64,000 nucleotides of DNA from Chiloscyllium plagiosum (lineage: Eukaryota), in contig NC_057751.1 of assembly GCF_004010195.1 (NCBI RefSeq), positions 9,183,611 through 9,247,610 on the forward strand, given 5' to 3'. Every line of letters starts with the position of its first letter. The stretch's first letter is position 1. The translations under genes were made by a program, and so were the position numbers. Below are positions 1 to 64,000 of the stretch, one piece after another. The notes below the pieces were generated by a model. That model had not been told where the DNA came from. It saw nothing but the letters and a program-made list of their open reading frames with translations, and ran no database searches.

Positions 1-1020
1 AGAAGTGGACACAGCACCTATCCTTGTGGCACTCCACTTCCAGTCTGAAAAACAACCCTCCACCACGACCCTCTCTCTTCTACCTTTGAGCCAGTTCAGT
101 ATTCAAATGGCTTGTTCTCCCTGTATTCCATGAGATCTAACCTTGCTAACCATTCTCCCATGGGGAACATTGTCGAACGCCTTACTGAAGTCCATATAGA
201 TCACGACTACAGCTCTGCCCTCATCAATCCTTTTTGTTACTTTTGCAAAAAACTCAATCAAGTTTGTGAGACATGATTTCCTACATACAAAGCCATGTTG
301 ACTATCGCTAATCAGTCCTTGCCTTTCCAAACACATGTACATCCTGTCCCTCAGGACTCCCTCCAACAACTTGCCCACTACCAACGCCAGGCTCACTGGT
401 CTATAGTTCCGTGGCTTTTCCTTATCACCTTTCTTAAACAGTGGCACCACGTTAGCCAACCTCCAGTCTTCCAGCACCTCACCTGTGACTATCAATGAGA
501 CAAATATTTCAATAAGAGGCCTAGCAATTATTTCGCTAGCCTCCCACAGAGCTCTAGAGTACACCGGATCAGGTCCTGGGGATTTATCCACTTTATGCAT
601 TTCAAGACACCCAGCACTTCCTCCTCTGTAATATGGACAATTTTTAAGATGTTACCAAGGTAACCACCCTGGATGTATTTCCGGGAATATCCTCCCTCAG
701 TACAGCTGTAATGTTATCCCTCATCAAAAATGCCACTCTCCCTCCTCTTGCCTCCCTTACTATCCTTCCTGTAGCATTTGTATCCTGGAACATTAAGCTG
801 CCAGTCCTGTTCATCCCTGAGCCATGTTTCTGTAATTGCTATGATATCCCAGTCCCATGTTCCTAACCATGCCCTGAGTTCATCTGCTTTCTCTGTTAGG
901 CCCCTTGCATTGTAATAAATGCAGTTTAATTTATCGATCCTACCTTTTTCTATGCTTTGTCCCTGACTGTTTGACTCACTTCTGTTCTCAACTGTACCAC
1001 TCTCAGATTGATCTCTTTCC
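1..1020 (-). mobile_element. CR1 LINE fragment (start of APE endonuclease fused to RT region by internal deletion)
   Basis: ORF 103-600 has CR1 RT motifs (DKSPGPD, WRLANVVPLFKKG, NYRPVSL, QHGF, YMDFSKAFD). 660-935 is the reverse complement of the endonuclease start seen at ~28015-28300. Confidence 0.92.
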
Positions 1021-2405
1021 AGATATTACTAATCTCAAGGCCTTCAGGCAGATCTTTCTCAGGATCTCATTGCCAGAAGTGAACCTGCCACATTGGCTCA
1101 TTCTTACATGGTTCTGGCTAATCAGTGTGTGGGTGAAGGTGAGGATATGATCCACTTTTGTTCAATCAAATCTCTGTTACTAAAGGCCTTAATAAATAAA
1201 GGCCTCAACAAAGAATAATTTTTCAGTTGCCATTCAGCTTCTTTGTGACAGTCAAACAAGGTACATTATCTCAGTAATTTATGGATGACTGGAATGTGCA
1301 GGCCTAATCTCATTCAGGTGAAGACTCTCTCTCACAGTCAAAGGTGTTTTCAATGTGTCCTACTTTTTTTTAACTGTCTCACCATATTTTTTAAACCATT
1401 CAATATTCTTTTGTTGGTTCTGAAGAAGTTGCTTAATTTTTTCCTTCTTTATTTTGTAAATGATTTTATTGAGAAAAAGATTTTGATTTTTTTACAAAAC
1501 TGCAAAATAGTATAACAATCTTATATTATAACAACAGTAACAGTAAACAAACTGCTACTCTACTCCACAACAATTTTAAAAGAAAAAGAAAGAAAACAGA
1601 AAACCATTTGCAAACTACAAATCAATAAATAAATTAAACAAAAAAAAAAATTAAATCAAATTGAACCAAGGCAAATTAAATTAAGTTAGAACACTCAGCG
1701 CAACCCCACCAAAGCTCCCCATCACCAAGAGCATCAGTTGGCATCGCCATTTGTATTCGTAATTCCTCCTCCCAGGGGCCCCCGGCCCACCAGACACAGC
1801 CCTTACAGCTATGCAAAGGCCCTAACCAATATAGCCGACAAGTCTGTGTCTATGTAGTTCAAAAAGGACCGCCACATCCTAGAAAAGAGTTACATTTGTT
1901 ACCATACTTGTAAGGAAGTTCAGGGGGATGTGCTTCACAACTAACCCTTGCCACCCAGAGAGCCCTGGGGGATTCTCCGACACCAAACTGATCAGAATGT
2001 TCTTCCTCGCACAAAATTAAAGAATATTAAACAGTTTCTTCCCATGCGTTTCCAAAGAGGGGAGATTCAGCAAACCCAAGAGGAGGGACACCAGATGTAC
2101 CTTGACCTTGGTTCCCAAGATCCCTTCCAAGACACTCTCTATAGCGCCCCAATATCTACGAAGCTTGTGGCATGACCACAAGCAGTGAGTAAGAGTACCA
2201 ATACCCATTTTACATTTGGAGCACATTAGAGAGGCTGCTGTCTTAAATTTCACAAGCCACTCCAGTGCCAAATAAGTCCTGTGGAGTACCTTCCGGTGCA
2301 TAGCCTGTGTCCTATTGCAGATCAAAATCCTCCTTATGTTCTCCCAAATATCCTCCCATGCCTCTGAAGAAATCTCCACCCCCAATTTCTGACTCCAGAT
2401 CCAGC

Positions 2406-2500
2406 CTTTCCTGAAGAAGGGCTTATGCCCGAAACGTCGATTCTCCTTCTCCTTTGATGCTGCCTGACCTGCTGCGCTTTTCCAGCAACACATTTTTATG
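2406..2500 (+). mobile_element. 95 bp PLE terminal mini-insertion with hammerhead core
   Basis: TSD tccag(a/g)tccagc at 2394-2405 and 2501-2512. Same family as the 3' end of the PLE at 3365-4175. Confidence 0.85.
2411..2438 (+). ncRNA. Minimal hammerhead ribozyme core
   Basis: CUGAAGA-A-GGGC(UUAU)GCCC-GAAACGUC. Confidence 0.75.
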
Positions 2501-4016
2501 TCCAGGTCCAGCACAGCCACTCCACGTCCTTCGAGACATTACCTCCTAATAAATGATAGAGGGTGCTGACTGAGAGAGGACCCATGGACCAAAGTACTCT
2601 CCTCTTCACATCAGACTACATTAACCATTAATGTAGTCTTTTTCTGTATAAAGTCCCGAATCTGAAAATAACAAAAGAGGTCCCTCCTAGGTAGTTCATA
2701 TTTCTGGCTCAGCTGTTCAAAAGACATCAAAACCTCCCCCTCAAATAAGTCTCCCAGACAGGAAACCCCTCGAGGTTCCCAGAGCCTAAAGCCAGGATCC
2801 ATCGATCCTGGCCAGAATCCTGGCATTCCTACTATGGGAGTAAAAGGGGAAGTTTTTCATGAATTCCCCTCACATCATTCTCCATGCTTTAACCGTGTTA
2901 AGGCCAATGGGGTTTCTGCAATGTTCCTTAACAGTCCTCATCTTGTCCATAAACACCAAATTGATGAGGGGGCATTTTGCCTCGGAGGCCTCCATGTCCA
3001 GCAAAATTGACCTCAGGTCCTGGCAAGCCCAATCAGCCACATAGGATAATAGGGAACTTAATTGATATTTCTTAAAATCTGGAAGGTCCACACCCCCCAT
3101 CCCCTGCGGAAGCTACAATTTAGCAAACCTAATAAGAGGCTGCCTATGATGCCAGATAAAAGAACCGAGCCAATTGTTAAGCCTCTGTAGTGCTTGCCTT
3201 GGCAGCATCAAAGGGAGCATTCGCATGGGATATAAAAAAGGAGGAAGAACATTCATTATGACCAGAGCTATTCTACCCAACCAGGATATCAGAAGATCCT
3301 CCCAGCGCTGAAGGTCTTGTCTTATCTTCTCTCGCTACTGTACAAAATTAGCCTTATATAATTGTTCCACCACAGAACACGCCAGATGGCCTCCTTGTTT
3401 AGAGACCGCAATTTCCCTTCCCACGTGCTTAAAGATGCCCTCCAACGCATCTCATCCACATCCTGCACCTCCGTCCTCAGACCCCACCCCTCCAACCGTA
3501 ACAAGGACAGAACGCCCCTGGTGCTCACCTTCCAACCAACCTTCGCATAAACCAAATCAGCCGCCAACATTTCTGCCACCTCCAAAAAGACCCCACCACC
3601 AGGGATATATTTCCCTCCCCACCCCTTTCCGCCTTCCGCAAAAACCGTTCCCTCCGTGACTACATGTCAGGTCCACACCCCCCTACAATGCACCCTCCCA
3701 TCCGGCACCTTCCCCTGCCACCATAGGAATTGCAAAACCTGCGCCCACACCTCCTCCCTCACCTCCATCCAAGGCCCTAAAGGAGCCTTCCACGTCCATC
3801 AAAGTTTTACCTGCACATCCACCAATATCATTTATTGTATCCGTTGCTCCCAATGCGGTCTCCTCTACATTGGGGAGACTGGACGCCTCCTAGCAGAGCG
3901 CTTTAGGGAACATCTCTGGGACATCCACACCAATCAACCACACCGCCCTATGGCCCAATATTTCAACTCCCCCTCCCACTCTGCCGAGGACATGGAGGTC
4001 CTGGGCCTCCTTCACC

Positions 4017-4038
4017 NNNNNNNNNNNNNNNNNNNNNN
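4017..4038. other. Assembly gap (Ns); further gaps at 8917-8949 and 10396-10561
   Basis: Runs of n. Confidence 1.
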
Positions 4039-4094
4039 CACCCCCACCCTCCTCTCACTTATCTCTCCACCCTTCAGGCTCTCTGCCTGTATTC

Positions 4095-4122
4095 CTGATG
4101 AAGGGCTTTTGCCCGAAACGTC
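4095..4122 (+). ncRNA. Minimal hammerhead ribozyme core at PLE 3' end
   Basis: CUGAUGA-A-GGGC(UUUU)GCCC-GAAACGUC. Confidence 0.8.
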
Positions 4123-4301
4123 GATTTTACTGCTGCCTGAACTGCTGTGCTTTTCCAGCACCACTCTAATCTAGACTTATATAATTGATCGAAGGATGAG
4201 GTGATTAAAAATGCCTAAGTACGGGAAACCTCCCTGTGAGCACCTGAAAGGGAATCAGATTCCGCCCCCAAGATCCGGTACTCGAACAAGACCCTCCACA
4301 G

Positions 4302-4639
4302 GCGATTTACACCGGTGACTGAGTCATTGGCAGAAGCCTTCTGGAGGGACCCCAATATAACTACTCTGGAGGTAGGGTCAAGAGGGCATTATATCACCCT
4401 TTATGCAGATGATGTTCTTCTTTTTCTAACTGACCTGACAATATCTGTACCCCAAAGAACCAAAGAAATGAATGACTTGTATTAAATGGGGTACAGATAT
4501 TGTCGGGTTAGTTAGAAAAAGAAGAACGTCATCTGCATAAAGGGTGATATAATGCCCTCCTGACCCTACCTCCAGAGCAGTTATATTGGGGTCCCTCCGG
4601 AAGGCCTCTGCCAATGACTCAATCACCAATGTAAATCGC
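4302..4639. repeat. Inverted duplication (~152 bp arms) inside L1 RT
   Basis: 4302-4453 is the reverse complement of 4487-4639, with ~10 mismatches. Confidence 0.93.
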
Positions 4640-7114
4640 AACAGTGAAAGGGGGCACCGTTGTCGGCTGCCTCTACCAATACTAAAATTGTCAGACCTTA
4701 TACCATTTGTGAGAACTGCTGCCTTAGAGTCACTATATAACACTGCCACTCACCTGGCAAAGACCCCTCCAAGAACAAACCGTTCCAGGGAGACAACAAA
4801 GCCTGGAGTCGACCCTTGCTGACATACCTGAACCATATTCAGTACTCTTCTAATGTCATTAGAAGATCTGCGACCCCCAATAAAACCTGTCTGGTCCTCC
4901 TTTACAATGGAGGGCAAGAACTTGTTCAACCTCAATGCCAGCATCGTCGACAAAATTTTAAAATCCACATTTAATAGCAATATGGGCCTGTAAAAGTACA
5001 ATCCTCTGGGGCTTTCCCTCTCTTGATAAGGGAAATACTTGCTTCGCTCAGAGAGGATGGGAGGCAGTCCTGACTGTACGAATATTTGTACGTATCCAAC
5101 ACCTGCCCAGCCAGCACGTTTATAAACTCCTTATAAAACTTGCTCTGAAATCTATCTGGGCCAGGCACTTTACCGCTCTGGAGCTGCCTCACCGCCTCAT
5201 GTATCTCTTGGATTGTCAGAGGGACATTCAAAAGAGATGCCTGCTCTGACGTTACACTTGGGACGGCCAAGGTCTTAAAAAAGGACTCCATCTTCGCCAA
5301 TCTGTCCTCATAGTCCTCCAACTGGTACAACTCAGAGTAGAATTTCCTGAATGCTGCGTTAATCTTTTTGGAATCGCAAGTGAGAGTACCAGCACACTCT
5401 CTCATAGATTGGGGGCATTCTTTTTTCTGGCCAGATACACTCGATATCTACCCGGTTTATCACCATACTCAAATAATCTCTGTTTCACAAAGGTGATCTC
5501 CCTCTTTGCTGTGTGGGTGGGCGTAGCATTCAGAGCAGCCCTAAGGGCTGTAATCCTCTGCAACTTGGTTACAGATGGTCTGTCTAAGTATGCTGTCTCA
5601 GCTGTCTTCAGCCGGGCCTCACGCATGTGCTGCAGCTCTCCCCTCTGCTGCATCTGGGTCGCTGCATCAGTCTTGGCAGTCTCCCAGAGCATCGAGGATT
5701 ACTGGTTGTACCGAATTAATGTCCCAAAAAGTTTTAAATTCCTGCAAAAAATACTCAGTAAACTTGCTATCCTTCGCGAATCTGTCTCATTACCATTGGC
5801 CTTGACCTCCATGTACACTGCCACATTATCACAAATGGCCATGTTCCCTATTCTACACGACAGCACCAAATTCAAAAAGGCTGATGGAGCAAAAAACATG
5901 TCAATTGAGTGTAGCACTTGTGTGGGTTAGAGAAAAAGGTGAAGTCCCTACCCTCAGGGTGAAGACATCTCCACACATCCACCAACCCCAGCTCCCTGCT
6001 CAGATCCACCAGTTGCCTGCATTGTGGGATATACCTGTGAAACCCCTATGCATCCTCTCTCCCCTGGGGTCCATAAGATGATTAATTGTATGACGTCCCC
6101 CTATAATTGTATGACGTGCCCCAAAGTCCATCAACCTGGAAAGCGCATCCATTAAAAATTTGAGGGGGTGTGCCACGGGCAACATTCAAGATCCCATACT
6201 CTTCTCCATGCATTAAACCTTTAAGGATCGTAAACCGCCCATATTCATCCTTAATTTGGTCTAACAGCTGAAATGGGAGATTCTTCTGGATGAGTATAGC
6301 AATTCCTCTCCTTTTAGAATGAAAGGATAAGAAAAACACCCAGCCAAATCCTCCCTGCTGTAACTTTAAGCACTCCTTATCAGTTAGATGTGTTTCTTGG
6401 AGCAAGGCTACATAGACCCGGTCTTTTCTAAGGCTTGAAAGTATCTCTTTCCTCTTAATCAGTGAATGACCCCCCTTAACGTTGCAGGTGCACCATTTAA
6501 ATGAACTATTAGCCATATCTATCTGAAACAGCACATGACCCCCATCCCCCACCACGCCGAAGGAGGGACACCGCTCATAACGCGCCGAGTGAAAACAGTA
6601 ACCATGTGTGAACTTGAGAATACAACAAAAACTACCAAATCAAAACTTTTAACAACTACTGCTACAATGAACCAACATGTAAAACAAATAAGAAGAGACT
6701 TTCCCCCTTGCCCACAGGGGGCACTCACACGACCCACTCATCCCTTCATGGCTCCTTCTAGCTGAAACTGCACCCCACACCAAGGCAAAACAAAGTTTAA
6801 AAAAGTTACATGCATCTTACAACAAGAAATTTAAGAGTGTGCACCCAGCCCGTCCCATCCATACTTTGACCCTACGCAATCCTGATAAAAAAACACCCCC
6901 CCGTCCTCCCCAAATCTTTCCCCCCCATCTCATATCAAGAATGTGAAATGAAAGTAAATGACAGAAAAACAAAGGATAATGGAAGGGGGTAAAGAAAGAA
7001 GAGAGAAAGAGAAAAAGGGGACCCCCACATATTAAGAGAACAAAACCAAGTAAACCAGGCATACCACAGAGAAAACAAAGTGAACACGATTGTCCATATT
7101 ATTTGAGGAAGCCA

Positions 7115-8841
7115 GTCTATTTTCAGGTGCCCAGGAAGTCCTTTTCCCTTTTCCAATGAGTCAAAATTAAACACGGACCCTCCGTGGCTGAAATGTATTA
7201 CTGCCGGGTATCTTACATAGTATCTTTCCGATAGGAAGACCAGAATTGCACGCAATATTCCAACAGTGACCTAACCAATGTCCTGTACAGCTGCAACGTG
7301 ACCTCACAACTCCTGTACTCAATACTCTGACCAATAAAGGAAGGCATACCAAAGGCCTTCTTCACTATCATATCTACCTGAGGCTCCACTTTCAAGGAGC
7401 TATGAACCTGCACTCCAAGGTCTCTTTGTTCAGCAACACTCCCTAGGACCTTACCATTCAGTATATAAGTCTTGCTAAGATTTGCTTTCCCAAAATGCAG
7501 CATCTCACATTTATCTAAATTAAACTCCATCTGCTACTTCTCAGCCCATTGGCCCATCTGATTAAGATCCTGTTGTAATCTGAGGTTACCTTCTTCGTTG
7601 TTCACTGCACCCCCAAATTTGGAGTTATCTGCAAACTTACTTGTGAAACTTGAAAGAGTTCAGAAAAGATTTACAAGGATGTTGCCAGGGTTTGAGGATT
7701 TGGGCTACAGGGAGAGGTTGAATAGGCTAGGACTGTTTTCCCGGGAGTGTCAGAGGCTGAGGGGTGACCTTATAGAGGTTAATAAAATCATCAGGGGCCT
7801 GGATAGGATAAATAAACAAAGTCTTTTCCCTGGGGTGGGGGTGTCCAGAACTAGAGGGCATAGGTTTAGGGTGAGAGGGGAAAGATATGAGAGAGACCTA
7901 AAAGCAACTTTTTCATGCAGAGGGTGGTACGTGTCTGGAATGAGCTACCATAGGAAGTGGTGGAAGCTAAGTACAATTGCAACATTTAAAAGGCATCTGG
8001 ATGATTATACAAATAGGAAGAGTTTAGAGGGATGTGAGCCAAGTGCTGGCAGGTGGGACAAGATTGGATTGGGATATCTGGTCAGCAGGAACAAGTTGGA
8101 CCAAAGGGTCTGTTTCCATGCTATACATCTCTATGACTCTGTGACTCACTGAATATTCAAGTTCCTCAGCCACCTTACTATCTCATCAAAAGCCTTCCTC
8201 TTGTGGATCGCGGCCACAGAAAAGTCTTGGAAAAACATAATTCTTGATCCTTTGTACAGCAGAGCCTGGGGATCCTTCCCTAATGCTCTAGAAGCTTCCA
8301 ACACCATTTTCTTATCTCTATAGTGCCGGAGTCGCACTGGGACCAGGTGAGCCTGCTCGACCTGCCCTGACTTCCAGTCCATTGCTCCAAAAAAAAACCA
8401 ACTAGCTGACCTTCTTCCTCCAGCTCTGGCAGCCCGATTAAGCAGATGTTCTTCCGACGGCCTTGATTTTTGAGGTCATCGACCTGCTCCACCAAGGCCT
8501 GTACTGGCCTTTCCAGGGCCTGGACCCAGCCCTCTGAAGATTCCACTGCTGTTTCAGAAGTCGCAGTCCACTGCTCCATCTCCACAATGCGTTCCTGAGA
8601 CGCTGGATCTCCTGGTCATGCTTCTGTCGCATGACCGAGATCAGTTCCAGCCTGGTCCGGGCTTCCTACATCGCTGAATCAATCTTCTCTCGGAGTTTCA
8701 TGAATCCCGAGACCAGGCTCTGCTCCACAGAAAGGTCCTCAGGAAGTTCGTGAAGGCCGATGCTGCAGCTGCAGGCATGTTCATAGCTGCAAGGGAGTGC
8801 CCTGCTTGTTGCAATCCTCGCTGTCCTTTTCCCTTGGTCAT
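7115..8841 (-). pseudogene. L1 ORF1 (Transposase_22-like RNA-binding protein), frameshifted and interrupted by a CR1
   Basis: Coiled-coil followed by RRKNICLIGLPE, VRLRHYRDKKMVLEASR, IMFFQDFS and NIQ|YYVRYPA motifs in ORFs 8280-8585, 8146-8382 and 6935-7255. Probable start MTKGKG at 8841. Confidence 0.85.
7222..8147 (+). mobile_element. 5'-truncated CR1 with inverted 5' part, inserted in L1 ORF1
   Basis: 7222-7641 is CR1 RT on the minus strand. 7641-8147 is the CR1 3' end on the plus strand, ending in ctatgactctgtgactc. Confidence 0.92.
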
Positions 8842-9227
8842 CTTGCTTGCTCAATTAAACTGACACACAGCAATTCTGGGGACTAAAACGACTGATTTTT
8901 ACTACAATAGGTAAGANNNNNNNNNNNNNNNNNNNNNNNNNNNNNNNNNGGGAAATGCACCACTCCACCTGGGTTCTGGTGCAGAGCTCAGCACGGCAGA
9001 CCTACTGGATTGCCGGCATTTTGGATCTCTAATTTCTTTCCTTCCTAATTAATTATTTAAATCAGGGGCCTTCAGGTAGCAAAGCATCAAGTGATCTCTG
9101 CATAGCACTGATTTTGCAATTTAAACTCACAATCTTCAAATGTCCAAAAAAGACTTTCAATTGTTTCCTTCAGCAGTCAGGAAATTGGGTTTTCTTGGAT
9201 CATCACAGTAGACATGGGCACCACGGT

Positions 9228-9538
9228 GGGCGGCACGGTGACACAGTGGTTAGCACTGCTGCCTCACAGCGCCAGAGACCCGGGTTCAATTCCCGCCTCA
9301 GGCGACTGACTGTGTGGAGTTTGCACGTTCTCCCCGTGTCTGCATGGGTTTCCTCCGGGTGCTCCGGTTTCCTCCCACAGTCCAAAGATGTGCAGGTCAG
9401 GTGAATTGGCCATGCTAAATTGCCCGTAGTGTTAGGTAAGGGGTAAATGTAGGGGTATGGGTGGGTTGCGCTTCGGCGGGGCGGTGTGTACTTGTTGGGC
9501 CGAAGGGCCTGTTTCCACACTGTAAGTAATCTAATTTA
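9228..9538 (+). mobile_element. HE1-type tRNA-derived V-SINE
   Basis: A box tgacacagtgg, B box ggttcaattcc, V-domain gtggagtttgcacgttctccccgtgtctgc..., CR1-like 3' tail gggccgaagggcctgtttcc and taatc repeats. Confidence 0.92.
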
Positions 9539-10182
9539 ATTCCACATGCAACGTCTGCTGCGGGATACTGACTGAACTAAAAATCAGTACTGCACTCTCT
9601 TCTCTTACTTGTAAAAGAAGGTGAGGGAAGATTGTTTGGAAGTAGGGACATACCATTTGCTGACAATAGGAGAGTGATTAAAGTAGAATTACTTGTTTGA
9701 ACAATGGGTCCTTTTATCTCCATTTTTCCTTTGTGATCTTTGAGATTTGAACAGTCCAAAACACGCCGAGCTTGACTCTCACATGCTCGTGCATCTAAAC
9801 CTGAAGTTATCTAAAATTCAGCAACTTGTATTTTTCTCACTGGAAGTCCAATTCCACCATGCTTATGCTCACTGACTGAGATTTTTAGACAATTAAGCAA
9901 TTCTTTGCACTTTAATTCTGCCCATGCATTCTCAATAATAAATGTTTCACCATCGGAGTCTTCAATTGCCGGGGTCTCAAGGTCTGGAATTGCCTCTATA
10001 CGCCTCTTCACTTCTCTCCTTTGCTTTTCTCCTTTAAAGAATTCTTTGAAACCATTACACCTAACTGGGTTAGGACACTGGGAATCAAGCTGCACTATTC
10101 CAAGAGTCATCACAGAAGTTAAAGATTTTTTGAAAAATACACAGAATTTTCCAATTTAGGGACAGTTTGATAGACAGCACAG

Positions 10183-10740
10183 AGCCGAAAATGTGTTGCT
10201 GGAAAAGTGCAGCAGGTCATGCAGCATCCAAGGAACAGGAGAATCGACGTTTCGGGCATAAACCCTTCTTCAGGAATGAGGAAAGTGTGTCCAGCAGGCT
10301 AAGATAAAAGGTAGGGAGGAGGGACTTAGGGGAGGGGCGTTGGAAATGCGATAGGTGGAAGGAGGTCAAGGTGAGGGTGATAGGCCGGAGTGGGGNNNNN
10401 NNNNNNNNNNNNNNNNNNNNNNNNNNNNNNNNNNNNNNNNNNNNNNNNNNNNNNNNNNNNNNNNNNNNNNNNNNNNNNNNNNNNNNNNNNNNNNNNNNNN
10501 NNNNNNNNNNNNNNNNNNNNNNNNNNNNNNNNNNNNNNNNNNNNNNNNNNNNNNNNNNNNNGATGCAATAAATGATGTGTGTGGAGGTGCAGGTGAATTT
10601 GTGGCAGATATGGAAGTATCCCTTGGGGCCTTGGAGGGAAGTAAGGGGAGAGGTGTGGGCGCAAGTTTTACATTTCTTGCGGTTGCAGGGGAAGGTGCCG
10701 GGATTGGAGGTTGGGTTGGTGGGGGGTGTGGACCTGACGA
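10183..10740 (-). mobile_element. Penelope-like element fragment (gap-containing) with hammerhead core at 10246-10273
   Basis: PGTFPCNRKKCKTCAHTS...FTCTSTHIIYCI; reverse complement of the end reads ctgaagaagggtttatgcccgaaacgtc. Confidence 0.88.
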
Positions 10741-10849
10741 CAGTTGTTAACAGGCAGAAGGTCTTTGTCGTCGATAAATGGTCATGAGTCCACATGTTAC
10801 TTGCTTTCAAACAAGCAGTAAATTAGGACTGCATATTATATGGGTTATA

Positions 10850-11625
10850 CAGTAAAAATGGGTGACTTCAATTTGCATACAGCCTGGGGAAACCAAATTA
10901 GCACTAACGCTGTGATTGATGAATTCTTGATTGTATGTGAGATGGGATTGTGGAGCAAGATGTTGAGGAACCAACTATGGATTGAGTTATTTTGGATTTA
11001 GTTTTGCGTAATGAGGCAGAATCTAATCTAATCTAATCTAATTAATGAATAATCTTGATCTGAACGAGCCTATGGGAATGACAGACCATAATATGATATA
11101 ATTTTGCACAGAGTTTGAATGAAATGCAGTTCATTCATTCTCAAACAACAGTCTTCAATCTGAAATAAGTAAACTCTGAAAGAGTAAGGGCCATTTGGCT
11201 GTGGTAAATTTGGAAAATACACAAGAGAAGACAGGCAATGGCTTGTATTTAAAGAAATACTACCAAGACTACAACTGATATACATTCCTCAGAGGCAAAC
11301 ACCCAAAGCGAAAGACAAATCAACCATAGTTAATGAAAGAAGTTATGGGTTGCAATTGATCAAGGGAAGTGGCTTATGTAGATGCTTGTGGTTAGCCTAT
11401 GGACTAAGAGCAATGTAGAACCCAGCAAGGAAGGACCAAGAAACTGAGTAAAAACAAATATGAATGCAAACTGGTAAGGAACTTAAAGGTACATTATAAA
11501 AGCATTAATAAGTCTGTGAAAAAAGACAAGCTGGGACAAATGTGGACCCATTACAGGTGGGGAATGAAAATTTTGCAATGTAGAAGAAGAAAATGATGGA
11601 GAAACTATAGGTGCAATCTTTTCGG
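10850..11625 (+). mobile_element. Old, highly decayed CR1 endonuclease/linker fragment
   Basis: MGDFNL, EEPT and LDLVLRNE-like remnants; (atcta)n at ~11020-11041. Confidence 0.6.
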
Positions 11626-11928
11626 TGTCTTAGTAATGTGGCCGACAACAAGATGCGTTGCAGGATCTGATGACAAGTGTCAGGGGAACTATCTCAACAT
11701 TGGGAACATCTTGCACCATCTTTTATGTTTTTCACAAATAGTATGGCAAACTTCTTCTGAGGCAGTAGTGAGATGCCAAATGACTGAGACCAATGCTTGT
11801 TAGGCTCCTTGTTAAAGGCATAACATGCCTCATTCGTATTCAGCATCTCACACTACCAAACTTGCCAAACAAGCTGGACATCAGGAAACCTCAACAAAGA
11901 AACAAGAGTAAGCACTTGCACAAATCCA

Positions 11929-12146
11929 GAGTCAAAAAGTGTGGCATGGAAAAGCACAGCGGGTCAGGCAGCATCCAATGAACAGGACAATCGACGTTTT
12001 GAGTATAAGCTCTTCATCAGGAATGAAGAGCTTATTCTCAAAATGTCAACTCTCCTACTCCTCAGATGCTGCCTGACCAGCTGTGGTTTTCCAGCACCAC
12101 ACATTTTGACTCTGATCTCTATCATCTGCCGTCCTCACTTGCTCCT
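11929..12146. mobile_element. Fold-back pair of PLE termini with decayed hammerhead cores
   Basis: Inverted arms around ~12021. Degenerate TSD acttgcacaaatcca (11914-11928) / acttgcatagattca (12147-12161). Confidence 0.8.
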
Positions 12147-12959
12147 ACTTGCATAGATTCAACTCACTGCTTGCTTCAAACTACCTCCATGTTGGAAAGC
12201 TGGCACAAATATCTCAGGACACACTCCATGGACGACCAACCACATTCACTCCACCCTCATAACATTGCATTCAACATGTGCCAGTTTCTAAGAACTCTCA
12301 AGGCATATCTCTGATCCACTTACAGGACGTTTCTGCATTTCAATACTGCACTTCAATACTATCACTGCAATGTTGCAGCAAGGATACAAAAAACCCTCCT
12401 AAAAACCCAACAAAACTTGGATTTAGCCAAAAAATGTATGATTTGGTCATGTGTATCCACCTTTATGTCTCCCAGAAACATTAGGAAATGAAGGGACTTT
12501 TTAAACAAAGCAACAAAAAAAATTGATATGAGTAAAGGAGTTGCTCTTCAAAGTTAACTGGATCGAAGGTTTCAAAGGCCAGATCTTTCCATTTTTCTTT
12601 ATTTTTGGATTGTGGCCCAGAATGAAAAAAGGATATTGTTTTAAACCAAGAAAAGAGTTTTCAACCAAGATCCTGGAACTTATTATGAATTGCGTCTAGA
12701 CTGTTGCCTTCTTCAAGCAGTGGAAGAGATCTGCTGGACTTAGCAACAGTTTGGGTGTGTATTCAGGGTAGTTTTGCCCAGAGACTGGCTTTTCAATCAG
12801 GAACAATTGTATGGGTCAGGAGTGCTCAATATTGCAACTTTTGATTGTGTCCTAGGCAGGTAGTCTAAATGTGTATGAACAATACAGTGACAAAAAGCCT
12901 CCGGACGAAAAAGATAAAACTGTCTCTCTCCGTACAGAGAAGCAACGAAGAATTAGAAG

Positions 12960-14495
12960 ATAGAGTCATTGCAGAGTCATAGAGTCAGACAACAGGCAAA
13001 CAGATATTTCAGTCCAACCAGGTCCATGCTGACCATAACCCCAAACAAAACTAGTCCTACCTACCTGTGCTTTACGCATATCCCTCCAAACATTTCTTAT
13101 TTATGTACTTATCTGAATGTCTTTTAAACCTGATAACTGCACCCGCATCCACCACTTCGTCTCGAAATAAACTGCCCCCCATGTCTTTTTTAAATCTTTC
13201 ACCACGCACCTTAAAAATAAGCCCCATTGTCTTGATTTTGCCGAGAGAAAGATACCTACCATTCATTTTATATATACCTCTTAAGTTTTTATAAACCTCT
13301 GTCGTTACCCCTCAATCTCCTCTGCTCTAGTAAACAAAGTCCCAGCCAACCCAGCCTCTCCCGATAACTCAAACACTCCATTCCCAACATCCTGGTAAAT
13401 CACTTCTGAACCTTCTTCAGCTCAGTAATATCCTTCTTATAATAGAGCGACCATAAATGGACTAAGTACGCCAGAAGATTCCTCACCAAGGTCCTGCATA
13501 ACCTCAATATGACATCCCAACTCCTATACTCAAATGCTTGAGCAATGAAGGCAAGCATGGTAAACACCTTCTCAATCATCCTACATCTATGTGTGTTGCA
13601 AACCTTTAAGAATTATGTACCTGAACCCCTAAGTCCCACTGTTCTATAACACCACCCAAGGGCCTATTTTTAATTATACAAGTCCTGCCCTGGTTTGTTT
13701 TAACAAATTGCAATACCTCACATTTATTCAAATTAAACGCCATCTGCCACTCTTCAGCTTATTGACCTAAGTGATCAAAATCTCTTGGTAATCTTAGATA
13801 ACCTTCTTCTCTGTCTATCGTATCCCCAATTTTGGTGTAATCTGCAAACTTATGAACCACATTTTGTGTATTCTCATCTCAATCATTCATGTAAATGACA
13901 AACAAAACTAAACCCAGTCATGATCCCTTAGGAACACCGCTGGTCACAGGCCTCCAGTCGGAAAATCAACCCTCCACTATCACTCTCTGTCTCCCTCCAT
14001 CGAGTCAATTTTGCATTCAATTGGCACCCTTAATCTCATGTGATCTAACTTTATTAATCAGTACACCAAACGGAACCTTGTCGAAGGTTTTACTGAAGTC
14101 CAAGTTAACAATATTTACTATTCTGTCCTCAACAACTTTCTTAGTTACTTCCTCAAAAACTCAATCAAGTTTGTGAAACATTATTTCCCTCGCATAAAAC
14201 CATGCAAACTATCCCTAATCATTCCTTGCTGACAAATGCAGACAGATCCCAACATCAAATTCAGACTTCCTGGTCGATTCTTCCCAGCCTTCTCCTTAAT
14301 TCCTTCTGAAACAAAGACACAACGTTAGGCATTCTCCAGTCATCCAGAACCTCACCCGTAGATATAAATAATACAAATATTTCTCCAACGACCCCGCAAT
14401 TTCCTCCCTAACTTTGCGCAATGTCCTGGGATACACCAAATCAAGTCCTGGAAATTTATCCACCTTTATGTTTTTCAAGACCTCCAGCACTTCGC
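12960..14495 (-). mobile_element. Decayed CR1 3' half
   Basis: agagtcat repeats at the 3' tail; reverse complement of KFADYTK, GVPKGS, DFSKTFDKVP and DKFPGLD motifs. Confidence 0.85.
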
Positions 14496-15005
14496 TTTGA
14501 TTCTTCTCTATTATCTGCTGAACAAATACACCTCTATCCCGCTGCACTGGAGCACCCCGAAGTCTCTCTCCATTAAGATAATAAATCGCCGTCCCAATTT
14601 TATGATCCAAATACGTGACCTCACACTGATCCAGGTTAAATTCCATCTGCCATATTTGGCCCACTCCCCTAACCTATGTATATCCATTTGTCAGGTTCTT
14701 ATTTCCTCATTGCGGATGACCCAAAATGAGGCGGGATGGTAAATTACAAATTACAAATGTAGATTGTAAATAGTTGGGGTCCAAGAACTGAACCCTGTGG
14801 CACCCCATGAGTTCCACCCTGCCATCCAAAAAAGAAACAATTTATCCCAACTCCCTGCCTTGTGTCCATCAGCCAGTCATCTATCCAGGCTAATAAATTA
14901 CACTGTATCCCATATGATCCAACCTTGTGAATTAAACTTTTGTGTGGCACCTTATCAAACACATTCCAGAAGTCCAGATAAATTATACCGACTGCATCGC
15001 AATTA
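14496..15005 (-). mobile_element. CR1 RT fragment of a second family
   Basis: IYLDFWNVFDKVPH, GVPQGSVLGPQLFTIYI and WQMEFNLDQCEV in ORFs 14744-15010 and 14296-14664. Confidence 0.85.
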
Positions 15006-17819
15006 CCCAAGACTGATCAACCAGTCTGACAAGCACCCTATACCAGCAGTAACAAACTGAGAGGACTTGGAAAGAAGAAGATCGGAAGAGATCAGAATAA
15101 TCCAGAAAAGGCAAAAGGACACCCCATTAAGTCCTGTGGAACAGTGTTGCTTTCCCTTAATACTTCTTCTCAATCCGCATCATCTATGGGCACAACCTTG
15201 CAGAAATCTGAGCAACATGGCATATATAGCGAGATGTGTGGTCGATTTGGACAACCAGTACAACAAGGTCCACCTCATTATTGGGAGCAACTTCAGCCAT
15301 TTTAATGCGACTCACAAGCAACATGGCGAGATTTACTACTTGGCTGTTAGGAAGGCGAGAAAAGCACCTCATTAAAAATATATCTGTTAAATGGCATAGA
15401 TATGGAAACCTCAGAGCATTAATCAAAAATATGCTGGGAGAGTAACACCTGAGGCTGTACATTCAAGTTTGTCATAAATTATTTCAAAACATAAATGTTA
15501 GACAGGAAGAAAAGAAATACAGTGAAGAAAATGTAATGTTTTGAGCAGAACTCATCAAAAACATTCTTGTGACATCTTACTATTAGAAAAACATCTAAGT
15601 TTTTGAGGAAGGTTTGTGTGAATTAAGCAGTTGTACATGAGAAATTGTTCACACCTGTTTTATTATATCAATACTCATTTCAAGATGGTTTGGACATTGT
15701 GGGTGTGACAGTGCTTCATAGTTGAACTGGAAACTGCAATCGTAACAAATTGTCATCAGGATAAATACTGCAGTCCTTTATTTCATTCTCTTGCACAATT
15801 TGTAAATACATCTTCCTCCACAATACAGACATAATGCCTTTCAGATGCAACAGTAACTTATATTTACACAGTACCTTCACTGAAGTGAACCACCATAAAA
15901 TCATTTCAATGGGACATGATGGAGATGCTGAGTAACAGGACAGAACTTATGGACATGGCAGAAAGTATACATAGCTTTGAGGACACTTTGGGAGGGAAGA
16001 ACTGAAACAGAAAAGCAAGGAACTATAAGGAGCAAGTACCAGACAGGGGAATGTACCTATTTTCATTTGTGATGATGATGGTGAAGTGGTGACAGAACCG
16101 GCTACAGAAGTTTGTGTCAGGTGCTAAGAGTCTGTGGCATATATCATTGAACATAGAAACGATAATGTTGAACACAATTGGAAAGGATGAAGAGCTGTCT
16201 CTGAAATGACAGCAAGGATCAAAGAAAGAAGATGCATTCAGTAAAAATTGGATAGAATGATGATGAACGAATCATACAGAGTCGTTCTTTTTGTCTCGTT
16301 GATCCTACTAAAGGCAGATTGATAAGAGGAAATGCCTACCTTTGCCTGTCAACAGTCAGATAACATGGAAAGGGTTATATATAAACCGGCATGACTGAAA
16401 AACAGTGAGATCAGATATAATTAGCAGCACACTCTGGGGAAAAAAGCTGCTGTTGTAATGTTTGGGAACCTAATTTGGATATGCTTGTTTGATCTCTGCT
16501 TTCATGTACCAACAGTAGTGTTGGTATCACGTACCTCACAGGAGAGTGGGGATTTGGAGTCTGGCAAAAGATGTTAGCCAGGAGACTGTCTAAAACCCAA
16601 AAGTTTTGCTGATGACTATATGTTATTTATTGTTTCATCAGTGATTATATAAAGTGGGTTGGAGCTGTGCTCCAGTTTAAAAAATGTGGTTTTAAGTGTG
16701 TCATTTCAAACTGCTGGTTTTTCGATGGAGTACAATCCCACGAGGCCAGAAGCTCTCATCCTAGTGGAAGTGGGCAGTCAAGTGCTGGATTATTTATTCA
16801 AATATGGGAGCTATAGAGTTGGCCACCCTTGCTGAATCACAGGATATACACTCTTATGAATTCAATGAGTACAATGTTGCTTCTACTTTTTTTTATAACA
16901 GAATTGCTTGTAAGATGGCTGTTCACAATGAGTGATTCATGGCAGAGGTTACATATCTGTGGATAGCAGGAAGCATGTTCATATAGTATTGCACTTTCAT
17001 CCAAATTTGTGTTACATTTCCACTCAAAGTAACTTTTCATGCAAAACTTTTTTTAAAAATCTACATAATCCGTCATTTATATTGTGAGTTAGTTACTCAG
17101 GTTACATACTAAGCACATAATGGTTCTTATGCATGAGGAGTTGGTTATTCCAGTGAGTCTCTGAAAATGGATTGTAGCTGTATGAAAACGTACTTGTGTC
17201 TTAATGGTATGCATGAACACTTTCATTGTCGTTTCATTTGACGGTTCATGTGGGTGGTGTCCCTTCTTCGGAGAGTTTCATTCTCATTCCACCAGTTGCT
17301 AAGTAACAGTTGTTATTCCATTTCTGTTGTTATGAAGCTGTTGACTTCTGGTTCTGATGATTTTGGCTAGCAATGGCTGCTTTGATTGCATTTTCATATC
17401 TATAAATGAGTAAATCATCCACTGTAACTTCCAATTTGGGAAGATAACTGACTATCTCATGCTGTTCGCATTGATACTCTTCTGGAGTCATGGAAATGTC
17501 AAACAGCATGCTCACTCATTTGTATTTCCTTTACGATGACAGAAAATATTTATCAAACAGCTTCTTTTATCCAGCTTCACTTGCCAATCATCATACTTTG
17601 CATTGAAAGTATGAAATGTTTCTGCACTGGCAAGATGCGGAAAATATCCTTTGCCTTTGGCATGTGGTAGTGACGTCTTTTCATGGCTTTATTTAGACCC
17701 TGCACACCATTGCAAACTCTCAACTTTCCAAAGTTGTTTCACTGGTATCAGGCTGCTAATCTACTCCGTGGGAGGAGTCACATTCATTATTTCTCTTTTT
17801 TTCTTTACTCTGTAACAGG

Positions 17820-18145
17820 ATAAGGGCACCATTGACTAGGCAGCATTTATTGTTCATCCCTAATTGCCAGAGGGAGTTGAGAGTCAACCATTTTGTAGTG
17901 GATCTGCAGTCACATGCATGCCAAACCAGGTAAAGATGGCAACTTCTTTCCCTAAAGGATGTTAGTGGACTAGATGGGTTTTTCTGACAATTGGCAATGG
18001 ATGTATAGTAGTCATCAGATCCTGAATTCCAGATATTTATTGATTTCAAATTCCAAGATCTGCTGTGGTCAGATTCTAACCCGGGTCCCTGGAACATTAC
18101 CTAGGTCTCTGGATTAACAGTCCAGTGATAATACCGCGAGGCCAT
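17820..18145 (-). mobile_element. tRNA-headed SINE-like repeat, second family (other copies at ~55975-56536 and ~57290-57588, both minus)
   Basis: Three mutually similar ~320 bp copies with decayed A/B box-like head and 3' tail ggcaattagggatg..caataaatgctg. Confidence 0.7.
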
Positions 18146-18239
18146 TCGATCTAGCTCTTTTATCTTGTCTTTCAGGCTGGTTTTAAGAGCTGTTGGAAAT
18201 ATCCTTGGCACGTATTGAATTGGTCTTGCACTTGTATTT

Positions 18240-18520
18240 GTTCATTAGATACAGAAACAGATGTAGATCACTTGGTCCAGCAAGTCTGCTCTGACACTCA
18301 GTGAAATTATGGCTGACCGAATAATCCTCAACTTCACTTTGCACCTTATCCCCACAACCCTTGACCTATTGAACTCAGCCTGAATACATTTAACAATCAG
18401 CCTGTACGCCCTCGGCAATAAAATAAATTCCACATATTCACTCGCTTCTGACAGGAAATTCTCCCTTCTGTCTATTTTAAATGTGTCCCTTACACTGAGA
18501 TTATGCCCTCTGGTCTGAGT
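18240..18520 (-). mobile_element. Old CR1-type 3' end fragment (similar pieces at ~34540-34810 and 59230-59520)
   Basis: Mutual similarity (ctcagcc(t)tgaata..., ttatgccctc(t/g)ggt). Confidence 0.6.
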
Positions 18521-18634
18521 TCTGCCAGCACAGTTACATACTGATCAATACGCTCTGAACAGATGTCATTCATAAATCATGTTCATTTGGGGGTTCAAAC
18601 TGTGCCATCTAGACTTTTGAAATTTCTGTAGCTT

Positions 18635-19367
18635 TTTGTCTGTTCTTCAAAGCAAGTTGAGATGCAATGTGGTCTGTAATAATATCTCCCCAGCAGTGAT
18701 CTTAGTGGCAATTTTGCCATATAGCTAGAAAAGCTGCCTGATCTATTTCATGTTATCTTCATTTTAACAGGAACCATGAGAGCAAAGCTTACAGCTATTG
18801 CATGAATGACCAAATAATTCAGCTCTAGTTTGTCTGTTCTTCAAAGCAAGTTGAGATGCAATGTGGTCTGTAATAATATCTCCCCAGCAGTGATCTTAGT
18901 GGCAATTTTGCCATATAGCTAGAAAAGCTGCCTAATCTATTTCATGTTATCTGCATTTTAGATTAGATTAGATTAGATTAGATTAGATTAGATTACAGTG
19001 TGGAAACAGGCCCTTCGGCCCAACAAGTCCACACCGACCCGCCGAAGCGAAACCCACCCCATACCCCTACATTTACCCCTTACCTAACACTACGGGCAAT
19101 TTAGCATGGCCAATTCACCTGACCCTGCACATCTTTGGACTGTGGGAGGAAACCGGAGCACCCGGAGGAAACCCACGCAGACACGGGGAGAACGTGCAAA
19201 CTCCACACAGTCAGTCGCCTGAGTCGGGAATTGAACCCGGGTCTCTGGCGCTGTGAGGCAGCAGTGCTAACCACTGTGCCACCGTGCCGCCCACAACCAG
19301 GTTTAACAGGAACCATGAGAGCAAAGCTTACAGCTATTGCTTGAATGACCAAATAATTCAGCTCTAG
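18635..19367. repeat. 194 bp tandem duplication, second unit split by HE1 SINE
   Basis: Unit 1 is 18635-18828; unit 2 is 18829-18960 plus 19302-19367; the units are nearly identical. Confidence 0.95.
18961..19292 (-). mobile_element. HE1-type V-SINE with (taatc)7 tail
   Basis: Reverse complement of 9228-9538; intact A box tggcacagtgg and B box ggttcaattcc. Confidence 0.95.
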
Positions 19368-19654
19368 ATATTTCTATATTTACTCTATTTTCAGTGCTGT
19401 TTAGTACTTTTCAGTAGTTCTGAACATTGTTATGTTTCTCTTTGAGTTGTGATGCTTCAGTAACAACTCTTCAACTCTCTAACTCAATGTTACAACTTCA
19501 ACAAATACATTGCTGCTTGTTCTATCTTTTTCAGAAATGCTTGTGTTGAATTGGGTGCCTCATGGCAGAGTCTGCAAATACAGCAAGCTCAAAGGCACAT
19601 GAGTACATTTTTTGCATTTTCATCCAAACAAATGTACTCCTCTAGTAGTTGCTC

Positions 19655-20625
19655 CTGACCCACACACCACAATCAGTGAAGACTGGGGACAATATTTCAT
19701 CGTTACTAACACTCAACATTGGAGTTCCCCAAGGGTGCGTACTCAGCTCCCAACTGTACTCACTGTATACCCATGACTGCCAAATACCAGACTAATGCCA
19801 TTTGCAAGTTCGCTGATGACACCACCATAGTCGGTCAAATCTCAGATGGCAATGAAACAGACAACAGATGGGAGGTGGAAGACCTGGAAAAATGGTGCAC
19901 TGAGAACAACCTAGCTCTCAATGCCGGCAAAATCAAGGAACTCATTATTGACTTTCTGCGGGATATTACTCAGGCTCCCTGCACATTAACAGCACAGAGG
20001 TGGAACGAGTGGACAGTATCAAGCTCCTGGGAGTGGACATCCACAACAAGCTTTCTTGGACTCTTCATGTGAACACACTCGTGACAAAGGTCCAACAACG
20101 TCTCTTCTTCCTGAGGCAGCTGAGGAAATTTGGCATGACAGCGAATACCCTTGCCAACTTTTATAGGTGCGCCACCAAGAGCATTCTGTCTGGATGTATC
20201 ACTATCTGATATGGAAACTGTACCATTCAAGATCGAAGACGGTTACAGCGAGTGGTGAACTTAGCCCGGACAACTACAAAGACCAAACTCCCATCTATAG
20301 AATCCATCTACCAGGCCCGCTGTCAAGGAAAGGCCACCAGCATTCTTAAAGATCCATCCCACCCTGGCAATTTTTTATACAACCTTGGGGAGAAGATACA
20401 GAAACCTAAATGCATGCATCAGCCAGATTTGTAACAGTTTCTATCCTACTGCTGTTAGAATATTGAATGGCTCTTAACATTTGCCTGCACCTGTGTTTTT
20501 GTTTTTGCTGCTGTTTACCTATTATTTACTAATCTATGCTACTTAACTCTGTGATCTGTCTGTACTGCTCGCAAGACAAAGCTTTTCACTGTGCCTCGGT
20601 ACATGTAACAATAAATTCAATTCAA
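19655..20625 (+). mobile_element. Rex1/Babar-type LINE 3' portion
   Basis: GVPQGCVLS, KFADDTTIVG, WCTENNLALN.GKIKELIIDF, QQRLFFLRQLRKFG, FYRCA..SILSGCITIWYG; ends aataaattcaattcaa. Confidence 0.85.
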
Positions 20626-22584
20626 TAAATGATGGCCTTGTACTTAAGATGAGCCAAGTCTGCAGGTATCAAAACTCAAAGGTGCACTGTTTCCTACCTC
20701 TAAAGTTCAGTACTGAACATGGAGGTGTATTTCCCTTAGCCACCTCAATGGTGATTCTAGTACTGCAGAGCAAATATAGCATGAACAATGTTGGTCTTTA
20801 CTTAATTCGATAGGTGCACTCCACCAGTCAGGAAAACTACTGATTTCTGCCAAGTGCATTAAGCAATGATTCTTCACACATTCATTTGTTTATCTGAATC
20901 TGTTCTGTTTATCACTTGTTGATGCGTTTTATTCCTTCAGTTGCATTCTTTGCTGCGTAATTCCAAAGGGACTGTGTTTGAATTGCACGCCAACAGCCCA
21001 AACAATTGATTGCTGGAGGAGTTGTAGCCATGCCTGATTGTGTTCACAACCAAATTTTTGTACTTGACTTTCGTGCATGAATTGAAAATTCCTTGAAAAC
21101 ATGTGCAATTCAAACACAGTCCCTTTGGCAAACATTTATTCCAGAACTGTGACCAAACGGCTGACACACTATAAATCATCTAGCAGTCACAGAGCTATAT
21201 GAAAACAAGCATTTAATCTTGTATCCATCCTGAAAACTATATATGTATACATTGTATATATTTCAGCAGAGACCAGCAGACTGCAATGCAGAGCAATAAT
21301 TCTGAGTGAGCAAATTCATAGACAGGGGATACCAGATACAACTGGACCACAATTGCTGTTTTTCTGTTCGAGACCAGTTAACTACTAGATTAAGCTTGAA
21401 CCTTCACTGCCTTTGCTCAATTCTCCCCTGGGCAATGGCTGTCCCAACTAAGTCACTGAGAAGTATCATTTTTGATTTGCACAGCAACCTTTTACTTACA
21501 CTGTTACTTTTAGAAAATGAAAATCATTTGGAGTACATGTGAAAGTCGAAGAACTCAACGCAAGCAGTTGTCAGCTGCCAAGTGTGAAGTGCTTTGCCTT
21601 GTACAGCTGCATCCCAGCCAGAATTCCATTCTCATGTTAAGACAGAAGGCACTTTTCAATCACACCTATCGTCTTCTAAGTGAGAAGTGGCAGGGAACCA
21701 GTGGGAATTGATGACTTGAGACAGGAAGTTTGAGGTTCTTTTGGTCAAACATCATCTGCAGGAAACAGGTATCAGCAGCTGATACATTAAGAACCTATTG
21801 CTTGGTCTCTTTGATGTTGACTTTTGGGATTTGGGATGTCGGAATTAATTTTTTTTTGTAAATGATTATTCATGACCGGTGGTCAGTCTGTTAATAGTAT
21901 AGCGGCCCTTTATACTAATGCTCCCTTGCTTTTATTTTGGGTCTGATTATTTGCTGTATCACAACAATCAACCCAAACCACAGCTACATATCATTTTATC
22001 CTCTGGGTGAAATTTGACACAACAAGTATTAACCTCTTTGAATATTTCAGACACAGATATCCAAATGTTCCCTTTCACGTATCAAATACAATGATGTCAC
22101 ATTTCAGTGACAGTGTGGACATGGATTTAGGCAATGAATGAATATGACTTGATAGCTATTATGGAGATTGCTTACAGCATGACGGAAACTGAATGTTCAA
22201 GGGTATTTGACATTTCAGAAGAATAGACAAAACGGAAAAGGAGATGAGGTAAGCATTATTGACAAAAGAAGTTGTTATTGTGGTGCTGAATTGTGGCATC
22301 AGTAAAAAATAGATTATGATGTCGAATAAGCTTTTTCAGAAATAAGGAACAGGGAGGGAAAGAAGTCACAAATGGGAATAGTTTGTAAGCCCTGAAGAAT
22401 TGTCTCACAGTAGGACAAAGTATGTATCACAAAATAACGGAGGGACTAAGAAGGGCATTGCAATTGTCAATGGAAATTTTAATCTGTATAGTGATTGGAC
22501 AAATCAGATAGACAAGGTAACATAGAAGACAAATTGGTACAGTGCATCAGGGATTGGTTCTGAGAGCAGCACACTGCAGAACCT

Positions 22585-22764
22585 AAAACAGAAAATGCTG
22601 GAGATCACAGTGGGTCAGGTCTAGATGACTCTCAGCTCTGATGAAGGTCATCTCGATTCAAAACGTTGGCTTCTTTCTCTCCATGGATGCTGCCTGACCC
22701 GCTGTGATCTCCAGCATTTTTTGTTTTCAATTCAGATTCCAGCATCTGCAGTAATTTGCTCTGA
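22585..22764. mobile_element. Fold-back PLE terminal insertion (older family), decayed hammerhead at 22638-22667
   Basis: aaaatgctggagatcacag..ggtcagg is inverted against cctgacccgctgtgatctccagcatttt; degenerate TSD at 22571-22584 / 22765-22778. Confidence 0.7.
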
Positions 22765-22804
22765 CATTGCCGATCTTACCAGGAATAGGCTATTTTATCC
22801 CTAG

Positions 22805-22903
22805 TCTAGATTAGAGTGGTGCTGGAAAAGCACAGCAGGTCAGGCAGCATCCGAGGAGCAGGAAAATCGACGTTTCGGGCAAAAACCCTTCATCATGAAT
22901 GGC
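22805..22903 (-). mobile_element. 99 bp PLE terminal mini-insertion with hammerhead core (22869-22896)
   Basis: Perfect 15 bp TSD ctattttatccctag at 22790-22804 and 22904-22918. Confidence 0.9.
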
Positions 22904-23244
22904 CTATTTTATCCCTAGCAATATGTAAGGATTAATAAGAGATCTTATAGTCAAGAATCATCCAGGAGGCAGCAATCACAACATGGCAGAATTTAAAATT
23001 CAGTTTGAGGGAGAGCATTTTACGTCTCAAACCAGTGTACTAAACTTAAAGAAGGGCAATTACAGAGGTATGAAGAAAGAGTTGTCTAAACAGGGTTGGG
23101 AAAACAGATGAAGGTTAAGGTCAACAGATGAGGAGGAGCAGATATTTGAACAGATATCACATAACTCTTGGCAAAAATTTATTTTAGTCAAAGAAGCAGG
23201 ACTTGTTGAGAAGGATAAACCACCAGTGGTTAACAGTGGCTAAG

Positions 23245-23311
23245 CATTCCGGATGAAGGTTTATGCCCGAAACGTCGACTCTGTTGCTGTTCAGACGCTG
23301 CCTGACCTGCA
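23245..23311 (+). mobile_element. Truncated PLE terminus with mutated hammerhead core (23250-23276)
   Basis: cggatga-a-ggtttatgccc-gaaacgtc...gctgcctgacctgc. Confidence 0.75.
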
Positions 23312-24347
23312 GCATTAGGGGGTCAGATTAATTCTCATTCAGGAGTTACAAGGGGTGTGCCTTGCTTTTCAATGACTGTCTGACACTATGAAGGACTTAT
23401 CAGGATGGAAGTATAAACTCTGCATTTCAGAAGCAGCCATCATCTGATTGGATTCTTCTGTCAGAAATAGAGCCCTTTCACAGTGTAAAAAAAGGAGACC
23501 GTGGTCAACTAATCTCAAGAATCTGAAAGACTTTTAAACTGCATAAACTTCATTCTTTATATCTTACCCAGATAATGTCTCCTGTTAAAACTGATTAACT
23601 TATTTCCATTTTTAATGCCATGTCGCATTATTTTTCTCACAGTTAGGAAGTGATAAAGGTCTCTTCGTTCATTCACGAAAGCCTTTAAAGGCTTCTAATT
23701 TTAATCAATTTAATAATAATTTTTAATTGGTGTGTGATGTAGCTGCATACTGCAAAGAAATAACCATATTTGTTGTAATCAGCCAAATGAGTTAAGGTTA
23801 AAAGGAGGAGAACAGAATCAGCTTTCACCCTCTGGTCATACTGTGATGAAGATTTAGAAAATATTACTATTATTTGGGAACTAGACGAAAAAGAATTTTT
23901 AAACTTTGATTCTGTGAAGCTGACATTCTTTTGTAACGTTTGGAAAGCAATTTTAAACAGTGAGATCAAAATAGCATTTGAATAAAGTATGTGATAAACA
24001 CTAAATGACAAGATTAATTTGCTTACATCTTCATTTGGCTGAGTTTTTGAGAGCAAGAGAAACATAGGCCAGGTGCTACCAGAGTAGGTTCAGTTAACAA
24101 GAAAAAGATCTATATGAATTGAAGAACAGTTTTATTTTGGGTGTTTTGAAAGCCATCAGAGCTAGCAAGAAGTCAAAACCCGTTTTAATAGCTCAGCAGT
24201 TATGCTGGAAAGAGACCTGAGCATTTCTTAAGAGTTCAGTGAGGAAAGTCAATGAGTTAACCTGAGTCTAAGTGTCTGTGGGAGGGACAGAAAAAGTCAC
24301 CGAAAGGAAATGCTTGCAATCTTCCCAGTTGATTAAGAAATTTTCAA

Positions 24348-25820
24348 GTGCTTTTCATGATTTATATGAATGATTTAGATGTGAACACAGGAGGTATTGT
24401 TAGTAAGTTTGCAGATGACACCAAAATTGGAGGTGGAGTGGACAGCGAAGAAGGTTACGTCAGAGTACAATGGGATCTTGATCAGATGGGCCAATGGGCT
24501 GAGGAGTGGCAGGTGGAGCTTAATTTAGATAAATGTGAGGTGCTGCATTTTGGAAAGGCAAATCAGGGCAGGACTTATACACTTAATGGTAAGGTGCTAG
24601 GGAGTGTTGCTGAACAAAGAGACCTTGGGTGCAGGTTCATAGTTCCTTGAAAGTGGAGTCTCAGGTCGATAGGACAGTGAAGTAGGCGTTTAGTATGCTT
24701 TTCTTTATTGGTCAGAGCATTGAATAGAGGAGTTGGGAGGTCATGTTGCACCTGTACAGGACATTGATGAGGCCACTTTTGGAATAGTGTGTGCTATTCT
24801 GGTCTCCCTGTTAGAGAAAGGATGCTGTGAAACTTGAAAGGTTCAAAGTTTGTGAGAAGATTTGTAGCTTGGGTGCCGTTGTTGTGGTTCTATTTGCCGA
24901 GCTGGGAATTTGTGTTGCAGACATTTCGTCCCCCGTCTAGGTGACATCCTCACTGTTTGGGAGCCTCCTGTGAAGCGCTTCTGTGTTGTTTCCTGTGGCA
25001 TTTATAGTGGTTTGTCTCTGCTGCTTCTGGTTGTCAGTTTCAGCTGTCCGCCGCAGTGGCTGGTATATTGGGTCCAGGTCGATGTGTTTGTTATAGAAGC
25101 ATGGCACTCATCCACAGATTCTATCAACAAACACATCGACCTGGACCCAATATACCAGCCACTGCAGCAGACAGCTGGAACTGACAACCGGAAGCAGCAG
25201 AGACAAACCACTATAAATGCCGGAGGAAACAACACAGAAGCGCTTCACAGGAGGCTCCCAAGCAGTGAGGATGTCACCTAGACAGGGGACGAAACGTCTG
25301 CAACACAAATTCCCAGCTCGACGAACAGAGCCACAACAAACTTGAAAGGGTTCAAAAAAGATTTACAAGGGTGTTGCAGGAGTTGGAGGTTTTGAGCTAT
25401 AGGAAGAGGTTGAATAGGCCAGGGCTGTTTTCCCTGGAGCGTCAGAGGCTAAGGGGGGACCTTAGAGAGGTTTATAAAATCATGAGGGACATGGATAGAG
25501 TAAATAGACAAGTTGGGGGAGTCCAGAACTAGAGGGCATAAGTTTAGGGTGAGAGGGGAAAGATTTAAAGGGACCTAAGGAGCAATTGTTTCACGTCGAG
25601 GGTGATGCATGTATGGAATAAGCTGCCAGAGGAAGTGGTGGAGGTTGGTACAATTACAATATTTAAAAGGCATCCAGATAGGTACATGAATAGGAAGGGT
25701 TTACAGGGACATGGGCCAAATGCTAGCAAATGGGACTAGATTAATTTAACATTTCTGGTCAGCATGGATGAGTTGGACTGAAGGGTCTGTTTCCATGCTG
25801 TGCATCTCTCTGACTCCATG
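24348..25820 (+). mobile_element. CR1 3' half interrupted by a PLE fold-back
   Basis: YMNDLD, KFADDTKIGG, KCEVLHFGK; 3' tail ggactgaagggtctgtttcc...tgactccatgac. Confidence 0.92.
24848..25337. mobile_element. Fold-back Penelope-like insertion (second PLE family; ~210 bp arms) with hammerhead cores at 24920-24953 (-) and 25265-25298 (+)
   Basis: Encodes EAWHSSTDSINKHIDLDPIYQPL, resembling the C-terminus of PLE GIY-YIG domains. TSD aaacttgaaag(g)gttcaaa at 24830-24847 and 25338-25356. Confidence 0.88.
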
Positions 25821-26174
25821 ACCATGAAGATGGGAGTGATTTCTTACTTGGGGTAAAGTATCTGGAAAGGACATTGCTGGAAAAAAGAATTGAATCTTCA
25901 GTTTTGCTGTTTTTGATATCTCCAAACTGTCTTGTGTACACGCATAAAGCTTTTTAAAAATTTAGTTTGTGTAATAAAATTATTTTCTTTGATTAATGTA
26001 TAATGGCAGACTTGGATGAAAATGTGAAAAGAAATTATGGTCTATGAAGACAGTTTTCACTTTGAGGTCTGTTTTGTCCACTGTTTCCACTGGTTAGAAT
26101 CATAACAGCGACAAATCACAAAGGTCAAGGGACAGTTAGATTACACAACTGGAACCGCACAACAATCCACATTA

Positions 26175-26645
26175 TAGAACATTGAACATTACAGTCCAGT
26201 ACAGGCCCTTCGGCCCTTGATGTTGCATCGACCTGTGAAACCAATCTGAAGTCCATCTAACTCATACTATTCCATTCTTGTCCATGCCTATTCAATGACC
26301 ATTTAAATGCCCTTAAAGTAGGCAGTGCGTTCCATGCACCTACTACTCTCTGAATAAAGAAACTACCTCTGACATCTGTCTACATCTATCATCTCTCAAT
26401 TTAAAGCTATCTCCCCTTGTGCAAGCCATCACTATCTGAGAAAAAAGGCTCTCTCTGTCTACTCTATCTAACCCTCTTATTATCTTATATGTCTCAATTA
26501 AGTCACCTCTCAAATTTTTCTCGAACAAAAACAGCCTCAAGACCCTCAACCTTCCCTTGTAAGACCTTCCCTCTATACCAGGCAACATCCTAGTAAATCT
26601 CTTCTGAACTCTTTCAAAAGCTCCACATCCTTCCAATAATGCGGA
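26175..26645 (-). mobile_element. CR1 3' end
   Basis: ERVQKRFTRMLPG...LRGDLIETYKIIRG in ORF 26343-26636. Confidence 0.9.
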
Positions 26646-27208
26646 ACTGTTATAGTTAGAAAAATGTTGCAGTCAAGTGCATTGTCCTATTCCTATTGAA
26701 TTGCTTAATCCATATCAGTTACTGAAATTTAGTTTTACTCTTTTTCAAGTTGTTTAACCTTTTTTTAATTTCAGCTACGTTGAGGTGGGTATGGTGATTC
26801 CATCACCACATTAGCGAGCTCATAGCAGACAAAATCTAACTGGTATTCATACGTCCTTTAGAGATGTACATAGTGCACAATTTGCTGAGACTGCTCCAAC
26901 TCAAATGAAGAATATATCAATGTATCTACATAATTCTAAACAGGCATCACAAGTTTATGCATTCCTTTCCTGAATAAGGCTGCTCACTTCAGATCCTTGT
27001 CTTACAACTATGTGTTTGCTGCAGCATTCAGTTTGAGCTTTCCAAGGTGGATCCTTTTAATCCATTGTATTTTTGTACAAATAATTTGACTGCACTGCAT
27101 TCATATTGCCTTGCCAAGAAGATATTAATATTCAAATAAAACTCATTAAAAATACTTTGTAATTTAAACATTACCTTTGGCCTCTCTTTTGTGGGATTGT
27201 TAGCTTAC

Positions 27209-27391
27209 CTTTATGACCTTGTTCAAGTTTTTCAACCTTTTTTGAATTTCACTCATGTTCAGGAGGAGACAGTGAGTCCATCAGCCCCATCACTCCATCA
27301 GCGAGTTCACACCAGACAAACTGGCACAAAATCTTATTGGCATTCATGTCCACAGAGCTGATAAAATCTTCTATCTTGTCTTCAGCCAAAC
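27209..27391 (-). other. Candidate (pseudo)exon of an unidentified gene
   Basis: Acceptor tacttttgtttccttag and donor AAG|gtaagc, 183 nt; best frame LAEDKIEDFISSVDMNANKILCQFVWCELADGVMG... contains one stop. Confidence 0.25.
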
Positions 27392-27519
27392 CTAAGGAAA
27401 CAAAAGTAATCTGCAGTTACACATGGTATTCTGTTGACGTTCTTCAAAACAGCCGAGAATTTCTTATGCAATGAAATGCACTGTAATCAGATCCAGCATG
27501 TTCCTAAATGAGGACAACC

Positions 27520-30500
27520 TGTTTCTCTTAAGAGGTCATTGTCCACATTGGAACCAACGACTTAGGAAGGGAAACGGTTGAGATTCTGAAGGGAGATTAC
27601 AGAGATTTAGGCAGAAATTTAAAAAGGAGGTCCTCAAGAGTAGTAATATCTGGATTATTCCCGGTGCTACGAGCTAGTGAGGCAGGAATAGGAGGATAGA
27701 GCAGATAAATGCATGGCTAAGGAGCCGGTGTATGGGAGAAGGATTCACATTTTTGGACCATTGGAATCTCTTTTGGGGTAGAAGCGACCTGTACAAGAAG
27801 GATGGATTGCACTGAAATTGAAAGGGAACTAATATACTGAAAGGGAAATTTGCTAGAGTTGCTTGGGAGGATTTAAACTAGTAAGGTTGGCGGGGGGGGG
27901 GGGGTTGTGGGTATGGGACCCAGGGAGATAGTGAGGAAAGAGATCAATCTGAGACTAGTACAGTTGAGAACAGACGCAAACCAAACAGTCAGGGCCGACA
28001 GGTACAAGGTAGGACTAATAAATTAAACTGCATTTATTTCAATGCTAGGGGCCTAACAGGGAAAGGCAGATGAACTCAGGGCATGGTTAGGAACATGGGA
28101 CTGGGATATCAAAGCAGTTACAGAAACATGGCTCAGGGATGGGCAGGACTGTCAACTTAATGTTCCAGGATACAAATGCTCGAGGAAGGTTAGAAAGGGA
28201 GGCAAGAGAGGAGGGGAGGGTGACATTTTTGATCAGGGATAGCATTACAGCTGTGCTGAGGGAGGATATTCCCGGAAATACATCCAGAGAAGTTATTTGG
28301 GTGGAACTGAGAAATAAGAAAGGGATGATAACCTTATTGGGATTATATTATAGACCCCCTAGTAGTCAGAGGGGGAAACAAACTTGTAAGGAGATCTCAG
28401 CTATCTGTAAGAATAATAGGGCAGTTATGGTAGGGGATTTTAACTTTCCAAACATAGACTGGGACTGCCATAGTGTTAACGGTTTAAATGAAAAGGAATT
28501 TGTTAAGTGTGTACAAGACAATTTTTTCATTCAGTATGTGGATGTACCTACTAGAGAAGGTGGGAAATAAGGCAGGGCAGGTGACTGAGGGGTCAGTGGG
28601 GGAGCACTTTGGGGCCAGCGACCATAATTGTATTAGATTTAAAATAATGATGGAAAAGGATAGACCAGATCTAAAAGTTGAAGTTCTAAATTGAAGAAAG
28701 GCCAATTTTGACGGTATTAGACAAGAACTTTCGAAAGCTGATTGGGGGTAGATGTTCACAGGTAAAGGGATGGTTGGAAAATGGGAAGCCTTCAGAAATG
28801 AGATAACAAGAATCCAGAGAAAGTGTATTCCTGTCAAGGTGAAAGGAAAGGCTGGTAGGTATAGGGAATGCTGGATGACTAAAGAAAGTGAGGGTTTGGT
28901 TAAGAAAAAGAAGGAAGCAGATGTAAGGTCTAGACTGGATAGATCGAGAGAATCCTTAGAAGAGTATAAAGGCAGTAGGAGTATACTTAAGAAGGAAATC
29001 AGGAGAGCAAGAAGGGGACATGAGATAGCTTTGGCAAATAGAATTAAGGAGAATCCGAAGAATTTTTACAAATACATTAAGGACAAAAGGGTAACTGGGG
29101 AGAGAATAGGGCCCCTCAAAGATCAGCAAGGCGGCCTTTGTGTGGAGCCGCAGAAAATGGGGGAGATACTAAATGAGTATTTTGCGTCAGTATTTACAGT
29201 GGAAAAGGATATGGAAGATATCGACTGTAGGGAAATAGATGGTGACAGCTTCAAAATGTCCACATTACAGAGGAGGAAGAGCTGGATGTCTTGAAATGGG
29301 TAATGGTGGATAAATCTCCAGGACTTGAACTCTGTGGGAAGCTAGAGAAGTGATTGCAGGGCCTCTTGCTGAGATATTTGTATCATCGATAGTCACAGGT
29401 GAGGTGTTGGTAGACTGGAAGTTGGCTAACATGGTGCCATTGTTTAAGAAGGGCGGTAAAGACAAGCCAGGGAATTTTAGACCAGTGAGCCTGATGTCGG
29501 TGGTGGGCAAGTTGTTGGAGGGAATCCTAAGGGACAGGATGTACATGTATTCGGAAAGACAAGGACTGATTAAGGATAGTCAACATGGCTTTATGCATGG
29601 GAAATCATGTCTCACAAACTTGATTGAGTTTTTTGAAGAAGTAACAAAGAGGATTGATGAGGGCAGAGCCATAGATGTGATCTATATGGACTTCAGTAAG
29701 GCGTTCAACAAGGTTCCCCATGGGAGACTGATAGCAAGGTTAGATCTCACGGAATACAGGGAGAACTCGCCATTTGGATACAGAACTGGCTCAAAGGTAG
29801 AAGACAGAGGATGGTGGTGGAGGATTGTTTTTCAGGCTGGAGGCCTGTGACCAGTGGAGTGCCACAAGGATCAGTGCTGGGTCCTCTTTTTGTCATTTAC
29901 ACAAATGATTTTGATGCGAGCATAAGAGGTACAGTTAGTAAGTTTGCAGATGACACCAAAATTGGAAGTGTAGTGGACAGTGAAGAGGGTTACCTCAGAT
30001 TACAACAGGGTCTTGACCAGATGGGCCAATGGGCTGAGAAGTGGCAGATGGAGTTTAATTCAGATAAATGCGAGGTGCTGCATTTTGGGAAAGCAAATCT
30101 TAGCAGAACTTATACGCTTTATGGTAAGGTCCTCGGGAGTGTTGCTGAACAAAGAGACCTTGGAGTGCAGGTTCATGCTCCTTGAAAGTGGAGTCGCAGG
30201 TAGATAGGATAGTGAGGAAGGCGTTTGGTATGCTTTCCTTTATTGGTCAGAGTGTTGAGTACAGGAGTTGGGAGGTCATGTTGCGGCTGTACAGGACATC
30301 GGTTAGGCCACTGTTGGAATATCATATGCAATTCTGGTCTCCTTCCTGTCGGAAAGATGTTGTGAAACTTGAAAGGGTTCAGAAAAGATTTAAAAGGATG
30401 TTGTCAGGGTTGGAGGATTTGAGCTATGGGGAGAGGCTGAACTGGCTCGGACTACTTTCCCTGGAGTGTCGGAGGCTGAGGTTTACAAAATTATGAGGGT

Positions 30501-30613
30501 CATGGATAGGATAAATAGATAAAGTCTTTTCCCTGGGGTTGGGATATCTGGTTGGCATGGACGGGTTGGACCGAAGGGTCTGTTTCCATGCTGTACATCT
30601 GTATGACTCTATG
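27520..30613 (+). mobile_element. Near full-length CR1 (ORF1 SGNH-esterase C-terminus + ORF2), frameshifted
   Basis: VHIGTND and DLYKKDGLH (esterase); CIYFNARGL, YYRPP, GDFNFP, NFRPVSL, GVPQGSVLGP, KFADDTK; tail tatgactctatga. Confidence 0.95.
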
Positions 30614-31989
30614 AGAAAGAAATGGTCACCAGGACACAATGAAATCTCCTTTCTATTTGTCAAATACATTTTAAATTTCGACCTGACCAGCAAGATATGG
30701 CCACATTGTAAAATCTCATCCAAAGCACAAAATCTTCAACAACTTATATCCACCTCAATGCTGCGACAAAACGTCATTCTAGATCATATGTCCCAGATTA
30801 AGATGAACCTACAGCCTGGTTAGTTAGAATAATAAATATGTTCGTGCCAAATCAGCTATGATTATTCAAATAGGCTGCAGGCAAAATCCTACTAATAACT
30901 GAAGGCTTTGTAAAATGTGCCCTTACAATTTCAGCAATCTGTCCATGAGGCCATATTTTGTTGTGCGGCTGAGACATAATGGTTCTGGAGCTGTGATTTC
31001 TGCAGCTGTATTTGCATAACTGAGCTTTTCATCACCTTGCTAGTCCACTGCAGAACTGTCACACCTCTATTTTTAGCAGTAAAGAGTGAAATGTCCACGT
31101 ATAAACCATGTGATTTCAAATGGAAACGTATCAACAATAACAATGTACAAAATGGGACATCTATGTTCCAAGAAGCTAAAGATGAAAACATGCCCGAACA
31201 TTACTCTTTGTACAAAGGCAATACATTTCAGTATAAAGTGTTCTAAGTTACAAATCTGCTTTCTATCTTTGCTTTGAGATGAAAAATAAGTTCAGGTGAA
31301 ACCAAGCCATCGGCTAGTTTTCAAAGGTGGGTTTCATTCCAAGTGAAGAATTTCACTTTCAACTTGGTGGAGTCATCACAGATGGCATCAGCACTCCATC
31401 ATGGACTGTGTGGCCACCTCAAGGGATGTGACAGCCTGGAACCTCTCAATCATTGTCCATTTCTTTGGAAAAAGCTCAAACAGGTGTCATTTAGACTCTG
31501 GACTCCAGCATGGGGTAGATTTTAAGACCAAATACACTGGAACTTGGAAGCTCTCAACCACGCAGATCAGATGAACTTAATTAGCCCCACCAACAAGGGA
31601 GTGATTGCATAGCAATGAATTTCGAAGTGTTGTCATCTCTCAGATTGTCAGGATATGTTTTCTTTCCAGATCACATTCCCCGAACTTCCAACCAACACTC
31701 ATGTGGCGGTAGAAAGTCAGCAGGGCTAATGACTGTCCTAAGAGCAGCAGTCTATAGCTAGATTTTGGGCTCCAGCTTGTTAAAGCCATTAGCTACAAGC
31801 AGAATCCTTCTGTGAGCTTTTCTGTGACCAGGAGGAGTAGACAATGTCACAGTAGAAGGGGAAAGAAATCTTATCTGAGCAAAGATGTTCTTCCCTCTAG
31901 AGGGAGTGCAGCAAAGATTTACCAAATTGATTCCTGAGATGGCAGGACAAACATATGAGGATACATTGAACAAGTTAAAATGATATTCA

Positions 31990-33725
31990 CCAGCGTCACT
32001 GGTTGGTCAGCATTCATCACCTTTCCCTTAATGCCCTTGAGAAAGTAGTGGTGAGCTGCCTTCTTAAACCACTGCAGTCCATGTGCTGCAGGTGAGTCCA
32101 CAATACTGAGCAACAATGAAGGAATGGCAATATATGTCCAACTCAGGATGGTGAAGGGCTTGGAAGGGAACTTGAAGGTGATGATGTTCCCATGTATCTG
32201 CTGCCTCAGAATCTTTGGTGAATTTCTGTAGTGCATCTGCAAAATGTCAGTGGTGAAGGGAGAGGATGTTTGTGGATCTGGTGCCAATGAAGTGGGCTTT
32301 GTTCTGGATGGTGTCAAGCTCCTTAAGTGTTGATAGAACTGCACCTTATCCAGGCAAGTGGGGCAAACTCTATCACACTCCTAACCTGCATCTTGTAGAT
32401 GACGTACAGCCTTTGAGGGGTCAGGAGGTAAGTGATATTCCTAGCCTCTGACCTGCTCTTGTAGCCAATGTGTTTATGAGTCCAGTTGACTTTCTGGTCA
32501 ATCCCCCCCCAAGGATAGTAGGGGATTCAGTGACGGTAATACCATTTAATGTCACGGGTAGTGGTTGGATTGTTTCTTATTGGAGATGATCGATGAGGGC
32601 AGTACGCCATTGGAATGAGCTGCCAGTGGAAGCGGTTGAAGTGGGTACATTAACAACAGTTAAAAGGTATTTGGACAAAAGCTTGGATTGGAAAGGATTA
32701 GAACGACATGGGCCAAGTGCAGGGAAATGGGATTAGACTGGATGGACATTTGGGTCAGCATGGACCAGTTTGGGCCAAAGGGCCTGTCTCCATGCTGTAG
32801 GACTCTATGACTTTGTGATCATTGCCACTATTTGTGTAGCATGAGTGTTACTTGTCAGCCCCATGCTTGATATTGTCCAGATCTTGTTGCATTTAAACAT
32901 GTATTGCTTCAGTGTCTGAGGAGTCCGAAATGGTGCTGAACATTGTGCAATATCGGCAAAGATCCCCACTTCTGCCCTGACCATGGATGGAAGGTCATTG
33001 ATTAAGCGGTTGAAGTTGGTTCAGCCGAGGACACCACCCTGAGGTGGCCGGGAGGTGACATGACTGACCTCCAACAACCAAAACCATCTTCACTTGTGCC
33101 AGGTATGACTCCAACCAGGGACAGTTTGCCTCCCTAATTCCCAACTGATTACAGTTTTGCTCGGGTTTCTTGATCCAATGCTCAGTCAAATGCAGCCTTG
33201 ATGTCAAAGGTTTTGATTCTCACTCACCTCTGGAATTCAACTCTTTGTCCAAGTTTAAATAAAAGCTGTGATTTGGTCAGGAGCTGAGTGGCACTGGTGG
33301 AACCCAAACTAGGCATCACCGAGCGGGTTGGTGTTAAGCAGGTGCTACCAGATCGCATTTTACTGATGATTGAGAGGAGACTGTTGAGGCTGTAATTAGT
33401 CAAGTTGACTTGTCCATCTTTTCATGCACAGGACATACCTGGGTAATTTTCCACATTGTCAGGTACATGCCAGTGTTGTACATGAACTAGAACAGTTTGT
33501 CTAGGAGTGAGGCAAGTTCTGGAGCACAAGTCTTCAGTGATATTGCTGGAATGTTGTCACAGCCCATAGCCTTTGCAGTATCCAGTGTCTTCAACCATTT
33601 TCTGATATCACCATGGAGTGAACTGAATTGGCTGAAAGCTTGCATTCGTGTTACTGGGGTCCAATGGAGGAGGCCTATGTGGATAATTCACTTGGCATTT
33701 CTGGCTGATGATTGTTGCAAATGCT
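31990..33725 (-). mobile_element. Decayed LINE of the CR1/L2 group (distinct family); second 3' fragment at ~51040-51605
   Basis: Minus strand: LDIKAAFD*, LESYLAQ.KM.LVVGGQS, NDLPS, GIFAD, QQDLDNI. A CR1 3' fragment (+) is inserted at ~32592-32815. Confidence 0.75.
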
Positions 33726-33729
33726 TCAC

Positions 33730-34400
33730 ACAAGAACTCTGTCCCCACAGCTTTCTGTGGCAAGGTCTCACAATCTTCAAAGTTAAGAAATTCCTCCTTA
33801 TCTCAATCTTCAATTGGCACCCCTTCATTCTATGCCGTTTGGTCCTAGACTCTCCCATGTGGGGAAATATTCGTTTAGCATTTATCCTGGAAAGCCCCTT
33901 AAAAATCCTCTAAGTTTCAATTAGTTCAACTTTCATTCTTCTAAATTCCAGTGAGCAGAATCCCAACTCATTTAGTCTTTGCTCCTCAGATAATCCCTCC
34001 ATACTGTGGATCATCCTCATGGACATTTTCTGAACTGTCTCCCAACAAAATAGTATCTTTCCTTCAGTAAGGTGACCAAAACTACTCTCAATATTCCAGA
34101 TGTGGTCTCACTAGCACCTTGTATAGTTGCTTCCCTGCTCTGATATTTCAACCCTTCTTGAAATTTGGACCAACATTCTATTCGGCCTCCTCATTCTCTG
34201 TGTGCTACCTTTCTATGTTTCATGTACAGGTATCCCTAAATCCCTTTACTTTGCAGCTTTCTGTTGTTTTTCTCCATTTAAATAACATTCTGTTCTTTTG
34301 TTATTCTTGCGAACACAAACAAATTCACATTTTCTCACATCATACTTCACTGCCAACTTTTTGCCCACTTACTTAGTCTTTCAACATCTTTCTGTAAACT
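33730..34400 (-). mobile_element. Old CR1 3' portion
   Basis: Reverse complement reads YKVLVRPHLEY*E*FWSPY. Confidence 0.75.
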
Positions 34401-36934
34401 GTGTGCACCTGTGATAATGCTGCTCCTTTAATAAGGTTATGTTGTCCTTGTCTATTTTTTTTGGAAAGCACCCATTCCGAAAAGTCTGGCTTGGATGTGT
34501 TTCAGGGCCAATTTGAATATAGCGAACATACATGGAGGTGCATTGAGTATGCTGCACAATTCAATGAGATCATGGCTCATATGATAATCCTGAACTCCAC
34601 TATGCTGCCTTTTCCCCATAGCCTTGATTCCCTCACTGATTAAAATCTAACTACCTCAGCCTTGAATATTCTTAATGATCCAGCCTCAATAATAATCTGC
34701 AGCAAAGAACTTCACAGGTTCACAACCCTGTGAGAAAAGAAATTCCTTCTCATCTCCATTTTAAATGTGTGATCCCTTATACGAAGATTATGCTCTCTGG
34801 TCCTAGACTTTCTAAACATATGGATGCCTCCAGCCACTTCCTGAGTAGTAATGAGCAATATATAGTAGAAATGTTTTCACTGGAATGCACAAGAGAATGT
34901 CATAATTTTCCTGAACTGTGTTACAAATGATCCGAATTACACTGATCCACATCTGGAAAGTGCATGGATGTCAATGTGGAGTTTGGGTCTCCCTCAGTTG
35001 TGAAGTCCTATTTCTCAAACAGTCAATCAACACTCACTATCTGGGTACAAACAGAGAAAATGGTTACTTGAGTGAAGTACAGTACTGTCATATAACCAGT
35101 ATTAAGGGAAATGTTTACTATTGTGCAAAAACACCTACTTCCACTCTGTCCCAGACATCGAACACATCAGCTACTCTTACATGGGATTATATATAATTGA
35201 CAGGACAGAAACAGACATTGGACTTGACAGGTCTGTACTACTGTTGCCATTCAACACAAGTCTTCTCCAAGCTTCTTTCTCAAAGCCGAATCTTCAAAGG
35301 TTACCAGCTTGTGCTTCAGAATTCTGAGAATCCAAATCATTGTTTGTTTTTCAACCTCCCTTACCACTTAAACCACGCTTATTGATCTTGGAAATACAAA
35401 TTTGTAACATATATAGTTGCATGGATGAGATTTAGTCCAGACTCATGACATTGAAATCAAAAAGGTCAGAAATTGTACAGATTTTCTTTGCATTTTCTTT
35501 CCTCAGACTTCAAACCTGTGGAATATGTGAACCCTTCAGCCCTTCTACAAATGTACAGCATTTAAAAATTCAAAGTCCCATGAAAACTATTTCTTCATTT
35601 TTGCTTTCTTCATTCTGTTCAGTATTGGGTTCTGTCTGTTATGTTCCTATTTCACAAAGAATCCTTGATGAGAAGCCAAAACACAAAGAGCATGGTCATG
35701 GTTTAAAGGAGAAAACAAACAAAAAAGGAAACTCAGTAGAATGAATTCAGTGACTCTAGTTTAGGATTTAAAAATCTGGAGAAAGAAAGCTCAAACAATT
35801 TTCGGATGCTGGAGGAAGTAAAACATGTTGAGTTTTCTAACTGATCAAAATATAATTTCCAATCCTTTCTTTTATCAAGCATTTGTTCTGGTCAAATGTT
35901 AAAAAAACTCTGTAAGAAGCTTTGTAGCAATGAAAGAGTTAATGCAACACTATATCTTTCAGTTGTTGGAGACATCCACAGAAGTAGATAATTAGTGTCT
36001 AGCTTTATCTGCCATACAGTGGAGCCAGCACTTATGCAGCCAAGAAGAAACCCTTGGAGACTACGAGATTGGTTGGAACTATCCCAGTAAATCTCTTCTG
36101 AGTCATCATTACTAGCTGTACACTCTCCTGGGGTGAGCTGCAGTAACAGAGATGAAATGTTAGGCTCCAAATATGAGCATACAAAAGGCAACAGGATTGT
36201 CAAATAGGCATCACAGGATTAAGCAGAATGTTAGCTTACGCTCGTCTATCCTAAACTCACTCATCAGGTAAAGCAATAAGCTACCAAATGCAGACACTTT
36301 TAACCTTTTCCAAAGTTTGAGTCAATTGTTTGTTCTCTTTGAATTGGTTGACATGGGATTTGGTGAAGCCGTTCACTGTATTCAAGAAATGTTTCGAGCA
36401 GTCAAAGGTCAATGAGAAAAAGGACGGTGGCAAAAGAAATAGGCTTTATTTTGAAACTCACTTCAACAATTTCATTCTTTTTACTGAGAAGCTATAGATT
36501 CCTTTAGCTTCTATAGACAAGCTATTAGTAAGAAAGAAAGTGAATCAATGCAATAAAATTGCATGCAAATATATAATATTTCTGTCACACCCATCAATAT
36601 TAATCTCCTCAAATGTTTTTTCTGTGTTGATGTGCAATATGCATGCCTAAGTCAATTGAATAAATGTCCATTGTTGATTTCTAGGCATCGACATCAAGTG
36701 AAAGCAGATTGCTTTTGGAGATCATTAGATACAAGCACCATCCAGTTCTTCAGTTTAGTAACAAGTCTTGGCACATTTATGGCACTCCAGCCTCAGTCAA
36801 AGATTTGTGGGTTGTCAGACCCACGCCAGTGAGACACACTATCCAGCTTTGTTCAAGTATTGAGACAGTGTTGCACTATTGGAGTAATGGTCCTCTGAAT
36901 AAGATAATGTAATGAAATGACATTTCTTTTCCAC

Positions 36935-37148
36935 ACAAAAGATGTTGAGTGCCTGGAAAGCATTGCCAGAGGTGGCGGAAGCAGACACAACAGCAGCATT
37001 CAAGAAACACTTGGATGAACAAATGAATAGGAAGGGAATACAGGGATATGGATCCTGTAAGTGAAAACAGTTTGAGTATGGCAGGGCAAAATGTGTCAGT
37101 GCAGGTTTGGAGGGCCAAAGAGCCTGTTCCTAGGCTGTATTGTTCCTT
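36935..37148 (+). mobile_element. CR1 3' end fragment
   Basis: ttgccagaggtggcggaagcag...gggccaaagagcctgttcc. Confidence 0.75.
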
Positions 37149-37459
37149 GAAATAACATGATGTATTCAAAGAATAGCAATGGAATTGTTTGAATGCCCTT
37201 TGAATTTCAAGGAAACATATTCGCTGGTCATTTATGTCACTGCTATTAATGAGGCCCTACAGTGTGGAAATTGGATGCTCCATCTCCTGCATAACAATAG
37301 TGACCAGTCGTCAACGGTTCTTCATTTGCTTTAATGTGTTTTGGAATGTTTTTGTTTATGTGATTGGTCCTACAAAAATACAAGTGTTCTTTTTATTTCT
37401 ACTATAACATCAATGGATATTCACCAAGGGTACTGAGACCACTTTAGTTTCTGAATTTT

Positions 37460-37560
37460 TGTTCAACCTGTTCAGAACTGTTGTGATACACCTCTGGAGC
37501 AGGTGGGACTTGAATCCAAGCATTCTCGCTTTGAGGCAGGAACTCAAACAATGTGCCACA
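37460..37560 (-). mobile_element. Short tRNA-headed SINE-like fragment (third family)
   Basis: Reverse complement tgtggcacattg... (A-box-like) and ggattcaagtcc (B-box-like). Confidence 0.5.
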
Positions 37561-39817
37561 ACCGACCTCGTGGTGGAGGAGGTCAATGAATTGCACATAG
37601 ATCCTATGACTCTGTTCGACAGAATGATTGAGGAACCAAAGTGGTTATTATATTATGAATCATATCAAGTAACACCACAAATATCAGAGAGCTTTATGTA
37701 ATATTGGCATGTATTTTGACCCTAAAGTATACAGGAACATTACAGGTGGAGAGAACAAGGTTGCATGAATTGTCAGTTACCTTACAAAGCTCATCACTTT
37801 TTAATTAATCAAGAAATTTACAAACTTGGGTTAGATAAATTAAATTTTCTTTTCAAATGATGTGCTACGTCATAAAAATTAGAGGAAGTGGAGAGGGGCA
37901 TTTAGTCCTTCAAGCTGAACTATTCGATTTAATTAGATCACGGTTGATAATCAAGTACAAAACCTTGTTTTTGGTTTGTTCCCTAACTTCTACAGGTTGC
38001 AATACCAAGGGCATTGGCAGCTCTAATGTCCCTTTCCTGAGTGTCTGTTCTTGAAGTGTCAATGGTGAACTGTACCAATATATTTTATGAAGGTTAGCAC
38101 AATTGAGACTAAATCTGTTCTCAAAGTTTGACTGAATGAGTTACAATTTGGTTATTCAGTCCTCTCAGTCCTGAGCTCAGACAGATTAGGAAGTCCCTAT
38201 TTTTTCTGCGCCATCTCATTATAAAGTGACTTAGTCTGTGTTGGCATGAACACAGTAAGTAAGCTGTTATCAGTCCAGTCCCTGCCAGTCAGCAGTGAGG
38301 AATAGGTGACAGTAACAGTACAACAAAAGGCAGAGGAGAGAGTTTGAGCTGCAGCAATTTGTACTGAACATATCTATGTATTATGGGAGCTATGAGACAT
38401 TATTTAGATTCAATGCCATATCATGTTTGGACTTTGTATGATTTCAACTGTTCCATATATTTTAGAGATCTATTACCATGCAACAGTTGTCAGTTTTGGG
38501 ACTCAGATGTATTCAATATCTTCTTTCATTTTTGAACAGTAGGTGCAACAAAACAAAATCAAATTAGACAGAACCATACTTTAAATAGTGAGTTCTGATA
38601 CCACCCAAAATATTGGAGAAACTTTAGTCAAAAGTGCATTTATGGACATTGTGTGAAATCTGTCCATTCCACCATCCAGCACAGTCCAATTCATCTCCTA
38701 GCTTTCATTGCTCAAGATCACATATCAATTGAGGTATCAAACATCAAGTGACTGGTGAGATGCATGAGTCAGCACCTTCAGGACAGGGCTGAAACTGGGT
38801 GTGCAAATTGACATATAACACACTTTGTGGAGTGTGAACTGCACAAAGTGAAAATGCTGGGTGTTGAGTTAAGTGTGGGAGTTTAGGGAAGAGGGGAACA
38901 GAAGCATTGCTGTCTGTTGTTCTGGCCATTTTTGCAAGGGGCTTCTTTGTGGTTGAGGTGCTGCTGTTTAGACCTCAGAGCAGATCAAGGTGAATACCAA
39001 GCTTTGTTGAGGAAGGCAAGCAGCAGCAAGGTAGGGGTAAGATAAGCCGTTTTTCTCCTAAGTCCGCAAGTGGCAGAGATGGCCATCATTGGAGTGATCT
39101 GCTCCTCCAGATGTGGGAGATTCAGGAGTAGTTGAGTTTCCCCTGCAACTATGTCTGCAGGAAGTGTGTCTGACTGCAGCTCCTGTCAGACCACATGAAC
39201 TGGTTGGATTGTCAGTTGAACATACTGAGTAGGAGGTAGAGAATACGACAAATAGTAGTTTCACAGAGATGGTCACACCACAGGTTCAGTCAGAGAGATT
39301 GGTGATCACCAGGAGAGCTAGGCAGATAGTGTCTCCTGTGACTATCCCCGTATTAGGCAAGTATAACATTTGGAGAGGGTTTGTTCGGGGGGTGCATAGA
39401 CTCTCAGGGGAAAACATCAGCAGCTAAGCAGGTCTCTGGTACCACAACTGGCTATGCAGGATACGGCAAGGTCCAAGTGAGCAATGCTGATAGGACACTC
39501 TCCAGTCAAGGACACAGACAGCCATTTCTGCAGCCATGAGCAAGAATCCAGGATGGTGTGTTGCCTCCCTGATGCGAGGGTCAAGGACATCTCATGTGGT
39601 TACAGCAAATTCTCAAAGGGGAGCATGCGCACCTGGAGATTGTTACAGACTTCCTGCGGAGTGAATACCGGGAGCTAGGCAGGAGGTTAAAAAGCAGAAT
39701 CTCAAAGGTAGTAAGCTCTGAATTATTTTTGGCGGCATGTGCTAGTGACAATAGAAATAGGAAGATAAGGGCAGATGAATGCACAGCTGAGGAGCTGCTG
39801 CAGGGAGCAGGGATTCA

Positions 39818-39968
39818 AAGAACAGAATCCCTACAGTGCAGACAGAGGCCAATCGGCCCATCAAGTCTGCACTGACCGTCCAAAGAGCATCCCACCCTAT
39901 CCATATAAACCTACATTTACTACAGTTAATCCTACTAGCCTGCACACTACAGGCAATTTAGCATAGCA
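39818..39968 (-). mobile_element. HE1-related SINE 3' fragment
   Basis: cactacaggcaatttagcatagc matches the HE1 body; CR1-type tail. Confidence 0.75.
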
Positions 39969-41077
39969 AATCAGCAAATCATTGTGATTCCGATATCTGA
40001 ACCATTGGGATCTCAGGGGTTGGGACCCAAAGCAGTCGTGACACAAGAGAGAAGGTTGAAGCTGGTACAGAAGCAAGTTAAATGGACATGGCAAGCAAGA
40101 GCACATCAGACAGTGAGGGAAAACCGATGAATTAAACTACATTTATTTCAATGCAAGAGGCCTCACTAATAATGGATGGGAACATAGGATTGGGACATCA
40201 TAAGAATTACAGAAACTTGACTGAGGGAGGGACAAGACTCGCAATTCAATGTTCCAGAGTATACATGCTATTGGAAAGAAAAAAGTGAGGCAAGAAGGGA
40301 GGGGCAGCTGTATTTTTCAATTGGGAAAACATCATGGTAGTACTGAGAGGATATTCCTGAGGGAATGTCCAGTGAAGTGTGATGGATGGAACTGAGAAAT
40401 AAGGAAGAGGTGTTCACTTTAATTAGATTGTACTTTCGGACCCCTATAGTCAGGAAAAATATTGAGGGCAAATATGTAGTGAGATCACTGATAGCTGTAA
40501 GCATAACAAGATTGTAACAGGAGGTGATTTTAACTTTCCAAACATAGTCTGGAACTGTCATAGTGTTAAGGGCTTGGATTGGGAGGAATTTGTTTTGTGT
40601 TCAAGAAAACTTTCTCAATCAGTCTGTAGGTGGTCCTGCAAGAGATAAGGCAAAACTTAAGCTTGTCTTGGGAAAAAAGGCAGGGCAAGGGACTGAGGTG
40701 TTACTGGGAGAGGGGGGCACTTTATGACCAATAACCATAATTCTATTAATTTTAAAATAGTTATGGAAAAGGATCGGTCTAATCCACAAGTTTAAGTTCT
40801 AAATTGGGGGTAAGGCTAATTTTGATAGTAATGGACAGAAACTTTTAAAAGCTGATTGAGGGAGAGTATTTGCAGGAAAGTGGGAGACTTTCAAAAGCAA
40901 GCTAACAAGGGTGCAGGGCCAGCATGTTACTGTTAGTGGGTAGAACAAGGCTGGCAGGAGGGGGGATCACTGACTGACTGGAGTTCTGGTTCAGAAAAAG
41001 GAAGCATATGTCAGATGTAGACAGCTGGGTTCAAGTGAATCCCTTGAGGGGTATAGAAAGTGTAGGAGTACACACAT

Positions 41078-41367
41078 ATCATCGAATCTGTATAGTGCGG
41101 AAGCAGACCATTCAAGTCCATCGAGTCCACATCAATCTTCCGAAAAACATCCCACTGAGACCCACTTGCTTGCACACTGTGGGCAATTTAGCATGGCCAA
41201 TGCACTGAACCAGTTTTTGAATTGTGGGAGGAAACCGGAGCACCCAGAAGAAAACACAAAGAGAATGTGCAAACTCTACACAGACAGTCACCCAAGGCTG
41301 CAATCGAACCCAGGTGTCTGGCACTGGAAGCACGTAGTGCTAACCACTGAGCCACCGTACTGCCCCA
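41078..41367 (-). mobile_element. Older HE1-type V-SINE
   Basis: Reverse complement gggcagtacggtggctcagtggttagcac...ggttcgattgc...gtagagtttgcacattctc. Confidence 0.9.
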
Positions 41368-41964
41368 CTTAAGAGGGAAATCAGGAGGGCAAAAAGGGGA
41401 CACAAGGTAGCTATGACAGATAGGATAAAGGAGAATCCAAAAGGATTCTTCAATTATATAACAGACAAAAGAACAACTCAGAAAATAGGGCCCTTAAAGA
41501 TCAATAAGGCCATCCACGTTAGAACCACAGAAGATGGGCGAGATGCTGAACAAATATTTTGCATCGGTATTTACCATAGAGAAAGACACGGAAGCTAGGG
41601 AACTGGAGAAATAAATAGAGATATCTTGAAAAGAGTTCATATTGTTGAAGTGGAGGTGCTGGAGGTCTTAAAACACATAAAAGTAGATAAATCTCCTGAC
41701 CTGATCAAGTGCATCCCGGACATTATGGGTAGCTAGGGAAGAAATTGTGGGCCCCGAAGCATGGTTTTGTCCATGGGAAATCATATCTCACAAACCTGAC
41801 TGAGTTTTTTGAAGATGTGTCCAAGAAAATAGATGAAGGCAGAGTAGTAAGCATTGTCAACATGGATTTTTAGCAAGATCTTCTACAAGTTTCCGCAAGG
41901 CAATCTGGTTGGTAAGGTAGATCACATGGGATCCAAGGAGAGCTAGCCACTTAAATACAAAATT

Positions 41965-42520
41965 TGTGACAATGCTGTCAGTTTAAAAAGATTATTTTGA
42001 CCTTTTTTGTGAAGAGAGGTCGTAAAGGCAGAGGTACCAAAGAGTGTAGTTAACAATGGAAGGGGAGGGCCAGTTCTTCCAGTTCCAGGTTTTTTTCTAG
42101 CTTGTTTTAGCTGTAGCAGTCACAAAATGTGAGAGTCCATGAGAGTTGCAAACTTCAGTAAAAAATTCCTCTGACTTTTCTCTGAAATCTCTCTCCGGAT
42201 GTTGATCCCTCCGCTCATAAGAATCTGTGTTTGAATTTACCTTTTTGCCAAGGGATGTTACTGTATTGGAACAATTAATTAGTGATAGTTACTGCATTGG
42301 GTCAGTTAAGTTTTTCAGTAAAGTTATTCTCAATTCCACTTTGTTTTGTTTGTGTTTGAAATGTAATGTTTAAATACATTGTTTTGCTTAAAGCCAAGTG
42401 GTGTGACCAGCTGCATCACACCTGGAAAACCCACTTCACATCTGCCTTTAAAATAAGAAAAAGTTAGGGTCTAAGCTACTTTCTTAAAATATTTTAAGAG
42501 GTCTGGCCTGGTCCATAACA
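41965..42520. mobile_element. Probable solo LTR (556 bp); related 5' fragment at ~34410-34520
   Basis: Begins TGTGAC and ends TAACA; interrupts the CR1 at atacaaaatt|attggc with an att/aatt duplication. Confidence 0.7.
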
Positions 42521-43521
42521 ATTGGCGTAATGTTACGAGACACAGGGTTGTGGTAGAGAGTTGTTATTCAGACTGAAGGCCTGTGACCAGCGGTGTGCCA
42601 CAAGGATCAGTGCTTGATCAGCTGCTATTCATAATTTCTATCAATGATTTAGATGAGAATATATGAGGAATGGTTAGTAAGATTGCGGATGACACCAAAT
42701 TTGGTGCCATAGTGGTTAATCAAGAAGGTTAAGAATACAGTGGGATCTTTATCGATTGGGCTGAGGAACGGCAGGTGGAGTTTAATTCAGATAAATGTGA
42801 GGTATTTCATTTTGATAGGGACTTACACAGTTAATGGAAGGACACTGAGGAGTGTTTTTGAACAGGAAAACCAAGGAATGCAGGTACATAGTTCCTTTAA
42901 AGTGGTGTCACAGTTAGACAGATGGTGAAAAAGTTGTTTGGCATGCTTGCCTTTGTTGATCAGAGCATTCTGTACGGAAGTTAGAATGTCATGTTATGAC
43001 TGTACAACACATTGATAAGACCATGTTTGGAGTACAGAGTACATTTCTGGTCACCCTGTTACAGGGAGTATGTTATTAAACTAGAAATGGTGCAAAAAAG
43101 ATTGATAAAAATTGTTGTCAAGATTGCAAAGTTTGAGTTGTAAGGAAAAGCTGGGGAAGCTTGGACATTTTTCACTGGAGTATAATAGGCTGAGGGGTAA
43201 CATTATCAAGGTTTATAAAATCATCTAGGACACAGATGAGGAGACGAGCCAAGTCTCTTCCCCAGGGTAGGGAAGCCTAAAATGAGAGGGCATAGGTTTA
43301 TGGTGAGATGGTAAGGATTTAAAAGAGAGCTCAAGGGCAAATGTTTCAAACAGAGGGTAGTGCATACCTTGAACGAGCTGCCAGAGGAACAATTAAAATA
43401 AATTAGGACAAGTACATGGATAAGAAAGGTTTAGAGTGATATGGGCCCAATGTAGGCAAACAGGTCTAATTCAGTTTCGGAAACCTGGTTAGCATGGAGG
43501 GACAAAGGGTTGATTTCTGTG

Positions 43522-44419
43522 CTCAATGTTGTATGTGTGGTTTGGGCTTGAAGTGATGGAATTTTGTCCATCTTTTCTTGGAAGTTATAAATCACTACCC
43601 TTCATTATTGCTCGGTGTCCAGATAGATGGTAAGGAAAATAAAGTCTACTTACATTTGGGAATTTAAAGATATTTGCTGGGTTTATGGGGAATGTTAGGA
43701 GGTGTTTAGATTTTAAAGTGTTGGGAAACAGGTTTCCGGGGCCTCAACATTGCGAACAATGGATAATCTTCTCAGACTGTGGTATTGAGATGTCACATCT
43801 TTCTTAGGATGTGTGAACACTAGGATGTGTGGCAACAACTTATGGAACACAGGGAATAAAATCTAGTAGCCCGATGCCCGAGTGAACAAAATCCTTCAGG
43901 CAGAGAAAAAAAACAGCCCAGATTTGTGCTGAGATTTGGGTTTCACTGCTGGACAAATACCCACCTTCCCCACCACTCACATAGTCCAAGGAATTAAGCA
44001 ATGAAACAAACTCCTTCCAGTTTCCTGAATGTAACATTATGACCAGGCAATGTTCCCCAATTTATTCTAGTTCCAGATGGGAAGCCATAAATAGTCAAGC
44101 TCCTGGCAATGGTTCCATAACTTGTTGCCACACATCCTAGTGTTCACACATCCTAAGAAAGATGTGACATCTCAATACCACAGTCTGAGAAGATTATCCA
44201 TTGTTCGCAATGTTGAGGCCCCGGAAACCTGTTTCCCAACACTTTAAAATCTAAACACCTCCTAACATTCCCCATAAACCCAGCAAATATCTTTAAATTC
44301 CCAAATGTAAGTAGACTTTATTTTCCTTACCATCTATCTGGACACCGAGCAATAATGAAGGGTAGTGATTTATAACTTCCAAGAAAAGATGGACAAAATT
44401 CCACACATACAACATTGAG
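43522..44419. repeat. Near-perfect inverted duplication, 292 bp core arms, 263 bp spacer
   Basis: 43557-43848 is the reverse complement of 44112-44403 with one mismatch by eye. Confidence 0.97.
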
Positions 44420-45741
44420 TGTTCAATGACGAGATCTGGTATATCTTCAACTTGCTTGGAGATAGAGAAGTGTGATTTTGCTTTGTTAATTTCCCTGTTG
44501 TTCAAGCCTATGCATCCAAAATGATCAACTGGTTCTTGGATATCATGGATTTAAATAACAATAACACTTCCATCCATTATAATAAGTCCATACCCCTCAT
44601 TTCTGAAGGAAAGCAACCACCAATACATCAGAGAAACAACGGAGGTAGTCGGCTGCTTAACCTTTGGCTCCTCACTCATTATATCAGATAATCCTGATTC
44701 TGACTGACCCAAGTGGCTTAGTGACCACGTCCAAAGCCGTGGGTTGCTCTTGCAGACTGCCCATCACCCTCAAGCGAAGGCTATCACCTTGATTTGATTA
44801 AGGACTGTTGACAACCACAAAAAGCATCCAGGCTTTGTGTCTGCAGTCAACAACACAACAAAAGTAATATGAGTCTCACAGCTCTAGCTGAGGGGACAAA
44901 ACACTAAAAGGCAAGTAAGGCAATGCAAGGCAAGGATGGTGTGAGCATGCAGGTAAACTCAGAGTGAGTGAGCACTATGACAGAGAGCAAATTGTATGGA
45001 GATCCATCCTAATCCTGTCCATAAGTTGGGATGGAGTCCCTGAGCACAGGGTCCGTGCAGCAGCTTTGGAACAACAGTAACTGGTGCAACCAAGGTGCAG
45101 CCATGAAGTGCAGAAGTGTCCCGTAACTCTCCTGATTGGAGATGTGCCAGAAGGATTTTTAGCGGCTGGCACATAGCAGATGCCAGTGTCTAAGGATGTG
45201 GGGTGCATGTGGCTGGTCCCCTTGGAGCATACCCTAAGATGTTGGTGCTGATTGCCCAACATGGAGGTCTTTTTGTGCAAGTAGTGAGCATAAGTTGCTG
45301 AATACCCAATCTGAGTTTGATTATGCGACTTCTTCATGTCTAGTTTCTTTGGCACGTTTGTTAGAATGAGAAGCCCAATGAGGTGAGATGAAGCATTAAT
45401 ATGGCTTTTTACAAGCTATAAGCTCTCTCAATTACTAACTTACTCCTGTCTTATGAGAAACTGGCTATGTTACTCAGCAAAATGCAATACTCACCTCACA
45501 CTAAAGCCTTGACTTCTCTTCTTCGCCCTTTTTATTCATTAACCCCAGCCGTAAATGTTGTACACTTGTTGGCAGGATTGGAGATAGTTGTAATTTATTT
45601 TCCAGTATCTGCTACAAAATAATAACACCGAGATTAAAGCCACAGGCTTTATGCAATAATGCACAACTTGTTGGTGAGTGTGATTTCAATACTTTTCTTG
45701 ACACATTTTAAAATTTTTTGGTTGTACTACATTGTTTTATG

Positions 45742-45961
45742 CTGAAAATGTGTTGCTGGAAAAGCGCAGCAGGTCAGGCAGCATCCAGGGAACAGGAGAA
45801 TCGACGTTTCGGGCATAAGCCCTTCTTCTTCATTCCTGAACAAGGGCTTATGCCCGAAACGTCGATTCTCCTGTTCCCTGGATGCTGCCTGACCTGCTGC
45901 GCTTTTCCAGCAACACATTTTCAGCTCTGATCTCCAGCATCTGCAGACCTCACGCTCTCCC
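45742..45961. mobile_element. Fold-back pair of PLE termini with hammerhead cores (45803-45828 minus, partial; 45836-45863 plus)
   Basis: ~85 bp near-perfect arms; TSD cta(ca/tg)ttgttttatg at 45727-45741 and 45962-45976. Confidence 0.92.
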
Positions 45962-46861
45962 CTATGTTGTTTTATGACTGGAGAAAAATCCTCCAGATAT
46001 ACAAATGAAGTTTTTTTTGTTCTATAGCACTGTACTCACTGTGCATTTGGAGTAATAATTCTTTTTTATTATTATGAAGCCCTGAGGGCATCAATAATTC
46101 CCATATCTAGTTATTTGAGTCAGTTGGACTTCAAGTCAGGCCGAAGTGTTAATGAACATACCACCTTGGTTTATTGGTAACTTTTTGTGAGTCTAAATCA
46201 ATTCAAAAGACCCACAGGAACATTAAAGCTTGAAGCAAGTAGGCAAGATCCGTGCAAAAAAACGATGTTAACATTTCAGTTATGGATACTTTGCTGAAAA
46301 TATTTTGAAATTAAACACTGATTCCTCTGTTTTTCCATGGTACTGCACATCACCTGAATATTTCTATCCATTCTCAGTTTATGTTTCAAAGTTCCAACAC
46401 TTATGACTACTTCCAATAATTTTGCTTTTTGTAAAACAAGGCTGACTTGCTTTCAAAATTATGAACTCCAATCTCAAACCTGACAGTACATACTGTGGCT
46501 GGATACCATTTCTTCGGGTCCTGTTCCACGTTAGGGCAAGTCTCAACGGAAGACGTGAGAAGATATTACAGCTTCTACATTTCGATTGTGCAGCATCAGA
46601 AGTGATCCTCTATGGGCAGCAATAATTATCTAGTCTGCAGAAGGCCTCTGGTTAATGTGTAATTACACGTTCAGTACTGTGGCCTGTAGGCCAAGAGAAA
46701 TTGAAACTAATCTTCACTGGTGAATCGCTCACACTTAGCACTGCTAGAATGGGACAACACTCATTCATTGTAAAGGTTGGAAGTGCTTATGTATTGTTTT
46801 CTTTACTCTCCTCAATATCTTACTCTACTGTTCACTTTACTGCATTCAAGCAGGTCTGAAT

Positions 46862-49800
46862 TAGAACAAAGAACAGTACAGCATAGTACAGGCCTTTTGG
46901 CCCTCGATGTTGTGCCAACCTTTAATGCTACTCTAAGATCACACTAACCTACATAACCTTCATTTAACTATCATCAATGTTCCTATCCAAGAGTTGCTTT
47001 AATATCCCTAACATATCTGACTCTGCTACCACTGCTGGCATTGCATTCCATGCACCCACACTCTGTAAAGAACCAATCTCTGACATCTCCCCGAGACCTT
47101 CCTCCAATTACCTTAAAATTATGCCCCCTCGTGATATACATTTCCACTCGGGCTATCAACTCTATCTATGCCTCTCACCATCTGGTACATCTCTTTCATG
47201 TCACCCCTCATCCTTTTTCATTACAATGAGAAAAACCCTAGCTCCCTCAACTCTTCTTCATTAGACATGCCCTCCAGTCCAGGCAGCATCTGCTAAATCT
47301 CCTCTGCATCCTCTCTAAAGCTTCCACATCCTTCTGAGAATTAGGTGACCAGAACTGAACACAATATTCCAATTGTGGTCGAACTAAGGTTTTATAGACC
47401 TGCAGCATAACCTCGCAGTTCTTTAACCCAATTTTCATTACCGTGCTAATGAAAATCAACACACCATACGCCTTCCTAACAACCCTCTCAATCTGGGTGG
47501 CAACTTTGAGCGATCTACAGGTATGGGCCCTAAGATCTCTCTGTTCCTCCACACTGCCAAGAATCCTGCCTTTAGCCCTTTGTTTGCATTCAAATTCGAT
47601 CTGTCAAAATGAATCACTTCACACTTTTCCAGGTTGAACTCCATCTGCCACTTCTCAGCCCAGCTCTGCATCCGATCAATGTCCCGTTGCGACCTACAAC
47701 AGCCCTCCACACTATCCTCAACTCCACCAATCTTTGTGTCATTGGCAAACTTACTAAACCACCCTTCCACTTCGCATCCAAGTCAATTATAGAAATCACA
47801 AAGAGCAGAGGTCCGAGAACAGATCCCTGCAGAACACGATTGGTCACCGAGCTCCAGGCTGAATACTTTCTATCTACTACGACCCTCTATCTTCAATGGG
47901 CCAGCCAATTCTGCATCCAGACAGCCAAATTTCGCTTTTTCCCATGTCTCCTTACTTTTTGAATGAACTACAGGGAACCTGATCAAACACCTTACTAAAA
48001 TCCATATAACCAGAGACACTGCTGTACCTTCATCAATGTGTTTTGTCACATTCTCAAACAATTCAATAAAGTTTGTGAGGCATGGCCTGCCCTCACAAAG
48101 CCATGCTGACTATCTCTAATCAAACTGTGCTTTTCCAAATAATCGTAAATCCTGTCTCTCAGAATCCTCTCCAATCATTTGCCCAACATCAACATAAGAC
48201 TGACTGGTCTGTAATTCCGAAGGTTATTCTTACTCCTTTTCTTGAACAAAGGAATAACATTTGCTAACCTCCAGTCATCTGATATTATTCAGTGGACAGT
48301 GAGGACGCAAAGATAATCGCCAAATGGCCAGCAATTTCTTCCCTCACTTCCAGTAGCGACCTTGGGCATATCCCATCTGGCCCAGGGTACCTATCTATCC
48401 TTATGTTTTTTTAAATTTTCAGCACATCTTCCTTCTTAACATCAACCTGATCAAGCATATCAGCCTCTTTCATGCTGTCCTCACAAACGACAAGATCCCT
48501 CTCTCTATTGAATACTGAAGCAAAGTATTCATTAAGGACCTCCCCACACTCCTTAAACTCCACGCATGAGTTCCCTCCACTGTCCCTGATCGGCCTTACC
48601 CTCACTCTGGCCATCCTCTTGTTCCTCACGTAAGTGTAGAACGCCTTGAGGTTTTCCTCAATGCTACCCGCTAAGGCTTTTTCGTGTCCCCTTCTAACTC
48701 TAAGTCCATTCTTCAGTTCCTTCTTGGCCTCCTTGTAACCCTCTAGAGCCCTGTCTGATCCTTGCTTCCTCAACCTTAAGTAAGCTTCCTTCTTCCTCTT
48801 GACTAGATGTTCAACATCTCTTGTCATCCAAGGTTCCTTCACCTTACCATCCCTTCCTTGCCTCAGTGAGACAAACCTGTCCAGCACTATCAGCAAGTGC
48901 TTCCTAAACAATCTCCACATTTCTGTCATGCATTTCCCTAACATCATCAGGGAATATCTGTTGCCAATTTAGGTGCTCTAGTTCCTGCCTAATAGCATTA
49001 TAATTCCCACTCCCCCAATTAAATACGTTTCCATACCATCTTCTCCTATCCCTCTCCAGGACTATAATATAGGTTAGGGAATTGTGATCACTATCACTGA
49101 AATGCTCTCCCACTGAGAGATCTGACACCTGCCCTAGTTCATAGCCAAGCACCAAATCCAATATGGCCTCCCCTCTACTCAAACTATCTACATGTTGAGT
49201 CAGGAACCTCTACTGGCCACACTGACAAAATCTGCTCCATCCAAACTATTTGCACGAAAGAGGTTCCAACTAATATTAGGGAAGTTGAAGTCACCCATGA
49301 CAACAATCCTGTTACTTCTGCATCTTTCCAAAATCTGCCTCCCAATCTGCTCCTCTGTGTGTCTGTTGCAATTTTTCTGATGGGAGGGGGGGGTCTATAG
49401 AAAACTCCCAATAAAGTGACTGCTTCTTTCCTGTTTCTGACTTCCACCCATACTGACTCAGTAGACAAATCCTGCTCAACAACCTTACTTTCTGCAGCCA
49501 TGATTCTATTCCTGATTAGCAATACCACTCCCCCACCTCTTTTACCTCCTTTCTTATTCCTTTTGAAACATCTAAACCCCAGAACATCCAACAAACCTTT
49601 CTTCCCCTGTGATATCCAAGTCTCCATAATGGCCACAACATCGTAGCTCCAAATACTGATCCTTGCTCTAAGTTCATCATCTTTATTCCTGACACTTCTT
49701 GCATTAAAATAGACACACTTCAACCCATCACATTGACTGCACGTTGGCCCTATCAAGTGTCCATCCCTCCTCACAGACTCTCTGCACACTTCATCTCCCT

Positions 49801-50235
49801 ATTCACCAGCTAGCCCATCCTCTGATCCATAGCTCTGGTTCCCATTCCCCTCCAAACTAGTTCAAACCCTCCGGATGAGCTCTAGCAAACGACCCGCCTA
49901 GGATATTGGTGCCCCTCCAAGTTCAGGTGCAACCGGTCCTTCTTGTACAGGTACCACCCTCCCCAGAAGGTATCCCGATGATCCACACATCTGATGCCCT
50001 CCCTCCTACAACAGCTCTGCAGCCACGTGTTCAGATGCACTTGCTCTCTGTTCCCAGCCTCAATAGCCTGTGGTACTGGTAGCAATCCTGAAATGAGTAC
50101 TCTGCTCATCTTGCCTTTTAGCTTCCAATCTAGCTCCTTATATTCACTTTTTAGGTCCTCATCCCTTTGCCTAGCTATGTCATTGATATCTATGTGTACC
50201 ACTACTTCTGGCTGCTCATCCTCCCCCTTAAGTAT
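46862..50235 (-). mobile_element. Near full-length CR1 (different family from 27520-30613), frameshifted
   Basis: VHIDINDI...LYKKDRLHLN (esterase); CVYFNARSVRNK, GVFYRPP, LNEYFASVF, QGSVLGPLLF, KFANDTK, YKTLVRPQLEYC. Confidence 0.95.
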
Positions 50236-51611
50236 CCTTTTTAAGAATTCGCTATGTTTTCCTCACACTTCACAGTGCTTCGAGCAAACATCTTTAGTGT
50301 ACCAGCAGCCAACCGTGAAGTTTGACTATACGTTCCCTTGATGTAAAAAAGTCTCTGGTTCAGGGTGAGAAGATGGATCTCCATTTCAGAAACAACTAGT
50401 TTACATTAGAATAAGTGTGGTTCAGTGAAGAAAGGGCAAACCTAGCCTGGATTCAACATCTCTATCTCATGCAGGAAAGATGACCTGCATGAATGTTTGT
50501 GAAGAACAGAATGCTTCACAATTCCCCTTGGGAACAAAGTGGTTGATAACAGTCAGCAAGATTCTGGTTTGACCTTTTATGGATGGAACAGATCCATGGT
50601 CGCCATGAAAATCTGTTTTCAATCAAAATTGGCTGACATCATCCACACTAAATACCAAGAGAATCTCTTAATAGAGATGGCCATGAGACAATCAGATTTG
50701 TCAAACCAAGGTGTTTGAAGAATGGCATAATTTGCTGATCTGCCTGTGTTGCACAGAACATCAGGTGCATTGCACTGATTTGGATTGTGATCTGAAAAGT
50801 GTATTACTTCCAACAAAGAATATGTTTGTTTGCCTGTCTGGCTTTAGATTTTCAGACTGCTGATAGACACACACATAGTCACTGTCTCAGCATCTGACCA
50901 TACTTCCTTCTCTGAAATTACCCTTCATTCTCTTTGCTCAGTAGGCAACATTCTTAAGTTAAAGCTTGATTTGAGTCAAATATTTTACTGCATCACTGAA
51001 AGAATACTTCCTTTGAATCAGCTGCAAAATTACTTTCATGATGATTCTCATCCCAAATTGCCCTTGAGGCAGTAGTGATGAGATGCCTTTTTGAACTGAA
51101 GTCCATGTGGTGCAAGTCCACATTTAGTGCTATCAGGAAGGGAGTTGCAGGGTTTAGATCCAATGATAGTGAAGGAACTCTGATATACTTCCAAATCAGG
51201 CTGGGTGTGGCTTGGAAGCAAACTTGCAGATAATAGTGTTCCAAAGCATCTGTTATCTTTCTCTGTCTCATGGAAGGTGCTCAGCAGGTTCTATTAATGG
51301 AGCCTTGGTGAATGCTACAGTGCATCTTGATGATGGTACACACTGATACTAGTGTGCATCATGGTGGAGGGTGTCAATGTCTAATTGCTGGACAGGGTGT
51401 CCATCTGCATTGTGTTGAGCTTTTTGAGTGTTCGAGGAGAGCAATCATGCAATTAAGTGCAAAGTATTGCATCTCGTTCCTGATTGGTGTCATGGGGAGT
51501 CAGGAGCTGATATGCTCACTGGAGAAACCCAGTGCAAGAATTCTTGTCTCTGAACTGCTCCTATAGCTACATACTTATATCTCTAGTCCAGATTGCTTTC
51601 TGCTCAAAACT

Positions 51612-52040
51612 ACCTGGATGAACTGTCTTATGAGGGGTGCTTGAGTAGATTGGGCCTGTAATCTTTAGAAGAACAAAAGGCGACTTTATTGAAACATTGA
51701 GCATTGTTAGAAGACTTGACAGGGTTGATGTAGAAAAGTTTCTCCCCCTTGTCAGAGAGTCTAGGACCAGAGGGGCATGATATCAAAATAAAGTATCACC
51801 TATTTAAGACAGAGGAGGAATTTCTTCTCTCAGAGGTTAGAGAATCTATGGAATTGTTCATTGCAGAGAGATGGGTCACTGATTATATTGAAGGTTCAGA
51901 CTGACAGATTTTTAATCAGGTTTTGGGGAAAAGCCAGGAAAACAGAGTTAAGGATTAGCAGTTCAGCCATGGTCTCATTGATTGGCAGAGCATTCTCAAT
52001 AGGCCGAATGGCCTACTTCTATTACTTTGTCTTTTGTTCT
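51612..52040 (+). mobile_element. CR1 3' end
   Basis: LSYE...LGL...GDFIET; tail aggccgaatggcctacttct. Confidence 0.75.
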
Positions 52041-54659
52041 TAATTCAACACTTCTTGTGATTGATTACAACAAGATTAGTTTAAAAAGAAGCCTTTCCTT
52101 CATAAAAAATGTTTCTGATGCAAAAGGTATTTTTTGGTTTGAAGAGAGTTAAATTAGCAAGCTTTCTTCAGAATAAAGGTGAATTTATTCTCCACTAACC
52201 ACAAGAAAAAAATAAAATGTAATACATATACACATCCAAGAAGTACGAATTGGACAAAATATCCAATGCAGAGGATGCAGTTAGTTTTCAATGCTTTTTT
52301 TTGTACTCCAAGAAGGTAAAATACAAACTTGGCATTTGTCTTTGTCATTTCCACATTTTGACTGATTTCAATGGCACACAGCCAAGAAGATGGCTTTCCT
52401 GCAGGTAGGAGTAATTGTGCTTTGTATCTCTTACTTTACAATTTGTATTTTACGTTTCCCTGAGAACCCCTGGTGTGACATTTCATCAGTTCAAACAGGG
52501 TCTTTCAGCAGTTAATGATTTCATTCTCAGGATTTACATTTGTTCAAAACACATGCCATGTTCAAAACTCAAATATGTCTGTAAACAATTCAGGGTTATG
52601 ATCTGCTGTCATGACATCTGTAAGCGATGTATGGATTTTGGAAGGGAAAATCAGCAGCTGAGTTACTTACTGCAAAATTCCTTACCTTTGGGGAATTATG
52701 GTCCCATGTAATTACACATTCATATACTTCAAATGAAGAATGAATACTCAAATGTCCCCAAGTGAAGGACAGTGCATTTTTGCAATGTCCTGGCTGAAAG
52801 TGGTAGCTTACCAAAAACATTAAAAATAGATTAACAAACTGTTCACCTCTGCTATTTATCAAACATTACAAAGGACAAAATTGATACATCTGCCCACATG
52901 ACAAGATAAACAAATGTCAAAGGAATGCACTGTCTGCTAGGCACCTTTTTTGGCATGCTGGACTTGTAGTACTAATAGGTGACTGCGCATCTCTGCTTAT
53001 TCACTACATGATAAAAGAACAAAGTCAAAAAGAGTCAAAATTCCAATTTTTGGTCACTGTTCATTGTCACCTAATGGAGGATTGATTCTCTGTGATTCCT
53101 CTTATAGTTGAATAGCAAATGAGAACTTATGATCCCGATTTCATAATTGCCACTTAGATGAAATGCAAAAGGCTGCCATTGTAGGAAGAATTGACTCCCA
53201 GCAATAGTCAGTGTCTTTGGGAGATGATAAAGCAGAAAATTAAAAGAAAATACAACCATGAAGAAAAAAGATTCAAAGAGCGGTCCTTCAGAAACAACAC
53301 ATAGGCATTCAGCACATATTAATTTCAAGACACAGTGCCTGGGTATTGAATCACTACATTTCCTGATCTGTGGGATTAGCAGTTTTAATAAGATTTATTG
53401 ATTTTGCTAAATTCATTCAATTGTAAAGCTCAAGACTGCTTTTTTTTCCAGGCAACCCCCATGAGTATATCACAGCTGCAAAGTAGAGGTCTGATTTTAA
53501 CCTTGCGCCATGTTCACATTCCATTTGGTTGACAATAATTTTATTCAGGAGGAAGGCCTTGTCGTTTCCAATTGGGGCCTGAACTCACTGAGGTAGTATA
53601 AGTAGGCCGAAGGCTTCTGCACTTACAAACTGTAACACTTATATTTGTAGTAAAAGCATCATTTTTTTCCCCTTGACCAGGATACTAAAAGGACTTGATC
53701 ATAGCAACAGCTTGGTAATAAATCACTTGAATCCAGGTGACAATTTATGGCACAAATTTAGTGTTCAATAAAAGAACAGACGCTACCTTTCAACACTCAG
53801 CTGACCTGGGCTAATTGACCCCAGCATGGTCTTGTCATTAATCATGTTGGCACAGGGCAAGCTTAAGGCTTACATCATCAACTTACAAAGTAAATAAAAT
53901 ACAAGGGAAAACTGGACAAACCATTCCTATGTGTTTTACAGATATGGCAATTTCTTTGTGCACATTATTCAAATAATAATTCAAAGCAGTTCCATTTTAA
54001 ACAAAAGGGACAGTGTCGGTGATTTTGGCTTTGAAATAATGGCATGGGAATCAAGTGTCATAGAGGCCTTCAGCGCAGAAAAAGGCCCTTCGGCCCATTG
54101 AGTCTGCACCAGTCAAAACAAACTACTTCACAATTCTAATCCCATTGTCAAGCACTTGCCCATAGCCTTATACACTTTGCATATAAATTCATCAGCTGCT
54201 TCACGACTCTTTATTTACTGGAGGTATTATTTTAAAAGTGTCAATGTCTCCTCTGTAACACCAGAGTTTCAGAAAAACACTGTAATATTTCTGGCCAGTT
54301 GTGCAGGTAGGCATCCCATCTCATCCACAATCAAGGGTAACCAGAATCAGGTTTATTATTTAAAAATAAAATGGAAAAATAGGGTTGAACATTATTACAG
54401 TCTGGAAAATTGAACATTATCCATTTGAGGCATCAAGCAATCATAAGTAAGATGCCACATGGTTGCAGTGCAGAACAAAACTCATTGGCTCACTAAGCTC
54501 AATACCCACGCCATATCTCATAGGAATAGAGGAAGGTACTAAGGAACTTTGGATTATGTCACAAAATAATCTGCAGCTCGAGTCCATCTGCCTGCGATGC
54601 TTCGGGAAACCTTAGTATGCATGGCATTTTGAAATTTTCAATTGATGCACTGTCTGAGG

Positions 54660-55770
54660 CATGCAATTAAGTTGACAGAAGAAGGTTTCAGCTCATGAAA
54701 TCAAAGGGACAATAGCAACATGGATATAAAATTGGCTGAGGAAAATGAAACAGAAAGGTCAATGGGTATCTTTTCAGACTTGAGGAAGGCTTATAGTGGA
54801 GTTGCCCAGGGATCCTTCCTTTTTCTGAACATTGGTACATATAAGTGATCGAGATGTTGGTGTGAAGGGGACCATTTCAAAGCTTGAGAATGTTTTAAAA
54901 CTTGGGAGTACTGTGAAGTGTGACAAGGACACTGCAGAAATTCAAAAGGACATTGAAAATTGGTGGAGGAGGTGGCAGATTAAGGTCGACTAGGAGATGT
55001 GTTAGGCGACACATTTTGGACAGAAGGCTTAGAGAGAAAGTATACATCAGGGATACTATTCTCAAGGCTGTGCAGAAGCCAAGAAATATGGGTAAATGTG
55101 TACATCGCCATTCAAGATTTAGGATAGGAAGAGAGAACATTCACGAGAGCATACAGCATTCTTGGCTTCATTAATCAGGCCACAGAGTATACAAGCAAGG
55201 AGATTTGATTGAATTCAAATGGGATGCAAGTTAGACATCAACTGGGAAAGGTTGTACAATAGGGGTGCCACACATTAAAAAGGATGTGAATACGCTGGAG
55301 AGATTGCAGAAGAGGTTACTATAAAGGTTCGAGGGATGAGAAATTTGAATTATGAAGATAGAATGGAATAGTGAGGACGTTTAACTTGGAGAGGAGACAG
55401 CTAAGATGCAAGTTTACAGAATTATCAAGAATCCAGAGAGTGTAAATGGGGACAAAGTGGTGCTGTTCAAAAGGGTGTCCAGCATCAATACGGCAGAGAT
55501 TTAAAGTGATTTGCAAAAGAAGCATATGCGTGGTGAGCAAAAGCTGTCAACAGCAAGTAACAAGGCTGTGGATTGCACCACCTGAATGTGTAAAGGTGGA
55601 TTCAATTGAAACATTCAAGATTGCAATAGGTGATTGGTTGAACAGAGATAAAGTGCAAGGTTATCTGGAAAAGGCAGGAGATTTGCACTCACTCACAATA
55701 TTCCAAGAGCCACCATGCAGACATGATGGTATGAACGCCTTCCATCTGCACCATAAAAGTTCTATGATTC
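54660..55770 (+). mobile_element. Old decayed CR1 3' half
   Basis: WIKNWL-like, SGVAQGS, LERLQKRL remnants. Confidence 0.7.
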
Positions 55771-56043
55771 AAGAGCAGAATCAGCAAAAACATAGATTTA
55801 AGATAGTGGAAATCTTCACTATTTTTGCTTTCAAGCATTCCCAGGACTAGATTCAATGTCAATATTAATCACATGATACCAAAATTTTCTCTCAACCTAA
55901 TCAATCTCGTGCCCCAATTTGAATGATTATAGCAACTTTACTATTTCCAGTTCTCGGTATTTGATAGGTCTCCAGATATTTGTTGCCCATTGCTAATTAG
56001 CCCAATGGGACATGTAATGCTTTTTCAAAGGACATTTAAGAGT

Positions 56044-56244
56044 TAGCAGGTTTTGAGAAGATTTGTAGCTCAGGTTGAGGTTCTGGATGTAGGTTTGCTT
56101 GCTGAGCTGGAAGGTTCATTTTCAGACATTTTGTCACCATACAGGGTAACAGCTTCGTCCGGAGGCCCACTGAAGATGTCACCTAATATGGTGACGAAAC
56201 GTCTGAAAATGAACCTTCCAGCTCAGCGAGCAAACCTACATCCA
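56044..56244. mobile_element. Fold-back PLE terminal insertion (third family) inside a SINE
   Basis: Perfect 13 bp TSD gacatttaagagt at 56031-56043 and 56245-56257; inverted arms; shares gagaagatttgtagct with the insertion at 24848. Confidence 0.88.
56170..56203 (+). ncRNA. Hammerhead ribozyme core with perfect 6 bp stem II
   Basis: CA-CUGAAGA-U-GUCACC(UAAUAU)GGUGAC-GAAACGUC-UG. Confidence 0.82.
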
Positions 56245-56689
56245 GACATTTAAGAGTCATCACATTACTGAGAGACCAGAGTCATATGTAAGCCAAACCA
56301 GATAAGCTAGGTACATTGACCTTCCCTGAAGTAAATGAGCAAACTGGATGGGTTTTTATGGCACTCATGTTTCCTGGCATTAAAATGGAGATAAACTTTA
56401 TATTCCAGAATTACTGTTAATTTAATCCAAATTCCACCAGCAACCAGGGTGAAATTTGAACCAGTATCCTCAAAACATGAGTCTCAGGCCTTTGAATTAC
56501 TTGAGCACTGGCATGATCACTGCTACTGTCACCTCTTGAATAAATGAAGGTAACATAGCACTGTGAAGTGCCACCCACAACAAATGGAGCTATCTTACCA
56601 ATGGAAAAGTTCTTTTTCTAAAACAAAACACAAGTGCTACATAATAATCCACGGGGGAAAGAGAGGAGGAAATAAGCATCATAATTATC

Positions 56690-57905
56690 CCTGGACAAAA
56701 AGTACAAGGGAGAGTAATAGGTTTAAAGGCCAAGACAGCCCCTGCACCTGATGGGTTGCATGCTTGTATTTGAAAAGAAATAGTGGCTGAAATAGTGGAT
56801 GTATTGGTTGTAATTTTCCAAGAATGCTTGTACTCCAGAAAAGTCCCAGAGGACTGGAAAACTGCCAACATAACACTTATATTTAGAAAGGAAAGGAGAC
56901 AAACAACAGTTAAGTATAGACCAGTTAGTTTAACATCTACTCTTGGGAAAATGGTCGTCAATTATAAAGCATGAATAGCAGAGCATTTAGAAATACATAA
57001 TTTGATCAGGAAAAGTCAGCATGAAGGAGAAATTGTGTTTAATTTATTATAATTCTGTGAAGAGGTCACAAGCAAGATAAAGGGGAAATTGAGGATGTAG
57101 TCCATTTCGATTTACAGAAGGTGTTCAATAAGATACCGCAAGTTCAGATTCTTGATTAGAGCCGATGTTGTTGGAAATAGTGTATGCGCATAGATCCCAG
57201 GTATGGAAGACGTTCTTAGGAGGAAACATTATGTTGGCAGGAAAATGAACCTTACTGAAACATTGTAAGATACTTATAGGGCTTTTTCCTATTCATTCAG
57301 GGATATAGGCATCACTGGTTAATCCAGCATTTTCACCCATCCCTAACTGGCAGATTGTAGTTAAGAGTCAACCACTTTGCATCTGCAGTCACATGTACAC
57401 CAGAGCAGATACTAGTGATCTACAGGGTTTTATCTGACACTGAAAAACAATATTATGGTCATTGTTAGACTCTTAATTCCAGATTCCGTTGAATTTCACC
57501 ATCTCCTAAGGCAGGATTCCTAGGTCCTTGGAATATTACCTGTGTCTGGATTAATTGTCAAACGATACCACCAAGCCATCACCTCCCCGGTATAACAGTG
57601 TAGATGCAGAGATGGTGTTTCCCCTTGTGGGACAGTTTTGGATGAGAAGGCATAATCTCAGAGTGAGAGGATGTCTATTTTAAAGAGGGATGGAGAAATT
57701 TTCTCCTATGAGTAGGTACTGAATCTGTAGAATTCTTTAGAACCTAGGGTAGTCGAGGCTGGGTCATGATGTATATTCAAGGCTGTGACAGAGCGATTTC
57801 TATTCATGGGAAATAGGTAATGGGCAGGCAAGTGGAGTCGAGCATTTTAAAATCAGCCATGACCTCAGTAAATGTTAGAGTCGACTCACTGGGCCGAATG
57901 ATGTC
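56690..57905 (+). mobile_element. Decayed CR1 RT and 3' end, interrupted by a SINE at ~57290-57588
   Basis: KVPEDWKTANITLIFRK...YRPVSLTS; DLQKVFNKIP. Confidence 0.8.
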
Positions 57906-58914
57906 ATTACGCCACAGCCAGCTAAGTTCAGTTTCATGATTCTGCTGATTCAGCACCTTCCTCACAAATACAAGCCACAGTCTTCATTGTTTAGAGTTCC
58001 AGGGGGGAAACCTCTCAGCTTGGGTCCAAGGTTACATTGTTGGCAAAAGTGAAAATTGCTGCTAATTTGGGAACTTGAGACAAAAAAATTCAGGCTCCCT
58101 TCCCTGAATCTGGAAAGATATTTCCTGCCCACTGATTGTTTTGCTGTGTTGAAATTCCATGTTGTTCACCTCGGAAAATCCTAACCGTACATACATTTCT
58201 AACAAAGAAATTAGACTTAACAGAAATTGCGGTCCTTTTTCTGTCTGTCTTCTAATTCATCACTATAACTCTCCAGAGGAATACATTTCAGCATGGCTAT
58301 CTGAATTCCTCAAATGAAAGGAGCAAAGGCTCCTCTGATAGTCAGTCTTTATCAATGGGTGTGGTGATGAGTTATTAATACACAATGTGATATTGATCTA
58401 TCAGTGAATGAACAGATCTCAGCTGGCATGGTGGTCTCGATGTTACAATTACGCTTAACCTGGCTTCAGAATTGGGACATCAGCTGGGATGCTGCTCCTG
58501 TTTTTATCAGGTGAAAGTATGTGGGTCTTTGGACTGCCAATTAAACTGTACACTGATGGAAAATAGGGGCAAAGGGAACAAAAACTGCAAGGGAAAAAGT
58601 AATATTTGCTTTCAAAGTCACAGTGGTGCTTGTATTTGACTGAATTTGCCTGTCTTTTCTATTTCCAACCCTCTAGCTTCTTTTATCTTCAGTGATCCTG
58701 AGGTTAGTTTTATGGCTAAAATTTCCTAATGTCCCCAACTGCTTTTTTTCTATTTTGTTCCTTCATCATGGCTGTTATTGCTATATTCAGTCCCCAGGAG
58801 ACTCAGCAATGCAGACACAACAGCACACTCTAACATGACTTGTCCCTCACTGACTCAATTTAGGCAAAGCTGTCATTCAGCTTCAAATGTAGTCAGAAAC
58901 AAAAACAAAATCGA

Positions 58915-59012
58915 ATCCAAGGTAGACAAGCAGGAGGCTTGAAGAACACAGCATGCCAGGCAGCATCAGGTGGTGGACAAGTAATGTTTCGTGTGTGACC
59001 CTTCTTCAGAAT
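58915..59012 (-). mobile_element. ~95 bp PLE terminus with hammerhead-like core (58983-59009)
   Basis: Reverse complement ctgaaga-a-gggtcacacac-gaaacatt...gatgctgcctggcatgctgtgttctt. Confidence 0.7.
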
Positions 59013-59229
59013 GACTCACATCATGAACTGAATGTTGCAAAGTTTAAACTTAAACACGATTCAAACTGCCTCACTGAATTTACCTGAAATTCTTTATTAC
59101 CCATAAGATTGTAACTGCATAGCACAATGATATACTAGGGTACAGAGTAAGCAAAAGTACAATTGTAACCACATATTATAATATATGCAGTATTTCTCAA
59201 CAGATTACTAATTACAATGCATTTGGCTG

Positions 59230-60565
59230 ATAGGATCCCATGGATTCTTGGATAAATATTGAATTGGATATTTATTGGATAAATTTCACAGTTCATTCCA
59301 TTTTCGTGCCTTTTCTCCATTACCCCAATTGAGTTTGTGATTAAAAATCTATTTCAACCTTGAATATACTTGATAACTCAGACTCAACAACCCCCTCCTT
59401 GGTCAACATTTCCACAGATTCAGGACGCTTTGCAAAAAGAAGTTCCTTCTCATCAGTCTTACGTCGGTGACCAACCCCTCAGAAATTATGCCCTCGGGTT
59501 CTAGATTCTCCTTGAAGGGGAAACAATCTATCCTATCAAGTCCTGAAACATCTTCTATGATTCGAAAAGGTAACATCTCACGCTACAGAACTCCGATTTC
59601 TCCATGCCTGGGATTAACCTGGACAATCTTCTCTTGATTGCATTGGACACCAATATATTTTTCTTTAGATAAGGTGACCAAAACTGTTCACACTATCCTA
59701 AGTATGGTTTACACCTTGTCTAGTTTTCACAAAATTTCCTTATTTTTATAATCTATTTCCTTGGAAATAAAGACCAATATTCCATTTGCCTGCTCTATGA
59801 CGTAATGAACTTGGAAGCTAACATTTCCCAATTTATGCACAAGACCCCCAAATCCCTGTGCTGCTGATTTCTGCAGCCGGTTTTTCCCTTTAACTAATGT
59901 TCAGTTCCCCTATTCCTCCTGTCAACCTTTTTCACCGTATTATATTCCAAATGCCAAGATTTTGCCAACTTAGTTAATCTATCTGTATCACTCTGTCGAT
60001 TCTGTTAACCTCACAAGTTGCCTTGCAATTACATTTGAATTATCTGCCAAGTTGGCAACAGTACATGCAGTTCTCTACTCCAAGTCATGAGTCTATGTTG
60101 TAAATAATGGCGACCACAGCACTCAAGCCTGTGACACACCATGAGTTGCAGTTTGCCATTCTGGAAATATCCTTACCCCAAATCTGTGCCTTCTGTCAGT
60201 TAGCCAATCCTCTTCCCATGCTCATATACTATCTACAATGCAATGGGCTCTAGTCTTTTCAAGTCATATACCTTAATGAAACATCATGAAAACACAAATA
60301 TATTACATTCGCTGGTGATACATGATTTGCCCTGCTTTTTACCTCTTCAAAAGAATTCTAATAAACTTGATAAGAATGATTTCCCCTTCAGGAAGTTTGT
60401 TGACTTTGCTTGGTTATATCGTGCATTTCTGTTACATACTTTATAATAGATTATAACGCATTTCAATTACAGATCTCAAACTAACTGGTATATAGTTACT
60501 TGGCTTTTGTCTGCTTCCCTTTTTGAATAAAAGTGTTACTTTCATAGTTTTCAATGTTGGGACAT
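59230..60565 (-). mobile_element. Old decayed CR1
   Basis: Reverse complement contains NYIPVSL, GKSFLSSLLEFFEEV and EQFWSPYL remnants. Confidence 0.75.
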
Positions 60566-61545
60566 TGCAGGAAGGCAGTGTTTGCCAACTGGTTACTACG
60601 CATCTATTCATTACGAATGCATGGTTCTAAGAACTGACATTATCGCGTGCACTTTACATGTGACATCATGCACAAGTGTATTATTGCTTGTGCATAGAGA
60701 AGTGTATGCACAAGTGTGAACTAGGCTTCAGTGGTGGGAGGAGATGCCATATTACAGGATGGGGTAGGGGGAAAACCCAGAGGTGAGACAGGAAGAGGGC
60801 CAGGCAAATGCAGCTGTCCTTGCTGTCCATCTTGATATTACTTTCATGTTTACCCTCAAAATTCATTTCCCCCTCTTACTTGTTTCTTTGGTCATCTTTT
60901 GTGGGTTTTAAAATGTTCCCAATCATCTAGCTTCCACAGATCCTTCTCACACTCAATGCTTAATCTTCTATTTTTTAAAATATTACTCTCCATTTGTTTT
61001 TTGTTTCTCTATGCCAATAAATATCTTTAGAAGTCAGTGTTTGCCTGGTTAGCCCTTCCCCCATTCTCTGTTCAACTTTTTCCAGTGTGCCTTTACTTTT
61101 TCGTATCTCATTTTATTCCCCCAAAACCTTAGGCACACAGAGCAGAGATACCTGCTGGTACAACCATATGGCAGTCTGGTTGACTGCTGGCTTTGGTGTG
61201 CCCCAGATAAATGCAACTGACAAACTCCCGGGTAACAAAGTAATTGATGCCTGTGCTCACAGCTTCCCGCTCAGGTCCAAATCAGAGACAAAACATTGAC
61301 ACGACCATAACAGATCTCATCGTATAGTATTGTATTAGCCAGACTTGTTCCTGAATCATTTGGTCAGTGTTGCTGAATTCAGCCACTTTGATTTTTTGTT
61401 CAATCTGAGCTCTGAGGCAATAATTTCCAAGTCTTTGATATGCTTTACGTTTCATTCTGTTATCATTGTTATATGGGTTAGTGTTTCTTTTACCATCTGA
61501 CCTTAAACTCCTTTTCCAGAACCTCAAGGCCATGGAATCCCTTAC

Positions 61546-61645
61546 CTTGGCTCAACGATCGTTTCCTCTTCCAAATGTCATCAGCAGTTTCAAACATAAT
61601 ATCATCAGCTTTGGTGCAACTAGACTGAAAGGAGTCATAGAAGAC
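61546..61645 (-). other. Candidate 100 nt coding exon, product unidentified
   Basis: Acceptor ccttactttacag and donor AAG|gtaagg; only one open frame, VFYDSFQSSCTKADDIMFETADDIWKRKRSLSQ. Confidence 0.35.
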
Positions 61646-62245
61646 CTGTAAAGTAAGGTTCAGGATAAATATCCTGCTTCAACATGATTTTTCATACATT
61701 AGCAAAGACGTTTTCTGAAACAAAATTTGACTGCTCTGTTACCTCTTCACTATTTGTCACATTTGCCATTTTGGAATACCAGGAGCTGGGAAATCCTACA
61801 ACACACTGCAGTAAACCATATTTCATCAAAATGGTCCTCATTGACACAGATTAGATCAAACACTTTGTTCAGAGTAAATATATTAGTGTCCCACGAAGGG
61901 ACTTGATGAAAATCCACTTTGGGTGATTGTCATCATTTGCCTCACAAGAATTATGTTATGTAAAGCAGATGAAGTCATGTGAAATATCAATTCATACAAA
62001 ATAATTTCACGCAACCGTGTTCAGACAGCTACTAACCATTCAAAGCACAGTCAGAAAATATCAAACATGGATTATGAAATAGGTCAGAGGAGAATAAAAA
62101 CAGTGAGCAACTACATCGACAATACGCAGAAACCTTGAAAGAGAAAAAAGTAGATCTATCGAATTATAGTGAAAATCTTTAAATTAGAATTTTAATCCCT
62201 TTTGTAATGTATAAAATATAGCAACAAATTTATGGACAGCAAGCA

Positions 62246-62340
62246 GTCCTGATGAAGACTTAAGTCGAAAAGTCAACTCTCTTGCTTCTCAGATGCTGCC
62301 GTACATGCTGTGCTTTTACCAGTGCTACACTTATTATTGG
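62246..62340 (+). mobile_element. ~90 bp PLE terminus with hammerhead core (62249-62274)
   Basis: CUGAUGA-A-GAC(UUAA)GUC-GAAAAGUC followed by gatgctgcc...tgctgtgctttt. Confidence 0.75.
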
Positions 62341-63167
62341 TGCTGATAGCCACAGACTGAAATGGTAGACTTCTCGCCAAACAACCAACATCTGTTGTTC
62401 AATAACATACAAAAAGCCCAGTTGTAGGCAAAACCTTGCCATCAAAGACCTGCTTTCCCGCCAGAAATGGCAATTACTGGCCCTTTGAGAAGTGAAGTCT
62501 CAAGTTTGCTCATCTTCTAGCTTTAACACTGATCCTCCAGCCCTGCCTTTTCCACAATTTGCATTGTACATAATTGGTAAAAGATTTATATATTCCTACA
62601 TGTCATGATTAGAAAGCTTTTGCATCCACAGAATGATAATAAGGAGTGTTGTGAAGAATGAATAAGCTTGCATGTAGTGCATAAACACTACAGAGGAAGG
62701 TAATCTGACAACAGAAATCTCAGTTCAATGCTTGTTCGTGCCAGGTTTTTTGATGTACATGATATTTATTTTGTGCTGTGCTTGAATTTATTTTTGCCAG
62801 CACAATAAGATATCCTTTTTGTTTAGAATATAAAGGTGAGAAATTATTGATGGTGATAATAGCAAATCAATACTTAACATGTCTAAGTGAGACTCATGTT
62901 GTCACTCCATTGAATTTATTTCAAAGGTGTGCAAGAACAGAGTTAAATGTATTTGCTGTCTTGAAGCAAATCTTTTTTATGTTCCAGATTTCAAAACAAA
63001 TGTTGGAAAAGCATTGCAGATCAATCTATATCTAAAATTAAATGGTACAAATAGCAGATTGTTTGAGTTTGAATGTTTTTCAGAGCCCAGAGGAAAAATA
63101 GAAAATGCTTGAAATGCTCATTGGTATAAAATTCTGAAATGTGGTCAGTGCTATCATGTAGCACACA

Positions 63168-64000
63168 GAGATGACACCAAAATCGGAGGTGTAGTGGACA
63201 GTTAAGGAGGTTACCTCAGAGTTCCACAGGATCTTGATCAGAAGGGGTTTAGATTAGAGTGGTGCTGGAAAAGCACAGCAGGTCAGGCAGCATCCGAGGA
63301 GCAGGAGAATCAATGTTTCGGGCAAAAGCCCTTCATCAGGATCCTGATGAAGGGCTTTTATCCGAAATGTCAATTTTCCTGCTCCTCGAATGCTGTCTGA
63401 CCTGCTGTGCTTTTCCAGCACCACTCTGATCTAAACTCTGGTTTCCAGCATCTGCAGTCCTCACTTTTGCCTTCTTGATCAGAAGGGCCAATGGGCCGAG
63501 GAGTGGCAGATGGAGTTTAATGTAGATAAACATGAGGTGTTGCATTTTGGAAAAGCAAATCAGGGTAGGACTTATACATTAATGGTAAGGTCCTAGGGAA
63601 TGTTGCTGAACAAATACATCTTGGAGAGCAGGTTCATTGTTTTTTGAAAGTGGAGTTGCAGGTGGACAGGATAGTGAAGGCAGCATCTGATATGCTTTCC
63701 CTTACTGGTCAGAGCAGCGAGTATAAGAGTTGGAAGGTCATGTTGTGACTGTGTAGGACATTAGTTAGACCACTTTTTGAATAGTGTGCACAATTCTAGT
63801 CTCACTCCTATTGGAAGGATGGTGAAAAACTTGAAAGGATCCAGAAAAGATTTAAAAGGATGTTGCCAGGAGTGAAAGGTTTGAACAAAGGAAGAGGCTG
63901 AATAGGCTGGGGCTGTTTTTCTTGTAGTGTTGGAAGCTGAGGTTTATAAAATCATGAGGGACATGGATAGGGTAATAGACAAGGTCTTTTCTCTGGGGTG
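63168..64000 (+). mobile_element. CR1 3' half (runs off the window) interrupted by a PLE fold-back
   Basis: DDTKIGG, WAEEWQMEFN, LERIQKRFKRMLPG. Confidence 0.9.
63247..63472. mobile_element. Spacer-less palindromic pair of PLE termini with two back-to-back hammerhead cores
   Basis: Centre cttcatcaggatcctgatgaag; perfect 15 bp TSD tcttgatcagaaggg at 63232-63246 and 63473-63487. Confidence 0.93.

Follow-up and report, generated by a model that had tools for sequence, protein, structure and literature searches.

EN+ Penelope-like elements (PLEs) of the Neptune/Nematis type combine a reverse transcriptase (RT), a carboxyl-terminal GIY-YIG endonuclease, a cysteine linker and a hammerhead ribozyme near the 3' end. 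An optional 30–40-bp tail, head-to-head inverted units, partial tandems, target-site duplications (TSDs) of 8–17 bp and solo pseudo-LTRs (pLTRs) complete the list of traits that they have in common with the repeats described here (PMC8557442; PMC3846280). The minimal hammerheads of metazoan PLEs are mostly single motifs, with some opposite-strand pairs, an arrangement also seen in the present case (Cervera and De la Pena 2014, PMC4209133). In vitro, both DNA strands are cut and extended in the system of the anole Poseidon element PAc (Frangieh et al. 2024, PMC11167929). Its RT starts at two internal sites, which gives the tail, and uncut RNA is the main template (PMC11167929). The Penelope element of D. 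virilis has an internal Inr/DPE promoter located in its pLTR (PMC2377424). The family studied here, its minimal hammerhead, its tail and its inverted heads are already known (PMC4209133, PMC8557442, PMC3846280). The completion of the PLE cycle, the formation of pseudo-LTRs and inverted heads and the role of the hammerhead are stated to be open in the texts of PMC8557442, PMC11167929 and PMC3846280.

The window analysed is a stretch of 64,000 nucleotides of the Chiloscyllium plagiosum genome (contig NC_057751.1). Positions on the element are counted from the C of CUGANGA, which is 0. The original prediction described insertions of ~95–100 bp, here called minis, that consist of a hammerhead core with its downstream sequence and have TSDs of their own. 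The first is a 95-nt insert of family A (2406..2500, + strand) whose match to the element begins at -3 (2408), preceded by two unmatched bases, and whose 3' end lies at the inner 3' site, about +90. It is bounded by a left TSD copy of 12 bp, TCCAGATCCAGC (2394..2405, + strand), and a right copy with one mismatch, TCCAGGTCCAGC (2501..2512, + strand). The insertion site is a multicopy host repeat, and 11/11 fetched sister copies have a single 9–13-nt stretch between the flanks. The 12-mer is a true duplication because all 11 sister repeats hold it once; the coordinates and the TSD proposed for this insert are correct. Note that its host (window 2017-2538, - strand) is an old multicopy LINE-like fragment with sisters about 85% identical, for which Pfam gave no useful match.

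The second is a 99-nt insert of family B (22805..22903, - strand; ATTC (-4) at 22900-22897), located between two perfect 15-bp TSD copies (22790..22804 and 22904..22918) exactly as predicted. Both of its junctions were recovered with 0 differences in contigs from public sequencing runs, possibly including the sample behind the assembly itself, and no empty allele was listed among those contigs. The predicted size holds for both inserts; many other minis measure 115–130 nt, tail included. Beside the second insert (window 22638-22760) lies a unit of an older hammerhead family, whose stem II is longer and which has a tail of its own. Older hammerhead-bearing families of this kind are common in the genome sample described below and were excluded from the counts.

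Three further units of the window had been proposed to begin at nearly the same point. They seem to start near it, at CATTC (-5) in 23245..23311 (+ strand) and at ATTC in 58915..59012 (- strand), a unit of an older related family, the third being 62246..62340 (+ strand). All three are diverged, and these 5' ends are putative. A search at the ends of 58915..59012 and 62246..62340 found no TSD above 6 nt, and the terminal repeat of 23245..23311, whose normal 3' end is missing, has 6 nt only. An intact hammerhead core is not common to all inserts: it is mutated in 23245..23311 and in 22805..22903, where C3 is changed to A (AUGAUGA).

The window also carries longer copies and inverted pairs of the same units. 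A family B copy (3551..4175, + strand) spans the end of the GIY-YIG endonuclease (E 1.8e-4, slightly below the curated cut-off), a pyrimidine-rich 3' UTR with an N gap and the hammerhead, and shares its 3' end with the 22805 insert. A family A copy (10188..10822, - strand) is composed of an endonuclease fragment, an N gap, the 3' UTR and the hammerhead unit. Head-to-head pairs joined at the hammerhead 5' edge are found for family A (45745..45955, with a 30-35-nt tail on the + arm only) and for family B (63250..63465), and an older pair (11934..12107) has its joint near this edge.

The 2406 insert features a minimal type I hammerhead (2411..2438, + strand), assigned from its sequence with the features given in PMC4209133. 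It is built from CUGAAGA (2411-2417), the unpaired A 2418, stem II GGGC/GCCC (2419-2430), GAAA (2431-2434) and a palindromic ACGU, with a cut predicted after the GUC ending at 2438. CUGANGA, GAAA, NUH, an extra base before stem II and a palindromic helix III are thus all present. An Rfam search with E values up to 1 found no hammerhead, only weak miRNA-like matches to other palindromes. Among these are long near-perfect inverted repeats at window 56101-56227, which also holds a CUGANGA...GAAAC pattern at 56170, and at 25051-25167; both are probably other repeat families.

Each insert corresponds to the terminal unit, a minimal hammerhead plus 60–95 nt, of a Penelope-like element with RT and GIY-YIG domains. 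A 408-aa frame located elsewhere in the 3.56-Gb genome (L184) has the order of EN+ PLEs, RT then carboxyl-terminal GIY-YIG in one frame, with matches to RVT_1 (E 3.8e-5) and GIY-YIG (E 9.4e-4) that are both below Pfam's curated cut-offs. The cysteine linker C-x4-C-xx-C (CHHRNCKTC) is present, and the element is a candidate member of the Neptune clade, which is defined by such a linker and by RT phylogeny. The hammerhead unit follows the 3' UTR in long copies and precedes the ORF start at other loci, and it therefore forms the 5' leader of the element as well as its 3' end. The ORF begins with MPSLKKL, ~30 nt beyond the tail and about 155 nt downstream of the hammerhead core. The unit has two 3' end classes, near +90 and +125, which differ by the 30–40-bp tail that is optional in PLEs (PMC8557442). 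No single gap-free full-length copy was obtained; a 1006-aa frame considered as an intact element was discarded, being mostly assembly gap. An upstream frame, MPETSILLFLG..., runs from inside stem II (element +13 to +95, e.g. L221) to a stop before the main ORF and is a possible uORF; the ORF of the anole element starts at a like place. Long copies L055 (3687-4394, - strand) and L073 (3913-5064, - strand) have short tandem duplications in the endonuclease or linker region, which suggests frequent RT slippage or jumps.

The recurrence of a 5' boundary just upstream of CUGANGA was assessed by plotting endpoints relative to the core in a random sample of 153 segments, each 10 kb long and taken at round coordinates (1.479 Mb after removal of N). 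A total of 315 tail matches was placed; filtering by identity over the tail alone kept 212 that belong to the two young families and dropped 103, and endpoints were called against 73 natural UTR-bearing references. The 212 copies are joined to an inverted arm (112) or to host flank (79), or are censored by gaps or edges (21). In 100 of the 191 called copies the 5' end lies at -12..+6, with the mode at -4 (19 copies). The end rate in this interval, 0.054 per nt, compares with 0.0009–0.011 in seven other bins (Poisson p about 1e-59 against neighbouring bins) and is about 10-fold or more above the bins directly upstream. The boundary is a genuine peak at the ribozyme edge; the smooth distribution of ordinary truncation, which would have counted against the prediction, was not seen in the 1.48 Mb. 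The further claim that the templates were uncleaved at the predicted site is also borne out, the GUC cut site lying inside the inserts.

An alignment break at -4 caused by subfamily divergence was rejected as the source of the peak, which persists in TSD-bounded copies and in family A alone (0.042 per nt at the peak versus 0.001–0.006 in bins from +44 to -300). Twenty-nine young family A copies chosen on +31..+120 only comprise 8 minis, 14 inverted copies and 7 that are long or gap-censored. Both 3' classes (87-97 and 115-125) populate the -4 peak, which is fixed by position and not by length, and length-limited processivity was rejected since two 3' classes stop at one 5' place. The ends are smeared from -10 to +6, and the 27 upstream of -4 call for microhomology or scattered starts. 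The 42/212 copies that continue into the 3' UTR require read-through RNA, a 3' start site or strand transfer. A few host-flanked copies, one of them with an 11-bp TSD, start at or just past the predicted cut (+26..+32; e.g. L144, L039, L065) and were possibly copied from cut RNA; ends at +28..+31 may give a weak hint of self-cleavage.

The minis were probably formed by RT that started inside the element RNA and ran off its capped 5' end, 4 nt before CUGANGA. This reading is favoured because of an excess of G before -4 and of the same start in ORF-bearing copies. The G excess was measured in exact genome-wide counts of family A, with G at -6 excluded so that the most frequent palindromic joint did not enter. 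The base before ATTCC, a start at -4 where the element base is C, is G in 2689 places, A in 924 and T in 722, that is 62% non-template G versus 26% expected. One base further in, before TTCC, G is found in 692/6101 places (11% versus 29% expected), a -3 control in which C and T are inflated by inverted arms. The first 20 G places include 11 with host flank (10 independent), and the TSD abuts the G in all of them. The G is common to the target in 7 of the 10 independent places and is a single extra G in 3, one of them with a mismatched TSD that was identified by eye. Since 7/10 flush Gs are common to the target, the cap signal could be imitated by a preference for GAT at the target or in joining. 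The 9 inverted G places have a single extra G (2), filler ending in G (4) or a G possibly from the arm (3). Among 20 A/T places, 9 are host-flanked and only 1/9 has a TSD of at least 8 nt within 1 nt. The exact -4 class of the random sample has G in 10/22 copies, a proportion that alone is not significant. An eye count of the first 100 of 20,654 family B places gave non-template G in 3 and A in 5; this count is too small to decide and provides no replication, and the G signal is shown for family A only. Capped full-length L1 insertions are marked by an extra G combined with a clean TSD (PMC11702581).

Copies carrying the ORF start are the second line of evidence. Upstream units could be called in 17 of 26 independent loci picked on the ORF start: the start lies at -8..+8 in 8, within the UTR in 6 and at +26..+44 in 3. 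A second unit after 133–418 nt is found in 18 ORF-start loci, joined at -11..-1 in 10 of them (10/18). The initiator consensus is YYANWYY, and TCATTCC at -4 fits it; this initiator-like 7-mer is not rare in the UTR, where 2–3 further occurrences are found in 160–300 nt. No pile of RNA starts was seen among 2307 reads of one poly(A) run, which are mostly read-through (92% continue into other sequence), and a second run gave 0 reads. The loose ends of 106 RNA reads are also at -4 and correspond to genomic copies inside other transcripts.

If the peak is a cap, the RNA of the element would start at the A at -4, a Pol II start, and RT would initiate internally, some 90 or 125 nt downstream of the ribozyme core. 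On reaching the cap it would add a C copying it, which would then be read as G before -4. The resulting short cDNA would be a strong-stop-like product. Joined to the target it would give a mini; two such cDNAs made from the two DNA ends and joined to each other would give a head-to-head pair, and its jump elsewhere on the RNA would give tandem units. The template may be the ORF-bearing mRNA or a short capped RNA of a solo copy, and long copies would come from a strong-stop-like jump or from read-through RNA. The mRNA would open with the four bases of the hammerhead's helix I strand, and cleavage would fall 32 nt from the cap, removing it; most templates would have been uncut.

A different cause of the peak would be that RT, copying a longer RNA from the element 3' end, stalls near -4 at an RNA structure or a bound protein. 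The position of the peak, which abuts the ribozyme, is in agreement with a stall, as are a predicted helix between -5..-1 and sequence downstream of the core, the read-through into the UTR in 42/212 copies and the smearing of ends over about 16 nt. However, RT moves 3' to 5', and both the hammerhead and the downstream partner strand have already been copied when it is at -4. Beyond the stop, the next 60 nt are nearly unstructured (folding energy only -4.6 kcal/mol), the unit folds no better than shuffles (z -0.41), and the G excess at one position is left without reason. A structure-determined RT stop, one of the two origins put forward in the original prediction, is thus a poor fit, and stalling is considered unlikely.

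Minis account for 37 of the 79 host-flanked copies. A TSD of 8–17 bp is found in 13/37 of them, compared to 1/183 shuffled flank pairs and 2/24 long copies (Fisher p 0.03 versus minis). The host-flanked minis of the genome are estimated at about 89,000 (62,000–118,000) and the hammerhead units at about 510,000. SINE-like amplification from solo copies that have an internal promoter and RT start sites, and that give short capped RNAs with the same 5' end, is a variant of cap run-off with another template. The roughly 89,000 host-flanked minis are consistent with such amplification, as are the Penelope pLTR with its known internal promoter (PMC2377424) and the paucity of long copies in family B of the random sample (7/81 versus 26/74 in family A), although the thinner family B references may hide long copies. 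The shortage may thus reflect some amplification from solo copies or the reference set. A mini-only lineage, on the other hand, was not found. Every one of the five tail subfamilies contains minis alongside long copies, and so does the group left unassigned. In a test of 151 copies the nearest neighbours of 38 minis are 11.9 mini, 9.2 long and 16.9 inverted for class sizes of 38/42/71, the mini share being close to chance. The tail variant of the 2406 insert is also common to long copies, and the anole RT required RNA beyond the start sites (PMC11167929). The subfamily table and the nearest-neighbour test on these 151 copies show neither a lineage of its own nor diagnostic changes for the minis. 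A separate SINE was rejected as minis and long copies belong to common subfamilies, and the discrete non-autonomous mini-element suggested at first finds no support. Amplification of the minis from solo copies is held to be improbable.

Processing of the RNA, whether by hammerhead self-cleavage, at a splice junction or through a circular RNA, is very improbable as the origin of the boundary: 8 host-flanked ends at +26..+32 are found around the predicted cut (Poisson p 0.002 before inspection), an intron of D. virilis ends at helix I (PMC4209133) and the junction is repeated in some tandem deleted units, but cleavage predicts +28 and not -4, the 8 ends include on inspection at least 2 internal deletions and 1 small inverted piece, and the minis are monomers with flanking TSDs. 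A splice-junction boundary was rejected separately, as there is no peak at the upstream AG (about -26) and no common upstream exon was seen.

Run-off at a capped 5' end can be extended to a tentative scheme of PLE replication, to which we attach clearly less confidence than to run-off itself. Replication might proceed by a target-primed strong-stop step in which the 95–130-nt leader is copied to the cap before RT jumps to the remainder of the RNA. Where the jump fails, minis and head-to-head pairs would be left; where it succeeds, the pseudo-LTR would be rebuilt, and the hammerhead at the cap could act as a self-decapping switch or as the landing end for the jump. The footprint of a homologous strand transfer that was looked for, a tandem duplicated core or a clear UTR/tail chimera (1/66), was not found. 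Should the peak mark the cap, the short copies seen most often would be complete for the first 95–130 nt of the RNA and not random truncations, the genome itself would map the start site, and the ribozyme would sit where one cut removes the cap. Each of the roughly half a million units estimated for the genome would be a possible promoter.

Minus-strand strong-stop DNA of LTR elements is a short first cDNA that begins internally and reaches the 5' end of the RNA; it is tRNA-primed and is not integrated. The short product proposed here differs in being target-primed and inserted in large numbers. Full-length L1 insertions have, as here, an extra G at the capped 5' end and a precise TSD, whereas L1 primes at the RNA 3' end (PMC11702581). 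No report of a cap-marked 5' peak or of a strong-stop product of PLEs was found in the mostly open-access main texts searched; supplementary Fig. S2 of PMC11167929 contains genomic end coverage that may bear on novelty. The two internal start sites of anole PAc parallel the two 3' end classes found here, and its template is likewise uncut, but PAc belongs to another clade and its ORF starts from inside stem II instead of about 155 nt after the core; neither a mapped RNA 5' end nor run-off insertions appear in the text covered (PMC11167929).

Non-LTR retrozymes are also non-coding, PLE-derived and provided with a type I hammerhead (Li et al. 2026 preprint 10.64898/2026.07.22.740005). Their unit averages 363 bp in one chondrichthyan, and they are defined as tandem repeats, whereas the minis are dispersed monomers with TSDs (10.64898/2026.07.22.740005). 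The two or more tandem hammerhead units of a retrozyme are not found in the minis, which occur singly or as head-to-head pairs. At L201, L204, L210, L225 and L230, units of about 330–380 nt with internal deletions are arranged head to tail. They are composed of UTR end, hammerhead, tail and ORF start, with one and the same junction at -86 in L210, in L230 and, in two places, in L225. These units look like non-LTR retrozymes arising from the element and are a closer match to them than the minis.

The hammerheads of metazoan PLEs and those described here have in common the core, the extra base between 9 and 10.1, the G10.1-C11.1 pair and the palindromic 15.2-16.2, while stem II has 4 bp here versus 7–8 (PMC4209133). 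Single motifs were regarded in that work as probable truncated PLEs and cleavage with circularisation was proposed, whereas the templates of the present copies were mostly uncut and the ribozyme is apparently cap-proximal (PMC4209133). In EN+ PLEs, short copies have been read as 5' truncations or recombination products; here they display a peak at one position and an extra G (PMC8557442; PMC3846280).

Follow-up and report, generated by a model that had tools for sequence, protein, structure and literature searches.

The 64-kb stretch of the Chiloscyllium plagiosum genome analysed here, in the following called the window, raises the question of where its many hammerhead-like motifs come from, and whether they should be regarded as working ribozymes. 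Judged from their sequence, they are minimal type I hammerhead motifs located in the pseudo-LTRs (pLTRs) of Neptune-type and probably Poseidon-type Penelope-like elements (PLEs). The original prediction listed about 18 cores, and a recognisable or decayed core was indeed observed at all 18 noted sites. As independent occurrences they are fewer, however, since the 18 motifs correspond to about 13 insertions, ten of the motifs lying in the two arms of five head-to-head insertions. For minus-strand sites the original prediction gave the low coordinate, which is the 3′ end of the motif; below, these cores are named by their C3 (10273, 12020, 22896, 24953, 45830, 56158, 59009, and 63339). The following features were found:

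2411..2438, plus strand: intact minimal core, Neptune-type subfamily A1, in a solo pLTR stub of about 90 nt that starts about 5 nt upstream of the core.
3365..4015, plus strand: remnant of the 3′ part of a Neptune-type PLE ORF, frameshifted and comprising thumb region, Cys linker, and GIY-YIG endonuclease.
4095..4122, plus strand: intact core, subfamily A2, within the 3′ pLTR of the 3365..4015 remnant.
10246..10273, minus strand: intact core of subfamily A1 in which one helix II pair is G-U; it lies at the 3′ end of a truncated PLE.
10562..10777, minus strand: linker/GIY-YIG remnant of Neptune type, separated by a run of N from the 10273- core downstream.
11927..12114, both strands: head-to-head pLTR pair; core 12020- has G12A, and core 12023+ lacks its 5′ half and has G12A.
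22638..22667, plus strand: core decayed by G12A, from a divergent Neptune-type family in which helix I has 4 bp; a short inverted arm lies beside it at 22585-22619.
22805..22903, minus strand: solo pLTR stub flanked by 15-bp target-site duplications; core 22896- has C3A.
23250..23276, plus strand: decayed core with U4G and a helix II one base shorter.
24842..25338, both strands: Poseidon-type head-to-head insertion with an 11-bp target-site duplication; cores 24953- and 25265+ both have C3G, and C-terminal endonuclease codons run from 25093.
45742..45966, both strands: young head-to-head A1 unit with a one-sided tail and a 10-bp target-site duplication; core 45830- lost its 5′ end at the junction, and core 45836+ carries G8C.
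56044..56244, both strands: Poseidon-type head-to-head unit with a 13-bp target-site duplication; the core at 56170-56203+ is intact, its helix II has 6 bp and an ATG in frame lies at A9, and the partner core 56158- is decayed.
58983..59009, minus strand: all core letters present, with damage to helix II and to the helix III palindrome, in a divergent Neptune-type stub.
62249..62274, plus strand: all core letters present, with a helix II of 3 bp and a palindrome interrupted by C to A at 15.2.
63247..63472, both strands: head-to-head unit with tail and a 15-bp target-site duplication; cores 63339- and 63344+ show CpG-type decay.

A full core, a helix II of at least 3 bp, complementary 15.2/16.2 positions, and a 2-bp helix I occur together at only four of the 18 sites (2411+, 4095+, 10273-, and 56170+); 300 dinucleotide shuffles gave 0.01 such sites on average and never more than one. 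All core letters are present at eight sites, comprising these four and four more where a helix is damaged (59009-, 62249+, 63339-, and 63344+), while the other ten have a core substitution or have lost the 5′ half. The catalytic competence of the window copies was therefore overstated, most of them being dead by sequence. The helix II pairs quoted in the original prediction are all present, GAG/CUC and GAC/GUC in copies that have decayed.

Short consensus sequences will find some matches by chance, and loose core patterns do so here: 13 of 21 loose matches in the window lie outside the families, and the loose U3-A8 pattern has a total of 3,851, not above the control of 3,903. For the family members a chance origin is already refuted by the shuffles, by the genome counts given below, and by the recovery with a covariance model, and we give it practically no credence. 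A covariance model of the Neptune-type motif recovered 13 of the 14 Neptune-type sites in the window, the missed one overlapping its partner arm, and no additional window site at E<0.1. An Rfam scan of the window gave no match to a hammerhead family. In the same scan the palindromes gave microRNA-like hairpin matches, all below the gathering score.

The architecture is that of the minimal hammerheads in metazoan PLE pLTRs described by Cervera and De la Pena 2014 (PMC4209133), as the original prediction had it. The core CUGANGA ... GAAANNUH is present in window and genome matches. Helix II has 3-7 bp, with an extra base after A9 and G10.1-C11.1, also in genome listings selected without a pairing requirement. 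There is no loop 3, and positions 15.2/16.2 form a palindrome, ACGU in the window families and AGCU in another family that has no copy within the window. Further features in common with PMC4209133 are the many families per genome, mostly as solo copies, the opposite-strand pairs, and the U3-A8 variant. The main Neptune-type family differs in having a 4-bp helix II and a contiguous helix I of only 2 bp, followed by U-U and A-U, compared to 7-8 and 4-5 bp in the S. mansoni families. Only one of 100 sampled main-family copies passes at the published helix I minimum of 3 bp, compared to 35 when the minimum is lowered to 2 bp; the helix I of 56170 is also below the published value, with 2 contiguous bp and then U-U and A-U. 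This minimum is a search setting of the published descriptor, and in the same paper 2 bp was accepted for D. virilis (PMC4209133). Natural copies of the 25265, 22638, and AGCU families have a helix I of 3-5 bp. The standard descriptor would thus miss the main family, most of whose copies fail it.

Compensatory changes between families are seen in helix I, in helix II, in the helix III palindrome, and as C3-G8 to U3-A8 (in about 60 of 100 rows listed for one family, counted by eye), while the NUH triplet is kept. From the sequence comparison, these changes support selection in active lineages. In a model-fitted alignment, 14 cells were changed on both sides compared to 3.3 after shuffling; this excess is given little weight, as the alignment leans towards the model, consists mainly of one subfamily and includes weak matches. 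RNAalifold did not recover the hammerhead structure from a mixed-family alignment because the helices were misregistered. The minimum-energy folds of the four intact cores contain helix II but no hammerhead fold, as monomer or dimer; the palindrome is paired in three of the dimer folds.

The association with PLEs is directly observed, and supports the proposed origin: GIY-YIG remnants lie upstream of the 4095+, 10273-, and 25265+ cores. One downstream block is common to 14 of the 18 sites, which places these in one Neptune-type group, and the other four probably belong to Poseidon-type families, so that several PLE lineages are represented, as predicted. The Neptune type is called from a Cys linker between RT and GIY-YIG, as defined in PMC8557442. 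In this A family a GIY-YIG domain with the Cys linker is found upstream of the core, and the relatives are RT+GIY-YIG proteins. The order RT, Cys linker, GIY-YIG is seen from the linker and endonuclease at 3365-4015 together with RT-bearing relatives. This remnant aligns with RT+GIY-YIG proteins (tblastn 70% to P0001), and its Pfam GIY-YIG match, at E 3e-4, is under the curated cut-off. Among 19 other loci with the A-family endonuclease, 18 have a matching core downstream, and one has only an inverted core at the 5′ break. The reading frame opened by the ATG inside the Neptune-type core is closed by a stop after no more than about 20 codons.

A GIY-YIG motif that lacks the linker is found upstream of the 25265 family and next to relatives of 56170. 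The cores of these families have an ATG at A9, as in the Anolis element PAc (PMC11167929). The endonuclease pieces are tentatively assigned to the Poseidon type by reading the motif and from a tblastn identity of about 42% with the Neptune-type domain; Pfam gives no GIY-YIG match, and no RT was recovered for these families. A full-length element was sought in the genome loci and none was recovered; one candidate (L051) turned out to be an assembly gap and another (L055) two separate copies. The cores 2411+ and 4095+ are not the two pLTRs of one element, as they belong to different subfamilies and have LINE sequence between them.

The very large genomic complement that was foreseen is found, as motifs rather than demonstrated ribozymes. 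Three exact core patterns, which do not require helices, have about 222,000 genome matches and 2,801 in controls (138,550, 30,851, and 53,086 per pattern; controls 697, 1,687, and 417). The exact 30-nt A motif is found in 48,069 copies and the downstream block in 304,104, both with a control of 0. Based on pattern counts and locus flanks (19 off-target matches, E<0.01, about 87 kb of flank), there is one intact core pattern per 16 kb and about one Neptune-type remnant per 4.6 kb. This density is well above the counts in the cited papers, for instance about 4,000 in coelacanth and about 9,000 in Xenopus (PMC4209133), although helix-free patterns and published counts are not like for like. No shark is mentioned in the searched text of PMC4209133. 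Searches of the literature on shark hammerheads and Penelopes, PLE cryo-EM, and PLE twin priming, with Repbase and most subscription papers outside their scope, found no description of these families. The phenomenon has been known since 2014, and this is neither a new ribozyme class nor a new element type; the notable point is the copy number in this shark genome, which extends PLE minimal hammerheads to a cartilaginous fish at high density.

Copy boundaries were mapped in 100 copies chosen by the downstream block only. The sample is biased to young copies because it was taken as exact matches on the plus strand in 4.8 Mb of one contig. At the 5′ side, 27 copies continue into the element body, 55 start at -15..+8, eight within the core, four at the cut site, and three downstream, and three meet N gaps. 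Of 70 short copies, 34 begin at -5..-1 (p 1e-18 against uniform) and four at the cut site (p 0.85). With few starts at the cut and many 1-5 nt before the core, the templates therefore seem mostly to have been uncleaved RNA with a fixed 5′ end. The window copies are, very probably, dead-on-arrival pLTR fragments of endonuclease-bearing PLEs. By the proposed route, the 5′ end of the Neptune-type RNA would be fixed about 4 nt before C3, where transcription probably starts. Reverse transcription would begin inside the RNA, some 90-125 nt further downstream, at one or the other of two sites bounding the "tail". Uncleaved RNA copied to its 5′ end would leave a stub of 90-130 nt. If both nicked target strands were primed, two cDNAs joined by microhomology near their ends would give a head-to-head unit with a one-sided tail.

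These insertions share the features of endonuclease-containing (EN+) PLEs (Arkhipova 2013, PMC3846280; Craig 2021, PMC8557442), namely a head-to-head inverted pLTR, a tail of 30-40 bp at one end, target-site duplications, and Inr-like motifs in the pLTR. They differ in that the units often consist of just two arms of 90 nt that meet at the hammerhead's 5′ edge, and in the number of copies, at least 12,072 tight head-to-head junctions being found genome-wide. The tail is on exactly one arm in all 29 palindromic loci. An automatic search found clear target-site duplications in only about six of 27 solo copies. A possible but less probable source of the head-to-head units is the self-priming suggested for rotifer Penelopes (PMC3846280), by fold-back either on an antisense template or on the nascent cDNA. 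In 32 pairs the arms are more alike within units (95%) than between units (89%), and the rare C3G is common to both arms of one window pair. Such likeness is, however, also expected from one template copied twice, and the junctions differ between copies, often with part of one arm deleted. The one-arm tail fits the two RT start sites that set the tail of the Anolis Poseidon element PAc, which also uses an uncleaved template and extends both strands (Frangieh et al. 2024, PMC11167929).

The very high copy number, uniform length, and target-site duplications might instead point to non-autonomous families amplifying as units, in the manner of SINEs, MITEs or retrozymes. Non-LTR retrozymes also carry type I hammerheads in large numbers (126,247 copies in axolotl) and are reported in one chondrichthyan (PMC7229834; bioRxiv 10.64898/2026.07.22.740005). 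These form head-to-tail tandem arrays of mostly canonical hammerheads, whereas the motifs here are minimal and dispersed or head-to-head. A tandem repeat scan found no retrozyme-like array in the window, nor are there head-to-tail repeats with a hammerhead per unit, and among 100 consecutive exact motifs listed only one has a same-strand neighbour within 1 kb. As the junction sequences vary from copy to copy and the stubs match the pLTRs of ORF-bearing copies exactly, this origin is improbable.

That leaves the question of cleavage. By analogy with the literature, weak cleavage after C17 is most likely for the motif in an active element, either as a dimer via the 4-nt palindrome or with the element's protein. 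In PAc the hammerhead is found where pLTR and ORF meet, with the start codon at the helix II base, as in the 25265 and 56170 families, and it requires protein (PMC11167929). Here there are only genomic fossils, the majority being Neptune-type with a core ATG that soon meets a stop. For the window copies, cleavage as cis dimers is not supported, since the cis partner is usually absent because paired copies are on opposite strands. It could also be that the ribozyme no longer works, and that the motif is retained as a promoter-proximal element, a start-codon context or a protein-binding hairpin. The very short helix I and the mostly uncleaved templates would fit this. Moreover, 2,210 RNA reads in both directions show no position at which many molecules start or stop, and no pile-up of ends at -4 or at the cut, in a fragmented poly(A) single-cell library that is ill-suited to mapping ends; reads reaching -4 continue into unrelated flanks. 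PAc could insert in vitro without cleavage, and its RNA-seq data showed no ends at the cut (PMC11167929); it has been suggested that hammerheads may simply parasitise PLEs (PMC8557442). We nevertheless find such a role unlikely, as the changes between families obey hammerhead rules (C3-G8 to U3-A8, ACGU to AGCU, NUH kept) and the Anolis motif does cleave with protein.

Retaining cleavage, a more speculative joint reading can be tentatively put forward. Neptune-type helix I would start at the first transcribed base, and cleavage would remove a capped 32-nt leader, so that the motif would work as a switch for self-decapping or circularisation that is gated by protein. Stubs and palindromes would come from uncleaved RNA primed on both target strands, and longer copies from cleaved RNA. 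Host transcripts reading through two same-strand copies could then be cut in cis or trans, and if so, more than 200,000 intact cores with one common palindrome would cause RNA cleavage on the scale of the whole genome in sharks. With so many fossil copies, the role of PLE hammerheads becomes accessible to statistical tests, through cDNA ends, the use of cleaved RNA as template, the formation of inverted pLTRs, and sense-strand depletion of intact cores in host introns.

The core was also predicted to be under selection. This stands at the level of lineages, given the compensatory changes, but not for the inserted copies, which decay neutrally, their core being no more conserved than the flank. 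Substitutions were found at 83 of 532 CpG positions (15.6%), 45 of 740 non-CpG core positions (6.1%), and 17 of 353 flank positions (4.8%). Decay after insertion is fastest at the CpG sites, which include G12 and the palindrome.

The hammerhead families of C. plagiosum are a well-supported, real and unusually abundant addition to the known minimal hammerheads of Penelope-like elements (PLEs). The motif class, its location in pseudo-LTRs (pLTRs), the opposite-strand pairs, the U3-A8 variant, the inverted pLTRs and the one-sided extension (tail) are already in print. No description of these families was found in the literature on hammerheads and Penelope elements in sharks, most subscription papers and Repbase lying outside the search. 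Penelope elements are mentioned for the whale shark, and one chondrichthyan is reported in a retrozyme survey.

About 18 cores had been claimed for the window, and recognisable or decayed cores, named here by the position of C3 and strand, were found at all 18 places. However, only four (2411+, 4095+, 10273-, and 56170+) pass a strict test demanding the full core, a helix II no shorter than 3 bp, pairing between positions 15.2 and 16.2, and 2 bp or more of helix I; the mean for 300 dinucleotide shuffles of the window was 0.01. Another four retain the core letters but have damage in a helix, and in the remaining 10 of the 18 a core base or the 5' half is missing. Ten cores form the arms of five head-to-head units (two inverted pLTR arms), so that the 18 cores come down to about 13 insertions. 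Four of the five pairs, as well as the solo copy 22896-, are bounded by target-site duplications of 10-15 bp. Searched with a covariance model trained on 12 natural copies, the window gave 13 of its 14 Neptune-type sites and no additional site at E<0.1. Rfam holds no model matching the window hammerheads.

The proposed PLE origin is supported by endonuclease remnants next to the cores:

3365-4015, upstream of 4095+: frameshifted ORF remnant with Cys linker and GIY-YIG domain
upstream of 10273-: second ORF remnant (linker/GIY-YIG)
within the 24953-/25265+ unit: last endonuclease codons of a second element type

Longer relatives are proteins with RT and GIY-YIG domains, the nearest named one being a bamboo shark protein (89% identity). 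The Cys linker is a mark of the Neptune type (PMC8557442), and would place the carriers of 4095+ and 10273- there, an assignment made by the linker and not by a tree. At 18 of 19 other loci fetched by this endonuclease a matching motif lies just downstream. Genomic relatives of the 24953-/25265+ unit display a GIY-YIG motif without the linker, and relatives of 56170 adjoin sequence of that kind; Pfam gave no confirmation for these putative Poseidon-type pieces. In the 25265 and 56170 families an ATG at A9 starts a frame running through the tail, an arrangement also known from the Poseidon element of Anolis (PMC11167929).

Poseidon-type copies at the genomic loci L017, L006, and L043 (minus strand) differ from the Neptune-type ones in a TATA-like motif located some 50-55 nt upstream of C3. 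L109 appears to be a recombinant with an A2-type upstream body and an A1-type hammerhead and 3' end. A copy in L009 near 3040-3086+ has lost helix II between short direct repeats. Both arms of the 24953-/25265+ unit carry C3G, found in just 36 of 12,959 family matches genome-wide, and this is the sole such pair; either copying from a ribozyme-dead RNA or arm-to-arm conversion could account for it.

Helix II was said to vary yet stay paired, and this holds: several helix II sequences pair in genome listings made without a pairing requirement. Helix I covaries between families, and the helix III palindrome is ACGU or AGCU by family. The changes between families conform to the hammerhead rules. 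One family has a U3-A8 core, counted by eye in about 60 of 100 matches listed; the genome total for a loose U3-A8 pattern is not above control. This family is Neptune-type with a 5-bp helix II (L007:2850-2910+, L022, L050). In 74 sampled copies covering the core, the base departs from that of most subfamily members in 45 of 740 cells at core positions outside CpG, versus 17 of 353 at nearby flank positions and 83 of 532 at CpG positions, the comparison being ungapped so that a few indels inflate the figures. The suggested selection on the core can thus be upheld for the source elements, where changes between families are compensatory, but not for inserted copies, where core and flank both decay.

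In the genome of the source animal (3.56 Gb) exact copies of the 30-nt main motif number 48,069, and there occurs the main-family downstream block, with at most one mismatch, 304,104 times (control 0 for both). Core patterns ending in GUC gave 138,550 matches (control 697), those ending in GUU or GUA 30,851 (control 1,687), and those with an AGCU palindrome 53,086 (control 417). Together this is about 222,000 matches, one per 16 kb, with helices not required and rare double counts. The approximately 87 kb flanking 29 loci contain 19 further Neptune-type matches, the same density as the window. The very large complement anticipated if the window is typical is supported by the genome counts, as motifs. 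Published counts, by stricter descriptors than these patterns, are about 4,000 minimal motifs in coelacanth and 9,000 in Xenopus (PMC4209133), and 126,247 canonical hammerheads in axolotl. The 2014 descriptor requires 3 bp of helix I (PMC4209133); one window site and one of 100 sampled copies pass it, and 35 of the 100 pass at 2 bp. A further large family (e.g., L008:610+, L002:743+) has a GGAGC/GCUCC helix II, an AGCU palindrome and a helix I of 3-5 bp, with no copy in the window.

Judged by their motif, the window cores are putative ribozymes. PLE minimal hammerheads have been reported to display no activity as monomers and low activity as dimers (PMC4209133), and the Anolis motif to cleave only with protein (PMC11167929). 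Energy minimisation of the four intact cores did not give the hammerhead fold, and the head-to-head units fold as long hairpins (-116 to -181 kcal/mol). Since the two cores of a unit lie on opposite strands, a cis dimer is impossible there; among the matches listed, just one of 100 consecutive exact motifs is followed or preceded within 1 kb by another on its own strand.

Copy boundaries were scored in all 100 copies listed as matching the downstream block, a choice that leaves the upstream side unbiased. The sense-arm 5' boundary lies in the element body in 27 copies, at -15 to +8 relative to C3 in 55, within the core in eight, at the cut site (after C17) in four, beyond it in three, and at N gaps in three; 45 copies have an inverted arm directly upstream. 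Among 70 short copies, 34 begin at -5 to -1 (p 1e-18 against uniform) and only four at the cut site (p 0.85). The modal boundary, -4, coincides with the base that opens helix I, within an initiator-like motif. Such motifs have been noted in rotifer pLTRs (PMC3846280), and Penelope of D. virilis has an internal promoter (PMC2377424). The starts at -5 to -1 as opposed to the cut site indicate that the templates were mostly uncleaved RNA, like those of the Anolis element in vitro (PMC11167929). In X23, a fragmented poly(A) single-cell RNA library, reads cover the motif in both directions, and 82 match the reference only as far as -4 and continue in unrelated sequence, with no pile-up of molecule ends at the cut. 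These reads confirm the genomic boundary at -4, but neither a start site nor cleavage.

The tail is confined to one arm in 29 of 29 palindromic loci, and junctions vary from copy to copy while the arms of a unit share subfamily marks. The one-arm tail and variable junctions fit priming on both target strands, which would proceed from two RT start sites, the products being linked through microhomology. A rival origin of the head-to-head units is fold-back on an antisense template (PMC3846280).

Elsewhere in the window, 43557-43848 and 44112-44403 form a 292-nt inverted repeat, 100% complementary and 263 nt apart, with an additional 19-nt pair just outside; it is possibly a young DNA-transposon-type insertion. 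The remnant of a LINE reverse transcriptase contains a fold-back duplication with 153-nt arms (4302-4639). Much of the window outside the hammerhead copies consists of LINE remnants that match RT or apurinic endonuclease (103-651-, 4426-6639-, 28091-30185+, and 49184-49798-).

What the first reader, a model, noticed from the sequence alone, without database searches (positions are those of the whole stretch)
63232..63487. Zero-spacer palindrome of two back-to-back hammerheads
Seen: cttcatcagGATCctgatgaag forms a perfect centre, so each strand carries a core starting 2 nt from the symmetry axis. Arms are ~95 bp, one has a ~35 nt tail, and the 15 bp TSD is perfect. This is the sixth fold-back in the window (11929, 22585, 24848, 45742, 56044, 63247), and in five the turn-around lies at or just upstream of the ribozyme. 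Established: PLEs often carry inverted 5'-truncated terminal copies and a short tail. Inference: the ribozyme position dictates the inversion point, giving MITE-like or pre-miRNA-like hairpins from a retroelement.
Basis: partly seen in the sequence, partly recalled or inferred. Interest (0 to 1): 0.7.

Follow-up and report, generated by a model that had tools for sequence, protein, structure and literature searches.

The report
Head-to-head Penelope retroelement stub
The hairpin is real but is a decayed, ordinary insertion of a Penelope-like jumping gene (two copies of its end piece joined head to head); its join lies at the front edge of a small hammerhead ribozyme motif, not at the ribozyme's cut site, and non-inverted copies often end there too.

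Summary
Observation confirmed: a 226-bp insert (63247-63472) between exact 15-bp duplications, with 95-bp arms (89% alike), no spacer and a 36-bp tail on one side, inside a LINE whose sister copies carry the site once. This is the published Penelope-like (PLE) unit: terminal repeat, inverted 5'-truncated copy, one-sided tail. Five of six window fold-backs turn within 4 nt of the hammerhead core (one only after allowing a deletion). The cut site lies ~29 nt away, both motifs are decayed, and non-inverted copies end at the same place. Among 104 scorable metagenome PLE-hammerhead loci, 37 are fold-backs: 22 turn within 15 nt of the core, none at the cut, 8 further upstream. So the motif's 5' edge marks a favoured cDNA end; self-cleavage does not set the inversion. 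In 6 of 9 scorable cases the loop comes from the untailed arm, favouring two separately primed cDNAs over snap-back. No support for MITE or miRNA behaviour. The scan has reported this family and clustering before on other pieces of this genome.

The parts
63232..63246 (+). left target-site duplication, 15 bp, part of the host LINE reading frame
   Evidence: exact repeat; present once in sister LINE copies
63247..63341 (-). inverted, untailed arm: PLE terminal-repeat end from -2 to +93 relative to hammerhead C3
63312..63339 (-). decayed minimal hammerhead motif (core intact, helix II intact, helix III palindrome broken by two CpG changes, triplet AUU)
63324..63359 (.). perfect 36-bp palindromic centre; axis between 63341 and 63342, no spacer
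63342..63436 (+). direct, tailed arm: same PLE end from -2 to +93
63344..63371 (+). decayed minimal hammerhead motif (helix II damaged, first helix I pair lost, triplet GUC, cut would follow 63371)
63437..63472 (+). 36-nt one-sided PLE tail (+94 to +129), homologous to the tails at 12113-12146 and 45926-45966
63473..63487 (+). right target-site duplication
63169..63891 (+). host LINE reverse-transcriptase region interrupted by the insert (CR1-type; the clade name is recalled)
   Evidence: empty site matches 24413-24701, 29948-30238, 7339-7630; sister copy hits Pfam RVT_1, E 3.6e-15; D1
11914..12155 (.). sister fold-back, related subfamily, tail on right, 9-bp duplication with 1 mismatch
22585..22770 (.). 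fold-back of a second family; left arm has a 36-nt deletion; no clear TSD
24830..25349 (.). fold-back of another family that turns at -146, in the endonuclease-coding end; 12-bp TSD, tail on left
45732..45976 (.). sister fold-back, arms 99% alike, 10-bp TSD, tail on right
56031..56257 (.). fold-back of another family, 13-bp TSD, tail on left
22788..22918 (-). non-inverted copy of the same subfamily, 5' end at about -4/-5, 15-17-bp TSD, no tail
2394..2512 (+). non-inverted copy, 5' end at -3 to -5, 12-bp TSD with 1 mismatch
3551..4177 (+). long copy of the same subfamily: GIY-YIG endonuclease remnant followed by the terminal repeat; ties the family to an EN+ PLE
   Evidence: Pfam GIY-YIG E 1.8e-4, 22.2 bits, just under the 22.6 cut-off

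Best explanation
A dead-on-arrival insertion of an endonuclease-bearing Penelope-like retroelement. SHOWN: insert with a 15-bp TSD in an older LINE; two head-to-head copies of the element's last ~95 nt, one with the 36-nt tail; a long relative in the window has a GIY-YIG remnant. INFERRED (about 0.6): the PLE protein nicks both target strands 15 nt apart and each nick primes a cDNA on the element RNA, one from the distal and one from the proximal RT start site (the gap between them is the tail). Both cDNAs tend to end at the 5' edge of the hammerhead (-10 to +4 in this genome), and their 3' ends are joined, bluntly here and over 3-4 nt inverted microhomologies elsewhere. If only one nick is used, a 95-130-nt solo copy with the same 5' end results. 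WHY cDNAs end there is open: most likely the template RNA starts there (initiator-like motif with its A at -4 or -3 in two families; about 0.5), otherwise RT stops at a protein-bound or folded hammerhead (about 0.3). Self-cleavage plays no part in fixing the turn. The locus has since decayed by transitions and has no shown function.
For: Anatomy, TSD and empty site. Published unit: inverted 5'-truncated copy plus a 30-40-bp tail at either end (PMC8557442); head-to-head junction palindromes (PMC3846280). Anolis PLE protein cleaves and extends both strands, starts RT at two sites that bound the tail, is modelled as a dimer, and hammerhead mutants still insert (PMC11167929). Same anatomy in other animals: 37 of 104 scorable loci fold back; exact TSD of 10+ bp in 16 of 33 against 0 of 30 shifted controls; one-sided tail in 21 of 37, 11 on the sense arm and 10 on the antisense arm. 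Loop comes from the untailed arm in 6 of 9 scorable loci and in 3 of 5 looped window cases (read), which snap-back of a tailed first strand cannot give. Turn never at the cut site, 0 of 37. Non-inverted copies end at the same spot: window 4 of 6; small metagenome families 20 of 25 within -22. In three DNA runs 644, 704 and 496 contigs leave the alignment at 63341 and share only ~6 more letters (agreement 0.34-0.35, like the known 3' end at 0.41-0.42, unlike continuing LINE sequence at 0.60-0.75). Inner end does not track arm length (slope 0.07+-0.15 and 0.13+-0.21, 1 expected).
Against: In the largest metagenome family the clustering is loose: 10 of 22 antisense ends within +-15 (p 0.004), only 5 of 22 within +-8 (p 0.065), KS against an exponential p 0.27; only 4 of 22 simple copies end near the motif and 14 run past -100. 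The search pattern forces one arm to hold the core, which biases towards nearby turns. Later deletions at palindrome tips could also move loops to either arm. Two long window copies have strong 3' splice-site-like motifs at -17 and -25, and in D. virilis the start site lies ~120 nt upstream of the intron end that abuts helix I (PMC2377424; PMC4209133), so an RNA start at -4 is not established. Contig counts favour copies with unique flanks. Noise in outer ends flattens the regression slope. No contig spans the insert.
Confidence: 0.72

Rival explanations
1. Snap-back self-priming: one cDNA (or an antisense template, as Arkhipova et al. proposed) folds on itself at a short inverted match near the hammerhead core and is copied back, giving the second arm.
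For: Arms come from one source: best or tied-best partner in 8 of 19 and at most 4 of ~48 others better in 13 of 19; both arms here share a variant absent from two subfamily copies. Junction overlaps of 3-4 nt at 11929 and 45742. Proposed in PMC3846280.
Against: A tailed first strand must supply the loop, yet 6 of 9 scorable loops come from the untailed arm. The zero-spacer join here has no microhomology in the family sequence. It does not explain solo copies with the same 5' end.
Confidence: 0.2
2. One reading: the ribozyme itself (cleavage or catalytic fold) sets the inversion point.
For: Turn-arounds cluster at the motif in the window and in other animals; helix II shows a compensatory change in a subfamily (3 cells), so the motif was under selection in source elements.
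Against: Cut site is ~29 nt from the turn; 0 of 37 turn at it. The two cores lie on opposite strands, so the same-sense dimer that minimal hammerheads need (PMC4209133) cannot form in one transcript, and the 95-bp stem would bury either. Hammerhead mutants insert normally in vitro. Hammerhead-less Naiads invert too. A non-catalytic role as an RT stop is not excluded and is counted in the best explanation.
Confidence: 0.08
3. The clustering is only a length and ascertainment effect: short cDNAs dominate, the motif sits 70-100 nt from the 3' end in every family, and searches keyed on the motif keep only arms that reach it.
For: KS against exponential not significant in the large family (p 0.27); 14 of 22 simple copies there run past -100; pattern-based sampling.
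Against: The window search for inverted repeats of 25+ nt was not keyed on the motif and found no PLE fold-back that clearly turns downstream of it (22585 has a deletion). 11 of 18 downstream ends lie in +1..+15 (p 0.0012). Slope near 0 against outer end. TSD-bounded solo copies end at -3 to -5.
Confidence: 0.15
4. The palindrome is a mobile unit of its own (MITE-like) or a functional hairpin RNA (pre-miRNA or siRNA source).
For: Very stable hairpin; very large family, with family-like reads in a polyA RNA run.
Against: Every junction seen is different (6 in the window, 37 outside); TSD lengths vary; ends are asymmetric. Arms have drifted by 10 uncompensated transitions. miRNA model hits 14-24 bits against gathering scores of 61-100.
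Confidence: 0.04

Closest known systems
Insertion unit of canonical EN+ Penelope-like elements: pLTR, adjacent inverted 5'-truncated copy, 30-40-bp one-sided tail, TSD (PMC8557442 passages; PMC3846280 passages)
   Same: Head-to-head copies of the terminal repeat, 36-nt tail on one side, 15-bp TSD, palindromic junction, GIY-YIG relative nearby.
   Different: No ORF at all: the whole insert is the two ends. Junction palindromes described in Adineta are 18-38 bp within longer units; the passages read do not tie the junction to the hammerhead.
Minimal type I hammerheads in metazoan PLE terminal repeats (PMC4209133, parts 1-2 of 4 read)
   Same: CUGANGA core, extra base before G10.1, G10.1-C11.1, palindromic 15.2-16.2 in intact family members; the paper notes opposite-strand pairs ~100-700 bp apart and many solo motifs from truncated PLEs.
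   Different: Here the pair is 4 nt apart, helix II is 4 bp, helix I only 2 firm pairs, and both motifs are decayed.
Poseidon of Anolis carolinensis, PAc (PMC11167929, parts 1-2 of 4 read)
   Same: Two RT start sites ~110-150 nt into the region that begins at the hammerhead, bounding the tail; both strands nicked and extended; cleavage by the ribozyme dispensable.
   Different: The long window relative has a CxxC linker suggesting the Neptune clade (inference and PMC8557442); the paper does not treat head-to-head joining or 5' end points.
Non-LTR retrozymes (bioRxiv 10.64898/2026.07.22.740005, part 1 and passages)
   Same: Short, non-coding, hammerhead-bearing PLE derivatives.
   Different: Retrozymes are head-to-tail tandem arrays with same-sense ribozymes; this unit is head-to-head with TSD and tail.
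L1 twin priming (recalled, not read)
   Same: Both nicks prime cDNA; microhomology joins.
   Different: L1 inversions cover non-overlapping parts of one RNA; here the arms cover the same 95 nt.

Membership tests
EN+ Penelope-like element insertion | Terminal repeat linked to a GIY-YIG endonuclease ORF end | tested here: met
   Same-subfamily copy at 4095 follows a GIY-YIG remnant (E 1.8e-4, just below cut-off). Largest outside family likewise (E 0.007, below cut-off).
EN+ Penelope-like element insertion | Inverted 5'-truncated terminal copy adjacent at the 5' end | tested here: met
EN+ Penelope-like element insertion | 30-40-bp tail at one end only | tested here: met
   36 nt
EN+ Penelope-like element insertion | Short variable target-site duplication | tested here: met
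   15 bp exact, empty site in sister LINEs
EN+ Penelope-like element insertion | PLE-type reverse transcriptase in the source element | not tested
   No RT part of this family was found in the window's ORF list; no genome held.
Minimal hammerhead (min-HHR) | CUGANGA, extra base, G10.1-C11.1, helix II, GAAA | tested here: met
   Helix II 93% of cells paired in 12 window copies, slid controls 2-48%; right arm has one mismatch and one G-U in helix II.
Minimal hammerhead (min-HHR) | Palindromic 15.2-16.2 and NUH for dimeric helix III | tested here: not met
   Met in intact family copies, broken by CpG decay in both arms of this locus.
Minimal hammerhead (min-HHR) | Helix I of 4-5 bp | tested here: inconclusive
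   Native family has 2 firm pairs; the palindrome centre happens to offer 6 pairs to the left-arm motif and loses the first pair in the right arm.
Minimal hammerhead (min-HHR) | Self-cleavage | not testable with these tools
   Needs an assay; no pile of RNA ends in one polyA run is uninformative.
MITE | Terminal inverted repeats at both ends, fixed TSD length, many copies of one unit | tested here: not met
   One-sided tail, TSDs 7-20 bp, all junctions distinct; criteria recalled.
Non-LTR retrozyme | Head-to-tail tandem units each with a same-sense hammerhead | tested here: not met
   Head-to-head, opposite strands; definition.
pre-miRNA | Short hairpin processed to a discrete ~22-nt RNA | not testable with these tools
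   No small-RNA run laid; Rfam miRNA hits far below gathering.

The most novel reading that the evidence does not exclude
Across animals, hammerhead-bearing PLEs have a built-in cDNA end point at the 5' edge of the hammerhead (a strong-stop-like product made from the 5' RT start sites of the element RNA), and their inverted ends arise when a protein dimer primes both target nicks from the two RT start sites and joins the two cDNAs. The hammerhead region would then act as a positional landmark rather than a cutter, and PLEs would be a steady source of ~100-bp hairpins built anew at each insertion. This would make the unexplained tandem/inverted PLE structure and the role of the poorly active minimal hammerhead directly testable in the existing Anolis in vitro system.
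Probability: 0.35. Interest if true: 0.58.

Novelty: new member of a known kind. Interest (0 to 1): 0.3.

Why it matters
The locus itself is an inert, ordinary PLE insertion. What has some value is the positional rule and the loop-versus-tail test: they constrain how PLE inverted ends are made, a step the literature read here calls undefined, and they say that such hairpins should be annotated as retroelement stubs, not as MITEs, ribozyme dimers or miRNA genes. The same rule shows in unrelated animal families, more loosely, so it is not peculiar to this genome.

Tried and rejected
Rfam at gathering level found nothing in the window; at E<=10 only miRNA and sRNA models far below threshold. A family-specific 25-nt pattern found 0 matches in metagenome and viral contigs. 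No RNA holder listed for the locus. In the one raw RNA run laid (about 2 in 100 of it read, polyA single-cell), 52 of 3315 laid reads were 99+% alike, unique flanks had depth 0-1 and no pile of starts or ends appeared: uninformative on expression or cleavage. Orthologous flanks exist in organisms B and C but no contig bridged the insert, so presence or absence could not date it. Joints on opposite strands at 63259/63434-63436 were rejected as inversion evidence: they are ordinary tailed copies split over a palindromic reference. Assembly artefact rejected (10 transitions between arms, TSD). 5' end at the splice acceptor rejected for this family (-17/-25 against -2 to -10). Sequence look-up in earlier findings returned nothing. 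Paper searches for twin priming with Penelope and for shark PLE hammerheads listed no paper on this point.

Full report
Observation. The structure is as described. Two 95-nt arms (63247-63341, 63342-63436; 89% complementary) meet with no spacer; the perfect centre is 36 bp. A 36-nt tail follows the right arm and an exact 15-bp repeat brackets the 226-bp insert. With the insert and one repeat copy removed, the flanks align continuously at 81-85% with three other LINE copies in the window, one of which hits Pfam RVT_1; calling the host CR1 and the genome shark-like rests on recall and on earlier notes. The arms differ at 10 of 95 positions, all transitions, 4 at CpG, which fits an old real insertion. 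The unique left flank is matched without substitution by a contig of run X1 and with about 3-5% differences in organisms B and C, but no contig crosses the insert.

Identity. The arms are the end of a repeat family with at least a dozen pieces in the window. One long copy (3551-4177) carries a GIY-YIG remnant directly upstream (E 1.8e-4, just under Pfam's cut-off). Inverted 5'-truncated terminal copies with a 30-40-bp tail on one side are the standard PLE insertion unit (PMC8557442, passages); head-to-head junction palindromes are described in Adineta and read there as self-priming (PMC3846280, passages). Minimal hammerheads in PLE terminal repeats, including opposite-strand pairs 100-700 bp apart and many solo motifs, are described in PMC4209133 (parts 1-2 of 4). 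Rfam has no matching model. Helix II is supported across 12 window copies (93% of cells paired, one compensatory pair in 3 related rows; slid controls 2-48%), helix I only by 2 pairs. At this locus both motifs have lost the helix III palindrome to CpG decay, and the right one has a damaged helix II. They lie on opposite strands, so the same-sense dimer cannot form in one transcript, and a read-through RNA would fold into a -181 kcal/mol stem.

Does the turn track the ribozyme? In the window, inner ends are -2, +4, +3, +3 and -146 relative to C3; 22585 is +56 by local alignment and +1 when a 36-nt deletion is allowed. Four or five of six within +-8 nt is unlikely under exponential length decay (p 1.5e-4 to 7.6e-4 for 4 of 6; 4e-6 to 3e-5 for 5 of 6; window chosen after seeing the data). 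But the cut site is ~29 nt downstream, and non-inverted copies end at the same place: of 7 such copies, one lacks a reference, two are long, and four end at -2 to -5, two of them bounded by clear TSDs. In three DNA runs 644, 704 and 496 contigs, and 428 RNA reads, leave the alignment at 63341, share about six more letters and then diverge (agreement 0.34-0.35 in DNA, 0.42 in RNA), like the known 3' end (0.41-0.46) and unlike continuing LINE sequence (0.60-0.75); contig counts favour copies with unique flanks.

Outside test. They look like animal-host PLE copies (inference; the largest family has a weak GIY-YIG hit upstream, E 0.007); a few may be chance matches. Four loci assembled twice were dropped and 13 had under 60 nt upstream, leaving 104; 37 are head-to-head fold-backs, one doubtful (L092). 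Exact TSDs of 10+ bp flank 16 of 33 against 0 of 30 controls (7+ bp: 25 of 33 against 11 of 30); 21 of 37 have a one-sided tail, on either arm equally. The shorter arm ends within +-15 nt of C3 in 22 of 37, at +16..+60 in 7, and upstream of -16 in 8; none ends at the cut. The pattern forces one arm to hold the core. For the unforced antisense arm in the largest family (values picked by hand), 10 of 22 fall within +-15 (p 0.004), 5 of 22 within +-8 (p 0.065), and a KS test against an exponential is not significant (p 0.27). Simple copies end within -22 in 20 of 25 cases in small families (which mostly lack a long reference) but in only 4 of 22 in the large family. The inner end does not follow the outer end (slopes 0.07+-0.15 and 0.13+-0.21, n 30 each). 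So a favoured end at the motif's 5' edge is real, sharp in this genome, looser elsewhere, and not absolute.

Mechanism. The Anolis PLE protein nicks and extends both strands, starts RT at two internal sites that bound the tail, is modelled as a dimer, and inserts normally with a dead hammerhead (PMC11167929, parts 1-2 of 4). Two cDNAs primed at the two nicks from the two start sites, ending near the same point and joined head to head, give exactly this unit (inference; the analogy to L1 twin priming is recalled). Snap-back of a tailed first strand predicts that any loop belongs to the tailed arm. It does in 3 and does not in 6 of the 9 scorable outside loci (28 of 37 unscorable), and in the window three loops (11929, 24848, 56044) belong to the untailed arm and two (22585, 45742) to the tailed arm (read). 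Later deletions at hairpin tips could blur this. Arms usually come from one source: best or tied partner in 8 of 19, at most 4 of ~48 better in 13 of 19, with 4 clear exceptions; this fits both models. Why cDNAs end there is not settled. An initiator-like motif (consensus recalled) has its A at -4 and -3 in two families but is absent from the 4095 copy. Against an RNA start there, both long copies have a strong 3' splice-site-like motif at -17 or -25, and in D. virilis transcription starts 46 nt before a 75-nt intron (PMC2377424, passages) whose end abuts helix I. Hammerhead-less Naiads also invert, so the motif is not needed for inversion.

What it is not. Not a MITE: all junctions seen differ, TSD lengths vary, ends are asymmetric. 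Not a retrozyme, which is head-to-tail (bioRxiv 10.64898/2026.07.22.740005, part 1 and passages). No evidence for or against small RNAs could be had.

Prior record. Seven paper searches (open-licence library only, supplements not read) listed no paper that maps PLE 5' ends or inversion points against the hammerhead, or that applies twin priming to PLEs; subscription papers, and the supplementary figures of PMC11167929 and PMC4209133, could hold this. The scan itself has noted this family and the clustering repeatedly on other pieces of this genome; those notes are unchecked, agree with my tests, and raised my weight on the RNA-start reading. New here are the cross-animal sample and the loop-versus-tail test.

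Verdict. A new member of a known kind; interest 0.3. The bolder reading, a general strong-stop-like end point plus twin-primed joining, has probability about 0.35 and would deserve about 0.58.

Noticed in passing
window 4302-4639: 153-nt fold-back (93%, 32-nt loop) without a hammerhead, made of a LINE RT segment (YADD motif; L1/Tx1-like by recall) whose sense arms point inward; it lies in an old LINE also hit by PLE copies at 2406 and 3551.
   Followed up: partly
window 43557-44403: 292-nt inverted arms at 100% identity around a 263-nt spacer, no hammerhead; a very recent inverted duplication or an assembly artefact.
   Followed up: no
window 20963-21128: 26-bp perfect terminal inverted repeats around 114 nt; looks like a true MITE, unlike the PLE fold-backs.
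   Followed up: no
window 24953 (-) and 25265 (+): Both arms of the 24848 fold-back have G in place of hammerhead C3, a change that kills cleavage; shared by both arms, so present in the template or the family.
   Followed up: no
window 4077 and 10299 regions: Polypyrimidine tract plus YAG 17 and 25 nt upstream of the hammerhead core in two long subfamily copies; an RNA loose-end consensus shows a similar motif, suggesting a conserved leader intron.
   Followed up: partly
window 63311 (run X21): 143 RNA reads leave the alignment exactly at the first base after the would-be cut site but run on into a pyrimidine-rich stretch ending in AG; probably one or a few expressed copies lacking the hammerhead, not cleaved ends.
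   Followed up: no
window 63336-63347: The palindrome centre happens to supply a 6-pair helix I to the minus-strand motif, better than the 2 firm pairs of the native family; likely irrelevant because the long stem competes.
   Followed up: partly
window 63292-63391: Weak Rfam hit to mir-761 (23.8 bits against 82; E 0.013) includes a 9-nt stem identity on both arms; probably chance, but ancient PLE fold-backs as miRNA sources could be checked.
   Followed up: no
L074, L075, L094, L108; L019, L037, L047, L091; L028, L056, L057, L089: Family-specific sharp 5' ends at about -15 to -17, -7 and -5, in two families right at the 5' strand of helix I.
   Followed up: partly
window 11925-12146 and 62247-62322: A subfamily with a compensatory G-C to A-U change in helix II, shared by both arms of the 11929 fold-back and a solo copy.
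   Followed up: yes
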